DNA of 64,000 nucleotides from an uncultured Nitrososphaeraceae archaeon (lineage in GTDB: Archaea; Thermoproteota; Nitrososphaeria; Nitrososphaerales; Nitrososphaeraceae). Of the stretch, positions 1-64,000 are shown one piece after another. Position numbers and translations under genes: made by a program. The stretch spans positions 140,390 to 204,389 of the forward strand of contig CAVSMN010000011.1 in the NCBI GenBank assembly GCA_963729045.1, given 5' to 3'. The notes under the pieces were generated by a model. That model made no database searches. It had not been told where the DNA came from and saw nothing but the letters and a program-made list of their open reading frames with translations. Each line of letters starts with the position of its first letter. Positions within the stretch are counted from its first letter, which is position 1.

Positions 1-1006
1 GATAATTAAGATACTTCAGGTTGATTCACTAATGTCAGTTCCACCCATCCCGATTGTTATGCCAAAGAGCAAAGTGGGGCTTTCTATGAAGCAGGAGGAA
101 GTTTTATCACAAATTGAAAAGCTTGTGAGGATAAAAACTAAAGAGTTAGAAATAGAGAAACTAAAAAAAGAAATTGTCCAAGGCGATGATATCAATGAAG
201 AGTTTAGAATAATAGTTAATGAGAGCAAAAAAAATGATAATAAAGGTTTTGAATCAACTGAAAACCTTTCCATTGCAATTCCAGACAACCTGGGGGTTGA
301 TGAAACTGCCATTTACGATTTTGATCTAATTAATAAGGTGAAAACGGCTCTCAAGGAATGGAGAAGCGGATGGAAAGAAAAATATGATTTTAGTGGAGAC
401 GAAATAGAAATTGAAAATTACATTGAAAAGCAGCCAAAAATTTTTATCAGTGATAAGAAAATTGCAATAAATGTAAAGATATCAGTGCTTTTGGATCTTT
501 CAAGCAGTATCGAGGACAATGAAATAGAGTACAAAAAAGCCACAGTAGCATTGTGTGAAGGATTAGAATATCTAGGAATTAAGTTTTCCATATATGCTTT
601 TAATACTGAATCTAGAATGGTTAAATGTTGGGTCATTAAACCCCCAACGGCAAGATGGGGATCCATATATGCAAGAAGACTAATGCAAGTAAAACCAATA
701 GGAGGAACACCTTTGGCAGAAATCTACAAGATACTTCAGCCAAGCATCAGCGCCTTCAAACCAGATATTTTCGTAACCCTTACAGACGGCGAACCCGCTG
801 ATATGGATGCGGTACGTTCGATAGTTTTGTCATATAAAAGAAGCGGTGTGGAAATGATTGCCATCGGTCTGGGCTCGGATTTAGGAGATGCGATAGGAAT
901 TGGACATAATTTGAAATACCTTAACTATCAAAGAATTCTAACTTTATCAAAAAAGAGGTTGCAGGATTTACCAAAAAAAGTATTAGGACTTTTAACTACA
1001 GAATGA
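1..1006 (+). CDS. VWA-domain protein (NorD/CobT-like), probably 5'-truncated by the window edge
   Basis: MIDAS motif LLDLSSS, plus GGTPL and TLTDGEP. The frame is open from the window start to ATG 32. Confidence 0.8.
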   Translation, partial: IIKILQVDSLMSVPPIPIVMPKSKVGLSMKQEEVLSQIEKLVRIKTKELEIEKLKKEIVQGDDINEEFRIIVNESKKNDNKGFESTENLSIAIPDNLGVDETAIYDFDLINKVKTALKEWRSGWKEKYDFSGDEIEIENYIEKQPKIFISDKKIAINVKISVLLDLSSSIEDNEIEYKKATVALCEGLEYLGIKFSIYAFNTESRMVKCWVIKPPTARWGSIYARRLMQVKPIGGTPLAEIYKILQPSISAFKPDIFVTLTDGEPADMDAVRSIVLSYKRSGVEMIAIGLGSDLGDAIGIGHNLKYLNYQRILTLSKKRLQDLPKKVLGLLTTE

Positions 1007-1046
1007 TGCAATCCCACGTTAATGCACCAAAATAACAATTAACAAA

Positions 1047-1712
1047 TTAGAATGCAAGATCAGGGTTTTCTTTTTCTAGTTTTTTCCAATCCGACAAGAA
1101 TGAATCTAGACCCTTATCTGTCAATGGATGGCGTATCATCTTGTCTAGGATGTCTGGCGGAAGTGTAACGACGTCTGCCCCCATTTTTGCCGCTTCGATC
1201 ACGTGTAATGGATGACGAACGCTAGCCACCAATAGCTGGGTTGAGATATCGTAGCTGGCAAATATTTGAACAATTTCACTTACCAGATTCAGACCCTCGG
1301 ATCCAATGTCATCTAATCGACCAATAAACGGACTTACATAAGTAGCTCCGGCTTTTGCAGCCAATAACGCTTGATTTGCAGAAAAAATTAGCGTCACATT
1401 AGTTTTTATGCCTTTTTTGGTGAGCGCATGCACAACTTTTAGACCATCCATGGTCATAGGAATCTTTACGACTACATTTTCCCCATACTTTGCTAATTTC
1501 AACGACTCTTCCATCATCTTATCAAAGTCAATAGCAACTACCTCAAGACTAACTGGCCCCTTCATAATTTCTACGATTTTTTTCATGGTCTTAATTGGGT
1601 TGCCTTTTTCTTTTGAAAGCAATGTTGGGTTAGTAGTGATACCATCTACTACTCCTAATTCATTGTATTTTTCTATAGATTCAACATTGGCAGTGTCAAG
1701 GAAGATTTTCAT
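1047..1712 (-). CDS. tal: Transaldolase / fructose-6-phosphate aldolase (short TalC-type)
   Basis: [22 protein letters not shown] (Schiff-base Lys) and [11 protein letters not shown]; in an operon with transketolase. Confidence 0.93.
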
Positions 1713-2701
1713 TTTTTTTCACCCTTTTTTAGAGCAACCACATTTTTTACTATTTCCCTTGGAGATAAGCCATATTTATCTAAAAGTGAATCGATTTCCT
1801 CGTCTCTTGCAGATTCACCATACCTGTCTCTAATGCCTATTTTTCTTACAAAAGTAGGGCATATTTCAGAGGTCACTTCTGAAATTGCAGAACCCAGTCC
1901 CCCTACTATATTATGTTCTTCTATGGAAGCCAATGAGCCCGTTTCTTTCGTACATTTATAAATCAATTCAGAGTCTATCGGCTTGATAGAGTACATATCT
2001 ACAACCCTACAAGAAATATTATGATCCTTTTTCAAGATTTCGCTTGCCCTCAGTGATGCTGAGACCATAGTTCCACAGGAAAATAAACTGATATCATTGC
2101 CATCTTTTATTATGGTTCCCTTTCCAATTTCAAAGTTGGATTCTTCAGAATAGATTTCCTCAGTTGAAGGCCTAGCTAACCTTACATAGAATGGACCCGG
2201 AATATTCACTATTTTTTCCAATAGTTTTTTGACTGAAATCGCATCGGCAGGTACCAAGACCCGCATATTTGGTAAAGATCTCATAATAGAGATATCCTCT
2301 ATTTGTTGGTGAGACGCACCATCAGGTCCCACAGATAAACCTGCATGAGATACTACGATTTTCACATCTAGGTTGGGATAGCAAATCGCATTTCTAATCT
2401 GATCTAAACACCTGCCTGGAATAAAAGCAGCATAAGTACTCGCGAAAGATACTTTACCCGCAATAGCAAGGCCAGCTGCGATTGAAACTAAATTAGCTTC
2501 GGCTATTCCAACATTGAAGAGTCTATCAGGAAATTTTTCACCGAATTTTTTTGTTTTAAGTGAATCAGTAGTATCACCCCCTATGCATACTATGTTAGGA
2601 TACTTTTTACCTAAATTTACAAGGCTATCTCCGTATGCGGATCGCATATCAGAAAATTTAATATCACTAGTAGTCAAATGGGTCAATTCATAGTTCACCA
2701 T
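1709..2701 (-). CDS. Transketolase C-terminal subunit
   Basis: [16 protein letters not shown] and [11 protein letters not shown] motifs; 4-nt overlap with tal. Confidence 0.93.
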
Positions 2702-2762
2702 TATACATTATATCTTTTCTTTCAATATCAAACATTTTTGCACCCTCGTCATTAGTGTTCAA

Positions 2763-4454
2763 TTATTTCGATAAATTAAATTGTTCTATTATGTTCCTAC
2801 GACCCTTAATCCAATCTTCTTCAAGATTTAAAGCCCGGGATTCATCGAGCAAATTCTTTTCCAGGTAGGAATCGAGTAAAAACCTAGTTTCCCTAATTCT
2901 CTTGTCAACATCGCTGTAACCAAATATTGCATTTCCCATTACAAATATTCTACAACCAGCATCAAAGCACTCAGTTATCGTCGACAGATCTATTCCACCA
3001 TCGGCCTCAAAATAGCCCTTAAATCCCCGCTCCCTTAGTAAAGGGATAGCCTTTTTCATTTTAGGTAAAACTTCCGGAATGAATTTTTGACCAGCAAAAC
3101 CAGGATTTACAGACATTATTATAATTACATCAAGATTATCAAGGTAGGAGAAAATCCATTCGGGAATTTCGGTGCCAGGATTTATGGCTAGGCCAGGGCT
3201 AACACCACTTGATACTAGTTTAGAATTGATCCTCTCAAATTCTTGTTCGTTACTACAAGCCTCTGCATGAACAGTTATAACATCACATCCGGCATCGATA
3301 TAACGATCCAAGACTAAGTCAGGCTTTTGGATCATCAGATGAGCATCAAAGGGCAATCTGGTCCCATCACGTAATTTCTTGATAGTATCAAAGAAGAAGG
3401 TCGAGTTTGGCACAAATATTCCATCCATCACATCTAAATGTATCATATCTGCACCGTATCGCTCGGCTGTTGCAATTTTCTGTTTCAAACTTTCCTCACT
3501 GGTTCCGTCAGCTCCTGCTATAATAGAAGGAGAAATCATATACTCCCCTTCCAGTTCCCTTACTAACAACGGTAAGTGTTTCTTTGAAGGGGCCTTCCCA
3601 TGCCACTGAGGATTGTTAGCCATATGTTTTATCCCGTTCCCTTTCACCGTATTTGCTATTATTATTTTGGGCTTATCGACAGGTCTTTTTAAAAGCTCAG
3701 GAATCAGCTGTTCAATCTTATGACCATTAATTTCAACCACTTCCCAGTTAAAGGAAAGCCATTTTTCTTTGATAGGGTCAATTGGCATAATCTCCTCGGT
3801 AAATCCATCTTGCTGAATCTTATTTCTATCCAATATGGCAATAAGGTTATTAAGTTTGAATTTAGCAGCAGCCATTGACGCTTCCCATATCTGACCTTCG
3901 TTAGTCTCGCCATCACCCAGTAGACAGTACACCATATTGTCTCGCTTGTCAAGCTTATTAGATAGGCATATCCCAATTGAGACAGAAAGACCTATACCTT
4001 CAGACCCCCCAGAATATTCAATTCCCGGCACGCTGTGATGCTTTTGCATTTCGCTATATCTTACAGGATGGCCTTGTAAACGTGAATTCAATTTTCGTAA
4101 AGTCTTGATTTCTTCCTTTGGGAAAGATCCAGCAAGGGATAAAGTAGCATAATATCCAGGTGCCGAATGAGCCTTTGAATTGATGAAATAGTCTCGATTA
4201 GGATTAGAGGGATGTTTAATATCATTATTCATTATCTGAAAATAAAGACAGCCCATAATCTCTGCAGCTGAAAAAGATGCTCCAGGATGTCCAGATCCTG
4301 CTTCTGCGATGCCAGTTAAGGCTATAGTACGTAATTCTTTAAGTTTTTCCTTTAATTTCAAATACCTATTTATCTTATACATATTATCATCAAACTCTTC
4401 ATCCTTGGCATGCCCACCACTCCATTTCAAACATCTCCGTATAATAGTTTTCAA
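2763..4454 (-). CDS. rpe: Transketolase N-terminal subunit fused to ribulose-phosphate 3-epimerase
   Basis: N-half has SGHPG, LQGHP, the TPP motif GDGETNEG...N and WHGKAP. C-half has ISPSI, HLDVMDGIFVPN, DAHLM, MSVNPGFAGQKF and ADGG. Confidence 0.92.
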   Translation of the reverse strand: MKTIIRRCLKWSGGHAKDEEFDDNMYKINRYLKLKEKLKELRTIALTGIAEAGSGHPGASFSAAEIMGCLYFQIMNNDIKHPSNPNRDYFINSKAHSAPGYYATLSLAGSFPKEEIKTLRKLNSRLQGHPVRYSEMQKHHSVPGIEYSGGSEGIGLSVSIGICLSNKLDKRDNMVYCLLGDGETNEGQIWEASMAAAKFKLNNLIAILDRNKIQQDGFTEEIMPIDPIKEKWLSFNWEVVEINGHKIEQLIPELLKRPVDKPKIIIANTVKGNGIKHMANNPQWHGKAPSKKHLPLLVRELEGEYMISPSIIAGADGTSEESLKQKIATAERYGADMIHLDVMDGIFVPNSTFFFDTIKKLRDGTRLPFDAHLMIQKPDLVLDRYIDAGCDVITVHAEACSNEQEFERINSKLVSSGVSPGLAINPGTEIPEWIFSYLDNLDVIIIMSVNPGFAGQKFIPEVLPKMKKAIPLLRERGFKGYFEADGGIDLSTITECFDAGCRIFVMGNAIFGYSDVDKRIRETRFLLDSYLEKNLLDESRALNLEEDWIKGRRNIIEQFNLSK

Positions 4455-4496
4455 ATGTCAAATAAATAAAAAGGTAGCTTCGTTTAGAAAACGATT

Positions 4497-4832
4497 TTAC
4501 ATTTTTGTTCCAATACTAGACAAAATCGATTCCATATCTCTCTTCGTAAGCCCTATTCCCATTTTGGCATCTCTACGATCCTTTATTGTATTTTTAGAGA
4601 AGGCGATTAAGGTCGGTACTGCGTTGATACCATATTTATCCCACAATGGGTTTTCATCCTCGTTTATTTTTACAGCACCAAAAAGAATATTATTATCGCT
4701 CAAGGTTTTAACTGAATTTTCAAATATAGGTATGAAACTTTTACAATAATAGCACCAATCAGCATAAAACAAAATTAAGGAATTTTCACCACTCGTGGCG
4801 GAGTCAAGTTCGGCCTGGTTAAAGTCTTTCAT
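4497..4832 (-). CDS. Thioredoxin family protein
   Basis: FYADWCYYC active site and the cis-Pro motif AVPT. ATG 4832 preferred over TTG 4871. Confidence 0.88.
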   Translation of the reverse strand: MKDFNQAELDSATSGENSLILFYADWCYYCKSFIPIFENSVKTLSDNNILFGAVKINEDENPLWDKYGINAVPTLIAFSKNTIKDRRDAKMGIGLTKRDMESILSSIGTKM

Positions 4833-5145
4833 ACTGTAATTTTGTAGATGTATGGTAAAAAATATTTGCAAAAATGACCTGTGGTAATTGTCGTTCTAAT
4901 TACGGTTGGTTGTTTGGCTGATTCATAGTAGCTGATTATCTTTTGATATAGATAAAAAATTTGCACCAGAAAATCACAATCTTCTACTAAAAAAAAGAGA
5001 AATGTTTACACCATTATTGCTATATCTGCCATTCTCATTTTATGCTAATTGATTAAAGTAAAAAGGTAGGAAATGCACTGGTTGACATGATTATCTTAAA
5101 AAACGCAACATATCATCCAAAAACCTTTTATTTTTTTCTTGTTTG

Positions 5146-5385
5146 TTATCTTATTGGTTTACCGAAATCATCGTTATCTAGTGCGCCTTTGAAAACTTTA
5201 TCATAACATGCTTCTGCATTGTCGACCGAGAAAGATCCATTATGGTTGGCAGCTCTTGTAACACAATTAAAATACCTAGTTAAAGCGTTAGCTGGTTCAA
5301 CGACCATTAATTGTGCCAATATCAATACCGAGAAAACAATACATGATATTTTTAAAGCAGTTTTTAAATTTTGGTTCATGATCAT
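5146..5385 (-). CDS. Small secreted hypothetical protein with a Cys pair
   Basis: Signal peptide ending ANA; YFNCV...ACYDKV. Confidence 0.65.
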   Translation of the reverse strand: MIMNQNLKTALKISCIVFSVLILAQLMVVEPANALTRYFNCVTRAANHNGSFSVDNAEACYDKVFKGALDNDDFGKPIR

Positions 5386-5391
5386 TGCAGA

Positions 5392-5727
5392 TTATTCGCC
5401 TCCGAATTCGATATCTTCATCACTATCATCATCCAGTGGTGCGCTTCCCAAAAGAATTTCATCATAACAACTTTTTACTTCATGTTTGGTTGGTTCCTTT
5501 TCAAAGTATGAATCTTCGTCAGCCCCTTTGCTTGAATCTATTTTTTCATCAATGCAGTCATAAAATTGTGGTAATCCGCTATCTAAGGTTTGGTTTCCAC
5601 TATTAATTTCTATCAAATCCACGGCCTGAGAGTACGCCTTCTCTGTATGCAGTGGGGTTCCTGCGATACTTGAAACGGTAATCATAAGGGCTGAAAATAC
5701 TAACGAATTTATCCAGAGATATTTCAT
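5392..5727 (-). CDS. Small secreted hypothetical protein with a Cys pair
   Basis: Hydrophobic N-terminus; FYDCID...SCYDEI; 6 bp from the next gene. Confidence 0.7.
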   Translation of the reverse strand: MKYLWINSLVFSALMITVSSIAGTPLHTEKAYSQAVDLIEINSGNQTLDSGLPQFYDCIDEKIDSSKGADEDSYFEKEPTKHEVKSCYDEILLGSAPLDDDSDEDIEFGGE

Positions 5728-6320
5728 CCTACAAAAAGTTAGAAATAAATTATTTAACCCATTCTACAAAATACTCCAAATGAATCCTCAAGAACAAAGT
5801 ATGTTCAGTATTTCAAATGCCACTCAAACTTTAACCAAGAGACTCTAAAATACCAGTAGTTGTGTTGATTTTATGACGGGTTTACTCGAATATCAAAATA
5901 TAACAACTATTTTCAGTTTTTTCAAGTCACAATGTTAAGTAAACCGGAGAAATATCTTCACAGTTTGAGAATCAGAAATATTTGACTACGGGAATAAGGC
6001 AATTGTTTTCATCATCATAAAGAATTTTTGAAAAGGTAGGAGACCTCTTGTGTGAAAACCTTTTACAAATTAATAAATCCTTCAATATTAAATTTCGACT
6101 GATCAATGCAGGTCTTGTACTTTGTTATTTGTCATGATTAAGATAAGGTGAGATCATCAAGTCATCGCACGAGATCCCTTTGGTTGATAATATTTTAAAA
6201 TCAAATAGATATTGTGAATTCATAATATAACGAATTAAATCAAATTTTCAACCTAATCTTCTAGAAATGAAACACGCATGAGGTATAGAATATAAATATA
6301 ATCATGATTATAGTCTCATA

Positions 6321-7613
6321 TTGATTTTTTTGTCCAAAATGAAATATTTCTGGTTGATTATGATAGTTTTTACAAGTTTGGCAGTTATTCATTCCCCTCA
6401 AGCATTTGGTCAAAGTCAAAGCTTAGAACAACATCTAGGTTTGTTTGGCAATGGGAATAACTCATTGTTAAATGATATATTCAATAAAGTAAAAGATTCT
6501 GTGGTTCAAATAAGTACAGAATATCAACCTACAGATCCTTCAAATAGATCTTACGATTCGACGGGTAATAGTCCATACGCAATGAAGTTTGGTTCTGGAT
6601 TTGTTTACGACAAATCAGGCACCATAATAACGAACTATCATGTTGTAAGCTCGGCAACTAACATAATAGTTACTTTCAACGATGGTAACAGCTATACTGC
6701 TAAAGTGGTTGGTGTAGATCCTTATGGAGATATATCTATATTGAAACTGGATAATCCGGTGGACGAAAAATTGATTCCAGTAACGTTATCAAACTCTTCT
6801 TCCTTAAAAGTTGGCGATCCGGTTTTGGCTATTGGTAACCCATATGGGCTCGATAATACTCTAACATTTGGTATTGTTAGTCAAATCGGTAGATTATTGC
6901 CAAACTCAGACTTGGGTTACTCAATTCCCAATGTAATTCAGACAGATGCTGCTATTAATCCAGGCAATTCAGGAGGACCCCTGATAGACCTTGATGGTAA
7001 AGTCGTAGGCATGAACACTGCGATATTTTCAAATACAGGAACTTACACAGGAGTGGGATTTGCGATTCCTTCAAATGATATCATTAGAATAATACCTCCT
7101 TTAATAAAAACAGGTACTTACCAGCATCCCTGGTTAGGCATATCAGGATCAAAGTTATCACCCACTTTAGCTGAAATGTTTGGATTACCTCTTAATTACA
7201 AAGGTGTATTAATTGAGGATGTTGTGCAAGATGGACCTGCGGACAAAGCAGGTTTGAAAGGAATGTTAATTCAAGGAAACAGATTTGGTGAACAACAAAT
7301 ACTAGATAAAGATATTATAATTGCAATAGACAGCAATCCTGTTTCAAGAATTGATGATATAATTTCCTATTTAGACATTAACAAGAAGGTAGGAGACAAA
7401 GTGGATTTGACCGTTAACCGTAATGGGCAAACAATAAACCTTGTCGCGAATTTAGAGGCCAGACCGAATTTGCCTTTGCAAGAGATTCAATCACAATCGG
7501 AACCCAATTATGACAACCCCCAACCCTATACTCCGTTCCCAAATTTCAAACTACCACCGCTTCCAGAATTTAAACTCCCAGATTTACCTAATTTTAACAT
7601 CCCTGGATTATGA
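6321..7613 (+). CDS. htrA: HtrA/DegP-family serine protease with PDZ domain
   Basis: TNYHVV, DISIL, QTDAAINPGNSGGPL, PDZ (WLGI...GPADKAGL), signal peptide and Pro-rich tail. Confidence 0.93.
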   Translation: MIFLSKMKYFWLIMIVFTSLAVIHSPQAFGQSQSLEQHLGLFGNGNNSLLNDIFNKVKDSVVQISTEYQPTDPSNRSYDSTGNSPYAMKFGSGFVYDKSGTIITNYHVVSSATNIIVTFNDGNSYTAKVVGVDPYGDISILKLDNPVDEKLIPVTLSNSSSLKVGDPVLAIGNPYGLDNTLTFGIVSQIGRLLPNSDLGYSIPNVIQTDAAINPGNSGGPLIDLDGKVVGMNTAIFSNTGTYTGVGFAIPSNDIIRIIPPLIKTGTYQHPWLGISGSKLSPTLAEMFGLPLNYKGVLIEDVVQDGPADKAGLKGMLIQGNRFGEQQILDKDIIIAIDSNPVSRIDDIISYLDINKKVGDKVDLTVNRNGQTINLVANLEARPNLPLQEIQSQSEPNYDNPQPYTPFPNFKLPPLPEFKLPDLPNFNIPGL

Positions 7614-7799
7614 TATAATGGATAAATAACTACTTTAACTCCGAGCTTACATACTAATCATCTTGTTTGGGAACGACCTGATCAAAAATTATATAATTTA
7701 AGGATGGATTTTCTTTACGTGAAGTGCATGCATTAGATGGAAGTAGTTAGTTTAGATTTAGATTTATAAACCTTCATTTCTTTCATTTACAATGGATAT

Positions 7800-8558
7800 A
7801 TGTCTGTGCAGAAAGTGGCTTCAACCCCTCTTGTCAAAATAAACAATGTCAGTTACAGAAACGGCTCCGAAGTTATTTTAGATAATATATCCTTTGAAAT
7901 AGATAGAGGAGATTTCTTAGGTATTATTGGACCAAATGGAGCAGGTAAAACTACTCTATTTAAATGTCTGTTAGGGTTGAACAAAGAGTATACTGGCAAT
8001 ATAAGATTATTTGATAAAGATATAAGAAATCATGCAAAAGAGATTTATAAAAAGATAGGATACATCCCTCAGTCAAACAGTTTTGATCCCAGGTTTCCTG
8101 CTACAGTAAAGGAAATAATACAATTAGGTTCTGTCGGGGGGAAATCTTTTGATGAAAAAAAAGTTAAAGAATTGATAGAATTGACAGGTATAACGGAATA
8201 TCTTAATAAAAGAATAGGCGATCTGTCAGGGGGACAACAACAAAGGGTCATGATAACTAAAGCACTTATCCACGATCCAGAATTACTGATATTAGACGAA
8301 CCCGATACAGCTATAGATGCAGCTGTATTGAAATTATTTTACAAACTTTTGACAAAACTGAACAAGGAAAGAAAAATTACCATTATTTGGTCTTCACATG
8401 ATCTAGATGCGGTGAGTTTGCTTTCAAATAAAGTGGCTTGTCTTTATCGGAAACTTTTTTTTCATGGAATTTCAGAAGACTTTTTTAGCAATGAAAGCAA
8501 TCTCAAGACATTTGCAGAATCATCGATGCACATCCACATAAAAAGCCATTCTCATTAA
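7800..8558 (+). CDS. Zn/Mn ABC transporter ATP-binding subunit (ZnuC-like)
   Basis: GPNGAGKTT, IGYIPQ...FPATV, LSGGQQQR, LILDEP, SHD and a His-rich C-terminus. Confidence 0.88.
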   Translation: MSVQKVASTPLVKINNVSYRNGSEVILDNISFEIDRGDFLGIIGPNGAGKTTLFKCLLGLNKEYTGNIRLFDKDIRNHAKEIYKKIGYIPQSNSFDPRFPATVKEIIQLGSVGGKSFDEKKVKELIELTGITEYLNKRIGDLSGGQQQRVMITKALIHDPELLILDEPDTAIDAAVLKLFYKLLTKLNKERKITIIWSSHDLDAVSLLSNKVACLYRKLFFHGISEDFFSNESNLKTFAESSMHIHIKSHSH

Positions 8559-9038
8559 TCATTTCATTCTTGGCTTTACTTTTTTTGGAATGACATTTCG
8601 AGGACAAAGGAAGATGGAAGAAGAGACAAGACGTAACATGTCTGCATAGTGGCTTTCACGCAAGTAGTTTTTTGAAACTTTTATTTACTTTATTTGAAAG
8701 TAACATAGAATTTACTCAGATTCATAAGCATGATAATGAAAAAGTACATAGTTAGTTTTTGCGATCAGGAATTACCGATTTGCATTGAAGCGCCTTTATA
8801 ATAATCAAGAAATTTCAATAAATTGATATTTTAAGAAGAGCTGAAATAATTGAAAGTCAATAATCAGAATTTTTCATAATTAATAGAAGAATAATTTAGT
8901 CTTTTTAATTGATGCTCATAAAACGGTATTTGGTCGTCAGGCTGAAGATGATAACACCGCTGGCTAATTCTGTCTAGGGACCAAGATAAAAGACATAATA
9001 ACAATTTTACATTTATCATATAAGGATTTACAATAGAA

Positions 9039-9639
9039 TTGAAAGAGAACGAAGCGTATGAGAATAAACCAAGCAAGACGAGAAGCATCACCTTTAGACT
9101 CGAAAGCTCAGTTATAGAAGAATTACAATTTGAAGCTGATTACAGAGAAACATCTTTGAATGTACTTATTAATCAGATTCTACGGAGATACTCCAACTGG
9201 GAGAGATACGAGAATAAAATTGGAATGATTCCAATCCCCAAGATAATACTGTCAAGTGTGATGGACCAAGTAATCAGAACAGGTTCTGAAAATGGAATTG
9301 AAGATATCTCAAAATTTAAGGAGTCTTTAGTAAAAGAACTTTCACAAATAGCCTTCAACTTTTTAAAGGATTCTGTGCTCCTCATAAAGAAAAATTATAC
9401 TCTATTTTCAGTCTTAGAGGGTACTCGAACAGTATATGAAGGTAATAGGAATAAATTCAGATCACAGAATCGAAGAAGATGGAAAACACGTTTACGTTAT
9501 ACAGCATAAATTAGGAGAAATGTGGTCTCTGTTCATCAAGGAATTCCTTATACTTATATTTGAAAATTTGGGTAAAGTTAAGGTGGATATATCAAGTACA
9601 CCTAACACAACCGTTGCGAAGGTATTCCTTAATTCCTGA
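9039..9639 (+). CDS. Ribbon-helix-helix-type hypothetical protein (frameshift near 9420)
   Basis: TRSITFRL...SLNVLINQILRRY resembles an RHH domain. Removing one G in 'gagggta' joins ORFs 9039-9509 and 9436-9639. Confidence 0.7.
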
Positions 9640-9977
9640 TACATTATAAGTAGAAATAATGATATTATTGTACATTCCTCCAATCAATGCAAAGATATCA
9701 GACCAGTAAAAATTTCTATTAATAGCAATTTATGGACTCGTGCTGCAGCCATATCCCTCCCCCCTTCATTGCCCCCTCATTGACATATGCCTGTTTCAAA
9801 TCATTAGAAAGACAATTCAAAACCATATAGTAGGAGGTCAATTGAGATTATTATCCTTTCATGACCATTGCAGATCTTTTATCAAAGATATAAGGAGCAA
9901 AAATTTTTGGGTTATTAGATATTCGTTAGTTAGTTATGACATTTTGATTTTTATAGGATAAGATTTTAAAAAAATCA

Positions 9978-10459
9978 TTGGTTTGGAGGGCGTACTACCT
10001 TATCAAGAAAGACAACTATCTGAAAATTTCTACATTATTAATTTGTATATTTTCAGTTTTCGCAATAATATTAAACATTGAAGGAAGCAATTGTATTGTT
10101 CAAATCAATTCTTCACCCATATTTAGCAATAGTTCTAACGAAGATAAAGAGGTTGGTAATAATAGTGATTTCATAAATCAAGGAGCAGAGGTGAAACAAC
10201 AACAGGGAGATGACCCGCAACAGCAACAGCAACAGCAAGCAGCAACAGCAACAGGAGCAACAGCAACAGGATGCAAATACGCCAATCTCAAGAGGCGTTG
10301 ATGCAGCAGTCCTATGAACTCCGAAAATATTGCTTTTTAGTGACAAATCTGTACGTATACTCCCTATTTGGAATCATAATAGGTTTCATAATACTTGTAC
10401 TTTGGTATATAAGATACAAAAAAATTTGGTCTTGGAAGAAAAACGGCCCCATTAATTAA
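9978..10459 (+). CDS. Membrane-anchored hypothetical protein with poly-Gln tract (frameshifted within the repeat)
   Basis: N-terminal hydrophobic segment, CAA/CAG run, and a C-terminal TM helix in ORF 10271-10459. Confidence 0.5.
10198..10270 (+). repeat. CAA/CAG (poly-Gln) microsatellite
   Basis: caacagcaacagcaacagcaagcagcaacagcaacaggagcaacagcaacag is visible directly. Confidence 0.85.
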
Positions 10460-10509
10460 CCGATTTGAAATTTAAGAATTTCAAGCTATTTGCATAGATT
10501 TTTAAATAA

Positions 10510-12276
10510 ATGGGAACTAATTTCACACAAAGATTGTCTCGCGCAGATTCTATTCTAAAATTGGTTAAAACCTCATATGCTACATCACCCACGTTTAAGC
10601 AGGCCACTTTTTTCGGAGTGCCACATAACTACAAGGATATAAAGACACTAAGAGATCTTTTAGAAATCAATTACAAGTATCAACCAGTTAAGAATCAACT
10701 AAGACAGAACCTCATTGCTAAAATCAAGAATAATGAAAATCCATTCGTAGGGATTATTGGGTTTGATAATACAGTTATCCCAGCCATAAAGAGAGCACTC
10801 TTGGCGGGACATGACATTTTGCTTGTAGGCCACATTGGCCAAGGAAAAACCAAACTTGCTGAATTAATTTCAGAGAACCTTTTGTCACCCATTCCCATAG
10901 TGGAAGGAACTTTGACAAATGATATTCCAACCGAAATGCCCTATACCCATCTTGTCGATTTGTTAAACGGAAATGCAGTTGATAAGATGCTTCCAGAATT
11001 TTATGTTTCAAAGGACTGCGAGGAAATAATCAAGAATAATGGTTTAGACACCAAAATAAAATGGTTAGACGGTAAACAAAGGTACAGATACATACTGGCA
11101 ACCCCAGACATCTCTGTTAAAGATCTAGTGGGTCAGATTGATGTTGTTAAAATCATAAAAAAAGGTATTGAAGTTTTTGATATAGATTCATATTCTCCTG
11201 GATATTTACTTCAAGCCAGATATGGGATTTTATGTCTTGACGAGTTACCAGTTCTAGATCCCCGGAAACAAGTAACGTTGCTTAGCGTGCTACAGGAGGG
11301 AAGATTTACCACAGGCGCTTACCCAGTATTTTTCAAGCCGGATGTAAAAATCATTGCTACTGCAAATCCCATAGATTATACGCATTCTGGAAAGATAATA
11401 GAACCATTAGCCGATCGTTTAAAGAGCCATATTGAGACACACTATCCCAATTCAATTGATGATGAAACCTTAATTTTGGTACAGGAAATGGACATGTTAA
11501 ATAGAGATCAAACTTTTTTGCCAATCTTCATGCTAAAAACAATCACCAGGATTTTCCAAAAGATTAGAAGCCATCCCGATATCAATAGCGACAGAGGAGT
11601 GAGTGTACGGTCAACCATTCATTCCCTTGAAGCAGTCATCGGTGAAGTAGAGAGGGCTAGGTCTCTGGTAAATAATGTCAAAACAATACCAAGATTCTCA
11701 GATCTGCAATGTATATTCCAATCTTCAAAGTTTGAACTAGATGAAATAGAAGATACGACAGAAAATAAGACACTATTTCTAAATAATGTAATCAATGAAG
11801 TCATTCAAGAGATATGTTTACATTTTTTTAACGAATTTTTCAACCCCCAAGAACTAGTATCCATTAAGAATGAGTTTAGAAACAAATCATTTATTGTAGT
11901 TCAAAATCAATACCAACACGCAACAGCAGCCCAATCGGTATATGGGGACAGAAGGAACGAATTTGGAAAAAGAAACAAATGACTGCTTCGTACTTATATA
12001 CAGATCAGTTGAGACACCTTCCAGTGATATTTAAGACATTAAAAGGCGTAATCGCTAAAATAAGACAAGAACAAGATCACTTTGTTCAAAAGGCCCGTCA
12101 AAACGAGATTGACAAGAATCTTCAATATATTCAGTTTGAAGGCGCATGGAATGATACGGAAAACAATAACGAAGAACTTTTAGCAACATCATCGCGAGTT
12201 ACTCTTTGAATATTTAAGGTTTAGTTCCCCACCGATTCTGGATAAAAGGGAAGACAAGTTCGAAATTAGAGAATAA
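10510..12276 (+). CDS. MoxR/Mg-chelatase-like AAA+ ATPase (two frameshifts near the 3' end)
   Basis: Walker A GHIGQGKT, Walker B LCLDEL, ATANP and PLADR. The C-terminus continues through ORF 11979-12209 and a third frame (ELLFEYLRF...) to TAA 12274-12276. Confidence 0.85.
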
Positions 12277-12281
12277 ACAAA

Positions 12282-14027
12282 TTGAAAGGATCAGAAGACA
12301 AGCTCAATAGTAACAGAATTCGTACTGATAATAGTAACAACAATACAAAGGTTAGTGACCAAAGTAATAGAGACAAAGATCAATTGGGTCAAAACAATGC
12401 AGTCGTGCATGAGAAAAGAATTATCTATTTTTCAAGACCCTTTGTAAATTATGACGATGGGGATGAGGAGGACAATAACAGAGCAAAAAAAAATTTAGGA
12501 AACCGCCAGAATCATAATTCCCAACAAGAACAACAGCAATCCTCTTCTGACCAGGAAAAAATTCGAGCAAGAAACAACTTGTTGAGGCAGTTTTTTCCAG
12601 ATATATTAAAAGCGATAGGCAACAAAGCCATTAAAGATAATCCTCCCACTCTTCAAGAACTGGAATCATATCTTCAAGATTATTTTGTTGAACTACAAAA
12701 GAGAAAGATTGCTGATGAAAATGCAAATGTTCAAGACCATTTATCTAGATCTAATAACCCTACTTCATCAAGTCAAGAATACGATAGCAAGGAACGGGAT
12801 AGAGCACATTATTTAAGAAGGCAGGATGAATCAGCTGGTTCAGTCACCACCATTAGTCAGAGAAACTATAGATTAAATTTTAATTTTAATGAGCATACAT
12901 TTTCAGATAACAATCTTCCAATTGTTACTGAATTGATTAAGAAAGGTTATCTAGTTGATTCAGATAAATGGTTAAACAAGAAAGGGTTTCTAAAAATAGG
13001 TCAACAGATACTTACAGAGATCATAAAGTCTTTAAAGACAGACAAAATAGGGATGCATGAAACAAAATTTGCAGGTTATGGAAGCATGGTCCAGGAAACA
13101 TCCAAAAAGTATGAGTACGGAAATGAGATATCCAACATCAATATCAACTCGACAATAAGGAATTTTGTAGAAAGATACTACGAGGATCATCGCCAGATTA
13201 ATGATGACCTTCATAACAGAATTGAGTTTCCATTGGACATCTCATATGAAGATATAGAGATTTATGATACTCTAGAAGAAATTCAAGTAGCTACTGTTTA
13301 TTGTATTGACTTGAGCTCAACAATGAAATATTCATCGATGTACAATGATCTTAGTAGGATAGAGGCTTCAAAGCGTGCATTGTGGAGTTTGTTTATATTA
13401 AACAAGAAATTTTTCCCTCTAGATTCTATCCATACGATTGGTTTTGGGTCCATAGCCTCACGAATTGATCCGATGGATATTCCTTTTTTAAGAACATTTG
13501 AACCTAATGCAGATTTCCTACACTATACCAACTATCAAGCAGCATATAGATATGCAAAAAGGATTTTGAAGAAAGATGGCGCTAAAAACAAAAGGATTGT
13601 AATGATAACAGACGGCCATCCCAGTGCATGTTTTATAGATAGCAAGAACGAGAAGGATAAGATAATGAAACAAAGACCATATTCACATTTTTATATTCCT
13701 GATAAGGATCGAATAGGCTCTCAGAATTCAGAGAATAATAGAATAAAATTTGATATTCATGATAAACAAACAGTCTACCTGTGCTATAGGTATAGGCAGA
13801 TTGACCAGTATATCGGAGAACAGACAATTAAAGAAGCAAAGAAACTAAAAAAAGATGGCATAGATCTTGATACAATAATGGTTAGCGAGGAGGATACTCT
13901 ACTAGACTTTGTAAACGAATTGGCTAAATCAGTTGACGGAAAATCAATATATATTAATCCTAAAGAAATTGACAGAGTTCTTATTAATGACTATTTATCA
14001 AACAAAAAGAAAATGATAAGAAAATAG
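12282..14027 (+). CDS. VWA-domain partner of the AAA+ ATPase
   Basis: CIDLSSTM (MIDAS), HYTNYQ and MITDGHPSA; long N/Q-rich N-terminus. Confidence 0.85.
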   Translation: MKGSEDKLNSNRIRTDNSNNNTKVSDQSNRDKDQLGQNNAVVHEKRIIYFSRPFVNYDDGDEEDNNRAKKNLGNRQNHNSQQEQQQSSSDQEKIRARNNLLRQFFPDILKAIGNKAIKDNPPTLQELESYLQDYFVELQKRKIADENANVQDHLSRSNNPTSSSQEYDSKERDRAHYLRRQDESAGSVTTISQRNYRLNFNFNEHTFSDNNLPIVTELIKKGYLVDSDKWLNKKGFLKIGQQILTEIIKSLKTDKIGMHETKFAGYGSMVQETSKKYEYGNEISNININSTIRNFVERYYEDHRQINDDLHNRIEFPLDISYEDIEIYDTLEEIQVATVYCIDLSSTMKYSSMYNDLSRIEASKRALWSLFILNKKFFPLDSIHTIGFGSIASRIDPMDIPFLRTFEPNADFLHYTNYQAAYRYAKRILKKDGAKNKRIVMITDGHPSACFIDSKNEKDKIMKQRPYSHFYIPDKDRIGSQNSENNRIKFDIHDKQTVYLCYRYRQIDQYIGEQTIKEAKKLKKDGIDLDTIMVSEEDTLLDFVNELAKSVDGKSIYINPKEIDRVLINDYLSNKKKMIRK

Positions 14028-14119
14028 ATGAGGATTGTTAACTTTGTTCTCTACAACCAGAGTAGTATAGCAAAATCAAAAAAATAATCCCCTATATGGT
14101 ATTTGTTAACTGTCTTTTG

Positions 14120-15657
14120 TTAATTACCGCCACCCTGCAAAAGTTCCAACATTCTTAAAATATCGACTGTTTCGTTACTTTTTAAATCAGGCATCATAAA
14201 AGAGCTTGAAGAGTCATTTCCAAATGAACCATTATTAAAGAAACCAAGACCAGTGTCATTTCCTCTCACCGCTACTATTACTACTACTACCAACACCACC
14301 AAATAAGGCTTCAAAAGGGTTAAAAATTGTGGTATCGTTAGATGCGGTGCCATTGTTACTTTCGTTTAAAAACATTTGGTTTAAAAAGGAGGTATCAGAT
14401 TCATTGGATGGAAAAAAAGAGGATAATGGCAAGTCGCTAAATGAGGAAGAGAGGGAGGATGGTGACTCTAGAGAAGAGAATGGCGAATTTGACTGAGAAG
14501 GAGAAAGAGAGGAAAGCATCGCAAATGGACCCAACAACTCCTTAAATTCTGAGAGGTTAAAGTCACCATTTGAATTCTTGGAGAAATTAAGCATATTGGC
14601 AAGGTCAGAAATTGAACTCTCATTATTTAGTAGAGAATTACCCATGTCAAAAGATGGATGAGAAAAGGATCCTCCACTACAAAGATCTGATAGAAGTTGG
14701 ATGCTGCAGATGGTTTGTAAATTAATAGGCGGGATAGATTTCATTATGGAAGACATGTTTAGAATATTTCCAGAAGAGGAATTTAAGAGATTTTCTAGTA
14801 TATTTTTAGGCGAGTTATTTAGCTCTGACTTATTAAACAACCCTGAAGAATTATCAGTAAAATTGCTTAAATTCAAAGAAGACAAAATCCCTTGCAGCAT
14901 AGGCACTTTTTCTTTGAGCATGGCTAGTCCTGTCGAATTGGTCAGTAGTTTTAGAGAGTCTGACAAATTGTCTGAATCAATCTTAAAAGAATAAATCATT
15001 TTGTTAGTTATTGGGAGAGAATTCTCATAGTCAGAAGTATTTACCTCGTAGCTTATTGAATATAGTTTATTGTCAACTATCATCCCATATTCAACAGTAT
15101 CAATTGTTTCATTACCAGAATAACTTCTTGTTACCAATTTATAAGCTGGATGACCTGCTAACAATGAATCAGTTGAAGCTTCGACTATAGTAATATCTTG
15201 ATCTTCTGCTTGAATCAGCATTTGTACGATCTTCCAAATAGGAACTTATATTATCAGGAGAATAGAAAATAGGAGGATAAAAGGTTTGAACGTAAACATC
15301 AAACCATGAAATAAATGTCTCTGGAGATAATCCTGAATCATCAACATAAGCTGGGAAAAAGCTTATCTGTTTTACTGTATCATTAGAATTGCTTTCGTCA
15401 ATTAAGAAGCTAGAAGGGTATTTTAAAGAAACGCCAACCTCACTATTTTCATAGTTATTGAAAATTATGCTATTGTTGTTGTCAGAAACTGAATTTGCCA
15501 ATGTTGCTACAGATTCTTGTGCAAAAACCAAATTCGAGTTATTACCATTATTACCGTTCAGCATATTCGTATTGAACATAGTGCCAAATAATGAAATCAC
15601 AAATGTCAAAACTAAAAGAGATGATGAAAAAATAATTACATTTTTACTCTTGTTCAT
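14120..15657 (-). CDS. Secreted PsbP-like domain protein with a Ser/Asn-rich tail (two frameshifts)
   Basis: Signal anchor; YENSEVGVSLKYPS and LAGHPAYKL...KLYSISY are PsbP-like. Joins ORFs 15169-15720, 14256-15221 and 14120-14353. Confidence 0.65.
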
Positions 15658-15790
15658 CAAAGGGTATTGAATTAACACATATAAAATATTTTTCTGTACA
15701 AAACCACAATAAGAAATCACAACTATTTAAAATATGCAGATAAATAAAAAGAAGGATGAAGATTGGAAATCAGGAGGATGAGAGATAACT

Positions 15791-16429
15791 ATGTCAGATA
15801 AGAAAAATAATTTTAATACAGATATAACTGATGAAGATGAGCTAGATGAAATAAAAAAAATTGCAGAGATGTTAAATCCGGATGAAAAGGTATTGGTGGT
15901 TGCCAGACAATCAAGATTTAAGCCTGGTGGGTCTCAACTTTCACCCAATGTGGTTTATGCAACTGATAGAAGAATCATTTTGAGAGATCCAAGTATGCTT
16001 GGACTAAAACAAGACATAATTGATATTCCTTACAATGTTATTACAAACGCCAAAATAGAAAAAGGCCTGCTTTCGGCTTCGGTAATCTTTAATGCTCCAG
16101 GATTGTTTAACCCCAATATTCCTGGGAGGATGCCATGGATAAAGAGATTAGAAACAGATGAGCATGGAGAAAATGGGGTTATCGATGCTATTCCCAAGAA
16201 AAAGGCAGAAGATTTGATAGAGGTGATACGTAACGGAATTACCCAAATAAGGTCCCCCACTTACCCCTCAACTGGTGCTAATAATGTAAGCCAAATTCCC
16301 CAACACCAGAGTCAGAGTCAAATATCTCACGCTGATGAACTAAAGAAGATTGCGGACTTGAAGGATAGGGGTGTAATCTCAGAAGAAGAATTCAAAAGGA
16401 TGAAGGAAAAGATCATCGGAAAGGAGTAG
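15791..16429 (+). CDS. Bacterial PH-domain protein with C-terminal SHOCT domain
   Basis: ATDRRIILRDP...IPYNVI (PH-like); ADELKKIADLKDRGVISEEEFKRMKEKI (SHOCT). Confidence 0.85.
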   Translation: MSDKKNNFNTDITDEDELDEIKKIAEMLNPDEKVLVVARQSRFKPGGSQLSPNVVYATDRRIILRDPSMLGLKQDIIDIPYNVITNAKIEKGLLSASVIFNAPGLFNPNIPGRMPWIKRLETDEHGENGVIDAIPKKKAEDLIEVIRNGITQIRSPTYPSTGANNVSQIPQHQSQSQISHADELKKIADLKDRGVISEEEFKRMKEKIIGKE

Positions 16430-16717
16430 ATTTATGCAACTAAAATAAAACATAGTTAGATAGGTATGATAAAGTAAAACATAAAGAACCTTTGTCTTTG
16501 TTTTAACTTCTATCAATACATACAGAGAAAATGCAATAAATTAAGAAGCCAAGGCATGACCAAAAAAACAATTACAAAATCTTTTTTGCTTAATATCTAT
16601 TTTGCTTGGTAAGAAATTCGCAAATCAATAGATAGGAAAGAACCTTTGGTTTTGGTTTTGTTGTTTTATCTTTGTACCAATGACCTTTTAAGGCACATTT
16701 GAGTATAATCTTATAAA

Positions 16718-17140
16718 TTGCTTAAAAGAGACAAAGATTTTAAAGAAACTCTTGCACATTTTTTAAGCAACAAGACCAGTTTGTTTTTATTTTTGTCAAT
16801 AGTGGTTGCAAGTGTAGCCATATACCCCTTTGTTATTCCGCACCTCTATCACCCTTCCATGATTTATCACATCCTCATTCACATTATTAGTTTTGACGTG
16901 GCCCTTTTCCTAACTACGATTTCGTTTGTCTCCTTCAAGAAGACAAAAAGTAAAAAAATACTCTTGACAGGCCTTAGTTTTGGATTTTTGTTAATTATAG
17001 AATTTCTGTATTTATTACAGTCAAGTCATGTTTTGGGAACATTCTACATACCTTTAATAGAGGTAGAATTTCAACATGTGTTGTTATTATTGATGTTAGT
17101 ATTGTTTGCTGCAGGGGTATTGAGGTTGGAAAGAAAATGA
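16718..17140 (+). CDS. His-rich 4-TM membrane protein
   Basis: Four hydrophobic segments and HLYHPSMIYHILIH; overlaps the downstream wHTH gene by 4 nt. Confidence 0.7.
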   Translation: MLKRDKDFKETLAHFLSNKTSLFLFLSIVVASVAIYPFVIPHLYHPSMIYHILIHIISFDVALFLTTISFVSFKKTKSKKILLTGLSFGFLLIIEFLYLLQSSHVLGTFYIPLIEVEFQHVLLLLMLVLFAAGVLRLERK

Positions 17141-17685
17141 ATCCGAGCACGATAATTAATGAGAACCAAACAGAGTCAATTGGAAATAACAGAAGTACAA
17201 TACTCAAAATTATCAACTCCTTTCCAGGGATTAGGTACAGAGATATTCTAAGAATAACAAATCTTAATAATGGCACCCTATCTCATCACCTATCAATACT
17301 TGAAAAAAGGTCAATAATCAAAATCGGCCGAACAGAAAATAGCAATATTACCAGATACTTTCCGGCCTCGACACCATCGGATGAAACTCTCATACTAAAT
17401 TACCTGAAAATAAAGACCACTAAAAGTATAATCATGATGCTAAATGATACCGAAGACGTATCCTTTAATGAGATTGTAAAGCATATCAATAAAGCACCGT
17501 CTACTACTTCATGGAATCTTAAAAGGTTAGTTGATTCAAATATAGTTGGAAGAAAAAGAGGTAAAGAGGTTTCATTATTTTATCTTCTTAATAAAGGATT
17601 GGTTAAGGAACTTGTTGGTCAAAATAACAAAACTTTACTTGATAGAAGCATTGATAACTACATATCAATCATAGACGAGTTATAA
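17137..17685 (+). CDS. Tandem winged-helix transcriptional regulator (ArsR-like)
   Basis: PGIRYRDI...GTLSHHLSILEK and a second HTH FNEIVKHINKAPSTTSWNLKRL. Confidence 0.85.
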   Translation: MNPSTIINENQTESIGNNRSTILKIINSFPGIRYRDILRITNLNNGTLSHHLSILEKRSIIKIGRTENSNITRYFPASTPSDETLILNYLKIKTTKSIIMMLNDTEDVSFNEIVKHINKAPSTTSWNLKRLVDSNIVGRKRGKEVSLFYLLNKGLVKELVGQNNKTLLDRSIDNYISIIDEL

Positions 17686-17849
17686 AAAACATTATTATTA
17701 TCTAGCGCTAAAACCATTCCTAACCTCTTTTCCAGGAAGGATACGATACAAAAGATACTAAGCAAAAATCATTGACTACAACTTGTGGACATTATAGGAA
17801 AAAAGACAACAGTAATATCTTTACTACACTTTGCTTTATACTTACCAAT

Positions 17850-18293
17850 ATGAACCACTTAGATGATGGACCAGATAAGAACCATGAAATCAAAGACAAA
17901 TTAGAGTATCTTTTTGAGATGCAAAACTCCTTGATAACTCAAGATTATAACAGTACAAAAATTAAAAGTTCTGAAAAGATTCCTCTAGATAATAACCCTG
18001 AAAATAAAATGAAGAAATTGTACGAGATGAAAGAACCATTTTCAGGATACAAAATATTTATGATTTCGTCTGCCTTGGTGCACGAAGCCATAGAACTTCA
18101 GAGGGAAACTAATTGGAAATGGTGGAAGAAAGATAAAACAGTAGATAATGAAAAACTTCAAGAGGAAATCATAGACTTGTGGCATTTTTTAATACAATTG
18201 TCAATTGAGGCCGGCTTTGAACCACAAACACTGATATCAAAATACATGGAAAAAAACAAAGAGAATACTGGAAGACAGCTAAGAGGTTACTAA
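17850..18293 (+). CDS. Dimeric all-alpha dUTPase
   Basis: EAIEL...WKWWK, EEIIDLWHF and KNKENxxRQxxGY are dUTPase_2 family motifs. ATG 17850 preferred. Confidence 0.85.
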   Translation: MNHLDDGPDKNHEIKDKLEYLFEMQNSLITQDYNSTKIKSSEKIPLDNNPENKMKKLYEMKEPFSGYKIFMISSALVHEAIELQRETNWKWWKKDKTVDNEKLQEEIIDLWHFLIQLSIEAGFEPQTLISKYMEKNKENTGRQLRGY

Positions 18294-18314
18294 GAACAAT
18301 AACTACCCCACTAC

Positions 18315-18755
18315 TCAAATCATATCAAATTTGCCAATCTTTCTTAGGGACATTATATCTCCTAAAATTTCTATTTCGTCGTATTGATCCTTGACTGCCA
18401 AAACAAAAAGATCTTCCTCAAATATTAATAGCCAATCGCTTGTTCCTATAATAGGTAATTTCCTCACCAATGTTTTCCCTTCTTTTAGTGTGGTTCGGAC
18501 ATAAGCATGAGAGGGTAGCTTTGCATCCTTGTTTTTGACTCTGATAAGGTCACTTTGCAGTTTAATACCTCTAATACCTGGTTGGATGTTTAGTTTTCTA
18601 ATATTGCCATCCCTGTCTTCTATTTTTGATGTTACATAACTTTGGCCGATGTCAAAATCCAAACTAAAAGATATTTTGATCACGCACGAATTACTTTGTG
18701 GAATTTCATTTTGCATGAGTTCAGATTCTTCATCAAAATAGAGACCATCTTTCAA
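18315..18755 (-). CDS. Hypothetical protein
   Basis: 146-aa ORF filling the gap with natural composition; no motif recognised. Confidence 0.6.
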   Translation of the reverse strand: MKDGLYFDEESELMQNEIPQSNSCVIKISFSLDFDIGQSYVTSKIEDRDGNIRKLNIQPGIRGIKLQSDLIRVKNKDAKLPSHAYVRTTLKEGKTLVRKLPIIGTSDWLLIFEEDLFVLAVKDQYDEIEILGDIMSLRKIGKFDMI

Positions 18756-18978
18756 TAATTTATAATTACAGTTTATTATTTAATAAAACTTTTCATAATA
18801 TATTAGGATTTAAAGATTTCTTGTATTTTACAATAGTTAGTTTCTAGAAAATATTATTGCTGCATTAATCCTCAAATCCAACAATGATAATAATTTATTT
18901 ATCTTTTTTTTCTCTATCGCAATTGCTTTTACCAATCTTAATATGACATGAGATACAAGTATATATTGTATAGAGGGC

Positions 18979-19629
18979 ATGCAATATTCCAATATACCTG
19001 ACCAAGATATCGTTATAAAGAATGTGACTTTTCAAGATATTCCCAAAATAATTGAATTGCAAAAGGAATCTTTTCCATCCATGTTAGAAGAAGGTAGTGT
19101 TTGGGGAAAGAGGCATCTTCAAAGTCACGTGGAAATATTTCCAGAAGGTCAATTTTGTGTTGAAATTAAGAACAAAATTATAGGTTCATCTAGTAGTTTA
19201 ATAGTAAAGTTACCATCCGATTACGAAGTTCATACATTTAGTCAGGTGACAGGCAATAGTCTATTTACCACCCATGACCCAAGTGGCGATTCATTGTATG
19301 GTGCAGACATTTCTGTTCATCCGGATTTTCGTCGATTGGGGATAGCAACTTTACTATACAATGCAAGAAAGGATCTGGTCATAAAATACAATTTAAGGCG
19401 AATCATAGCAGGCGGTAGGTTGATAAACTATTGTAATTATGCGGAGAAATTATCCCCAGAAGAATATGTTCAACATGTTATAAATGGACAGATTTCCGAT
19501 CAGGTGTTGACCTTTCAATTGAGAAATGATTTTAAATTCATAAAAATACTTTCAAATTATATCAAGGATTCTAGATCTCTAAACTATGCAACATTTATTG
19601 AATGGATAAATCCTTATTATAAAAAGTGA
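18979..19629 (+). CDS. GNAT family N-acetyltransferase (YkwB-like)
   Basis: FPEGQF, DISVHPDFRRLGIA (AcCoA motif A), IIAGGR and DQVLTFQLRN. Confidence 0.88.
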   Translation: MQYSNIPDQDIVIKNVTFQDIPKIIELQKESFPSMLEEGSVWGKRHLQSHVEIFPEGQFCVEIKNKIIGSSSSLIVKLPSDYEVHTFSQVTGNSLFTTHDPSGDSLYGADISVHPDFRRLGIATLLYNARKDLVIKYNLRRIIAGGRLINYCNYAEKLSPEEYVQHVINGQISDQVLTFQLRNDFKFIKILSNYIKDSRSLNYATFIEWINPYYKK

Positions 19630-20429
19630 CTCAAACCATCATAGATTGCCATGTGCACATAAATGGCTACGAAAGTTTAAAAAATTTACCACTCAAAGAG
19701 AGAATAGAATCACTCTCAACCACAATGCAGTCAAACAACGTAGACCAGGCTATAATTATTTCATCGTATACAATCAATGAAGAAAGACCCTCTACCGGAG
19801 AAATATTATCTTCCGTTGAAAAACATGAAAAAATAAAAGTGGTGGCAGGATACTCAATTAGCAATCATGATGAAAGTAGTATTAAAGAATATGAAGAATA
19901 TCTTAAAAATGGTAAAATAAAAGGTTTGAAAATTTATCCCGGATACGAACATTACTATCCGTACGATCCAAAGTATCAGAAAATTATTGATTTATGCATA
20001 GAGTATGATGTCCCTTTAATGATACATACCGGAGATACATATACACCCAAAGGGAAAGTCAGATTTGCTCATCCGATAAATGTTGATGATGTTGCAGTTG
20101 ATAACCCGGAACTAAAGATCATAATTTGTCACTTGGGAAATCCGTGGTTTTTAGACTGTCAGGAAATAATTTATAAAAACAAAAATGTTTATGCGGATAT
20201 TTCTGGATTGGTTTTGGGGGACTTTACAGAGTTTTATGAGAAATACCTAGTAGGCAAGATTACTGATTTTCTCAACTATGCTGGAGAGCCAAAATATCTG
20301 CTATATGGGACTGATTGGCCCATATCTAGTATGAAATCTTATTTGAATTTTGTATCAAAATTAGACCTTAATCAACAGGAACGAGATTTGATCATGTTCA
20401 AAAATTCACAAAGGTTGTTTAAACTATGA
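19626..20429 (+). CDS. Metal-dependent amidohydrolase (Amidohydro_2)
   Basis: IDCHVH, GLKIYP, MIHTG, ICHLGNP and YGTDWP; 4-nt overlap with the GNAT gene. Confidence 0.9.
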   Translation: MTQTIIDCHVHINGYESLKNLPLKERIESLSTTMQSNNVDQAIIISSYTINEERPSTGEILSSVEKHEKIKVVAGYSISNHDESSIKEYEEYLKNGKIKGLKIYPGYEHYYPYDPKYQKIIDLCIEYDVPLMIHTGDTYTPKGKVRFAHPINVDDVAVDNPELKIIICHLGNPWFLDCQEIIYKNKNVYADISGLVLGDFTEFYEKYLVGKITDFLNYAGEPKYLLYGTDWPISSMKSYLNFVSKLDLNQQERDLIMFKNSQRLFKL

Positions 20430-20810
20430 TCTAAGATGCTGTCCATTGAGGACGGCGATACCACGACTAATAAAAGTACAGTCGATGATTAGTTATTTTG
20501 AATATTAGAAATATTGTTAAAAGATATCCGGATGATTTGTTTTTGTTGTTGAGATTTACCACCTAAATTTGAATCAGTGCGCAGTCGAAATCTCACGATA
20601 ATATATCAATCAAAATTTTTTATTGATTTTATTTCCATTTTTGTAATAACGTCGCTAGCTCTCGAATGAATTTTTTTTTAAAATATGTTAAGAGAACTTC
20701 TCGAAATTAAGAAAAGATGTACTTCCTTTGTTAATTTGCAATTAAACAATGAATATTTAAGGGTTGGTAATCAGCACAATATTTAAGATCTTAAAGATTT
20801 TTAAGATAAC

Positions 20811-23043
20811 TCAAAGATTGCTACTGCTGTTTGTCTGAGACTCTACATTAGTACCATTTATCAGATTTCTGATTAATTGGTTAATGGTTTCGCCTGAGCC
20901 AGTGCTACCTGTTGTTCCTGAGCCAGTGCTACCTGTTTGACTACCGCTTTCGCCTAAGCCTGTGGTTCCTGAGCCAGTGCTACCTGTTTGACTACCGCTT
21001 TCGCCTGAGCCTGTTGTTCCTGAGCCAGTGCTACCTGTTTGACTACCGCTTTCGCCTGAGCCTGTGGTTCCTGAGCCAGTGCTACCTGTTTGACTACCGC
21101 TTTCGCCTGAGCCTGTTGTTCCTGAGCCAGTGCTACCTGTTTGACTACCGCTTTCGCCTGAGCCTGTTGTTCCTGAGCCAGTGCTACCTGTTTGACTACC
21201 GCTTTCGCCTGAGCCTGTGGTTCCTGAGCCAGTGCTACCTGAGCCTGTTGTTCCTGAGCCAGTGCTGTCAGAGGAATCACTACCTGAGCCAGTGCTGTCA
21301 GAGGAATCACTACCTGAGCCTGTGCTGTCAGAGGAATCACCACCTGAGCCTGTGCTGTCAGAGGAATCACTACCTGAGCCTGTGCTGTCAGAGGAATCAC
21401 CACCTGATTCGGTCCCTTGACCTGCTGTAATACTTCCGCTATTATCCTGGTTTTGTAATGCTACGTTGTTACCTGAACCAAGGTCATTAATTCCACCTCC
21501 AATACTCTTCTGTTCGTCTGAAGAATCACTACCAGAACCTACTTGTTCAGGACCACTAGACTCTTCATTATTTTGAATCGGAGATTCGGTTTCTGTTTGA
21601 TCTATTGACTCAACTTTAGAAGTATTGGAATTGAGATTTGGTAGATCACTTCCATGACATAGACCATTAGGTAATGAAACGCTACAATTATTGTCTGTTA
21701 TACTCATTATTGTTTATATTTGTAGGTAATCCATTTGCGTTATTGATATCAATCTCATTGTCTTGTGCTAAATTGTTAAAGGTAGCGTTATTATCATTAC
21801 TTTGGGCATCGACGAATATACCGTTTAAAGAGTCCTTAACGGTATTCAAATAAATATCATTATTATCAGAGTCGACTAGTGCCGTGCCACCTAAATCGTT
21901 AGATTTAAGCAGATTCGTATCTATGCTTGAATTTGAGGAAGAATAAGATACAATCCCAATGCTATTGTTAGTTAATCGGTTATCTTCGATAGTAGAATCA
22001 GTAGAACTTGTTACAAATACTCCAACGTGATTATCCGAAAAGTCTATTTCAGAAATACTATTGTTTTTTCCACCTGTCGACAAGATTCCTGCTTGAAAAT
22101 CTGAAATTGTTCCAGGACCTTGAACAGTTACGTTCTCAGTATTGGTAAGCATTACTCCTATTTTTGAACTGTTTTGACTTGGACCGGTAACTGAAAAGCC
22201 GTTCAAATCGATTGTGATGTCATCGCCACCGACAAGTAGTCCATCACTCTTACAATCGAGATTAGATGTCAATACTACACTCTCGTCAATTACTTGTCCA
22301 CAGGATATGCTAGGAACACTAGATTCAGGTGTTTCGAAATGATTATTTGTTATAGGGCTGTCAATTTCATTACTTTCCTCAGTATTAGAACAGTTATCTT
22401 GATTAGCGGTATTTTTGGGCTTACTGCTGTCGTCGTTGATGCTTGAAACTTCATTTAGACTAGATGGTACTGGTGGAGGTGTGATTACTTCGCCTGTTTT
22501 TCCACTAGGTTTAGAATCAGAACTTGAAGACCCTTTGCCGTCGCTTGAAGAACTTGCAACTGCTTCAGTACCAGCCGAGGAACTTGCAACCTGCCGAGCT
22601 TGCTAGCCTTTACCGTCGCTTGAAGATCCTTTACCGTCGCTTGAAGATCCTTTACCGTCGCTTGAAGAACTTGAAGATCCTATACTCCCAGCCGAGTCGG
22701 TGCTATCATCGTTTGTGGTTACAATTTTATTTAGACTAGATGGTACTGGTGGAGGTGTGATTACTTCGCCTGTTTTTCCACTAGGTTTAGAATCAGAACT
22801 TGAAGATCCTTTGCCGTCGCTTGAAGAATTGTTGTCATCGTCTGGGGTTCCAGGTTTGTCCTGACCATCTTGTGAAGTTTCCGAGGTTTTATTTTCATTA
22901 CACAAAATATCCTGTAGGGAACCCATAGAGTTATCATAATACTGGGCTGATACACCATTATTTATTGAAATGGTGGATGCATTAAAAGTTAGTAACAATA
23001 CAAGAAATATGACTGGAATTATGCTATTCTTTTTATTTATCAA
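20811..23043 (-). CDS. Large secreted protein: Ser/Asp repeats, right-handed beta-helix (NosD-like) and Gly/Ser/Thr repeat stalk; interrupted by TAG 22603-22605 and a frameshift near 21700
   Basis: ORFs 22603-23043 and 21688-22272 are in the same frame and open between them apart from the TAG. Signal peptide; ISCGQVID...LTSNLDC...ITIDLNGF beta-helix start. Confidence 0.75.
20920..21240. repeat. 51-bp tandem repeat, 6 copies (GSTGSGTTGSGESGSQT)
   Basis: actaccgctttcgcct recurs every 51 bp from about 20940 to 21195. Confidence 0.93.
21253..21405. repeat. 30-bp tandem repeat, 5 copies (GSDSSDSTGS)
   Basis: gtgctgtcagaggaatcac is repeated at a 30-bp period. Confidence 0.93.
22453..22828. repeat. 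~100-bp direct repeat (22453-22552 and 22729-22828) flanking three 21-bp repeats
   Basis: atttagactagatggtactggtggaggtgtg...gtcgcttgaagaa occurs twice; ctttaccgtcgcttgaaga occurs three times at 22608-22670. Confidence 0.9.
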
Positions 23044-23561
23044 TATGTTGTAGAGTTTCTTTCAAAATATATCGATTTTCAGTATTTGCTAATTAAAAAG
23101 AATCATATGGTTTTTGATGATAGATTGTTCTTTAGGTAATCATATTACCAAACATATTGCGTTATTGTTGTACACACTTTTCTAATAGGATCCTCTAAGG
23201 GTAAAAGTTTCAATAACTGATCATATTTTTAACATTGATTACTCTGTAAGTGACAATTTCATTCTGATATTTCTAGATTAGTCCATGCGGATCTTTATGA
23301 TTTGGTTATCCCGGCAGGTTCTGTCGTATGAATTAATCATTTGAGATATCGAATTGACAATAGTGAACAAAATTCTGTTACCACCCAAATTAGTAATATA
23401 TTACAATCAATCAGTTGAATATATCATGGATAGAACCATAATAAATTTATGGTATAAATATCTAAAATGATTCCATTTTTAGAAAATTTCTAAAATTCTA
23501 CTGATATAATAGTGATGATAATAATGCCAAGTAACAGAATTCAATTGGGGTACTGGATATA

Positions 23562-23997
23562 TCATCCTTGAGTTGGTCTTTTAACTTTGGACAATACCCT
23601 GATCTTTACATTGTAGATTGGATCTCCATTTTGTAAATAGATGTCCGACTTGGAAATGCCGGCAATAGTATTTTTCAATCTTACTCGTGGTATTATCATC
23701 GAGCAGATATTCATTCCATTTTTCAGAGGTTGTGGAAAAGGTTATTTCCTTTTTATAAGAAGACTCCATCTCCTCCTTTGTATACATTTTCTTATGTGTG
23801 GGCCCTGTTGATTTATCTGAAAAAATGAAGGATTGGATTGACTGAAAATTAAATTCGTATTCTTTTGATTTATCCATCTTTGATTTTTTTACCCCGGTTA
23901 ACACTACCCTACTTTTGAGTTTTGTATCATCGCTTAATAGGTATGAATCCCAAAATTCCTTTATTACCTTAAAATCCAGTGTAACGAAATCACTCAT
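23562..23997 (-). CDS. Hypothetical protein with an internal duplicated motif (frameshift near 23690)
   Basis: F..IKEFWDSYLLSDDTKLK and F..TSEKWNEYLLDDNT(RVRLK). The shifted frame ends GDPIYNVKIRVLSKVKRPTQG*. Confidence 0.65.
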
Positions 23998-24293
23998 CTA
24001 GGTTTAATCTTTTCAAAGGATATTTTAATCAATCCGGCCAGCAAGCCAGCTATCATCCTACCTAATCTTAATAGAGTCAAGAAGTAAGGCCGAAGGTCTT
24101 CTTGTGTATTTTGTTTTAGGCACTCCCCTTATTAGTATAAACAGTGAGATGAAGACTTGAAAATCGATATCAAAAATTGAAATATTTTATATATGGATAA
24201 ACAAATGTCAATAACACATAAAATTTACTACCATAAATTGTTCATACCATAGTATCTAAAAACTGAAATGAATTTGTATTCCATAATCTAAAG

Positions 24294-25190
24294 ATGAAAA
24301 GAAATACTAATTATGAGTTTTTTATTATTTCTTTAACTGGATTTTCCGTATTCTTGATTTTGTTTCAATATTATTATGATCCTTTAGGTAAAGCATTAAC
24401 TGCTTTATTTGTATTTGATTTCATTGTATCCATTATTTTGTCAATTGACTTTGCTATAAGAATAAAAAAGTCTAAACATCGATCCAAATATTTTTTAACT
24501 CATTTGTATGAAATTCCTGCCTTAATACCCTTGTATGCTCTAACCTTATTACAAGACAACACTGTATATGGAGCGGGTTTGAAGAGCTTGAGGCTTATTC
24601 AGCTTTTCAGGTTCCTGCATGTCTTATCTAGAACTTTGATCATGATGGATGAAATCAAAAATAGGCTTCTATATGTTGTTTTTCTATCCGTGATTACGGT
24701 TACGGCTGGTGCATTTACCATGTATGTTGTAGAGCATAACGTCCCAGATTCAAGGATAACAACCCTTGAAGATGCTTTTTGGTGGGCAGTAGTTACAGTT
24801 ACTACAGTAGGATATGGTGATGTATATCCGATCACAGTTGAAGGGAGAATAATTGCCTCAATAATAATGGTAATTGGTATTGCAATTCTAGGTATATTAA
24901 TTTCAACTATTGGGGCCCAATTTTTGGAATCAAAATTAAGAAATCAACGCAGAAGAGAAGAAAATAACATTAAAGTACTGATCAAAGACAAAATTGACAG
25001 GCTGGAAGGCCTACAAAGTGAGGAAATAGTGACACTTTTAAACCTCATTTCGAATCTTCATGGGGAACTCAAGAACAGTAATAGCGGTCAAATGCATGGA
25101 TCTCCATGTTTTAAATGCAATAATATAAATTCTCAAACGGCAATCTACTGTAATAGGTGCGGAAGTAAAATAACCACTGGTAACCCATAA
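24294..25190 (+). CDS. Voltage-gated-type K+ channel with C-terminal zinc ribbon
   Basis: Selectivity filter TTVGYGD, S4-like LKSLRLIQLFRFL and CFKC...CNRCG. Confidence 0.92.
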   Translation: MKRNTNYEFFIISLTGFSVFLILFQYYYDPLGKALTALFVFDFIVSIILSIDFAIRIKKSKHRSKYFLTHLYEIPALIPLYALTLLQDNTVYGAGLKSLRLIQLFRFLHVLSRTLIMMDEIKNRLLYVVFLSVITVTAGAFTMYVVEHNVPDSRITTLEDAFWWAVVTVTTVGYGDVYPITVEGRIIASIIMVIGIAILGILISTIGAQFLESKLRNQRRREENNIKVLIKDKIDRLEGLQSEEIVTLLNLISNLHGELKNSNSGQMHGSPCFKCNNINSQTAIYCNRCGSKITTGNP

Positions 25191-25201
25191 AAGGTATTAA
25201 A

Positions 25202-25276
25202 GGGCTGGTGGTTCAGCGTGGTACGAACGTTCGATTCGCAATCGAGAGATCGCGGGTTCAAATCCCGCCCAGTCCA
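25202..25276 (+). tRNA. tRNA-Ala (anticodon CGC)
   Basis: Acceptor stem GGGCTGG/CCAGTCC with the G3:U70 Ala identity pair; anticodon arm TTCGA-TTCGCAA-TCGAG; T-arm GCGGG-TTCAAAT-CCCGC; CCA not encoded. Confidence 0.96.
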
Positions 25277-25330
25277 CTTTTTAACACGCGGTATGAAATC
25301 CCTTATACTGATTTTCTCAATCATTGTTTT

Positions 25331-25539
25331 TGTTAACATATTTTTGAGTATATTTTATGAATTTACAATACTAAATGTTAACATGTATGTTAACAAATGG
25401 CGATAATTTATGAATATCCATGTTAACATGGGCGTTATTGTGTTAACATTGCAAAGCTGTATGTTAACATGAAGGAATGTTTATAATTCGCGGGGTTTAT
25501 ATCCGCTTACGACTAGCGAACAACTGCAAGATGTTAACA
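25331..25539. repeat. Cluster of seven TGTTAACA palindromes
   Basis: Copies start at 25331, 25376, 25388, 25421, 25441, 25462 and 25532. Confidence 0.9.
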
Positions 25540-26628
25540 AGCCTCAAGTCAAGTGGAGCACAATCGGATTTAGAATCCCTGAAAATGAGGTGGATATACT
25601 AAACCAACGGCTAAAGATGTTTGGTTATCAGACTGTTGGCGAATTAATGAAAGATTTTAGAAATGGTATATTTCCCCGTATTACAGAAGACAGGCAAATA
25701 GAAAACCTATCTGAAAATTCCGATAAGAGTGGAATGAAAACATTGCTCGACGGACAATTTACTTCTGACTTTTACATGAAAGCAAATACCGCTGACATGC
25801 ATGATTATTATCTTAATATCAGGAAATATCACAAGAATACTTGCCGCGACTTTATATCATATTTTAAGAGGTTTCGAGATGTATTTTTCACAAATCGAGT
25901 GGATGAAATAAGAAGTGCCACTCCAAGGGTTCGTTCAAGAATTATGGATTCTTTCCGAAAGTTCGGACAATACTATCTTTACAAATACAACAATGAGGAA
26001 TGTATAGACCTGGTTGAGAAAATCATAAGAAGACACAATCTTTCAGCAGGAATGACAGAACATGGGAAACTCTACATTGTGGATGATAACTACATAGAGG
26101 AACGAGTAAAACAGTTATTTGCTAGTAGACGGAGAAATCGGGACCATAGTTAAGTTTGGAATGTTTTCTGGTCTGAGAGAAGATGAGATGGTGTATGTAT
26201 ATAACAAGCCCATTTGCCCCGATTTATCGGGTTGTAATTGTAGTAAACTGCATGTTATCGAGAAACCAAATGGGGTCTCAATAGTTCTGATTAATTGGCA
26301 ACGTGGTAACAAAAAGTGCTATTTTTCTATTATTCCAACTAATAACTTTAAGGCCTTTAAATCCTTAGACTCGTTTGCATACAGACCCCACATCCGTTCG
26401 GCCCATGAATATATGAAAGCCAAAACCAAAGACGATAAAATTACTTTTATGTGGTTAAGAAAGGCACACTATAACGTCATGTGCCGTTCTATGAAGCCTT
26501 TTGAAGCTAATGTGTTAGCAGGGCGGGCCAAGTCAGTTGATGCAAAACACTATGCAATGTATGAACTAAATGAAATGAGTGATAAGTATGTTGAAGCATG
26601 GAACAAGTTTGATGTAAACTTTAATTAG
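25506..26628 (+). CDS. int: Tyrosine recombinase/integrase with RHH-like N-terminus (frameshift near 26120; start codon uncertain)
   Basis: FSGLREDE (catalytic Arg), WLRKAHYN and LAGR.KSV..KHY (catalytic Tyr). The frame is open upstream of GTG 25590 and encodes WSTIGFRIPENEVDILNQRL. Confidence 0.8.
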
Positions 26629-27177
26629 GCATTAACATGTCCTTGTTTTTACTTTACAATTTTCTATTATTGCCGGAAATCATCTTTTAATGTTCCAATT
26701 TAGGGATATAGATTATTTTAAAATATCTATTGAGCTTTGGCCTAATTACTAGAAGGATTTTTACACTACTATTGAAATTTAATATGATATATTAAATTGA
26801 TTTAGATCCTATACTATTCAAATCCTTTTAAAAACAATAGGATTTATTTTCTTAATTCTTGACCAAGATAATGTCAATGTTTAATTTAGTTATGATAAAC
26901 CTTAATTAAACTATCAATATTTTGATTCTAAATTTTTGTATTTTATAATAACAATATGGCATGTTTGGAAAATTATGAGATTAACATACTTTGGAAATAT
27001 ATAATAAAGAATTAATAATGCAATTTTCCTTATTATGAATTTAACTATATCAAGTTAATTATTTATCGAAATGAAAATTTAATTTCCAAAATTATAGGAA
27101 GAAATAAGGTACTCTAGATTTTTATGAAGGAAAAGCACTTGATTAATTAATTATTGTTTATAAATAAACAAACATTT

Positions 27178-27810
27178 TTAAAATATTGCCTCATTATTTG
27201 TTGCAGCTTTTAGTCCACCCCATGAAAGTTTTGTATTTTCTCTATAGGCTTCAAGAATCATTTCTTTTTCTTTAATCTCTTTCTCTTTTTCTAACATTTC
27301 TGCATATATTAGACTCAATCTAGTTGTTATGATTTCTCTAGTATTCAATAGTTCTTTTTTATTCATCAGCTTCATCAATGTATCCTGAGCTTTAAGCAAT
27401 TCTTTTGTTTCTAATTTTGGATTATCAAGTAAATTCCAAACTTTTCGTATTTGTTCGTCAACTACAAGCATCAGTTTTAGATTTTCTTCTATCATATATT
27501 GCCCAAAGTTTTCCTTACGTTTATTTATAATATTTTTTAAATTGTTTATGTCGCGGCAAACGGTAGATTGGCTAATTCGTAATTTGGCACTAATCTCTTC
27601 TTGGGAATAATTTCTTATATACAGTTCTTTGATTTTGTCTCTGCGCCATTCGATTTGTTTTTTATACTTTTTGGCAGTTATACCGGATCTGAGATTTTTG
27701 TTTGTTTTAAGAGGATCTTTCTTAGAAAGTGTAATAAGATTATTACTATTAGTATTATTATCATTGTTATTAAATTCCGACTGTTCAGTTTCAGAAAACT
27801 CGTTATTCAA
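27178..27810 (-). CDS. HTH + coiled-coil protein (paralog 1)
   Basis: YKKQIEWRRDKIKEL..YSQEEISAKLRISQSTVCRDI forms an HTH. Confidence 0.8.
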   Translation of the reverse strand: MNNEFSETEQSEFNNNDNNTNSNNLITLSKKDPLKTNKNLRSGITAKKYKKQIEWRRDKIKELYIRNYSQEEISAKLRISQSTVCRDINNLKNIINKRKENFGQYMIEENLKLMLVVDEQIRKVWNLLDNPKLETKELLKAQDTLMKLMNKKELLNTREIITTRLSLIYAEMLEKEKEIKEKEMILEAYRENTKLSWGGLKAATNNEAIF

Positions 27811-27834
27811 TAATGTAACAACAACTTTTTATCA

Positions 27835-27850
27835 CTTTTAAACATTTGTC
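27835..27850 (-). promoter_or_regulatory. BRE/TATA-like promoter GACAAATGTTTA(AAAG) of HTH paralog 1
   Basis: Identical 12-mer lies 29-30 nt upstream of both HTH paralog starts. Confidence 0.6.
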
Positions 27851-28744
27851 TTTTTGGACATACCAAAAATTGTATCGAAATTTCTAGTTCAAGAAATGGA
27901 TAGGAATATTGACAAAGCTATAAATAACAGTAAAAAAGATTAGAAATTTCTTTACACGGGAAGGTTTGATTGGAAGACTTTTTCTTTTAGTTCTAGCTTG
28001 CGTGTGTATAGATTACACCTCATTCACATTTAAAAGGGGATAACGATTCGTGTTATGTCATACTTCGTTTAACACAGTATTTTTAATCTGATTACCAGTC
28101 TAAATAAACCAGTGAATGCAAGAAAATGGTTAAAACCATTAAACTCACTTGAGCAGTTAGAACTAAATAGATTCCGGAGAATTCACAAAAAAATTTTAAA
28201 AAATGCGATTACATACTGTTTAGTTCACAATATACTATTTTAGAAATCCTGGAATAAACTTATAAATATATTAGACATAAACAGTGAATAATGGTCAACT
28301 ATTGAGTAAATAACGTGCTACCCTTTTGAGATGTCCACATCAAAAATAATCCTTATAATGGTAATTCAACGGTAATTGTCATAAATATCAATGACTATCT
28401 TCTTTTCCCCTTTCAATACTTTAACATATTTGCAATATGTTGTAATGGGCAGGGATATTAATTTCATTAGAGTTTTGGTCCAAATCATCAACTCCAGTCA
28501 TTTGTATAAAGACCTTTTAAAGACGAAAAAGAATAGTTCTACATGAACCAGAAGAAATTAGAAAGACTTGCTGAACGAATTCTTGTTGACACTAATTCTG
28601 CAATTAATTGTCTTATCCATTCACAAAGGAAAAAAGTCAATAACTATATATTATATTGTTCCTAAGAGCAAGCAGCTTCTAGATCAGTGTATCTCCTTTT
28701 AGAAACTTAAATGATAATATGGATCCTTCCTGTTTGAAACTTTG

Positions 28745-29371
28745 TTAAAATAGGGCTTCCCGCTTCCTTTCCTTTAGGATGTTCTTTTTATAACTTTTAT
28801 CAAATTCTTCCATTGTCATCGGTTTTGCATAATTTAACTTGATTTTATTATCCTTGAAATATTTTTCTTTTCTGTTTATTTCATTCATTTTTTCTTCAAT
28901 TACTACCATATAGGGTAAACCCTGAAACAATTCAATTCTCTTGTCATAACAGTCTTTTATAAAACTCATAGCTTTCAATTTAGTTTTATTATCTGTTTTA
29001 GGATTTTCAAGAAGCTTCCAGGCTTGTTTTAGTAGTTCTGCAGAGCCATTTACACAGTCAAAATGAATTTCAAATATTACTTTCCCGTAATCATTAATCT
29101 CTTTTTCTCGCTGCGAGTATAAGAGAGCAATATCCCTACATATGGTAGGTTGACTAACATGTAAAATGGATACGATTTCCTGTTGATTGTATCCTTTGAA
29201 TAAAAGCTCTTTTACTTTCTCTCTTCTCCAGTTAATTTGCTTTTGATATTTTCTTTTACTTATATTGGACCTAGGATTTATTGGTTTAATTGGATTTGTA
29301 ACAGCTTTATATGCCATGGTAACACCCAGACCCGTTGCTAAATTTTTGTCTTCCTTCTTGTTAGCGTCCAT
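28745..29371 (-). CDS. HTH + coiled-coil protein (paralog 2)
   Basis: YQKQINWRREKVKEL..YNQQEIVSILHVSQPTICRDI, ending EALF (paralog 1 ends EAIF). ATG 29371 chosen from promoter spacing. Confidence 0.8.
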   Translation of the reverse strand: MDANKKEDKNLATGLGVTMAYKAVTNPIKPINPRSNISKRKYQKQINWRREKVKELLFKGYNQQEIVSILHVSQPTICRDIALLYSQREKEINDYGKVIFEIHFDCVNGSAELLKQAWKLLENPKTDNKTKLKAMSFIKDCYDKRIELFQGLPYMVVIEEKMNEINRKEKYFKDNKIKLNYAKPMTMEEFDKSYKKNILKERKREALF

Positions 29372-29396
29372 ATGATGATAAAATTTTTGACCATTA

Positions 29397-29412
29397 GTAA
29401 TAAACATTTGTC
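29397..29412 (-). promoter_or_regulatory. BRE/TATA-like promoter GACAAATGTTTA(TTAC) of HTH paralog 2
   Basis: taaacatttgtc at 29401-29412 is identical to 27839-27850. Confidence 0.6.
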
Positions 29413-29769
29413 GTTTATGAGATCAATAAAAATGATATTTCAAAAAGTGCATAAATTAGCTGTAGCGTAACTTTAAGTCGACTCAATTAACAAGGCATTT
29501 TAGATATTTAAAATGTTCAGTTTATGATATGAACATCAGATATGAGTTTACAAATTATATTAGTTTTCTTTGTATTTGTTCTTTTCGGATTAACCTCTAA
29601 AAAGAACATCTGAAAGGCGTTCGTGATTTTTTAAGCTTAACTACATTTATTTGACAAGGTGGAAGTGAATTCAAAAGTATCATCTTAGAAAGATGATATC
29701 AAAAAGAATTATCTATTAACCCTTTGAAAATATCATGCCTTGATTAAAATAGTGTTAATAGTTTTGTTT

Positions 29770-31480
29770 TTATTTTACTATTACTTCTCCTATCATTGAA
29801 GGATGATAAATGCAATAGTATGGATATTCGCCAGAATCATCAAATTTGATACTAAAATATTGATTAGGTATAATTGCGTTTGAATCAAATTCTTCTCCTG
29901 CATCCTTATCATTATCTTGCCCAGAAGTTACGGTGTGTGATATAGCGTCACCGTTATACCATGTAATTGTTTGACCCTTTTCTATTGTGATAGGATTTGG
30001 AGAATAAGAACTATCACCATTTATCCCAACTATGACTGCCGGAATAGAATTGGCATTCTGTGAATCAGATTGCTCACTATTTTCAGACTGTTCCTGTTGC
30101 GTTTGACCATTAATTAGTCGTACTAATAGGAGAAGTGTTATTACTATTTGTTGCGCTAGCGGAAGAAGGCAAGATTCTAAAAAGCGAACCAGTATAACTT
30201 AACACATACAGATATCCATCTGGACCTGTTTGTAGGTCTGTTATGCCGCCGAAACCTTGACCAAATACTATAGGTTGATTTTCTTTGGGGTCATTAACTT
30301 CTCTATCTACAAGCGGTGCTGTGTTTTCTACATATCCACTATCAAAGGATAGATCATTTCGCGCCTCATTAAGAATAAATCGATATAAAAGACCATTATT
30401 TATGTCGCCAACAAACATGTTATTTTGATATTGTGTTCCTAACTTATCGGAATTCAGAAATTTTAACGCTGTAACGCCTATTGGAGTAACCCAAGAGAAT
30501 TTTGGTTCGGAATATGATCCTTTTCCAAAATATACCAAATCTTCAGGTGTTGCTCCTGTGCCTAAAAAGTCATTCTTTGAAAATCCTTGAATTAATGACC
30601 ATCCTCCATTAAATCCTGGATATACTAAATTGATTTCATCACCAGCTGTAGGTCCATTTTCTGTATCCCATAAGTTACCAGTCACCGGATCAAAATCCAT
30701 TCCGAAACTGTTTCGAATACCCATTGCATAATACAAATTAAGTGGAGATTCGTCTCCAAATATAATATCGCCTTTGACGATATCACCGTCTTGAGTGACT
30801 CTTAGTACTCCACCAAGTCCATCTGGTTCCGGTCCATTTTCATTATTCTGTGCTTGGGTCCTGTGTCCGCCCACTTCTCCTATTACATAGTAGACGTTGT
30901 TATCAGGTCCAATTCGAATTTTACCTCCATTGTGCTCTCCTCTCCCATTATCTGGAATTGCAGGAAGATCTAATAATAGGGTGGGATTTTTTAGTTGCCC
31001 GTCAACATATTCATATCGATATAATCTGTTGCCTGACGGGTCGACATCGTCTTCAAAATCACTACCATCCTCATCGTTGCCTGATTCAGTATAAGATAAG
31101 AAAACATAGATTTTTCCATCTGGTTGTTTTGCTAAGGCAATACCTAATAGACCTCGTTCTATGCTATTAGCCACAGCCACATCAAGCACTGGTGTATCCT
31201 GTATCTGACCATCTATAACATGCATTACCTTCCCAGTCTCTTTTTCAGTGACCAGTATATCGTTAGGTCCTAAAAATGCCATACTTGTAGGTTTTTCAAA
31301 TCCACCGGTTACATTTTCTACAACAAGATTGTTATCTTTTACATTGGGTCCATTAGGTGATACAGGAGCTTTTGCATATGCTCCATATGATAAATTAATT
31401 GTAGAATGCCAAGAATCTACTAGCAAAAAAATGCAAGTGAGAGCTACAATAAGGAACAGGTTGGTTGGTTTTTCTAGCAA
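29770..31480 (-). CDS. PQQ-dependent (GSDH-family) dehydrogenase with a C-terminal type-1 copper cupredoxin domain (frameshift near 30110)
   Basis: ERGLLG, HNGG, GIRNSFG, ENGP..GDEIN. The shifted frame gives SYSPNPITIEKGQTITWYN.D..SHTVTSG...YPYYCIYHPSMIGEVIVK* (stop 29770-29772). Confidence 0.85.
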
Positions 31481-31513
31481 TTACCTATTAGCCTCTTGTT
31501 TTCATTTAGCCAA

Positions 31514-31951
31514 CTACGCTCGTAGAGTACGTATAGATTGTTGAAGCTTGTACAATCCCACAACGGACAGTGCAATCACTACAATCTGCATAATTTTTGA
31601 AATCACGTCTAGTTTTCCTACATAGTATTCTACACCTACTATTGGTACACCTATTGTTCTTGATGCAATATACGTCAAAATCAAAGCTAATGAAACAACT
31701 ATAGCTGCTATGTATGGTGATTTTTTTATAAATCTGGTTTTAATTAACCATAAGATAATTCCAAAATAGATCAGACCCGAAGTAATGAATAGTGTAATTT
31801 CAACCTGTTTTTCAGTAGTTTCATCTTGAATACCAAAGTTTAGTAATTCTATCCAATCAGCATATTCACCATATGCAACAATGAAATAAACTATTCCTGT
31901 GGCTGCCATGAGACCACATAAAGCATAAACTATTATCAAATTTTTATTCAT
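31514..31951 (-). CDS. 4-TM membrane protein
   Basis: Four hydrophobic helices and a YIASRTIGVP motif; co-oriented with the dehydrogenase. Confidence 0.75.
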   Translation of the reverse strand: MNKNLIIVYALCGLMAATGIVYFIVAYGEYADWIELLNFGIQDETTEKQVEITLFITSGLIYFGIILWLIKTRFIKKSPYIAAIVVSLALILTYIASRTIGVPIVGVEYYVGKLDVISKIMQIVVIALSVVGLYKLQQSIRTLRA

Positions 31952-31998
31952 TTATATCACAAATAACTTTCTGTTAGTACCAAACAAAAAATATGAAT

Positions 31999-32370
31999 TT
32001 AGGCTAAACCTTTCTTTGCTTCTTCAGCATGTGTTAATGCTCCATTTGTGTCACCATCTTTTAGAGCTTTGAGAGAAGCCTCGATGTGTTTTTCAGCACC
32101 ACTTAGATTTGGTTTGTCTTCTAGGCTAAATTCAGCTTGCAATAATGATTTTTTTGCGCCCTCATTGTCACCGCTCTTTATCATTGAAATACTTGAGTCA
32201 ATTGATTTTATTATCTCGCCATTTGTACCATCAGTGGTACTCGTTTGATTTGTAGCGGTTGTGTTGGTTTGCCCGAAAGATGTAACGCTATTTGAAATTA
32301 GAAGTAACGGTACTATGGCTAGAACAGAAAATAAGACCGCTTTCCCATAATTTTGTGACATACTATTCAT
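31999..32370 (-). CDS. Small secreted helical protein
   Basis: Signal peptide, Thr/Asn linker and duplicated K.GD..GA helices. Confidence 0.7.
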   Translation of the reverse strand: MNSMSQNYGKAVLFSVLAIVPLLLISNSVTSFGQTNTTATNQTSTTDGTNGEIIKSIDSSISMIKSGDNEGAKKSLLQAEFSLEDKPNLSGAEKHIEASLKALKDGDTNGALTHAEEAKKGLA

Positions 32371-32466
32371 TTAGGAATAATTTTATTTCTAGAAATAATA
32401 AACTACTTATCATTCCCATCCTTTGAGAATGGTCAAGAAGTATAATTAGAAGTAGATGAACAAGTA

Positions 32467-32814
32467 TTAATTGTGTCTGAATCCCTGCCATAACCGAACT
32501 ATTTTATCTTGGTGCTCTTTATTTTTGATCTTGTAAGTAATTCTATTGTTTTTAAAGTTTATTTGAATCTCATCAATCCAAGATGTATAGAAGGATTCAT
32601 CGGTTCCATCCATTTTACGAATAATTTTTGTTTTTTTTATTATCTTTAGTTGTTCTAATTTGTTAACTTTTCTATATGTCGAAGAGACAGGTAAACCTAA
32701 GTTAGATGCTATTTGTTGAATGCTGTATTCTTTTCCATCAAGTAGTTTCAAAATAGTTAGACTGGTGTTATCGGTCAAAAAGGATAGGATATCTTCTGGT
32801 GATGGAGCGCTCAA
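32467..32814 (-). CDS. Winged-helix (ArsR-like) regulator
   Basis: SIQQIASNLGLPVSSTYRKVNKLEQ. Confidence 0.85.
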   Translation of the reverse strand: MSAPSPEDILSFLTDNTSLTILKLLDGKEYSIQQIASNLGLPVSSTYRKVNKLEQLKIIKKTKIIRKMDGTDESFYTSWIDEIQINFKNNRITYKIKNKEHQDKIVRLWQGFRHN

Positions 32815-33068
32815 CTCTTCAACACGGCAATTATTACTAATACAAACCCAAATATTTCTACTATTTCTTCAATCAGCTCCTTACTTTTTTCATCTGCAAA
32901 AGCTAATGAGTCGCCAATTATTGTATCTCCTATTGTTATTAGTAAGAAGCCTGCTGCAAGGTAGATCATTGGGACATATCTGCTCCTTTTATAAGCCCTA
33001 ATGGCAAAATAAACGAGTATGAACCCTAGTATTACATGAATCAATATAACTAGATTCATTATTTCCAT
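32811..33068 (-). CDS. Small 3-TM membrane protein (DUF7521-like) coupled to the wHTH gene
   Basis: LVYFAIRAYKRS...MIYLAAGFLLITIG...EIFGF; 4-nt overlap with the regulator. Confidence 0.75.
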   Translation of the reverse strand: MEIMNLVILIHVILGFILVYFAIRAYKRSRYVPMIYLAAGFLLITIGDTIIGDSLAFADEKSKELIEEIVEIFGFVLVIIAVLKS

Positions 33069-33999
33069 GGCTTTACTTGATAGATGGAAATGCGATTATG
33101 ATTTAAATGTTATATCTAAAAAATGGCCAGTCTTTCATTAAAGGGGTTATCACAAACATCCCTACAATGATCAGTAATGCCTACAATTTTATTGCTAGCG
33201 TAATTCCATGAAATTTTATTATCGATTTTGTAAGAAATTTCTCTCTTTCGTGTTACAATAGTAATGATATATTCGATGTCAATTTTATAATACTCTAGAG
33301 CCACTAGGATTGAGTCAAGTGTTGGAAATTGAAAATTATGATTTTTGCATCCAGAAAGGCACAATTTACTTCTCTGGATCCAAGCATCAAGCCTAAATGA
33401 TGCAAATAATTTTCCTTATTATTAGTATTAAGGATTATGTCATAAACGCCTTGTTTTCTATGTAGGAGTTAAGGGTAATACAGGGAATAGAGAATATATA
33501 GGTCTAAAAGATGGTGGCATTCAAATTGGTTTTGGATACGGGAACCTAAATGTCAATAGGAAACGAAGGAGTGTAATATTTGGTAAATAAGAAAGCCTAG
33601 TTAGATTTATCGATTGGACATCAATATCCATGTCATTTAGAAGTATTAATAGGATATTCGTTTATTTTGCAAGCTCATGCTTTTTCGATTGCTCTATCAG
33701 AAGTTTCGGTTCCATCATCTGTCACTATTATGATAGATATGATATTGTGTGTATTGTGATTGGGATTTAATAATAATATTTGTTCATAAATACCGATATT
33801 GAATGAGCAAACGTCTGATCCAATTGATTGATTTCATTACATGAAACATCCCTAATCTGGAAAGATGTTGTAATAAACTTTGATTAAAGGTTTTAAAGGA
33901 TATCTAAAAAAATCAGAGATTAAAAACATACTTATTTACTACCTTTATTCTGGATAAATCTATAAAATATTTAGAAACTTGTAAATCTTAAATCCAAGT

Positions 34000-34191
34000 A
34001 TGAAGTCAATAATGAAGATTGACTATTATTCGGTATTTGAAGCATACAAAGCTCAACGGTTACTTGAGCAGTTAGATGGTAAACCTAGAATCAGGGACCA
34101 TGTTTATGGGAAATTGCAATTTAATATTACCAGAGATGAGTACCATTACTTGAAGCTGCGCGGAATTGGCTTTATGATTTTAGAGCCCTAA
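34000..34191 (+). CDS. Small hypothetical protein
   Basis: 63-aa ATG ORF with natural composition in an AT-rich gap. Confidence 0.5.
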   Translation: MKSIMKIDYYSVFEAYKAQRLLEQLDGKPRIRDHVYGKLQFNITRDEYHYLKLRGIGFMILEP

Positions 34192-34539
34192 CGATGAATT
34201 TTTCAGCATTCCAGTAACGAAAAAGTGTTCGAAGCAAAAGGAAGATAAAATTAGTTGTCATTGAATAATAACCATAGATCCGATAAAGCAAATAAATCCA
34301 AAAGGACAAATTCCTATAAAATGCCCAATTCTTTCAGGATATATACAGTAGTCTTAGCTAGCAATATGCTAAATGAATAATTTTTGCAGTTTTCGTTGAA
34401 GAGGTCATGGAAATAGGTTCATTCAGCGTGATCTTAATTCTTTCTGAGCGAATGATATACAAGTGTTTTCGAAATTCCTATATTGATAAACATATATTCT
34501 TTTCAAACTACGGATGTAACAAATAGTATATGATATTTG

Positions 34540-35236
34540 TTATTCATTCAAACTTTTTCTATATATCCATGCAATCATTGCCGTACCCACAAATGTTGCA
34601 GTCCAGTATAACCACAGATCAGTCCATACTCCAGATAACAATGCGGGAGCTAATGAACGAGCAGGATTCATTGACGCTCCAGAAATAAAAGCAAAAAACA
34701 AGATATCTAATCCAACAATACCTCCAATTAGCTATGCCTCCAAATCCCTTCAAACCTTTTGTATAAACTACAGTCAATATTACCGCCATCAAAAGAGCTG
34801 ATGCCAAAACTTCGACTCCAAAAATTAATGGTAAAGGATATGAATAATTTGGCGCATTAGCTCCTAAGTTTGCCTCTTTGCCAATTATAATACTTACAAA
34901 AAGACTTGCTAGAAAAGCACCAAGAATCTCAGCTAAAATATACAGCCCGATTAGATTTCTTGTGATGTGCTTTGTTATCAAAAATCCAACTGATACTGCA
35001 GGATTAAAATGAGCCATGGAGATTTTTCCAAATAGATAAACCCCTATTACAACACCCACAAAAGGAGCAAATGCAATGAAGGGTAAGCCAAGAACTCCAT
35101 TTAGTTTAGCATCAATAACTACTGAACCAGTTGCTAAAACAACAACAATAAAAGTTCCCATGAGTTCTGCGATAAACTTTTTTTGATTAGCAGAAAGTTT
35201 GTCAACTACAGATTCGAAAGTAGATTCCTTTGACAT
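34540..35236 (-). CDS. MIP/aquaporin family channel in the ars operon (frameshift near 34729)
   Basis: AHFNPAV; the second motif GASMNPARS appears after removing one A and the frame ends at TAA 34540-34542. Confidence 0.88.
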
Positions 35237-35291
35237 GATTATTCAACTGTTACTTAGATATCACTTTAACTGAACTAAATATAGAGTCATT

Positions 35292-35744
35292 TTAAATTGG
35301 AATTTTATTGTCTTTGGTAGACTCAATTATTTCCAATACTCTTTTTTCAATTTCATCTCTTATTTGTCTCACTTTTTCTATTGGTTTGTCTTTTGGATCT
35401 TCAATACCCCAGTCTATAACTTTTGGTATAAATAATGCAGGACAGTATTTATCGTCCATACAACCCATATTGACTATAGTTGTTGCATTTCGCATCATAT
35501 CTTCTGTCAAATCTTTAGGCTTTTGATTGCTGATGTCTATTCCAACTTCTTTCATGACCTCTACTGCAATAGGATTAATCTGAGAAGTAGGAACTGTACC
35601 GGCACTAGTACTTTCACAGCCGTTAGGAGCATATTTTCTAAAGAAGCCTTCTGCCATCTGACTTCTTCCCGCATTTTGGACACATACAAAGAGGATAGTT
35701 TTTTTCGTATCATCAGAGGACTTTTTACCAAATGGAAATTTCAT
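35292..35744 (-). CDS. arsC: Arsenate reductase, LMW-PTP (thioredoxin-coupled) type
   Basis: FVCVQNAGRSQMAE P-loop, redox Cys pair MGC....CP and WGIEDP. Confidence 0.9.
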   Translation of the reverse strand: MKFPFGKKSSDDTKKTILFVCVQNAGRSQMAEGFFRKYAPNGCESTSAGTVPTSQINPIAVEVMKEVGIDISNQKPKDLTEDMMRNATTIVNMGCMDDKYCPALFIPKVIDWGIEDPKDKPIEKVRQIRDEIEKRVLEIIESTKDNKIPI

Positions 35745-35770
35745 CTAAATCACTTCTCTTGCTAACCGTC

Positions 35771-36577
35771 TTACTTTTTAACAGCCTTAATGGAGATACT
35801 AGTAATTTGTCTTTTTTCTTGATTTTCTTGGTCTTTGTCTTCATCTAATTCCATATATAGTTTCTCATCTAGTATCTCAATGTTGGTAAATCCAGCCTTT
35901 CTTATACTATCAATGTAGTTTTCTTTTGTTAAAGCACCATCAATACAACTGCACCAATTTTCCGTATTAACAGAATCTACATCTATTTCCTTAGATGTAA
36001 CCAGATCAGATATAACCATTCTTCCGCCCCCATTTGGTTTTAGAATTCGGTAAATCTCTTTGAATGTGTCTAGTTTGTTTGACGTCAGGTTGATAACACA
36101 ATTACTTATAACCACATCAACAGAGTCGTCTTCGACAGGTATTTTTTCTTCAATATCTCCTTGTCTAAATTCAACATTTTTGTATCCATGTTTTTCAGCA
36201 TTTTCTCTTGCTTTGTTGAGCATATTTTCTGTCATGTCAATTCCAATGACCTTTCCACTTTCTTTTACAATATTGGCGGCCAAAAATACATCAATACCTG
36301 CTCCAGAGCCCAAATCAACAACGATATTTCCTTCTTTTATGTCAGCAAATCTTGTGGGATTTCCACATCCTACTCCCAATATTGATGATTCGGGAATAGA
36401 CTTTAATTTGTCAGAATCATATCCAATTACTTTTGATGAAGTAAAAGGAGAAATAATAACATCTCTTGGACTACAACAATCAGAAGAAGGCATACAACAA
36501 GAATTAGAATTTCCGTCTAGTGCAATCTTTCCATATTGTTCTTTAATCTTTTCCTTTAATTGTAATTGTTTATCCAT
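35771..36577 (-). CDS. arsM: Arsenite S-adenosylmethionine methyltransferase
   Basis: N-terminal CC pairs, LGVGCGNP, VVDLGSGAGID, ISNCVINL and WCSCIDGA. Confidence 0.92.
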   Translation of the reverse strand: MDKQLQLKEKIKEQYGKIALDGNSNSCCMPSSDCCSPRDVIISPFTSSKVIGYDSDKLKSIPESSILGVGCGNPTRFADIKEGNIVVDLGSGAGIDVFLAANIVKESGKVIGIDMTENMLNKARENAEKHGYKNVEFRQGDIEEKIPVEDDSVDVVISNCVINLTSNKLDTFKEIYRILKPNGGGRMVISDLVTSKEIDVDSVNTENWCSCIDGALTKENYIDSIRKAGFTNIEILDEKLYMELDEDKDQENQEKRQITSISIKAVKK

Positions 36578-36634
36578 AGATATAGGTTTACAAAAGAAAC
36601 TATTTAAATTGGTAAGAGTAAAATGGTAAAGTAA

Positions 36635-37054
36635 GTGAAGTCAAGGAAACTAAAGGAAGACGTCATAAGAAAGACTTTGAAATCAAGTAAGCTGCCCATA
36701 CTCGAGGAAAATAATTCTTGTAATTTCTATGGTTATGATGTGGAAAATCTAATGAAAGAAACATCTGAATTAAGAAAGATAATTACTAAGAGAGGAACGC
36801 TAGAAATATTGATTCCCCTTTGCTGTTCTACTGACCCAGTCAGATACTTAACATTTAGAAAGTCAATGAAAGGTTTCAGCAGTAAGACTCTCACAATACG
36901 ATTAAAGGAATTAGAAAAAAGTGGTATTTTGAACAGACAATCCTTTAATGAGATTCCCCCACGAGTGGAATATAGGCTTATTCCTAAAGGTCAAGAACTT
37001 ACGGAATCAATCATTAACTTGTTACAATGGATGAGGAAATGGTCTGGTAAATGA
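36635..37054 (+). CDS. HxlR/DUF24-family winged-helix regulator, divergent from arsM
   Basis: SSKTLTIRLKELEKSGILNRQSFNEIPPRVEYRL..KG, with vicinal Cys in PLCCS. Confidence 0.88.
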   Translation: MKSRKLKEDVIRKTLKSSKLPILEENNSCNFYGYDVENLMKETSELRKIITKRGTLEILIPLCCSTDPVRYLTFRKSMKGFSSKTLTIRLKELEKSGILNRQSFNEIPPRVEYRLIPKGQELTESIINLLQWMRKWSGK

Positions 37055-37109
37055 CTATTTCATAGTTTACTACTCGGCAACATTAGGTGACAACTTTGAT
37101 AAGGCTAAA

Positions 37110-37420
37110 GTATATTTTGTATTAATTATTTTTCTTCTTTTGCGTGGTAGTGTAAGATAGGTGCAGCTTATCTGATATGGTTAAGGTTAAAAGAAAGCAA
37201 CAATTGGACATTTGGAACTTTTGGTAAATTTGCATTACTCATTTATGGAGTAGTCCCCACTTTCCAAGAACCTCACTTTTATAAGACATATGTAACGGAC
37301 AATAATGTACACTTTAAAACGACTTGTGTATCGGTTATAGTGTTTACATACTGTTGGTAATATGGAAAGCAATAATTACAAAGCAAGATAATCCATCTTC
37401 ATATGATTTATTATTGTCTT
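37110..37420 (+). pseudogene. YnfA/UPF0060 (SMR-like) remnant
   Basis: The frame from 37154 reads KIGAAYLIWLRLKE...GKFALLIYGVVPTFQEPHFYKTY, resembling YnfA (EIGGGYLVWLWLRE...YGVIPTLQ..FGRVY); both ends are disrupted. Confidence 0.6.
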
Positions 37421-37748
37421 ATATAATCCCAAATGATACTTTCAAACAATACTAGAAAAATTGGTATTTTAGGATTATTCTGGATAGTCTTTCCCATATT
37501 GATTCATTTTTAGAAGTCGAATAACGTGATTGTCAGATTTATCTTTTTTCACTAAATATTAAGAGTCAAATCTAGCAATAAGATAATATCCTAATTTGTA
37601 CGATCTCAAACTCAATTGTCTGCCATGACAACAATAATAAATTATCTTAATTACTGCCTATAGAATGGCCTTTAGATAATTACATGATTTTATATAATAA
37701 CGAATTCCTAAAAGCCAGTCTTTCAAGTTGATTGAATAATTTATTAGA

Positions 37749-39276
37749 ATGATAAATCTCATTAACTTGATGTTCAGAATCGAAACAAGGAAACTTTTAT
37801 CTGGTCTTGTTTACTCTTTTTCTTTATTTGGATTTGTTATTCTATTAATAAATAATATATCTCCGACTACTGAATCATATGGTGTTGGTTTAGTTGATGA
37901 GTTTTCTATTATTGATAATAACACTGCTACCAATTTAGTAGATTTATCTCTCGTAGATAACCATTTTACTGGAGAATATTATGACAAATTTCCCAATTCT
38001 ACAATTCAAGGTGAAGACCTTGGCGACAAATTTCAACCAGACAAGCTTTACACACTTATTGCAGAAAATATCAACATAGAGATAGCTCCAAACAAGAAAG
38101 TATTAGCATGGACGTTAAATGGAACTATGCCTGGTCCAACGATAAGAATGACCGAAGGCGAAAATATTACTGTAAAATTTGTGAATAAATCTCCTATACC
38201 TCATACTTTACACTTTCATGGTTATCATGATGAACCCAATGACGGGATAGCTCCCTATGATCATGCCCGGTCAAACTTATTTATATAATATTACAGGCAG
38301 CCCCGCTGGTGTTTTATTGTATTATTGTCATGTAGTACCAACATCACAACACATCAAAATGGGTATGTATGGTGCCTTGATAATAGATCCAAAAAATAAA
38401 ACAACTCTGCCGCAAGCCCAAGAGTTTGTGTTGGTAATGAGTGAGTTTAACATAAAAAATCCTCTAGCATTTTTAGCAGATTATTACTTGATTAATGGCT
38501 ATGCTGATCAGTATATGCATTTCCCTATTAAAGCAAATCAAAACGATACGATTAGACTTTATGTGATAAATGCAGGAGTCAATTTACCTTATTCGCTTCA
38601 TGTGCATGGAACAATTTTTAAAGCATACCCATCTGGTCTATTTGCAAATACTCCAATTGAATCTCAATCCGTATTAATAGGGCCAGGTGATGCATCCATA
38701 ATAGAGGCAAAGTGGAAGTATCCTGGTACATACTTATTTCATAGTCATGGTTTGCAACAAGAACAGGGTAGCAAAGGCATGATAGAAATATCTCCCATGG
38801 ATTTGAATGGAACTACATTACAGAAACCTCTAAATGAATCAGTTTCGTTATTTAACAATCAATATAAACTACAAACAGAACTTCAAAATCCAAAGACGTC
38901 TTTTATAACTGAAACTGATATCAATAAAACTCAAAATTATCAAGATTCCTTTAACATAGATAATATTTTGAAACGTAACTCAAACAATATCGTAAACGTG
39001 TCCATAATACTCAATGCAGGTCTTCCTAATAACGATAATTTTTACTCTCCCTCTACTATCAAAGTACACAAGGGTCAAGAGGTAAAATGGACTAATAATG
39101 ATAAACTCATTCACTCAGTAACATCTGGCGATCCATCAACAGGTAGTAATGGATTATTTGATTCGGGTGTAATGGCAAGTACTGAAGTTTTTTCTACCGT
39201 GTTCTTAGATAAAGGAGTATTTAATTACTATTGTATCTACCATCCATGGATGTCTGGAAAGGTAATAGTAGAATAA
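37749..39276 (+). CDS. Two-domain multicopper oxidase with an extra C-terminal cupredoxin (frameshift near 38257)
   Basis: HTLHFHG, YYCH...QHIKMGMYG (T1 site), SLHVHG and FHSHG; C-terminal HSVTSG...YYCIYHPWM. Confidence 0.88.
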
Positions 39277-39473
39277 TCATTTAAAGTTCAAAAATCAAGT
39301 GAATTAAATACTTGAAATGATTTTATCCAAATAAAATTATTTTATAATAATCATAATACCACTAATAGTTAATTTTTATTTGACAACAAAATAAATTAAT
39401 ATTTGATTTCATTTTAGGAGTTGAATATTCATGATAATATTTATGAAATACCATATACCACTGTGATAGGTAC

Positions 39474-41112
39474 ATGTTTCCAAAAGCTGATGATGTTTCG
39501 ATTTTAGAATGTGTGAAGGACAATGACATTGTAGCAATCTCAGGATTTAACATGGCTACTACTCCCGAATTTTTGATCAATGGACTTTATAAAAGATATC
39601 AAAGAGATGGTCATCCCAAAAATATATTTATAATATCGGACGCTTTGCCAGCAGTTCCAGGCAAAGCTTTAGACTATGTTGCAGAAAATTTATACAAAGA
39701 TCCCAATCAGGATTTCCTAAGAGGTTCTTTGATGCCTTTTTTAGGATTTTCTCCTTGGCTGCAGAAGCTAGTTATAGACAACAGGATTGAGTGTTATGGT
39801 TGGCCAATCGGAATCACGGCCTATTGGTTTAGAGAGATAGCCTCTGGAAGACCAGGACTATTAACTAAAATAGGTTTGAATACATTTTTAGATCCAAGAA
39901 ATGATGATGCCGCCCTTAATGAATTGGGCAAAAGTAATCTATCATGCAAGATTGAATTATTAAGTATTGACAACGAAGACTATCTTTTATATAAAGCACC
40001 AAAACCAAATTGTGCTATAATAAGAACTTCCATTGCTGATGAAATGGGTAATTTGTCAACGCAAGAGGAAGGAATCAGAGGAACTGTTCTTAGTATTGCC
40101 CAGGCTACCAAAGCAAGACCCAATCAAGGAAAAGTAATCTCACAAGTACGCTGGATAACAAAAGCAGGGACGATAAATCCCAGACATGTTGATGTACCTT
40201 TTCCACTTGTTGATCACATTGTAATTTCTCCAATAGAATACCACTGGCAAACAGGATCGATTCCATACGATCCAAGGCTATCCAATCAAATTGTTTCTCC
40301 TATGCATAATAATTTAGACTGCTAGTATTCCTCTAGAGCAACCAAAGGAATATGAAAGAGTAATTGCTAGAAGGGTGGCGCTTGAGTTCATTAATCTCTT
40401 TACCAAAAAACAGGCCCCTGTATTAGTGAATTTAGGAATTGGGATTCCTGCGTTAATTTCATCAGTTGCTGCCGAAGAAAACATTATGAATGTTATAATA
40501 ACAGTTATTGAATCTGGACCATGGGGAGGAGTTGCCTTATCAGGAAATGACTTTGGATTAGCCATGGGGGCATTTGCTCTCTCCACCATGCCAGACATGT
40601 TTTCTAACTTTGAGGGTGGAATCATTGATGCAGCATCTCTAGGTTTTTTACAAATTGATAGATTTGGAAATGTAAATCCCTCGATGCTTCCTAATCGATT
40701 ATTTGGAACCGGTGGATTCCCCGTTATTGCAGGAGGAGTATCCAAGATTTATTTTGCAGGATCATTTATGGGAGGAAAAAACATTATCGATGTAAAAGAA
40801 AACGGAATCAAAATACTACAAGATGGACCAATTACAAAGTTTGTTCAAGATGTTTATAAAATTTCGTTTCAGTTCATATCAAGCATCTAAATATGGACAA
40901 GAGATTATGTATGTTACAGAAAGAGCTGTATTCAAGCTCAGTGGGACCGAATTAGTTTTGGTAGAAACTGCACCGGGTAGTTGACATTGACAAAGATATT
41001 TTAGAGAAAATGGAATTTAAGCCACAAATGGCTCCAGAACATAAAAGAAATGGATAAAAGACTTTTCAGCAAATCAGCAATGAACATAAAAAGAGATTTA
41101 GAAATTTTCTAA
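39474..41112 (+). CDS. Acyl-CoA:acetate/propionate CoA-transferase, YdiF-type (several frameshifts)
   Basis: GRPGLLTKIGLNTFLDPR, VNLGIGIP, catalytic IESG, GTGGF, KFV..V..ISF; a downstream frame has YVTERAVFKL. Confidence 0.85.
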
Positions 41113-41193
41113 AAATATATTACTAATAAAGATGAACTAATCGTTTTTAGTCAATATAGCTAGTTAGATTATGGATAAACAATATTTTTTATA

Positions 41194-41713
41194 TCAAGGC
41201 ACGATTAAAACTGGACATGTAGAGATTTCCGTATATTTCTAGTAACGCTACCAAGTGCTTTATTTTTTGAAACCCCTCCTAAACCTACACTTCCTAGAAC
41301 AATAAGATCTACCTTTTCGTCCTTTACAAATTTGATAATACTGTATGCAACATAACGACTGGAATGACTTCCTTTGAGAATTTTTGTTACTTATACGCAC
41401 TCCAGAATTTCTCGTACTTTGTTTTGAGTTCTTCAAGATTCTTAATCCATTCTGATTCTATTATTTTATTAACTTGATTAGTATATTGATCCAATGAATA
41501 TTTTTAACATCTTTAGTTGGTTTGATCGGGGTCATAATTCCAGGCTGATGAATGTATAGTTGGTAACACATTCAGAATTATTAACTCGTGATTATTTTTA
41601 ACGTTATTCTTAGATGTATTTTCACTCACACCAAATCCGCTCAATAGGTTTATCGAATAATCTAATGCTTTGAGTGAATGTTCAGAACCGTCAACCAATG
41701 CTAAGAGTTTCAT
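41194..41713 (-). CDS. Universal stress protein (frameshifted)
   Basis: MKLLALVDGSEHSLKALDY; later frames give DLIVLGSVGLGG..K..ALGSV and CPVLIVP*. Confidence 0.78.
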
Positions 41714-41964
41714 ATGATATGAATTAAGATGCATGTTTATATCCTTGTTCTTAGAAGCTTCTTCGATACTACTTATCCAAATAATATTGAATTAAGAATA
41801 TCTTGGACTCGTGGTGAACTTAGTATGTACTTGTTTGGATGTTCGTTAACCTTTAGTAGAAATTTTATTATCGAAAATTATTCTGAAAATTAATATAATG
41901 AAAATTATTGTATGCACAATCCAAATTGTATTATATATAACCTAGAGAAGATATATGCATAATC

Positions 41965-42657
41965 TTGAAGTGGACGATAGAAGATTTTGTTTATGGCGCA
42001 ACTGATGGAGCTGTTACCACATTTGCAATAGTTGCAGGTGTAGTGGGAGCATCATTGTCTCCTTCCATTGTTATAATTTTAGGATTTGCAAACCTTTTTG
42101 CCGATGGGTTTGCAATGGCCGTGGGTAATTATTTATCCACAAGATCAAGAATAGAGTATATAGAAAGAGAGCGAAATAGACAAAATAAAGAAGTTCAAGA
42201 CCGACCTGAATACAAAATATCTGAAATAAAAAATATTTATGCAGAAAAGGGCTTTAAAGATGAATTATTAGAAAACCTGACCAAGATTATAGTTTCTAAT
42301 AGAAAGATTTGGGTGGATGTTCTGATGAAAGAGAAAATTGGGATGTCAAATGTAGACGACGAGAATCCAATATTCAAAGCAATTACGACATTTATTGCTT
42401 TCAATATGGTTGGTGTAATCCCACTTCTTCCTTTTATCTTTCTATTTGTCATAAACAACCCTGCAGGTTTTACCACTAATGATATTTTTATTTATTCGAT
42501 TATTTTTACAGCATTAGCTTTTTTTTGTATTGGCTTTATCACGGGAAGAGTTGTTAACAAATCCCCTATAAGATCGGGCCTTATCACATTAATAATAGGT
42601 GGCATTGCAGCACTCGTTTCCTATATGGTAGGAACCTTCTTAAGCTTGTACATATAA
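41965..42657 (+). CDS. VIT1/CCC1 family Fe/Mn transporter
   Basis: [15 protein letters not shown] and [17 protein letters not shown]. Confidence 0.9.
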
Positions 42658-42870
42658 TAACCAGCAAATATTTGTACAAAAATAGCAATTAAGATACATT
42701 CAAGCGGTTTCTCATCCGGATTAAACAGAATAATACGCTTATTTCAAGTAATTATTTTTATCTTTTTATTTGTCTATCTCTCAAAAACAATCAGTAACTT
42801 TTGTTTTGTTAAGTAAAAGAGGATCTACGAACCGACTGGTAGATTTTTCAGTATATAATTATCCTCTTCT

Positions 42871-43385
42871 TTAATGTACTACTAATACAGGACGATTTGA
42901 TATTTCTATCAGATTTCTTGATACACTGCCAAGGGCCTTTATTTTTGAAATACCTCCTAATCCAACATTCCCTACAACTATAAGATCTATTTGTTCTTCT
43001 GTTGAGAATTTTATGATGCTCTCAGCAATTGCCCTACTAGAATGACTTCCTTTAAGCACCTTAGTTCTTATTGAAATATCTGATTCTGCATATCTAGCCT
43101 TGATCTTTGATAATTTATTTATCCATTCAGTCTCCATCATCTGATTCATTTCTTCGATGAATTGAGACAAAGAAACAACCTGATTAGTTTTAATAGATTT
43201 CATAGGTTTTTCAAATCCTAGCGGCATATGAAAATGAGGAAGTACATTTATCAGTATCAGTTCACCACCATACGCTTATTTTTTGATTGATCGGCATTAG
43301 GATTTGTAAGTTTGAGTAGATAAATTGCATATTCCAAAGCCTTTATGGAGGGATCCGATCCATCGATAGGAACTAAGATTTTCAT
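42871..43385 (-). CDS. Universal stress protein (frameshift near 43265)
   Basis: MKILVPIDGSDPSIKALEYA from ATG 43385; DLIVVGNVGLGG...LGSVSR...PVLVVH. Confidence 0.85.
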
Positions 43386-43509
43386 CAAGTCAAATTACTT
43401 ATCATATGGTATATCTTTGTTGATAGATATCGATGTTTAGTCTATAACCTCCAATTAGTTGCGTCAAATTAATTGGCTCAATAACCATCTCATATGATAA
43501 ATATTTGAA

Positions 43510-44574
43510 TCATGGAATTAATACCCCTCTTCCAATTATCTGACCCTCTTTCAATAATTTTATAGCTTCATTAACATCATCCAGTTTAAATTTGGTTATA
43601 TTATTCCTAATTTTACCCTCATTTAATAATTCGATTACCTCTCTTAATTCATTATAATTGCCCCACAAGGATCCAAATATTTTAAATTCATTTAATACAG
43701 TCATTGCTATTGGAATTTTAGCTGCTGTTCCAAACAGACCCACTATTACTACCGAACCTCCTTTTGCTAATATACTGATAGAGTCATAAAATGTCTTGTC
43801 TGTCCCTACGCAATCAATGATGACGTCTAGCATCTTGTTTCCTGTTTCGGCCTTAATTCTGTCAACTAAATTATCAGTGGAATGTAGATTGACTAAATGA
43901 TCCGCGCCGCATTTGCTTGCTAATTCTAACTTATTGTCAGATCTATCCATGGCAAATACTTTAGACCCACCTCCCAAGATTTTTGCATATTGTACCGCAT
44001 ATGAGCCTAAACCACCTATTCCAATTATCCCAATATTTTTTCCTGGTCCAAGCATGTTCTTCACCTTTTTGATTGCTCTGTAGGGTGTCAAACCTGCATC
44101 AGTCAATGGTGCTAAATTCTCAGGTTTAGTTCCCGAAGCACGAACATTCACTAAGAATCTGTATGAAGGAACTAAGACATATTCAGAAAATCCCCCGTCA
44201 AAAGACGATAACCCGGGCCATTTAGCAAAAGCACAAAGTTGTTCATCTCCTGACTTGCAATGTATACACCAACCACAACCCCAGCCCCCAAAAACTGCAA
44301 CTAGGTCACCAGGTTTCATGATATTTTCCGGTACTGATTTACCAACATCTTCAATCCATCCCGCTATCTCGTGTCCTGGTGTCTTTGGTAGATTTAATGG
44401 GATAATATCTTTCCATTCGCCACTAATAAGATGAAGGTCGCTATGGCATAATCCTGAAGCTCCTACCTTTACGAGCACTTCTTCGTCACCTCTTATGACG
44501 GGTTTGGAAATATTATCCAATTCTAAATGTTTGTTATACTCGTGAATTCTAGCTGATCTAATATATCCATCCAT
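43510..44574 (-). CDS. Zn-dependent NAD(P) alcohol dehydrogenase
   Basis: LCHSD, PGHE, structural Zn CGWCIHCKSGDEQLC, PLTDAGLTPY and GIGGLG. Confidence 0.93.
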   Translation of the reverse strand: MDGYIRSARIHEYNKHLELDNISKPVIRGDEEVLVKVGASGLCHSDLHLISGEWKDIIPLNLPKTPGHEIAGWIEDVGKSVPENIMKPGDLVAVFGGWGCGWCIHCKSGDEQLCAFAKWPGLSSFDGGFSEYVLVPSYRFLVNVRASGTKPENLAPLTDAGLTPYRAIKKVKNMLGPGKNIGIIGIGGLGSYAVQYAKILGGGSKVFAMDRSDNKLELASKCGADHLVNLHSTDNLVDRIKAETGNKMLDVIIDCVGTDKTFYDSISILAKGGSVVIVGLFGTAAKIPIAMTVLNEFKIFGSLWGNYNELREVIELLNEGKIRNNITKFKLDDVNEAIKLLKEGQIIGRGVLIP

Positions 44575-44736
44575 TCATATCCTTTATATTCAGCATAGAA
44601 AAATCTTGTTAAAATAAAAGTCAGTATTATCAAGTTGACTAGTTGCTAACGATCCCATTATGATGGTGTCAAATAATAGTTAAATTAGTCAAGTTAGGGC
44701 CAGCAATTTTATATAGATCAATCTTTTCAGGATTAT

Positions 44737-45237
44737 ATGAGTCTCGACTCTATCGGAATCACAAATTTAATGAATAAAAATATTATAGTTGCTGAACAGA
44801 ATATGAATTTAATCGGCGTATCGAGAATAATGTCTAATAACAATATTGGCTGTGTGGTCATTGTAGACAATCTAGAAACCCGAAAGCCTCTTGGAATTAT
44901 TACCGAAAGAGATATCATTAGAACAATTGGTATGTTACAACCACATCAGATGGTAGTCCCTGTAAGAGAACATATGAGCCATCCTTTAATCACACTTTCA
45001 TCAAACGCAACCGTTTCAGATGCTATGAAATTGATGTATGAAAGAAAAATAAGGAGAGTTATCATTTTAGAGAAGGATAAATTGGCCGGAATTTTAACTG
45101 ATAAAGATATCTTTAGATATTTGGTTGAAAACAAAGACTTGCTCTCTACTGTTATAGCAAGCAATCTTCCAATCCCAGAGAAACAAATGAAAGATGAAAT
45201 TTCACATTTTTGGTTTATTAATACTTTTATTGAATAA
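44737..45237 (+). CDS. CBS-pair protein
   Basis: GIITERDII and GILTDKDIF. Confidence 0.9.
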   Translation: MSLDSIGITNLMNKNIIVAEQNMNLIGVSRIMSNNNIGCVVIVDNLETRKPLGIITERDIIRTIGMLQPHQMVVPVREHMSHPLITLSSNATVSDAMKLMYERKIRRVIILEKDKLAGILTDKDIFRYLVENKDLLSTVIASNLPIPEKQMKDEISHFWFINTFIE

Positions 45238-45352
45238 ATAGTGATTAATTGAAGAGAATTAATGAAATAACTCTATTGAAATGATTTATAAAAAGTCAAC
45301 CCCCATAATTCATCAATCTTTAAATGGTTTTCAATGCAATGTAATTTAGGTA

Positions 45353-46885
45353 ATGAATCCTTTTTTTACATACTTTGATACACTAACAAACGCCTTTGAT
45401 GCATATACATCAGGTACCAAAATACTGTCAAAATATAATCAAGCATACATCGAGAGTTATTTCAATGTTTTAGCAGATTACCAGAAACAGGCTACCGAAT
45501 ACAAAAATTTTAGAGTTTTTAATAATCTAAGGTACTTGTTACCAACAGAAGAATCATACGGTGAATGGTTAAAAAACACCGATACAAAGTTAAATGATTT
45601 GTTAAAATCAGAAGAATTTTCATCTTCATTATCAAAGTATGTAAACTCCCATCTAGAATTACATCGGTTATTGAAAGCTCAGGGATATCCTATCCAACAC
45701 TTTGAAGATATTTATGAATACATTACAAACAATTGGAACTCATATTATACTAGTAGAAAAGAAAAGGCAATCTCAGAGTTTAAAATATTATATAAAAAAG
45801 ACAATGTAAGACTAATCCGCTTTATAGCCGACTATGATAAGTCTACTGCTAACAATGGCAAAAATCCGCTTTTAATAATTTATGCTCCAATAAATCAATT
45901 TCACATTATGGATATTAATCCTAATAGAAGTGTTGTTAAATCGCTTTTATCCAAAGGAATAGACGTCTACCTGCTTGATTGGGGTTATCCCACCTCAAAA
46001 TATGATAGGCTTTCATTATATGATTACGTAACGTATGTAAGAGACGCGGTACAATTCATTCAAAAACAATCCTCTACATTCATCTCTGTAGATATGCAAG
46101 AAGAAATAAAGGACAAGAATACGAATCAAATGAACTTAGAAATAAAAAATACGAAAAAAAATGATTTGATTGATAAATCTGGTTCAGATACTAGCAGTAG
46201 CAGTAACAGAGTTAATCAAAATTCTACCTATCCCGAGCAGAAAATATCAATCCTGGGATATTGTTGGGGAGGAATTATAGCATTATGTTATGCTTCTTTG
46301 CATAATAATGATATAAGAAATTTAACACTTCTAGCGGTCCCTGTTGATTCGAGCAAAGATCAAACTATTCTCTCAACTTGGGCTAAGAACCTTAATGCGG
46401 ACAAAATAATTGATGAGTTTGGTCATTTAAATGGGCAAGTTCTAGATATAGGATTCATGATGCGTAATCCTATGAGATATACGATAGATAAATATCTTAC
46501 AATGGCTAAAAAATACAACGATAAAGAATTCATGGATATATTCAGATCTGTTGAAGAATGGCTTTATAACACGCCAAACATTCCAGGAAAACTTTTTAAG
46601 GATATCATAAATGAGTGCTACAAGAATAACTCACTTGTGAAAAATAACATGCGAGTAAATAATGAAATTATTAACCTCAAGAAAATAAATGTCCCAATCC
46701 AAACAATTGTAGCTGAAAATGATGATCTTGTGTCTCCAGAGTCAACAATGGAAATCGAGAATTGTGTCTCCAGTAACACAAAAAAAATGATTAAATTTAA
46801 GGGTGGTCATGTTGGATTATGTGTAAGCGGATCTGCGCACAGTCAATTGTGGCCAGAAGTTGCCGATTGGATTTTAATAAACTGA
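45353..46885 (+). CDS. phaC: Class III polyhydroxyalkanoate synthase PhaC with a PhaE-like N-terminal extension
   Basis: PLLIIYAPIN..HIMDI, VYLLDWG, lipase box GYCWGG, catalytic Asp (AENDDLV) and His (GGHVG), LWPEVADW. Confidence 0.85.
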   Translation: MNPFFTYFDTLTNAFDAYTSGTKILSKYNQAYIESYFNVLADYQKQATEYKNFRVFNNLRYLLPTEESYGEWLKNTDTKLNDLLKSEEFSSSLSKYVNSHLELHRLLKAQGYPIQHFEDIYEYITNNWNSYYTSRKEKAISEFKILYKKDNVRLIRFIADYDKSTANNGKNPLLIIYAPINQFHIMDINPNRSVVKSLLSKGIDVYLLDWGYPTSKYDRLSLYDYVTYVRDAVQFIQKQSSTFISVDMQEEIKDKNTNQMNLEIKNTKKNDLIDKSGSDTSSSSNRVNQNSTYPEQKISILGYCWGGIIALCYASLHNNDIRNLTLLAVPVDSSKDQTILSTWAKNLNADKIIDEFGHLNGQVLDIGFMMRNPMRYTIDKYLTMAKKYNDKEFMDIFRSVEEWLYNTPNIPGKLFKDIINECYKNNSLVKNNMRVNNEIINLKKINVPIQTIVAENDDLVSPESTMEIENCVSSNTKKMIKFKGGHVGLCVSGSAHSQLWPEVADWILIN

Positions 46886-47338
46886 TCATATCGATTAACC
46901 GAAGCCGATATATTATCTAAGAACATCAATCCGACACTTAGTAAAGTTAGTATAGTCTTTATTTCTTTATTAGTTCTAAATCAATTAACGAGTTGATACA
47001 TTAGTATGTCCCATCCTTAATGTACCCTATTCAAAATTCAAATGTTATATCTTATTGATTGTATTAATTCTTATCATAGAACTATTCCCCCATGTTATTT
47101 ATTTTGAGCCATATGGCGTGTAATCTTTAAGCCTGACATTTGTCAACAGAATCTGTCTTTATTTAATAATGTAATTGACTATAGAGGGCCGGACAGGCTT
47201 CTTTAGATAAATAAGTTTGGAAATACAATGAACCGATTTTTATGGCTTTATCTTTGTGAAGAATTTCTGATCAATCAATTTTCATCTACATCCTTAACTT
47301 TTTAGTTAATTTTAATATTGGTATCTTCTTTATCATAC

Positions 47339-48031
47339 ATGCATACCTTATTCCGAGACCGCGTAGATGCTGGACATCAACTTGCCACAAGGATAAGATG
47401 GTATCTAAATGAAGAACTAACAAATATTACCGCTTCAAAAAATGAACTGATGGTGTTGGCGATACCACGAGGAGGTATTATTCTTGCAAATATTATAGCG
47501 TCTTATCTTGAATGTGAACTGGATATATTAGTTCTCAAGAAAAATTAGGTACGAATTAAACGAAGAATTGGCAATAGGGGCTGTGATGCCTGATGGATCT
47601 TTCTTTATAAGCGATAAAAATAACTTAGAGTCCTTCCCATCTCTCAAAAGTACTTGGAGCAGGAAATTGAGATCCAAAAGAAGGAAATTACACGTCGATT
47701 AATTGAGTTTAGAGGGACTACTTCTTATGCCAATAAATTAAATGACAAAATTGTGATATTAGTAGATGATGGAATAGCAACAGGAGCTACCATTGTCGCA
47801 GCTGCACAATGGCTTAAAAATAATCATTTTTATAAGAAATTTGTTATTGCAGTTACAGTTGCCCCTGCAGGATCTGAAGTTATTAGAGACTAAGCACTAT
47901 CGCTGATAAAGTAATTATATTATATTCTTCAGAAGAATTTAGTGCGGTAGGGCAATTTTATAGACATCTTTAATCAGGTTAGTGACATAGAAGTAAAAGA
48001 GATAATGAGAACATATCACTATAATATTTGA
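47339..48031 (+). CDS. Phosphoribosyltransferase (Rv0571c/Rv2030c-N-like; several frameshifts)
   Basis: FRDRVDAG, LAIPRGG, EELAIGAV, ILVDDGIATGAT and AVGQFY..F.QVSD.EV. Confidence 0.8.
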
Positions 48032-48852
48032 TTTACCGGGGTTTAAAGTCATAGGGTGCTTATAGGACGTTTACAGATTATGGTAAAAACAAATTCTCAA
48101 GTCCATAATCACTTATTTTTTTAAGCAAAACCCTTTTTAAATGACATAAGTAGGTTTAGATATCTAGATTTAAATGGACCGCATACATATCAATTAGGTT
48201 CGAAATGTAGTTCGGTCTTATATCATGATCATTATTTGAGCAATTTTTTTTACTCATCAATTTGTTATCGATCGAATCAGATAGATTGACAAGTTAGTTA
48301 TTTGCATGAAATGACTTTGACTAAAAAGTATAATTAAAGGGAAGTTGATTTGATTCGTATGATTGAGAGCTACGGGAACAACATCAATTCTAATAAATTT
48401 TATCTCTCTACACTGCAGAAAAATCAAAAATGCATCATTATGTGAGGATCATGATAGAGCGTATGATATCTCTGATAAACTATGACAATAAAATAAATAG
48501 GACATACTGATGATGAAAATCTTCTAAAATTATAAGCTTTCTCTGCAAGAAATATCCGGCAAAATCGAATCTAAATCTAAAGAACCTGCACAGAAAGATG
48601 GAGTAACATTGACTGACTAATTAAAAGACTAATTGTCATATATCAAGCATCTACTGTATTTTGTATTTAAGATTATTGTGAATAAGATATAGTCGTTACA
48701 TTTCTATTTGACATCTTGCTCTTTAGATTTGGATTTTGATGGTATTGACAGACTATTTATGAAATGATTTTACCAAAATAGCAACCTTTCCAGATTCTTG
48801 CTATCCTTATAAATCGAGATCTCGGTTAATAATAACTGCGTGAATTACATAA

Positions 48853-50219
48853 GTGAATTTATACTATGATCTACAAGACGACTCTAAAGACATAGATATT
48901 CTATTAGACAGAATTGGTGAGGCTGAATATGTTTTATTGGGGGAAGCCTCTCATGGGACCTCTGAATTTTATAGATGGCGCACAGAATTATCAAAACGCT
49001 TGATAGCCGATAAGGGTTTCTCATTTATTTCGGTAGAGGGGGATTGGCCGGATTGCTATAAAGTAAATAAATATGTAAAAGGTAATACTAAATCTTACAA
49101 AACTGCAAATGAAGTTCTTCATTCTTTTAACAGATGGCCCACATGGATGTGGGCCAATAAGGAAATGATAGAGTTAGTTGAATGGATGAAGAACTTTAAT
49201 GAAAGCATTATTGATAACACAGATAGTAAAGTCGGTTTTTACGGATTGGATCTTTATAGTTTATGGGAATCGATGGAAGAAATAATATGTTATCTAAAAA
49301 AAGTCAGATCCTTCTATCTTACAAGATGCTATAAGGGCCTACAACTGTTTTGAACCGTATAACAAAGAAGTACAAGCGTATGCACAAGCGACAGCATTTG
49401 TTCCGAAGAATTGTGAAAAGGAAGTTATCGAATTGCTTGTCTCCTTAAGAAATAAGCAAACCGTTATATAGTAACAAACAAGAGAATGAAGAGGATTACT
49501 TTAACGCAGAACAAAATGCAATTACAGTAAAGGATGCCGAAAATTACTATCGAACAATGATAAAAGGGGATGTAAATTCGTGGAATTTAAGAGATATTCA
49601 CATGGTGAATACTTTAGAACGCTTAATTAGTTTTTATAGTAACAGAAACCATGTCAAAAGCCCAAAGGCTATAGTATGGGCCCACAATACCCATATTGGA
49701 GATGCCAGGTTCACGGATATGGCACCCTCCGGTATGATAAATATTGGACAATTAGTAAGAGAAAGAAAAGGCATACAAAAAACAGTCTTGATCGGATTTA
49801 GTACTTATGAAGGCACAGTTATTGCAGCAAATGAATGGGGCGGAAAAATGGAAATAATGAATGTACCTCAAGCAAAGGAAGGAAGTTGGGATCATATATT
49901 ACACAATCTTACTAGCAATTCCAAAAAGGATAGGAAAAACAAATTAATTATTTTTGAGAGAAATAAAGAAATCATAACTATTTTAGAATCTAACAAAGTG
50001 AATTACATTTACGATGAAAATTATGAAAATAGAGGTCAGAGAGCCATAGGAGTTGTCTATAATCCCAAATACGAAAAATATGGTAATTATGTACCCACTA
50101 TACTACCTCTGAGATATGATGTATTGTTATTCGTTGATAGTACTAATGCCCTTTATCCATTACATTTAAAACAAGTTGAGGATAAAGATCTTCCCGATAC
50201 TTTTCCCAGAGGCGAATAG
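48853..50219 (+). CDS. Erythromycin esterase family protein (two frameshifts, near 49303 and 49465)
   Basis: LLGEASHGTSEFY, EGDWPD, RWPTWMWAN, GLDLYSL, SWNLRD.HM, WAHNTHIGDAR and RAIGVVY. Confidence 0.88.
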
Positions 50220-50595
50220 TTTATCTAGGGATTTACTGTGTATCAGGATAAATACTAAAAAAGGGTTCAGCCCATTAGCAAAGATCAATCACAGCACTCA
50301 TTTGAAATTATTTGCCTCTTATAATGTTATGATAATTCTAATTGGTAACTATGCTATCCAGTATGGTCACATATGTGAAATTGCAAATATTGCGTACTGT
50401 AGATATTAATGAGTCATTACTATATATGAAGCACATATATAAAAATATATTTGAATGTTCGAATTCAAAATTTCAGAGTTAATATTTCAGAAAGGTAACC
50501 CTGAAGATATTGCTCAAATATCGCAAATTTGACTATTTTATTAGTCTCGGTAATATGTAAAATCTATTTAAATAACTTCCTATAACAAATACTAA

Positions 50596-51187
50596 ATGTC
50601 ATCTTCGACATCTGATATATCGAAAGATAAATCAAAAGATAAATCTTATAAAGACGACACCGGCCTGAAAAGTCAACCTGAGAATACAATAAATACACCT
50701 AATACATCATATCCGAACCTGTATGATGATTTTTTTGAAACCTATTGGCAAAATATGCAAAATATTATGGGACAAGTTATGGCCGTCATCGATGCTTCCT
50801 TCTATGAGAACAATGACACCATTTGAGTTATTTGATAAAGTGACAGATACAAGACTACCATTATGCGATGTTATTGACAGAGGAGATAAATATGAAATAA
50901 ACTTAGAAGTACCAGGTATTAACAAGGAAAAAATTGATGTAAAGGCAACAAAGAATTCGATTAGTGTTTCAGGATCTCAAACAGAAAAAACCAAAGAAAA
51001 AGGTAAAAAATATGTTTATAGCGAAAGGTCATACAAAGCATTTCATAGACAGATACCATTTGTAGACGAAATTATTCCTTCTCAAATCAGTGCAAAAGTA
51101 ATGGATGGTGTACTAGAGATTAATGCACCAAAGAAAAATCCCACTAAAGTAGATGGAAATGAGGAATTTAAAGTCGATATAAGCTAA
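50596..51187 (+). CDS. Small heat-shock protein Hsp20 (frameshift near 50780)
   Basis: EVPGINKEKIDV, ERSY..FHRQI and AKVMDGVLEINAPK. Confidence 0.85.
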
Positions 51188-51539
51188 AATATATCTCAAT
51201 TTGAAGTTGATTATTGAAAAAAAACAAAATTAAGATTATAATACATACTTTGACATCTCAAACATCATGATTTTACTTGTTCGACGCTGGTATTCAAAAT
51301 TTACATGTAAGGGATTTCAATGTTTTGAAATAATATCTCAACCAATTAAAGATTAAGACGTAGAGTTTTTTTCTACTCAAATATTTCCCATATGTGGGGA
51401 GTAATCAGATTATGAACGAATGAAATCCAAAGGCTTTGTTTATTGTTGATTACAACATTGAATTTTGGACTAGAATTTGTCAGTATTATAGGAATAATTG
51501 TATAGATTTGAATCATAAATTGTAAACAATCTTCATGAG

Positions 51540-52110
51540 ATGATGACTCCCACCATACATTGTGCAGATAAATTTATTATGGATCGTGGTGACTCCGTAT
51601 CCTGTACATTGGAAATCCGAAGAATTTTGGTTCCCTATGACGGTTCAGAGTATTCTGAGAATGCATTAGACTATGCGATATACTTGGCAAATACACTTTT
51701 TAAAAGTAATCCCAAAAGACAGAGTATTCGGATAATAATACTTCATGTGATCCAAGGCTTGCCACTTACTAAACCGATTTTAGAAAAAATAGCCTCTTTG
51801 AATGAAGTCAAAAAGCCATCATTAAATAGATGTATATACGAGTATATACGAAGAAATTAGGACATTGATGGAAGAGGATATCAATAAGAAAAAGGAAAAA
51901 TATAGACGCATGGAAGGTATTCGGATTGAATCGGTCATTCTCCATGGTGATCCCTCTAATGAGATTATACAATATGTCAATAATAATATGATTGATATGA
52001 TAATTATTGGAAGTAATGGATTACAAGGATTAGCAAAGATCAAAAGTCTAGGAAGTGTATCTAGAAAGGTATCAGAATCGGTGCAATGTCCCATCGTATT
52101 AATAAGATGA
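51540..52110 (+). CDS. Universal stress protein (frameshift near 51850)
   Basis: RILVPYDGSEYSENALDYA; GDPSNEI...IIGSNG...LGSVSRKV...CPIVLIR. Confidence 0.85.
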
Positions 52111-52349
52111 AGGTTTCAACATCTTTCAGGATCTGTTATTAAAGGACATTAATCACGAGATGCCAGTAAAAAATTTTAACTAATTTTATTAGAAACATAT
52201 AATAAAGTACAAAGTAGGACTTGAGCACAAAACTAGTGTATATTAGCGTAAGTAATTATCAAGTATAGGAATGGCGAGCTCAACATGACTTCATATCTAT
52301 TATCTTGATAGTTAAATAAAGTGTTATTAAGAATCAATCACCTACATAA

Positions 52350-52968
52350 TTACTTAATATATCCTACAATAAAAGACGCAATCAGCTGCAATTCCACCTA
52401 TCATTAAAGTGTGAAGGTCAGATTTTGATGAGATTTACGAGCTATTTTACCCATGATCATACCTATTGCAAAAAAAGAAAATCCAGTGAAAACAGATGAA
52501 TAGACAAAAATGTTTCAAGGCATTTTAGATGTAGAAAAATTTGAAATAATACAAAGATGAAAGGAATAAGAGGCATTATCCCGATCAAATTGAAAACAAC
52601 AAAGGTTGTAATCCCTTTTGATAGTAATATTTCATTCTTTAAATCTTCAGAGCCTATTTTTTCCTTTATCAAGACTTCCATCCAAATCTTTCTTATTGAT
52701 GCGATTACACTTATGACACCCTCAAGTAATTCAGTGTTGAATCCCTTTTCAGAATATCTCTAATTTCTTTTTTCTTCTCTTTCTCTTTTTCTTTCAATAT
52801 ATTCAATTTTTGATTTTGCAGATAGATAATTACCCACCGCCATTACAAACCCTAAGATCAATACAATGGATGGAGAAGACTGATGTCCCGACCATTCCGT
52901 AACTACTGCAAAAGTTGTAACCGATTCATCTATAGATCCATATACAAATCTTTCAATGGATCAATTCA
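52350..52968 (-). pseudogene. Decayed VIT1/CCC1 paralog
   Basis: [24 protein letters not shown] and TFVVFNLIGIMPLIPF match the 41965 gene, but there is an early stop, a deletion of the ANLFADG segment and frameshifts. Confidence 0.75.
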
Positions 52969-53089
52969 TTGTTATTTCATCTGGAATACTATACTGGGCA
53001 TTACCAATTTTATATGAATTAATTCCCACAGACTTGCCTATTTTATTTTTATTTTTGAGTGGTAATTTTATTCGACTTTGAGTACTGAT

Positions 53090-53500
53090 ACCTGCATCGT
53101 CTTTTAATATTTAGTTCCCCACTTGTGACAAAACAGCGAGTCATCAGGATACATGTATCCACATTCAGAACATGATTTGCGTTCATCATAAATTTTTTTA
53201 TGTAGTAATCTTAATTCATTTATTAATTGTACTCAAAGATAATTGGAAATCTTCGATATTGTATCCATGACTATTAAAACTTCCCTCAAATATTCCTATT
53301 TCATAGTGATAAGGTGTAGAATTTAGATAATTAGTCATTATTTGCAATAAGTTTTGAATTGTATAACAATGTCAAAAAATTCGGACTGTCTTCAAATGTT
53401 TTCCCATTAATAGCATTTACCTTTAGAGGAGTTTCTTTAATAAATCCATAAAATGATGAATTTTTATAACCAACTTGATTTGGAGAATATCAACAGTAGT
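53090..53500 (-). pseudogene. Possible decayed gene ending in a zinc ribbon
   Basis: The minus strand near 53125-53185 reads KSCSECGYMYPDDSLFCHK; upstream frames are broken by stops. Confidence 0.35.
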
Positions 53501-53631
53501 TGGCTGTAGCTACCCTAATTAGGTAATAATACCATAAGTTGATCTAAAATTATGTTGTAAAATTGTCATATGTGAATGTTTGGGACTTGAGTTAGTTGCA
53601 TCCAAGGGGATAAAACATCTTGAAACATTCT

Positions 53632-56250
53632 TTATTTGGTGGATAAATGTTTGCTCTGGTGATTAATGAATTTGTAAAATATTCTTTTTATTATTTCTGC
53701 AGAAATTGCATAGGCAAAAACAATTAATCCTATGATAATAACATAAGAGATAGGTATTTCTGTTAAACCAAAAATCTTTCCAATAGGTGTATAAGGTAAG
53801 ATCATCACTATGCTGATTGTAATTAGCGTAGTTACTATCAAATAACTTTTTGGCTTGCTTTTAAAAATTGGTCTCGTGGTCCTAAGAACAAGGACGATAA
53901 TACACGCTGAAGAAATTGATTCTATGAACCAAGCAGTTCTAAATTGCTCAATAGACGTGGGATGTAAAAAGTACAGTAGAATCCCAAAAGTAATCAGATC
54001 AAAAAAGGTGCTGAGCAAACCAAAGACGATCATAAACTTGCGAATAAATTTTATATCCCACCGTCGTGGTTTGGCGATAGTCTCAGGATCAACATTGTCA
54101 GTGGATATCGTCATTTCGGGTAAGTCGGTTAATAGATTCATTAGGAGAATCTGTTTAGGTAACAAGGGGAGAAAAGGCAAAAATATTGAGGCTCCTGCCA
54201 TACTAAACATATTACCAAAGTTGGCGCTTGTAGCCATGAATACGTATTTTAGTGTATTTGCAAAAGTCCTCCTTCCCTCAACCACCCCTTCTGCTAAGAC
54301 GGTTAGATCCTTTTCCAAAAGCACAAAATCTGAGGCTTCTTTGGTTACATTAGGAGCGCTGTTTACAGATATTCCTACATCTGCAGCATGTATTGCTGTA
54401 GCATCATTAATGCCATCTCCCAGATATCCCACCACATTTTTTTCAGAAATCCGTAACGCCAAAATTATCTGTTCTTTCTGATTGGGTTCGATCTCAGCAA
54501 ATATATCAATTTCATTAACCCTATTTACTAATGCATCGAAGCTAATTTTATGTATCTCGTGGCCGACAAGAACCTTTGAATTAAACATTCCTATTTGTTT
54601 AGCTAGATTAGCAACCACGTATTTGTTATCACCGCTTATTATCTTAACTGAAATACCTAGGTTTCGAAGCTTGGTTATAGATTCTATGACATCAATCTTA
54701 ATTGGGTCAAAAAAGACAATAAATCCCAAAAAAGTCATTTCAGTTTCATCTTTTTTATCCATCCTCATTTTAGCCGGTCCTAACCTAACATCAACATCTT
54801 TGTAGCATAATCCTAGAATACGTAGTCCTTGATTTCCAAATTCTTCATAACGCTTTATGATTTCCGGCTTTACCTCTGACAAATCCACGATTTTTCCACA
54901 TCTCTCGGCAGTTGAACAAACTTCAAGAATATTGTTGAGAGCTCCTTTAGTTACTATGAATGAATATTTGTTTTTGCCAGTGGACTCGATGAAAGATTTA
55001 TCCTCATATGAAACAAGTACTGAAAGTCTTTTCCTAATGAAATCGTATGGGATTTCATCAATCTTATCATAATCTTTCAGATCAAACTTGTCAGAACAAT
55101 AGTCCTTAATAGCTTTGTCTATAGGATTTGTAAATGCAGTTTCATATGATGAATTAAGATAGGAATATAATAAGACTTTGTCGCTTGTATTACAGTCTAT
55201 ATCAATGGCTGACTTTAGCTGCACATTGCCAATTGTTAATGTTCCAGTTTTATCCGAACATAGGATATTCATGCTTCCGAGATTTTCTAATGCAGCCAGT
55301 CTTTTGACTATTACTTTATCTCTAGCCATTCTTCTTGCACCATGAGATAGATTTACACTTATAATTGCAGGTAACAGTTGAGGTGTGAGTCCGATGGCTA
55401 ATGCCAATGAAAATAAGAACGATTCTAAGATAGACCTGCCGAAATAAACATTGATTAAAACGATAAAAATAACCAACAATAATGTTACTTCCATAAGAAA
55501 GTATCCAAATTTTCTGACTCCATGTTCAAAGTCAGTCTCTGGATTTTTGTATTTTAGACTATTTGATATTTCTCCAAATTCGCTATTGATTCCAGTTTTA
55601 ATTACCAATGCTTTTGCTTTGCCGCTCACCACAAAAGTACCCATAAAAACTGAATTAGTTCTATCCCGTAATGAGGCGTCTTTGGGGAGAATTTTAATAG
55701 ATTTTCCTACAGGATAACTTTCACCAGTCAAAGTTGCCTCATTTACAAAGAGATCATTTGATTCAACTATAATTGAATCAGCAGGGATACTGTCTCCAGC
55801 GGTGAGCGTTATTATATCACCTGGAACAATATCTATAGAAGGTATTGATATATTGATCCCATCTCGTAGAACTAAAATCCTTGCCTGAACAAATTCTAAT
55901 AGTTTATCTACCTCATTGATAGCACCTCTCTCTTGCCAAAATCCTAGAATTCCGCTTATGATTATAATTGTAATGATTAATGCCGCATCTTCCAATTGAC
56001 CTAAGAATAGCGAGAGTAATGAGGTGAAGATAAAAATTAAAATAATTGGACTTTTGAATTGAGAGGCCAATAGGAATAACAAATTAGACTTCTTTTTTGA
56101 TTTAAGAGTATTTTTTCCATATGAAGATAATCGACTTTCTGCATCTTCAGAGGTCAAACCATTTTTTATTGAAGTTTGAAATTCTTGCTCTAATTCGTTT
56201 AAAGGATAACTCCAAAATTCCAATTGCTTGACTTTTTTATCGAAAGTCAT
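53632..56250 (-). CDS. mgtA: Mg2+-translocating P-type ATPase (P3B)
   Basis: TGES, GLTPQLLP, DKTGTLT, KGA, GDGIND and SANFGNMFS. Confidence 0.92.
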   Translation of the reverse strand: MTFDKKVKQLEFWSYPLNELEQEFQTSIKNGLTSEDAESRLSSYGKNTLKSKKKSNLLFLLASQFKSPIILIFIFTSLLSLFLGQLEDAALIITIIIISGILGFWQERGAINEVDKLLEFVQARILVLRDGINISIPSIDIVPGDIITLTAGDSIPADSIIVESNDLFVNEATLTGESYPVGKSIKILPKDASLRDRTNSVFMGTFVVSGKAKALVIKTGINSEFGEISNSLKYKNPETDFEHGVRKFGYFLMEVTLLLVIFIVLINVYFGRSILESFLFSLALAIGLTPQLLPAIISVNLSHGARRMARDKVIVKRLAALENLGSMNILCSDKTGTLTIGNVQLKSAIDIDCNTSDKVLLYSYLNSSYETAFTNPIDKAIKDYCSDKFDLKDYDKIDEIPYDFIRKRLSVLVSYEDKSFIESTGKNKYSFIVTKGALNNILEVCSTAERCGKIVDLSEVKPEIIKRYEEFGNQGLRILGLCYKDVDVRLGPAKMRMDKKDETEMTFLGFIVFFDPIKIDVIESITKLRNLGISVKIISGDNKYVVANLAKQIGMFNSKVLVGHEIHKISFDALVNRVNEIDIFAEIEPNQKEQIILALRISEKNVVGYLGDGINDATAIHAADVGISVNSAPNVTKEASDFVLLEKDLTVLAEGVVEGRRTFANTLKYVFMATSANFGNMFSMAGASIFLPFLPLLPKQILLMNLLTDLPEMTISTDNVDPETIAKPRRWDIKFIRKFMIVFGLLSTFFDLITFGILLYFLHPTSIEQFRTAWFIESISSACIIVLVLRTTRPIFKSKPKSYLIVTTLITISIVMILPYTPIGKIFGLTEIPISYVIIIGLIVFAYAISAEIIKRIFYKFINHQSKHLSTK

Positions 56251-56498
56251 AGGTCTGTCTAATTACTCTCTAGTTTATAACTATGCATAGAGCAAAAATT
56301 GATTAATTTAGAAATGTTTCCTCATAGGGTTCCCACTATTATATATAATACTTATTGGCTCATTTAACAAGCAGTACAAATAAGAATAATCCTTTTGATA
56401 ATAGTCTACTTGATATTTACCTTATATAGTTACTAATTTAACCTTAATTAATAAAATCTGCACTGTTATTACGTCATTATAATGCAGGAACAAGAATT

Positions 56499-57336
56499 TT
56501 ATACGAGATGAATGATTTTTGCAGTTTTCTTTGATGAAGTCACGGTAATAGGCTTATTTCTTGTAATTTTAATTCCTTTGGGATGAATCGTAGTGCCGTA
56601 TAAACGGATATTAGCTTCTCTAATGACTGTCATGTCAATGGTGCTACTAGCCGGGACTGTATAACGGATGGGGATTATTTCTTTATAGTTAACTTTGTCT
56701 TTTAGGCGTCTTACCGCAAAGTTAGGTAAGATGTGACAAATACCTAATTTATTATCATCAAATAATTCCATTGGCTTTTTTTTAGGCTCCCTTATTCGAT
56801 CTAGGTAGGAATAATAGCCACTCGATCCGAATGAAGGTACTTATGATAACTCCATTACCAATAATAAAATCGGTAAATATCGGCTTAATATGTACACTGG
56901 TCTATCTTGCTTGTCCTTTTATTGGTTACAGAAATTGAGTATCTAATACACCCTGAGAAAAGACCACGCTCTAAATAAACATCTGTTAATACACTAATGA
57001 CTGGTAAAGTATCGTATCTTACATCTAACATTCTTTTTATCGGTAACTACATAGTTTCCTTTCACAATACTTCTCAAGGTCTTTGTAAGATTTTGTAAAG
57101 AGATTTCAGCTAATCTGCCTTTACTTCCTAAAATTTCGTCTGTAGGAACGCCAATAAATAACATCGGAATAGACAATTTTTTTCCGTAGTAAGAAAATGT
57201 TCCATCCCCACCAATCACTAATGCTATGTCTGGATCTGTATCTGAAATTTGCAGATCTAAGCGACTTTAATATTTTTTGAATTTTTTCTATTTGAACTTT
57301 CGGCCGAAGGGGATGAACAAATATTTTGAACTTCAA
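56499..57336 (-). pseudogene. NAD kinase-like gene broken into several frames
   Basis: IGGDGT motif and a GVIIST..GSSGY-like segment; multiple frameshifts (decay or sequencing error). Confidence 0.6.
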
Positions 57337-57560
57337 ACGTATTAGACTGCAAGAAGAGATATTTTATACCTTCTATAAAAATATCCAATTTTAAGAATCG
57401 TCTCAGTAAATAGACTGGTTAGATTGACGTAGGACAAGTTGCCTTTAATTATTTAATTGATTCAAACTCAATGACAAGTCTTTTTTCACACATCCAATTG
57501 TTTAATATCATCTTAGAATAATATTTTAATAAATATAGACAATTACATATATTAAAGATC

Positions 57561-58043
57561 TTGAAAGATAATGAGGACCTTAATGGAGAATCAAATGACA
57601 ATAAAGATAAATTAATCGAACATTATGATTCAATTTTAAGAGAAAGCTCCTTATTAACTACTGTTGCTGGAATCCTATTTGGATTTTTATTAAATATTTC
57701 TGTAAATGCCGCTGCCGAGTTTGACGTGAGTAATAAGGTGTTATTGTTGATAGCTTTGTTCTCCATAACTGTTGCTACGCTTCTCTTTAGCATGCCCGTA
57801 ATATACCACCATTTCCAATATCCATATAGAAAATTTGAAAAGTTTCAATTACGCAGTCATCGATTCATCATTTTTGGGATTATCCCATTTTTCATCACTC
57901 TTTACATATGTTTATCGTTGGCTATCCTGATCCTGATTCAAAGTTCGTTTGTTGAGTTTTTTGGTACTATTTACGGCTTTACATTTACATTGGCGTTTAT
58001 CCCATTCATCATTCTTATTGTATTGTATATGAAGAGAAAGTGA
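57561..58043 (+). CDS. 4-TM membrane protein (DUF6328-like)
   Basis: LRE...ILFGFLL and MPVIYH. Confidence 0.7.
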   Translation: MKDNEDLNGESNDNKDKLIEHYDSILRESSLLTTVAGILFGFLLNISVNAAAEFDVSNKVLLLIALFSITVATLLFSMPVIYHHFQYPYRKFEKFQLRSHRFIIFGIIPFFITLYICLSLAILILIQSSFVEFFGTIYGFTFTLAFIPFIILIVLYMKRK

Positions 58044-58258
58044 TTGGGAATCGCTTAACACAGTAGTTTCTTATCAGTGAAAATTAAATAAAGTAATAAG
58101 GAAAAGAGGGTATCCAACAAGGGATATTGACTCAAATCGTGAATTCAAATATTGCAAATGTCATTGTCTCTTAATACCTGTATTTATTAATAACCGTAAA
58201 GCTTCGGTCATTCTCATCTACCCTATGTCATTTATAATACATGTTGTAAGGAAAATAT

Positions 58259-58286
58259 ATATATTGTAATATATATTACAATATAT
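58259..58286. promoter_or_regulatory. Perfect 28-bp palindrome over the hsp20 promoter
   Basis: ATATATTGTAATATATATTACAATATAT ends 5 bp before ATG 58292. Confidence 0.55.
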
Positions 58287-58291
58287 CAAAT

Positions 58292-58957
58292 ATGGACAGA
58301 GACATAACTCCAAGCGATTGGATTAATAGATTTTTCAATACAGGTTTTGGAAGATCCTGGGGAAGAAGAAGAGATCTATTAGATACAAGAGAACTATTTG
58401 CGGATTTCGATGATATTCATGAGGAAATGAATAGAATGTTTGAAGTATTCAACAACCTTTCAAATAATGCACCAAAAGAACTCGTCAGAGAATACGAAAC
58501 AAAAGAAGATGGAAAGGTTAGAGAAGTAGGACCTATAGTATACGGATATTCTATGACCATTGGACCTGACGGTAAACCATATGTAAGAGAATTTGGAAAT
58601 ATCAAATCTGCGCGTAATAACAATGTAAAAAAAATAGGTGGAAAACTGGATCAATCATCACAAATATCTTCAGAAAGAGAACCATTGGTTGACGTTAACA
58701 CTACCGATAAAGAAATCAAAGTTGTAGTTGAAATGCCTGGGATCAAAAAAGTAGACATTAAAATAAATGTTTATGATTCGAGGGTTGAAGTAACAACTTC
58801 AAAGGATGCTCAAAGAAAGTATTACAAAAATATAGAACTTCCAGAACAAGCAGAAATTGAGACCGCAAGATCATCATATAACAATGGCATACTAGAAATA
58901 ACCTTCGACAAAAAGAAAGTTACTAAACCCGCAGGTAGGGAAATCAAAATAGAGTAG
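58292..58957 (+). CDS. hsp20: Archaeal small heat-shock protein Hsp20
   Basis: GPIVYGYSMTIGPDGKPYVREFGN, REPLVDV, EMPG and YNNGILEI. Confidence 0.93.
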   Translation: MDRDITPSDWINRFFNTGFGRSWGRRRDLLDTRELFADFDDIHEEMNRMFEVFNNLSNNAPKELVREYETKEDGKVREVGPIVYGYSMTIGPDGKPYVREFGNIKSARNNNVKKIGGKLDQSSQISSEREPLVDVNTTDKEIKVVVEMPGIKKVDIKINVYDSRVEVTTSKDAQRKYYKNIELPEQAEIETARSSYNNGILEITFDKKKVTKPAGREIKIE

Positions 58958-59409
58958 ATTCTTAATCGGTATCCTAGACCTTGACTAACTTTATTTTTAT
59001 CGGGTTTCTAAAATATTAATCACATGTTAATTATGTTTTTTTAAAATATTGAATTATCTTAATTCATATAAAATAACCTATATAGATTGGATATAATCAA
59101 AATTTTGAGGTCGATAATCGTAAGTGACTTTAATTTGTCTCGTATCCAATAGATATCATAAATCATGATTAAGAGTTTTCGTTATTGAGAGAAATCAAAA
59201 CACATGGAGGACGAAAAGATATCCCAGATGTTAAATTATCCTTTTACACCAATCCAAGGACATGAGAAAATCCCAATCTTTTTGGTAAATATAAGATTAA
59301 TTTGTTAGCAAGATATTACAAATAATGAAAGGCCATAAAAGGACAATAATCATCTTTATGATCGCAGACGGTATCAACACTTATCATTTATACAGGTATA
59401 CCTAATGCG

Positions 59410-60183
59410 TTGTTTAATTTCCACATGAAAGAAAATATCGAAAGACTTTCTACTATATCCAAAAATATATCAGATAACAAATTTGCTTTTGATCAGATAA
59501 AAAATCTGCCCGAGCCTGTTCAACGATATTTCAAATTTTCTTTAGAAGAAGGACAACATTATATCAGCTACGTAAAATTAAAACATGAGGGACAATTCCG
59601 ACAATATGAAAATCAAAAATGGATGTCAATAAAAGGGGAAGAATACTTTTCTATAGAACAACCCGGATTGATATGGATAGGCAAAATACAATTGTTGCCC
59701 TTCATCTGGATAACAGGGTTAGATGAATATATCGGAGGAAAAGGTAACTTTGAGATAAAGTTGATGTCATATTTCACTATTGCCGATTCCCCTAAAGGTA
59801 GAGAATTGGATAGTGGGGAGCTAATAAGATGGCTCGGTGAAGCACCATTATTTCCCACAGCACTATTACCAAGTAATTATCTCCAATGGCAAGAAATAGA
59901 TTTGAATTCTGCAAGAGCTGTAGTTAACTTCACCGGACTTACGGTTAGTTTAATATTCCATTTTAGTGAAAAGGGAGAGATTACTACCGTGGAAGGTGAT
60001 CGCTATAGATCTGTAAATAACACATACGTAAAAGAGAAATGGGTTGGTCATTATTCAGATTATACCACAATAGAGAACATTATGGTCCCCATGACCATTG
60101 AGGCTGCATGGAATACTCAAGCTGGAAATTTTAGATATGCAAAATTTAAGATAAATGAATTACGGTATGACCATCCCTATTAA
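59410..60183 (+). CDS. DUF6544-like hypothetical protein
   Basis: LPEPVQRYF, GELIRWLGE...PTALL and W..ID..SARA. Confidence 0.72.
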   Translation: MFNFHMKENIERLSTISKNISDNKFAFDQIKNLPEPVQRYFKFSLEEGQHYISYVKLKHEGQFRQYENQKWMSIKGEEYFSIEQPGLIWIGKIQLLPFIWITGLDEYIGGKGNFEIKLMSYFTIADSPKGRELDSGELIRWLGEAPLFPTALLPSNYLQWQEIDLNSARAVVNFTGLTVSLIFHFSEKGEITTVEGDRYRSVNNTYVKEKWVGHYSDYTTIENIMVPMTIEAAWNTQAGNFRYAKFKINELRYDHPY

Positions 60184-60448
60184 ATATTGAGAATATGATT
60201 AATAGCGAGTTACTTCAGTTTGAACAAGCAAGGTTAAATAAATGAATTTGTGATAATACAGCGATTAATATTTGTATTGAACTCATCCAAATTCCCCATT
60301 TGAATCTAATTATGGAATTTAAGTGGCTGACAACAAAATCATTAGAGATATTTTTTAGGTCATAAAAAATGATATCCCCATATTCAGATTTTCAATATTT
60401 AGACTTGAATCTGGAATTACAATCACTATTGAAGATGAAAAACGAAAA

Positions 60449-60829
60449 ATGATTATATTTGGTCAAATTACCTCAATTGTGGACAAAAAGGAGCTGAAAA
60501 TTAGACATGGGATCCTTGAAATAAGAAAAGATGTTGAACGTTTTGACGTAACATGGATTCCGGATAATATGAACAGAGGTAATAACAACTGTTGTGACTA
60601 TGAACAGATTATGAAAATGATAAACGAAACTTATCCGGATTGTATCACTATTTACCCAGAGGGAATAAATGCCGTAACATTAATTCGACTTTTGTATGAT
60701 ACATATGGAAATTATTCATTAATCATAAGAGAAGTACAGAGAGGTGGAGAATTTGTGGAAAAGTATGCATCTTATGAACTAATTTTAAACCTGAAACCAG
60801 AAGTTAGAAGAAAAACAGACGCAAGATGA
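60449..60829 (+). CDS. Hypothetical protein
   Basis: 126-aa ATG ORF with no recognised motif. Confidence 0.55.
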   Translation: MIIFGQITSIVDKKELKIRHGILEIRKDVERFDVTWIPDNMNRGNNNCCDYEQIMKMINETYPDCITIYPEGINAVTLIRLLYDTYGNYSLIIREVQRGGEFVEKYASYELILNLKPEVRRKTDAR

Positions 60830-61008
60830 ACTATAATAAACTAACTAATATCAATATATGCGAAAAGAAAGAATGTCATAAAAATCAAAACAAATCTTTA
60901 CGATGAAATATTTATTTCTGATTGGTTATCATTTACTTTCTGATGCAAAATTTGGGATATACTGAGTGTATGCTCTTCATAGCATGCGGAACTAATAAAA
61001 ATCCTGTG

Positions 61009-61530
61009 CTAATAGTCTGAAATAGATTCTTTATTATCCCCATATTTTCCTGTAGCCTCGTTTACTTTAATTCGATACACCACAATATCAAAAATTTCCT
61101 TATTATTACTATGTAAAAATGGCGATAAAAATGAGTGCTGAAAAGCAAAATTTTTGATACCTAGATTATCAGGACCAGAGGTTTCAGTCGGAGAGGATTT
61201 TCTATCTAAATTAGACATAATTGATTTCATCAGAATTTCCAATCCTTTATTAGCTTCATCTCCTTTTAGTTCCTCAAAGGTTCCATAAACAATCACACTT
61301 TTCCAATTGCTCATGTCTTTCATCCAATCAATTTCAAAACAGACATTTGGATTATTTCGCATCATTTGGATTTTCAATCCATCCTTTGTATGCCCATAAA
61401 TGTATCCATTATCATAAGCATAAGTGATAGGAACAACATAGACTTTGTTACCATCGAAACATCCTACTCTGCCTATTAATTCTGATTTTAAAAGATCATC
61501 AATTTGACTCTTATCCAAATCGCCCCACAT
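61009..61530 (-). CDS. Pyridoxamine 5'-phosphate oxidase-like (NimA-type) flavin-binding protein
   Basis: IGRVGC...YVVPITY, G.KIQMMRNNPNVCFEID and WKSVIVYG. Confidence 0.88.
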   Translation of the reverse strand: MWGDLDKSQIDDLLKSELIGRVGCFDGNKVYVVPITYAYDNGYIYGHTKDGLKIQMMRNNPNVCFEIDWMKDMSNWKSVIVYGTFEELKGDEANKGLEILMKSIMSNLDRKSSPTETSGPDNLGIKNFAFQHSFLSPFLHSNNKEIFDIVVYRIKVNEATGKYGDNKESISDY

Positions 61531-61817
61531 GATTAGAGTATTACATATTCTATGATTAAAAACATATACTAATAATAGATTTTAGCAGCTCTGCAAAGTT
61601 AAGATATCAACACCAGCAGCTTATGGTGTCGCATCTCTAAGTCTTTTATTTATTATCATATTTTGATAGTAATTTCTAAATTCTTTGGGATAGGAATTCA
61701 TGGGTATTTCAGGGTAGTTAAAATTGCAATTCAGATTTGAATTTTCAAACATCCTCTTACTCAATCGGCAACAAAATATTAAAAAATAAAGTCTAATTAT
61801 ACTTATCCGACAATTCA

Positions 61818-63575
61818 TCAGCCATAGATGATGCTTATCAGAAAAGGTCCTAGTATTATTAATACCATAAGCCGCAATAAATCAGATACCATACCCGTTT
61901 TGAACATATTTAGAATTGTGACCGCCTTTGAGGAATAAACTATTGCCATTGGTGGTGTTGTGGAAGGAAGTGCGCTTGAGATTGAGGCACCAAGCCCTGC
62001 TGCAATAATTGACGGAATGGGGCTAAATCCGGCACCTATTGCAAGAGATGCTGCGATAGGACATACTATTACCGCAGAAGCGGTGTTTGATGCGGCATAT
62101 GACATTAGAAAGGCCATTACGGCACTTATTGTAAATATTCCCCATTCTGTAGAAAGCGGACCGGCATTCTCGGAAATCAGATTCCCTAACAGGGTGGCAA
62201 GACCACTAGCCTCTATTCCAAGACCTAGCACTAAGCCTCCGCCAAAAAGGAATACGATATTCCAATCAATAGATTCCAGAATATCATTCCAAGATAATAT
62301 CGGTTGCCATGAATTCGGAGCTCGTTTTCCTTCATCTGCTCCTATCTTTTCTACAACTTCTCCTGTATCATTTGTTCTGTATACCTTGATTTTGACCAAC
62401 CCTATCAACAATATTATCAGCAGGGCAGGCACGGACTCTGGAATGTTACTTAGGATATTAATCATTTGGTTTGACAAATGACTCATAGTGTTTACAGCAC
62501 CAATTAAATCGTCGTTTCCATCATCAGGATAAAACGATCTCAAAACTGAAGGAATAATCCACAAAGACATTGCCAAAAAAAGTATGGTTAAGACTGCTTT
62601 TTCCTCGGTTTTGATTTTTCCGGCTTTACCTAAGCTGTTCTTGAATTGATCCCTAATCTTTGAAGGAAAATTAATTTTTGGGCACAAAAGCAGGAAAACT
62701 ATGTTCCATGATACTAGTAACCCAATTACTGCAAGAGGCAATCCTATAACAAGCCAGTCAGTAAATGAAACGGTCATGCCAGGAACAAAGTCTTCCACTG
62801 TAGCCTTGGCAATGAGGTTGGGAGCAGTGCTTATCAAAAGGAGCATGGCTCCAGCGGTAGCAGCCTGTCCCAAGGAAAGAAAACTAGCCTCGGTGTATTT
62901 GTTTATTTCTGTATCATTATTTGATATTTTGTTACTATCTACATCTAAAGAGCGTGAGTTGATATGTCTATCAATATTGTTATTACTTAATCGATTCGAC
63001 TCAAAAAAGGATGTTTTTAAGGTCCTCAGATAAGCCAAAACAAAGGGAAAAACAATTGTTGTGGATGCCGTAATGGAACCAGTCATGGAGAGCAAAAATA
63101 CAGGAAGGCAAGCAACAAAGAATATGGCCATCTTTGGGTTGTTACCTTTGTAGAATAAAGCAAGTTTGAAAGCTATCCTTTTGTCCAGACCACATTTCTT
63201 GAAGGCCGCTGCCAAAACAAACCCCGAAATGAATATCCATATTATTGGATCGGCGAATTTGGGCAACGCCTCGTCAACAGTGAGAATGCCCGTTATTACA
63301 AAGATAAAAGGTGCCAACAAACTTGTAAAACCCAGTGGTACACATTCCGTTACCCACCAAATAATCATCCAGAGCATTGTTCCCAATGCAATTTGAGGTA
63401 GAATTACAGTAAACAAACCTTCTGTCTCTGACTGTGATGATGAATTTTCGAAAATGGCACCACTAGGAAAAGGGATCAAAAGCATGGTTAGGAATAGAAT
63501 TGGCCCAAGAATCAGACCAAGGTTTCTCTTCAGATCTTGTTCTGAAAAATTCCGTATTCCAATGTTCTTTTTCAT
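61818..63575 (-). CDS. SLC13/DASS family anion:sodium symporter
   Basis: WWVTECVP, STAPN, IDWNIVFLFGGG, ASNTA and LPSTTPPMAIVY. Confidence 0.9.
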   Translation of the reverse strand: MKKNIGIRNFSEQDLKRNLGLILGPILFLTMLLIPFPSGAIFENSSSQSETEGLFTVILPQIALGTMLWMIIWWVTECVPLGFTSLLAPFIFVITGILTVDEALPKFADPIIWIFISGFVLAAAFKKCGLDKRIAFKLALFYKGNNPKMAIFFVACLPVFLLSMTGSITASTTIVFPFVLAYLRTLKTSFFESNRLSNNNIDRHINSRSLDVDSNKISNNDTEINKYTEASFLSLGQAATAGAMLLLISTAPNLIAKATVEDFVPGMTVSFTDWLVIGLPLAVIGLLVSWNIVFLLLCPKINFPSKIRDQFKNSLGKAGKIKTEEKAVLTILFLAMSLWIIPSVLRSFYPDDGNDDLIGAVNTMSHLSNQMINILSNIPESVPALLIILLIGLVKIKVYRTNDTGEVVEKIGADEGKRAPNSWQPILSWNDILESIDWNIVFLFGGGLVLGLGIEASGLATLLGNLISENAGPLSTEWGIFTISAVMAFLMSYAASNTASAVIVCPIAASLAIGAGFSPIPSIIAAGLGASISSALPSTTPPMAIVYSSKAVTILNMFKTGMVSDLLRLMVLIILGPFLISIIYG

Positions 63576-64000
63576 TTTGACCTATATTACCTGTTCGACC
63601 TGAATATTAGTAGATGACTATTGTCAGAGATTGCATATCAGTATCACAAATAGTGTGGAACAATTTTGAAAGGGGACATGGGATTGATTCGAGGTATTAT
63701 GGACATATGCTAATACAACAAATCTATAATACCCATCCTGAGGATATACGATTGCTTTTCTTTTCGCATTTCTTTTACCACGTCTTTGCAAACTCTAATT
63801 CCTGCTTTGTTTTTAGGATTCTCCATTTGGTATATTTTACACCTCATTTCTTGGATCTGGATGAGTATCTCAAAGTCGTTTAAGTCTCGTTTTTCAGTTT
63901 TTTTGTTGAGAATGTTTTTTATATGTTAATCCAAAAAACTACATCGGGGCAGAACTCTTATCGATCTCAAAATCCTTCTGGTGCTATTAGAATAATAATA

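Follow-up and report, generated by a model that had tools for sequence, protein, structure and literature searches.

A stress-gene cluster with the look of a relic in a Nitrosocosmicus-like ammonia-oxidising archaeon

In M. tuberculosis, the DosR regulon includes among its members a nitroreductase, NarK2/NarX, PfkB, NrdZ and a ferredoxin. As described in the available part of PMC4410610, M. tuberculosis Rv2030c is a fusion of phosphoribosyltransferase (PRTase) and erythromycin-esterase-like parts. A PHA synthase is carried by the lxa locus of B. cenocepacia (PMC3721108, available part). On the archaeal side, the corresponding part of PMC6563490 reports that thaumarchaeal integrated elements, whose size goes up to 98 kb (in a Nitrosocosmicus genome), often carry UspA (16 elements), CBS, Zn-ribbon and multicopper-oxidase genes.

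The interval 39474-61530 of the window (i.e. the whole 64,000-nucleotide stretch of DNA that was analysed) looks like a relic-like stress-gene cluster, rather than a working dormancy switch, in a Nitrosocosmicus-like ammonia-oxidising archaeon. It is probably best explained as an accessory, partly decayed stress-survival neighbourhood, with a tRNA-Ala and a split integrase lying upstream of it. All the families named in the initial annotation were confirmed in this interval by Pfam and NCBIfam, the genes being distributed as follows:

39474-40984, plus strand: family-I CoA-transferase (FadX/YdiF-like); pseudogene in three frames (39474-40325, 40375-40890 and 40823-40984)
41232-41734, minus strand: USP1; pseudogene with at least two in-frame stops and at least two frame changes (three-frame translation)
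41965-42657, plus strand: VIT1a, VIT1/CCC1-family Fe/Mn transporter; intact (Pfam VIT1, 1.4e-63, profile 2-214 of 214)
42871-43394, minus strand: USP2; one frameshift separating the N-terminal third (about 43394-43278) from a 118-aa C-terminal ORF
43510-44574, minus strand: Zn-dependent alcohol dehydrogenase (ADH) family; intact (Pfam ADH_N and ADH_zinc_N)
44737-45237, plus strand: stand-alone CBS-pair protein; intact (Pfam CBS, two stretches)
45353-46885, plus strand: PhaC-like PHA synthase (510 aa) of thaumarchaeal type; intact (TIGR01836 score of 283.7 bits, under its cut-off of 365.3)
47318-48022, plus strand: PRTase; pseudogene whose frame changes several times and which contains multiple stops (two pieces matched by Pfam Pribosyltran; three-frame translation)
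48853-50219, plus strand: gene of the erythromycin-esterase family; pseudogene, frameshifted by +1 in two places (near 49305 and near 49462)
50596-51187, plus strand: Hsp20a (Pfam HSP20); a frameshift near 50766 cuts off the ancestral start at 50596
51540-52110, plus strand: USP3; one frameshift near 51825 (two ORFs that differ in frame, matching Pfam Usp 2-51 and 67-141)
52431-52969, minus strand: VIT1b, decayed paralogue of VIT1a; in-frame stops and deletions
53632-56250, minus strand: magnesium-translocating P-type ATPase (MgtA type), 872 aa; intact (TIGR01524, 738.9 bits, cut-off 610.75)
56499-57336, minus strand: NAD kinase; pseudogene over three frames (weak Pfam and NCBIfam NAD_kinase matches on a 74-aa piece)
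57561-58043, plus strand: DUF6328 membrane protein; intact (Pfam, 6.4e-9)
58292-58957, plus strand: Hsp20b, archaeal-type small heat-shock protein (sHSP); intact (NCBIfam NF041800, 154.9 bits, cut-off 140; Pfam HSP20)
59410-60183, plus strand: DUF6920/DUF6544 protein; intact (Pfam, 3.9e-76)
60449-60829, plus strand: 126-aa ORF that may be no real gene (no Pfam or NCBIfam match; sole Atlas lead weak, 0.85)
61009-61530, minus strand: PNPOx-like flavoprotein (Pyridox_ox_2, Nim-related); intact (Pfam, 2.5e-19)

Among the intact genes, the PhaC-like protein contains a G-Y-C-W-G lipase-box-like motif and has relatives of 505-508 aa that are 71-80% identical to it, the value for N. gargensis PhaC being 41%; no adjoining PhaE gene was detected with Pfam. 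For the Zn-ADH, the top NCBIfam match was AdhP, under its cut-off. In the PDB, the CBS-pair protein matched Rv2626c (E 8.4e-9), archaeal CBS pairs matching better (down to 1.9e-15), and the flavoprotein matched 2hq9 and 3u0i; the latter protein is also 37% identical over 163 aa to a PNPOx-like gene beside the PRTase in a Bacteroidota locus (L020). The closest Atlas clusters of the DUF6920/DUF6544 protein are mainly bacterial. As for the P-type ATPase, initially regarded as a counterpart of CtpF, this identity was rejected, since its TIGR01524 score exceeds the cut-off and assigns it to the MgtA type; it has the superfamily alone in common with the Ca-type CtpF of the DosR regulon. Its relatives annotated as magnesium-translocating ATPases in Nitrososphaeraceae are 60-70% identical, and others without that annotation 97-99%.

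Nine of the 19 genes (CoA-transferase, USP1-3, PRTase, esterase, Hsp20a, VIT1b and NAD kinase) carry frameshifts and/or in-frame stops that disrupt them, as established from three-frame translations and from alignments to relatives and to USP and VIT1 paralogues within the window. In the CoA-transferase, Pfam CoA_trans matches the first two pieces, and positions 10-262 and 295-442 of the 523-position NCBIfam FadX profile fall on separate ORFs. The USP2 ORF covers only positions 59-141 of the Pfam Usp profile, its N-terminus being in another frame, and the N-terminal piece of USP1 matches the N-termini of USP2 and USP3. A direct repeat (D1) was recorded at USP1. A 277-aa PRTase from locus L004 aligns over 47318-48022, passing through stops. 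Intact esterase relatives of 450-456 aa served as the alignment reference for the esterase gene, in which Pfam profile positions 1-101 and 188-358 are on separate ORFs and the middle part is in the third frame. For Hsp20a, residues 42-60 of the nearest representative (P0361, 202 aa) align at 50710-50766 in frame +1 and its residues 63-201 at 50765-51181 in frame +2; a 154-aa ORF (50723-51187) with the entire alpha-crystallin domain is left. VIT1b gave a weak Pfam VIT1 match on a fragment. A 90-aa ORF (56499-56771), without family match, is likely the C-terminal piece of the NAD kinase, given its position (after the fragments of the kinase and on their strand) and the reading of the translation.

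With about half of its genes broken, the cluster reads as a relic, and since every USP and the PRTase/esterase pair are among the broken genes, action as an intact regulon is impossible for the set. At least 20 lesions were tallied in the ca. 7.2 kb of broken genes vs. none in the ca. 10.6 kb of intact cluster genes, and among the housekeeping genes of the 25 kb on the left side, no split gene was evident from Pfam. That the cluster is in fact intact, its frameshifts being sequencing or assembly errors, is very improbable: the PhaC record of the window is on a 204,389-bp contig, which makes the genome a draft assembly, and five genes, counting the adjacent multicopper oxidase, show a single one-base shift, but the lesions are concentrated in the nine genes, multiple stops and deletions occur in USP1, VIT1b, the PRTase and the NAD kinase, and in MgtA, PhaC, ADH and the adjacent DASS transporter, all four of them intact, none of the 19 homopolymer runs of at least 6 is shifted. 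Because the examined break junctions also lie outside long homopolymers and the 10.6 kb of neighbouring genes are free of lesions, the broken genes look like real pseudogenes, although in the single-frameshift genes (USP2, USP3, Hsp20a and the multicopper oxidase) they could reflect assembly errors, or expression could proceed from internal starts.

The PRTase followed by an erythromycin-esterase gene, as initially annotated, is indeed present, both members being pseudogenes here. A survey of 80 esterase loci, in which home-made USP and Hsp20 profiles may miss distant members and ORF calling was poor in high-GC loci, showed that this pair is a widespread module, with a PRTase within 3 kb of the esterase gene, or overlapping it, in 27 loci (bacteria, haloarchaea and one Nitrososphaeraceae MAG). 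A wider co-clustering was found in a minority of loci: two or more of the families USP, Hsp20, PNPOx and P-ATPase lie near the esterase gene in 9/80 loci, mainly of Chitinophagaceae; 7 of the 9 belong to Bacteroidota and thus represent few independent observations. Such sets accompany 6 of the 27 loci with a PRTase vs. 3 of the 53 without (Fisher p = 0.055, uncorrected for kinship), a weak contrast. In Chitinophagaceae, the pair is surrounded by genes for Hsp20, USP, PNPOx-like protein, P-type ATPase and hibernation factor. Loci L007, L011, L012 and L020 have a DUF892-PRTase operon divergent from the esterase gene, a dienelactone hydrolase (DLH) gene standing between DUF892 and PRTase in the first three, and two Hsp20s, USPs, a P-type ATPase, a PNPOx-like protein, S30AE and glycogen phosphorylase are spread over these four loci. 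Amycolatopsis (L045) displays USP, PEBP, PRTase and esterase genes in tandem.

Part of the family enrichment in the interval is due to local duplication, so the family counts are not independent events. Over 52 aa, the C-terminal part of USP1 shares 71% identity with USP2, and there are two convergent VIT1/USP pairs, oppositely oriented (VIT1a/VIT1b 48% over 161 aa by tblastn; USP2/USP3 37-41%). One may then ask whether the theme is only apparent, USP, Hsp20 and CBS genes being abundant in Nitrososphaeraceae and duplicated locally in a flexible, decaying region. Such chance co-location would agree with these duplicates, with the lack of a shared motif, with the scarcity of stress sets in the survey and with the other Nitrososphaeraceae esterase loci (L001, L002 and L003), which are devoid of cluster genes save for a multicopper oxidase in L002. 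We nevertheless consider it rather unlikely: the PRTase-esterase pairing is clearly non-random, further families recur beside the pair in Chitinophagaceae, as do USP and PEBP in Amycolatopsis and USP and Hsp20 in a haloarchaeal locus, and the same families are found in the M. tuberculosis Rv2028c-Rv2031c operon (PMC4410610). Besides, L001-L003 may be paralogous loci, as Nitrosocosmicus-labelled esterases fall in several subclades.

Concerning regulation, the initial annotation rightly reported that no kinase or regulator is present inside the cluster: its scanned ORFs of at least 50 aa yielded no HTH, receiver or kinase domain, the nearest regulator being an HxlR-type gene at 36635-37054. The DosR-box core is not enriched (5 matches vs. 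8.1 expected), and motif discovery yielded no cluster-wide upstream motif exceeding shuffled controls. An exact 14-mer, CAAATATYGCAAAT, is common to the two Hsp20 genes alone, with no other exact match in the 64 kb:

50515-50528, plus strand: 14-nt motif CAAATATCGCAAAT, upstream of Hsp20a
58146-58159: twin motif CAAATATTGCAAAT, upstream of Hsp20b

The initial proposal was a low-oxygen/NO dormancy island whose genes would be induced together, PHA synthesis serving as electron and carbon sink. The families in common with the DosR regulon (PMC4410610) and the lxa locus (PMC3721108), the co-localisation of the same families in Chitinophagaceae and the intact PhaC, Hsp20b, CBS, PNPOx, ADH and MgtA genes speak in its favour. 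Against this, nine genes are disrupted (the three USPs, PRTase, esterase, NAD kinase and CoA-transferase among them), regulator, DosR-box core and shared upstream motif are lacking, the ATPase is of the MgtA type, PhaE does not adjoin PhaC, and nitroreductase, NarK2/NarX (nitrate-transport families included), PfkB, NrdZ and ferredoxin families are absent from the cluster according to Pfam. A functional hypoxia/NO island is therefore distinctly unlikely in the present genome.

To the left of the cluster, three features are of particular relevance:

25202-25277, plus strand: tRNA-Ala(CGC) (ARAGORN and Rfam)
25590-26153 and 26119-26628, plus strand: tyrosine integrase split in two frames (Pfam Phage_integr_3)
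37749-39276, plus strand: two-domain multicopper oxidase with C-terminal cupredoxin domain, frameshift near 38250 (Pfam), directly upstream of the cluster; the L002 oxidase aligns to it in two frames

Together with a ATGTTAACAT palindrome array, the first two occupy 25202-26628, which is possibly the left end of an integrated element containing the cluster. The stress genes might accordingly be cargo of a large, degenerate, cryptic element at the tRNA-Ala, brought together by mobile-element gene sampling and with no shared physiological programme. The position of the array and split integrase directly after the tRNA-Ala, the accessory nature of all rightward genes (an arsenic-related set, the multicopper oxidase and the stress genes), many of them pseudogenes, and the cargo types shared with known thaumarchaeal elements (UspA, CBS, Zn-ribbon and multicopper oxidase; PMC6563490) make this a tentative alternative, which we hold to be less plausible for several reasons. 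No 16-nt stretch of the tRNA region is repeated elsewhere in the window, with 2 mismatches allowed, so that no att copy defines the right end; no gene for replication, conjugation or restriction was revealed by Pfam in the part of the element within the window; the GC content differs little from that of the left part; and a term search for "erythromycin" in the supplementary gene tables of PMC6563490 gave no hit. Moreover, Nitrososphaerota esterases form one clade (SH-aLRT 100), with the window copy inside a Nitrosocosmicus subclade (97), for which reason the gene appears to be long resident in Nitrososphaeraceae rather than recently imported.

Under the preferred reading of a partly decayed stress-survival neighbourhood, the whole cluster may once have been intact and conserved, as suggested by relatives of its single genes. 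In this ancestral state, sHSPs would have held unfolding proteins, USP and CBS proteins would have bound adenine nucleotides and so reported the energy state, MgtA would have adjusted Mg and VIT1 Fe/Mn, and CoA-transferase, ADH and PhaC would have channelled carbon and reductant to PHA or away from it. Each gene apparently has its own promoter region, a candidate operator being common to the two sHSP genes only. In the present genome, at most Hsp20b, MgtA, VIT1a, CBS, PhaC, ADH, PNPOx and a possibly N-terminally truncated Hsp20a would still act.

As a whole, the likeness of the cluster to the DosR and lxa clusters is real at the family level, the overlap with the DosR regulon noted at the outset holding at the Pfam level. 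The most specific element in common with that regulon is the PRTase and esterase-like pair, fused in Rv2030c and encoded by separate genes here. The "PHA in place of TAG" proposed for the archaeon has a bacterial precedent in the lxa locus (PMC3721108). The families of sHSP, ATP-binding-type USP, CBS-pair nucleotide sensor, PRTase and esterase-like proteins, PNPOx-like protein, cation P-type ATPase, Zn-ADH and PHA synthase are common to this archaeal cluster and to bacterial growth-arrest/low-oxygen clusters.

Every gene family that the initial annotation had named between 39474 and 61530 was found where it had been placed (Pfam and NCBIfam scans). The cluster holds USP (universal stress protein), alpha-crystallin, CBS-pair, PRTase plus erythromycin-esterase-family, PNPOx-like and P-type ATPase genes (Pfam), six of which are broken, and it combines several USPs, alpha-crystallin, a PHA synthase, a Zn-ADH and a cation ATPase within 22 kb (Pfam), with the USPs and one Hsp20 disrupted. 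The families thus stand, but the set is not intact: as judged by ORF listing, three-frame translation and alignment with relatives, 9 of the 19 genes of the cluster are disrupted, as follows.

CoA-transferase gene: spread over three frames, with FadX profile positions 10-262 and 295-442 on separate ORFs (NCBIfam)
41232-41734, USP1: two or more in-frame stops, along with two or more frame changes
42871-43394, USP2: N-terminal third in a different frame from the remainder
47318-48022, phosphoribosyltransferase (PRTase): aligns with a 277-aa Nitrososphaeraceae PRTase solely through stops and frame changes
48853-50219, esterase-family gene: two +1 shifts, near 49305 and 49462, in the alignment with intact relatives
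50596-51187, Hsp20a: ancestral N-terminus lost; against P0361, the 202-aa protein that is its nearest representative, the match changes frame, residues 42-60 aligning in frame +1 (50710-50766) and residues 63-201 in frame +2 (50765-51181)
51540-52110, USP3: N-terminal third in a different frame from the remainder
52431-52969, VIT1b: second VIT1 copy, with stops and deletions
NAD kinase gene: fragments across three frames

The 90-aa ORF at 56499-56771, which follows the kinase fragments on the same strand and matches no family, is likely the C-terminal piece of the NAD kinase. Further gene debris in the accessory region includes a 29-aa remnant at 34367-34453, having 66% identity with the end of this ORF. 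The multicopper oxidase directly upstream of the cluster and the integrase are both split as well.

Concerning the source of these breaks, our own tally gave at least 20 lesions in approximately 7.2 kb of broken genes vs. none in approximately 10.6 kb of intact cluster genes. The junctions inspected lie outside long homopolymers, several broken genes also contain stop codons and deletions, and no split gene was Pfam-evident among the housekeeping genes of the left 25 kb (transketolase, transaldolase, HtrA, AAA/VWA). For these reasons, the breaks are read as pseudogenisation of the accessory region, the single-shift genes being candidate pseudogenes. Sequencing error was judged an unlikely source, given this distribution of lesions and the genes for MgtA, PhaC, ADH and the adjacent DASS transporter, which include 19 homopolymer runs of at least six nucleotides without any shift.

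Two smaller features were recorded in the same region. The 830 bp between the PRTase and esterase genes (48022-48853) hold a single ORF, of 56 aa on the minus strand (48257-48427), which matches no family; homology was not detectable either, and a tblastn search with bacterial proteins returned no dienelactone-hydrolase or DUF892 remnant at E ≤ 1e-3, in this gap or elsewhere in the window. Upstream of VIT1b, a short Zn-ribbon-like ORF is found at approximately 53223-53350 (minus strand), the second Cys pair of which appears mutated.

As for the three USPs, all disrupted, Pfam Usp (PF00582) matches USP2 and USP3, and glycine-rich C-terminal stretches were seen in the translations. A C-terminal glycine-rich region of the form G-x2-G...G-S/T marks the ATP-binding (MJ0577-like) USP type, which the cluster USPs fit. 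A convergent VIT1/USP pair occurs twice, in opposite orientation, at 41965-43394 and 51540-52969, with 48% identity between VIT1a and VIT1b and 37-41% between USP2 and USP3; the third USP flanks VIT1a and has 71% identity with USP2 over 52 aa. The arrangement of the USP-VIT1 unit suggests an old segmental duplication. Concerning a 126-aa ORF, an Atlas search gave only a weak (0.85) phage-protein lead.

The subfamily of several products could be narrowed. The P-type ATPase (53632-56250, minus strand) is present as had been annotated, but the parallel drawn with the mycobacterial CtpF was not borne out at subfamily level: it passes the magnesium-translocating model TIGR01524 (738.9 vs. 610.75 bits, profile positions 24-862 of 867; MgtA/MgtB, P3B), while the Ca-type P2 models TIGR01522, TIGR01116 and TIGR01517 give 392, 336 and 247 bits, all under their own cut-offs and under the MgtA model. 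The likeness to CtpF is therefore at the superfamily level only. No leader RNA was found before MgtA, the Rfam matches being to tRNA alone. The PHA synthase, PhaC (45353-46885), is class-III-like, with 283.7 bits against the class III model TIGR01836, under the cut-off of 365.3; it has a lipase-box-like motif (G-Y-C-W-G) and groups with thaumarchaeal proteins named PhaC, and no ORF neighbouring it gave a PhaE family match. Macrolide esterases (EreA/EreB) were considered for the esterase-family gene and rejected, the EreB model giving 28 bits vs. a cut-off of 750; the nearest solved structures are Bacillus chains titled 'succinoglycan biosynthesis protein'. The protein falls far below the macrolide esterase models. 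The family name 'erythromycin esterase' is no evidence of antibiotic hydrolysis.

The window has a GC content of approximately 33%, and the nearest named relatives of its proteins are from Nitrososphaeraceae, Candidatus Nitrosocosmicus among them. The esterase fragment has 75-78% identity with proteins of 450-456 aa, one of them from Nitrosocosmicus sp. T, while the ATPase has 60-70% identity with Nitrososphaeraceae proteins and 97-99% with further relatives. PhaC has 71-80% identity with a group of relatives, 54% with a Nitrosocosmicus protein and 41% with N. gargensis PhaC. No amo gene was found in the 64-kb window, so the label of ammonia oxidiser given by the initial annotation rests on kinship.

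In line with the original description, no regulator or kinase lies inside the cluster, HTH, receiver and kinase domains being absent from the ORFs scanned (Pfam). Response_reg, GerE, GAF and HATPase_c were found in no scanned ORF of the window, so that counterparts of DosR, a NarL-type response regulator, and of its GAF-haem sensor kinases DosS/DosT are absent, and cNMP_binding and Crp domains were equally missing from the scanned ORFs. An HxlR-type gene is present at 36635-37054. Motif discovery upstream of the cluster genes, which had been proposed as a check, gave nothing shared beyond shuffles. For k-mers of 10-12 nt with one mismatch allowed, searched in 16 upstream regions and in 30 dinucleotide-type shuffles, the best candidates for a cluster-wide operator stayed within the shuffled range: 8 regions vs. 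6-9 for k = 10, 6 vs. 5-6 for k = 11, and 4 vs. 4-6 for k = 12. The motif GGGACTNNAGTCCC, which we take to be the DosR-box core, had 5 matches with up to three mismatches vs. 8.1 expected, none of them in the upstream regions of the cluster.

At the level of single families, the exact 14-mer CAAATATYGCAAAT (CAAAT-N4-CAAAT) occurs twice in 64 kb, at 50515-50528 and 58146-58159, the first copy preceding the ancestral Hsp20a start by 68 nt and the second preceding Hsp20b by 133 nt. Because it is found solely upstream of the two Hsp20 genes, it suggests that the small heat-shock protein (sHSP) genes have an operator of their own, for which CAAATATYGCAAAT is a candidate. Another 14-nt motif, TGAAATGATTTWAY, upstream of the CoA-transferase and esterase genes, was set aside as unconvincing (3 matches vs. 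0.93 expected, with 6 of 100 shuffles reaching 3). A 21-nt element with copies 90% identical also lies upstream of the CoA-transferase and esterase pseudogenes (39313-39333 and 48760-48780), and PhaC is preceded by a weaker copy; the element does not clearly exceed chance.

On its left side, the accessory region has the following features.

25202-25277: tRNA-Ala(CGC) gene
after the tRNA gene: at least three exact ATGTTAACAT palindromes
25330-25540: further GTTAACA-like copies
25590-26628: tyrosine integrase beside the tRNA, split over two frames

The segment 25202-26628 resembles the left junction that an old integrated element would leave. Right of the integrase, all genes are accessory; they comprise ORFs without family, a set of arsenic-related genes, the multicopper oxidase and the stress cluster, as well as a glucose/sorbosone dehydrogenase that carries a cupredoxin domain. 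Searching the window for the 3' end of the tRNA with 3 mismatches allowed, and for every 16-mer of 25191-25300 with 2 allowed, gave no further copy, and the right end could be beyond base 64000; nor was a replication module seen in the window. As the window holds no att repeat, membership of the cluster in an integrated element of the thaumarchaeal type is put as possible only.

Several details of this surrounding region were noted. The minus-strand set at 34619-37054 comprises a MIP-family channel, a low-molecular-weight phosphatase/ArsC-like protein and an ArsM-type SAM methyltransferase, followed by the divergent HxlR-type regulator. The multicopper oxidase (37749-39276), which has a C-terminal cupredoxin domain, carries a frameshift near 38250, and a cupredoxin stretch paralogous to that of the oxidase (39% identity, 119 aa) occurs at 29773-31480, directly downstream of the glucose/sorbosone dehydrogenase ORF. 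At the other end of the window, a 563-aa ORF at 2763-4454 (minus strand) joins the transketolase N-terminal half (37-289) to a ribulose-phosphate 3-epimerase (307-511), and has as neighbours a transaldolase gene and the other, C-terminal half of the transketolase.

The PRTase (PF00156) and esterase-family (PF05139) genes are adjacent on the same strand, both as pseudogenes here. A genome scan with the esterase alignment gave at least 80 loci, those listed being 4 Nitrososphaeraceae, 4 haloarchaeal and 72 bacterial. PRTases were counted from first-round phmmer matches, and USP, Hsp20, PNPOx-like and P-type ATPase genes with home-made profiles. A PRTase stands beside the esterase in 27 of the 80 loci listed, including one of Nitrososphaeraceae (L004) and two of haloarchaea (L041 and L051), and because of this recurrence the PRTase/esterase pair is a conserved module. 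The counts of the other families are lower: 12 of the 80 loci listed for USP, 8 for Hsp20, 6 for the P-type ATPase and 4 for the PNPOx-like gene; 19 have at least one of these four families and 9 at least two, seven of these nine being from Bacteroidota. The wider association of stress genes with the esterase, counted without a random-gene control, is consequently real but a minority pattern, from few independent lineages. In an Amycolatopsis locus (L045), the order is tandem USP, PEBP, PRTase and esterase. As for the haloarchaea, a GAF histidine kinase gene is near the esterase in L041 and a nitroreductase gene in L040.

Co-clustering across genomes was another check proposed at the outset. 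In the Nitrososphaeraceae loci L001, L002 and L003, the neighbours are unrelated to the cluster, except for a multicopper oxidase in L002. These three may be paralogous loci, as Nitrosocosmicus-labelled esterases fall in several subclades of the tree. Concerning bacterial origin, for which gene trees had been proposed as a check, a tree of the esterase only (quick LG+G4, midpoint root) gathered the Nitrososphaerota into a single clade (SH-aLRT 100) surrounded by bacterial sequences; Gemmatimonadota came out as its sister, with weak support (82), and the haloarchaea formed a separate clade (99). The four haloarchaeal genes (L040, L041, L051 and L072) stand apart from the Nitrososphaerota clade. 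The topology is compatible with separate transfers of the esterase between bacteria and archaea; since the tree is a quick one with a midpoint root, donor and direction are left unset.

Taken as a whole, this accessory neighbourhood is half decayed and shows no visible common control, and no feature of the window ties it to oxygen or NO. The cluster had been interpreted as a low-oxygen/NO dormancy island resembling the DosR regulon, with PHA in place of triacylglycerol. The DosR regulon is marked by induction under hypoxia, NO or CO. The family resemblance behind that interpretation is real, and its core, in which sHSP and USP genes accompany the PRTase/esterase pair, recurs across domains; a working regulon is unlikely in this genome, the set being half decayed with no common control visible. 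An ancestral version of the interpretation, which we regard as rather improbable, is that the Nitrosocosmicus lineage once built a counterpart of the DosR/lxa-type growth-arrest systems, partly from genes of bacterial origin, which would be intact and co-induced in relatives and decaying here; the partly bacterial origin is proposed because, in the tree, bacterial sequences surround the clade of the esterase. If so, relatives with full-length esterase genes of 450-456 aa would be where the module persists intact, and the present window would be a natural loss-of-function comparison for the survival of oxygen or energy limitation by soil ammonia-oxidising archaea (AOA).

Soil AOA must survive anoxic and starved periods, by means that are poorly known. 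An intact cluster co-induced in relatives would provide concrete candidate genes for this survival state, and a gene association familiar from actinobacteria and Burkholderia would then extend to archaea. As the window stands, it shows these families associated in the Nitrososphaeraceae as well, and the set being lost in this genome. The main value of the window cluster is to point to intact versions in cultured Nitrosocosmicus. The PRTase/esterase pair is a worthwhile biochemical target, since it has no known function and recurs beside stress genes across two domains. A caution also follows: gene lists from raw ORFs may mislead unless gene integrity is checked. The initial annotation was aware of no description of such a cluster in AOA, and none was found in the literature searched; one may exist in subscription journals or in supplements not covered.

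Among known systems, the DosR (DevR) regulon of M. tuberculosis, as covered by the available text of two papers (PMC4410610, PMC5069765), likewise brings together USP, alpha-crystallin/Hsp20, CBS-pair, PRTase plus erythromycin-esterase, PNPOx-like, P-type ATPase and Zn-ADH genes. Its operon Rv2028c-Rv2031c encodes a USP, PfkB, Rv2030c, in which PRTase and esterase are fused, and the alpha-crystallin HspX (PMC4410610, available text). The window differs in its archaeal host, in having PRTase and esterase as separate genes, both broken, in its single-domain USPs, all broken, and in an ATPase of MgtA type vs. Ca type. DosR/DosS/DosT, the DosR-box core, nitroreductase, nitrate transporter, PfkB, NrdZ and ferredoxin are missing from the window; nitroreductase, NarK2/NarX, PfkB, NrdZ and ferredoxin were those sought by Pfam in the cluster. 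The PHA synthase in place of triacylglycerol synthase is an analogue and no homologue, and the CBS protein, which aligns end to end with Rv2626c (E 8.4e-9), is nearer to archaeal CBS pairs.

The S. coelicolor OsdR region shares USPs, Zn-dependent dehydrogenases and a PNPOx gene with the cluster, while its DevR-like response regulator, GC-rich palindromic box, nitrate reductase and nitroreductase genes are all absent from the window (PMC5069765, available text).

Five Chitinophagaceae/Bacteroidota loci (L007, L011, L012, L020 and L025) have a DosR/lxa-like neighbourhood around a DUF892-DLH-PRTase operon and a divergent esterase. As in the cluster, the esterase adjoins a PRTase, with Hsp20 (often two), USP, Pyridox_ox_2 and P-type ATPase genes within 10 kb; the ATPase of L012 has 43% identity with that of the window over 860 aa, and the PNPOx-like protein of L020 37% over 163 aa. 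In the first four loci, the esterase runs divergently to an operon of DUF892 and PRTase genes, between which L007, L011 and L012 have a dienelactone hydrolase (DLH) gene; spread among these four are two Hsp20, USPs, a P-type ATPase, a PNPOx-like protein, the S30AE hibernation factor, glycogen phosphorylase, and phosphoketolase with acetate kinase, to which L011 adds a receiver-cNMP-Crp regulator with a PAS kinase. Tandem USPs, PEBP, BON and baeRF3 genes also occur among the five loci. The divergent operons, the tandem-domain USPs, S30AE, glycogen phosphorylase, phosphoketolase with acetate kinase and the regulator of L011 set them apart from the window, and their genes are intact.

Thaumarchaeal integrated elements (Krupovic et al. 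2019, PMC6563490, available text) often carry UspA, CBS-domain, Zn-ribbon, multicopper-oxidase, cation-transporter and dehydrogenase genes, and one of them, in a Nitrosocosmicus genome, reaches 98 kb. The window is similar in its stress cargo and in the tyrosine integrase beside a tRNA gene; it differs in its lack of att repeats and replication module, and, by term searches of the available part of that paper, none of the elements listed targets tRNA-Ala and 'erythromycin' is absent from the gene tables.

Finally, the lxa locus of B. cenocepacia, according to the available text of its description (PMC3721108), comprises 50 genes, with six USPs, alpha-crystallin, Zn-ADH, a class I PHA synthase, a cation ATPase and an anion transporter; its induction by low oxygen was measured, and the paper proposes that PHA serves as an electron sink. 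Unlike the window, it has Anr-like CRP regulators, two-component systems and a shared lxa motif, as well as acetate kinase, nitroreductase, class II ribonucleotide reductase and ribokinase, and its PHA synthase is of class I vs. class-III-like here (PMC3721108, same text). The cluster differs from both the lxa and OsdR regions because these have dedicated regulators and motifs, and it does not. With several USPs, alpha-crystallin, Zn-ADH, PHA synthase, cation ATPase and anion transporter likewise in one contiguous locus (PMC3721108, same text), lxa provides the nearest precedent for PHA taking the place of triacylglycerol and, apart from the DosR regulon, is the described system that comes nearest to the cluster.
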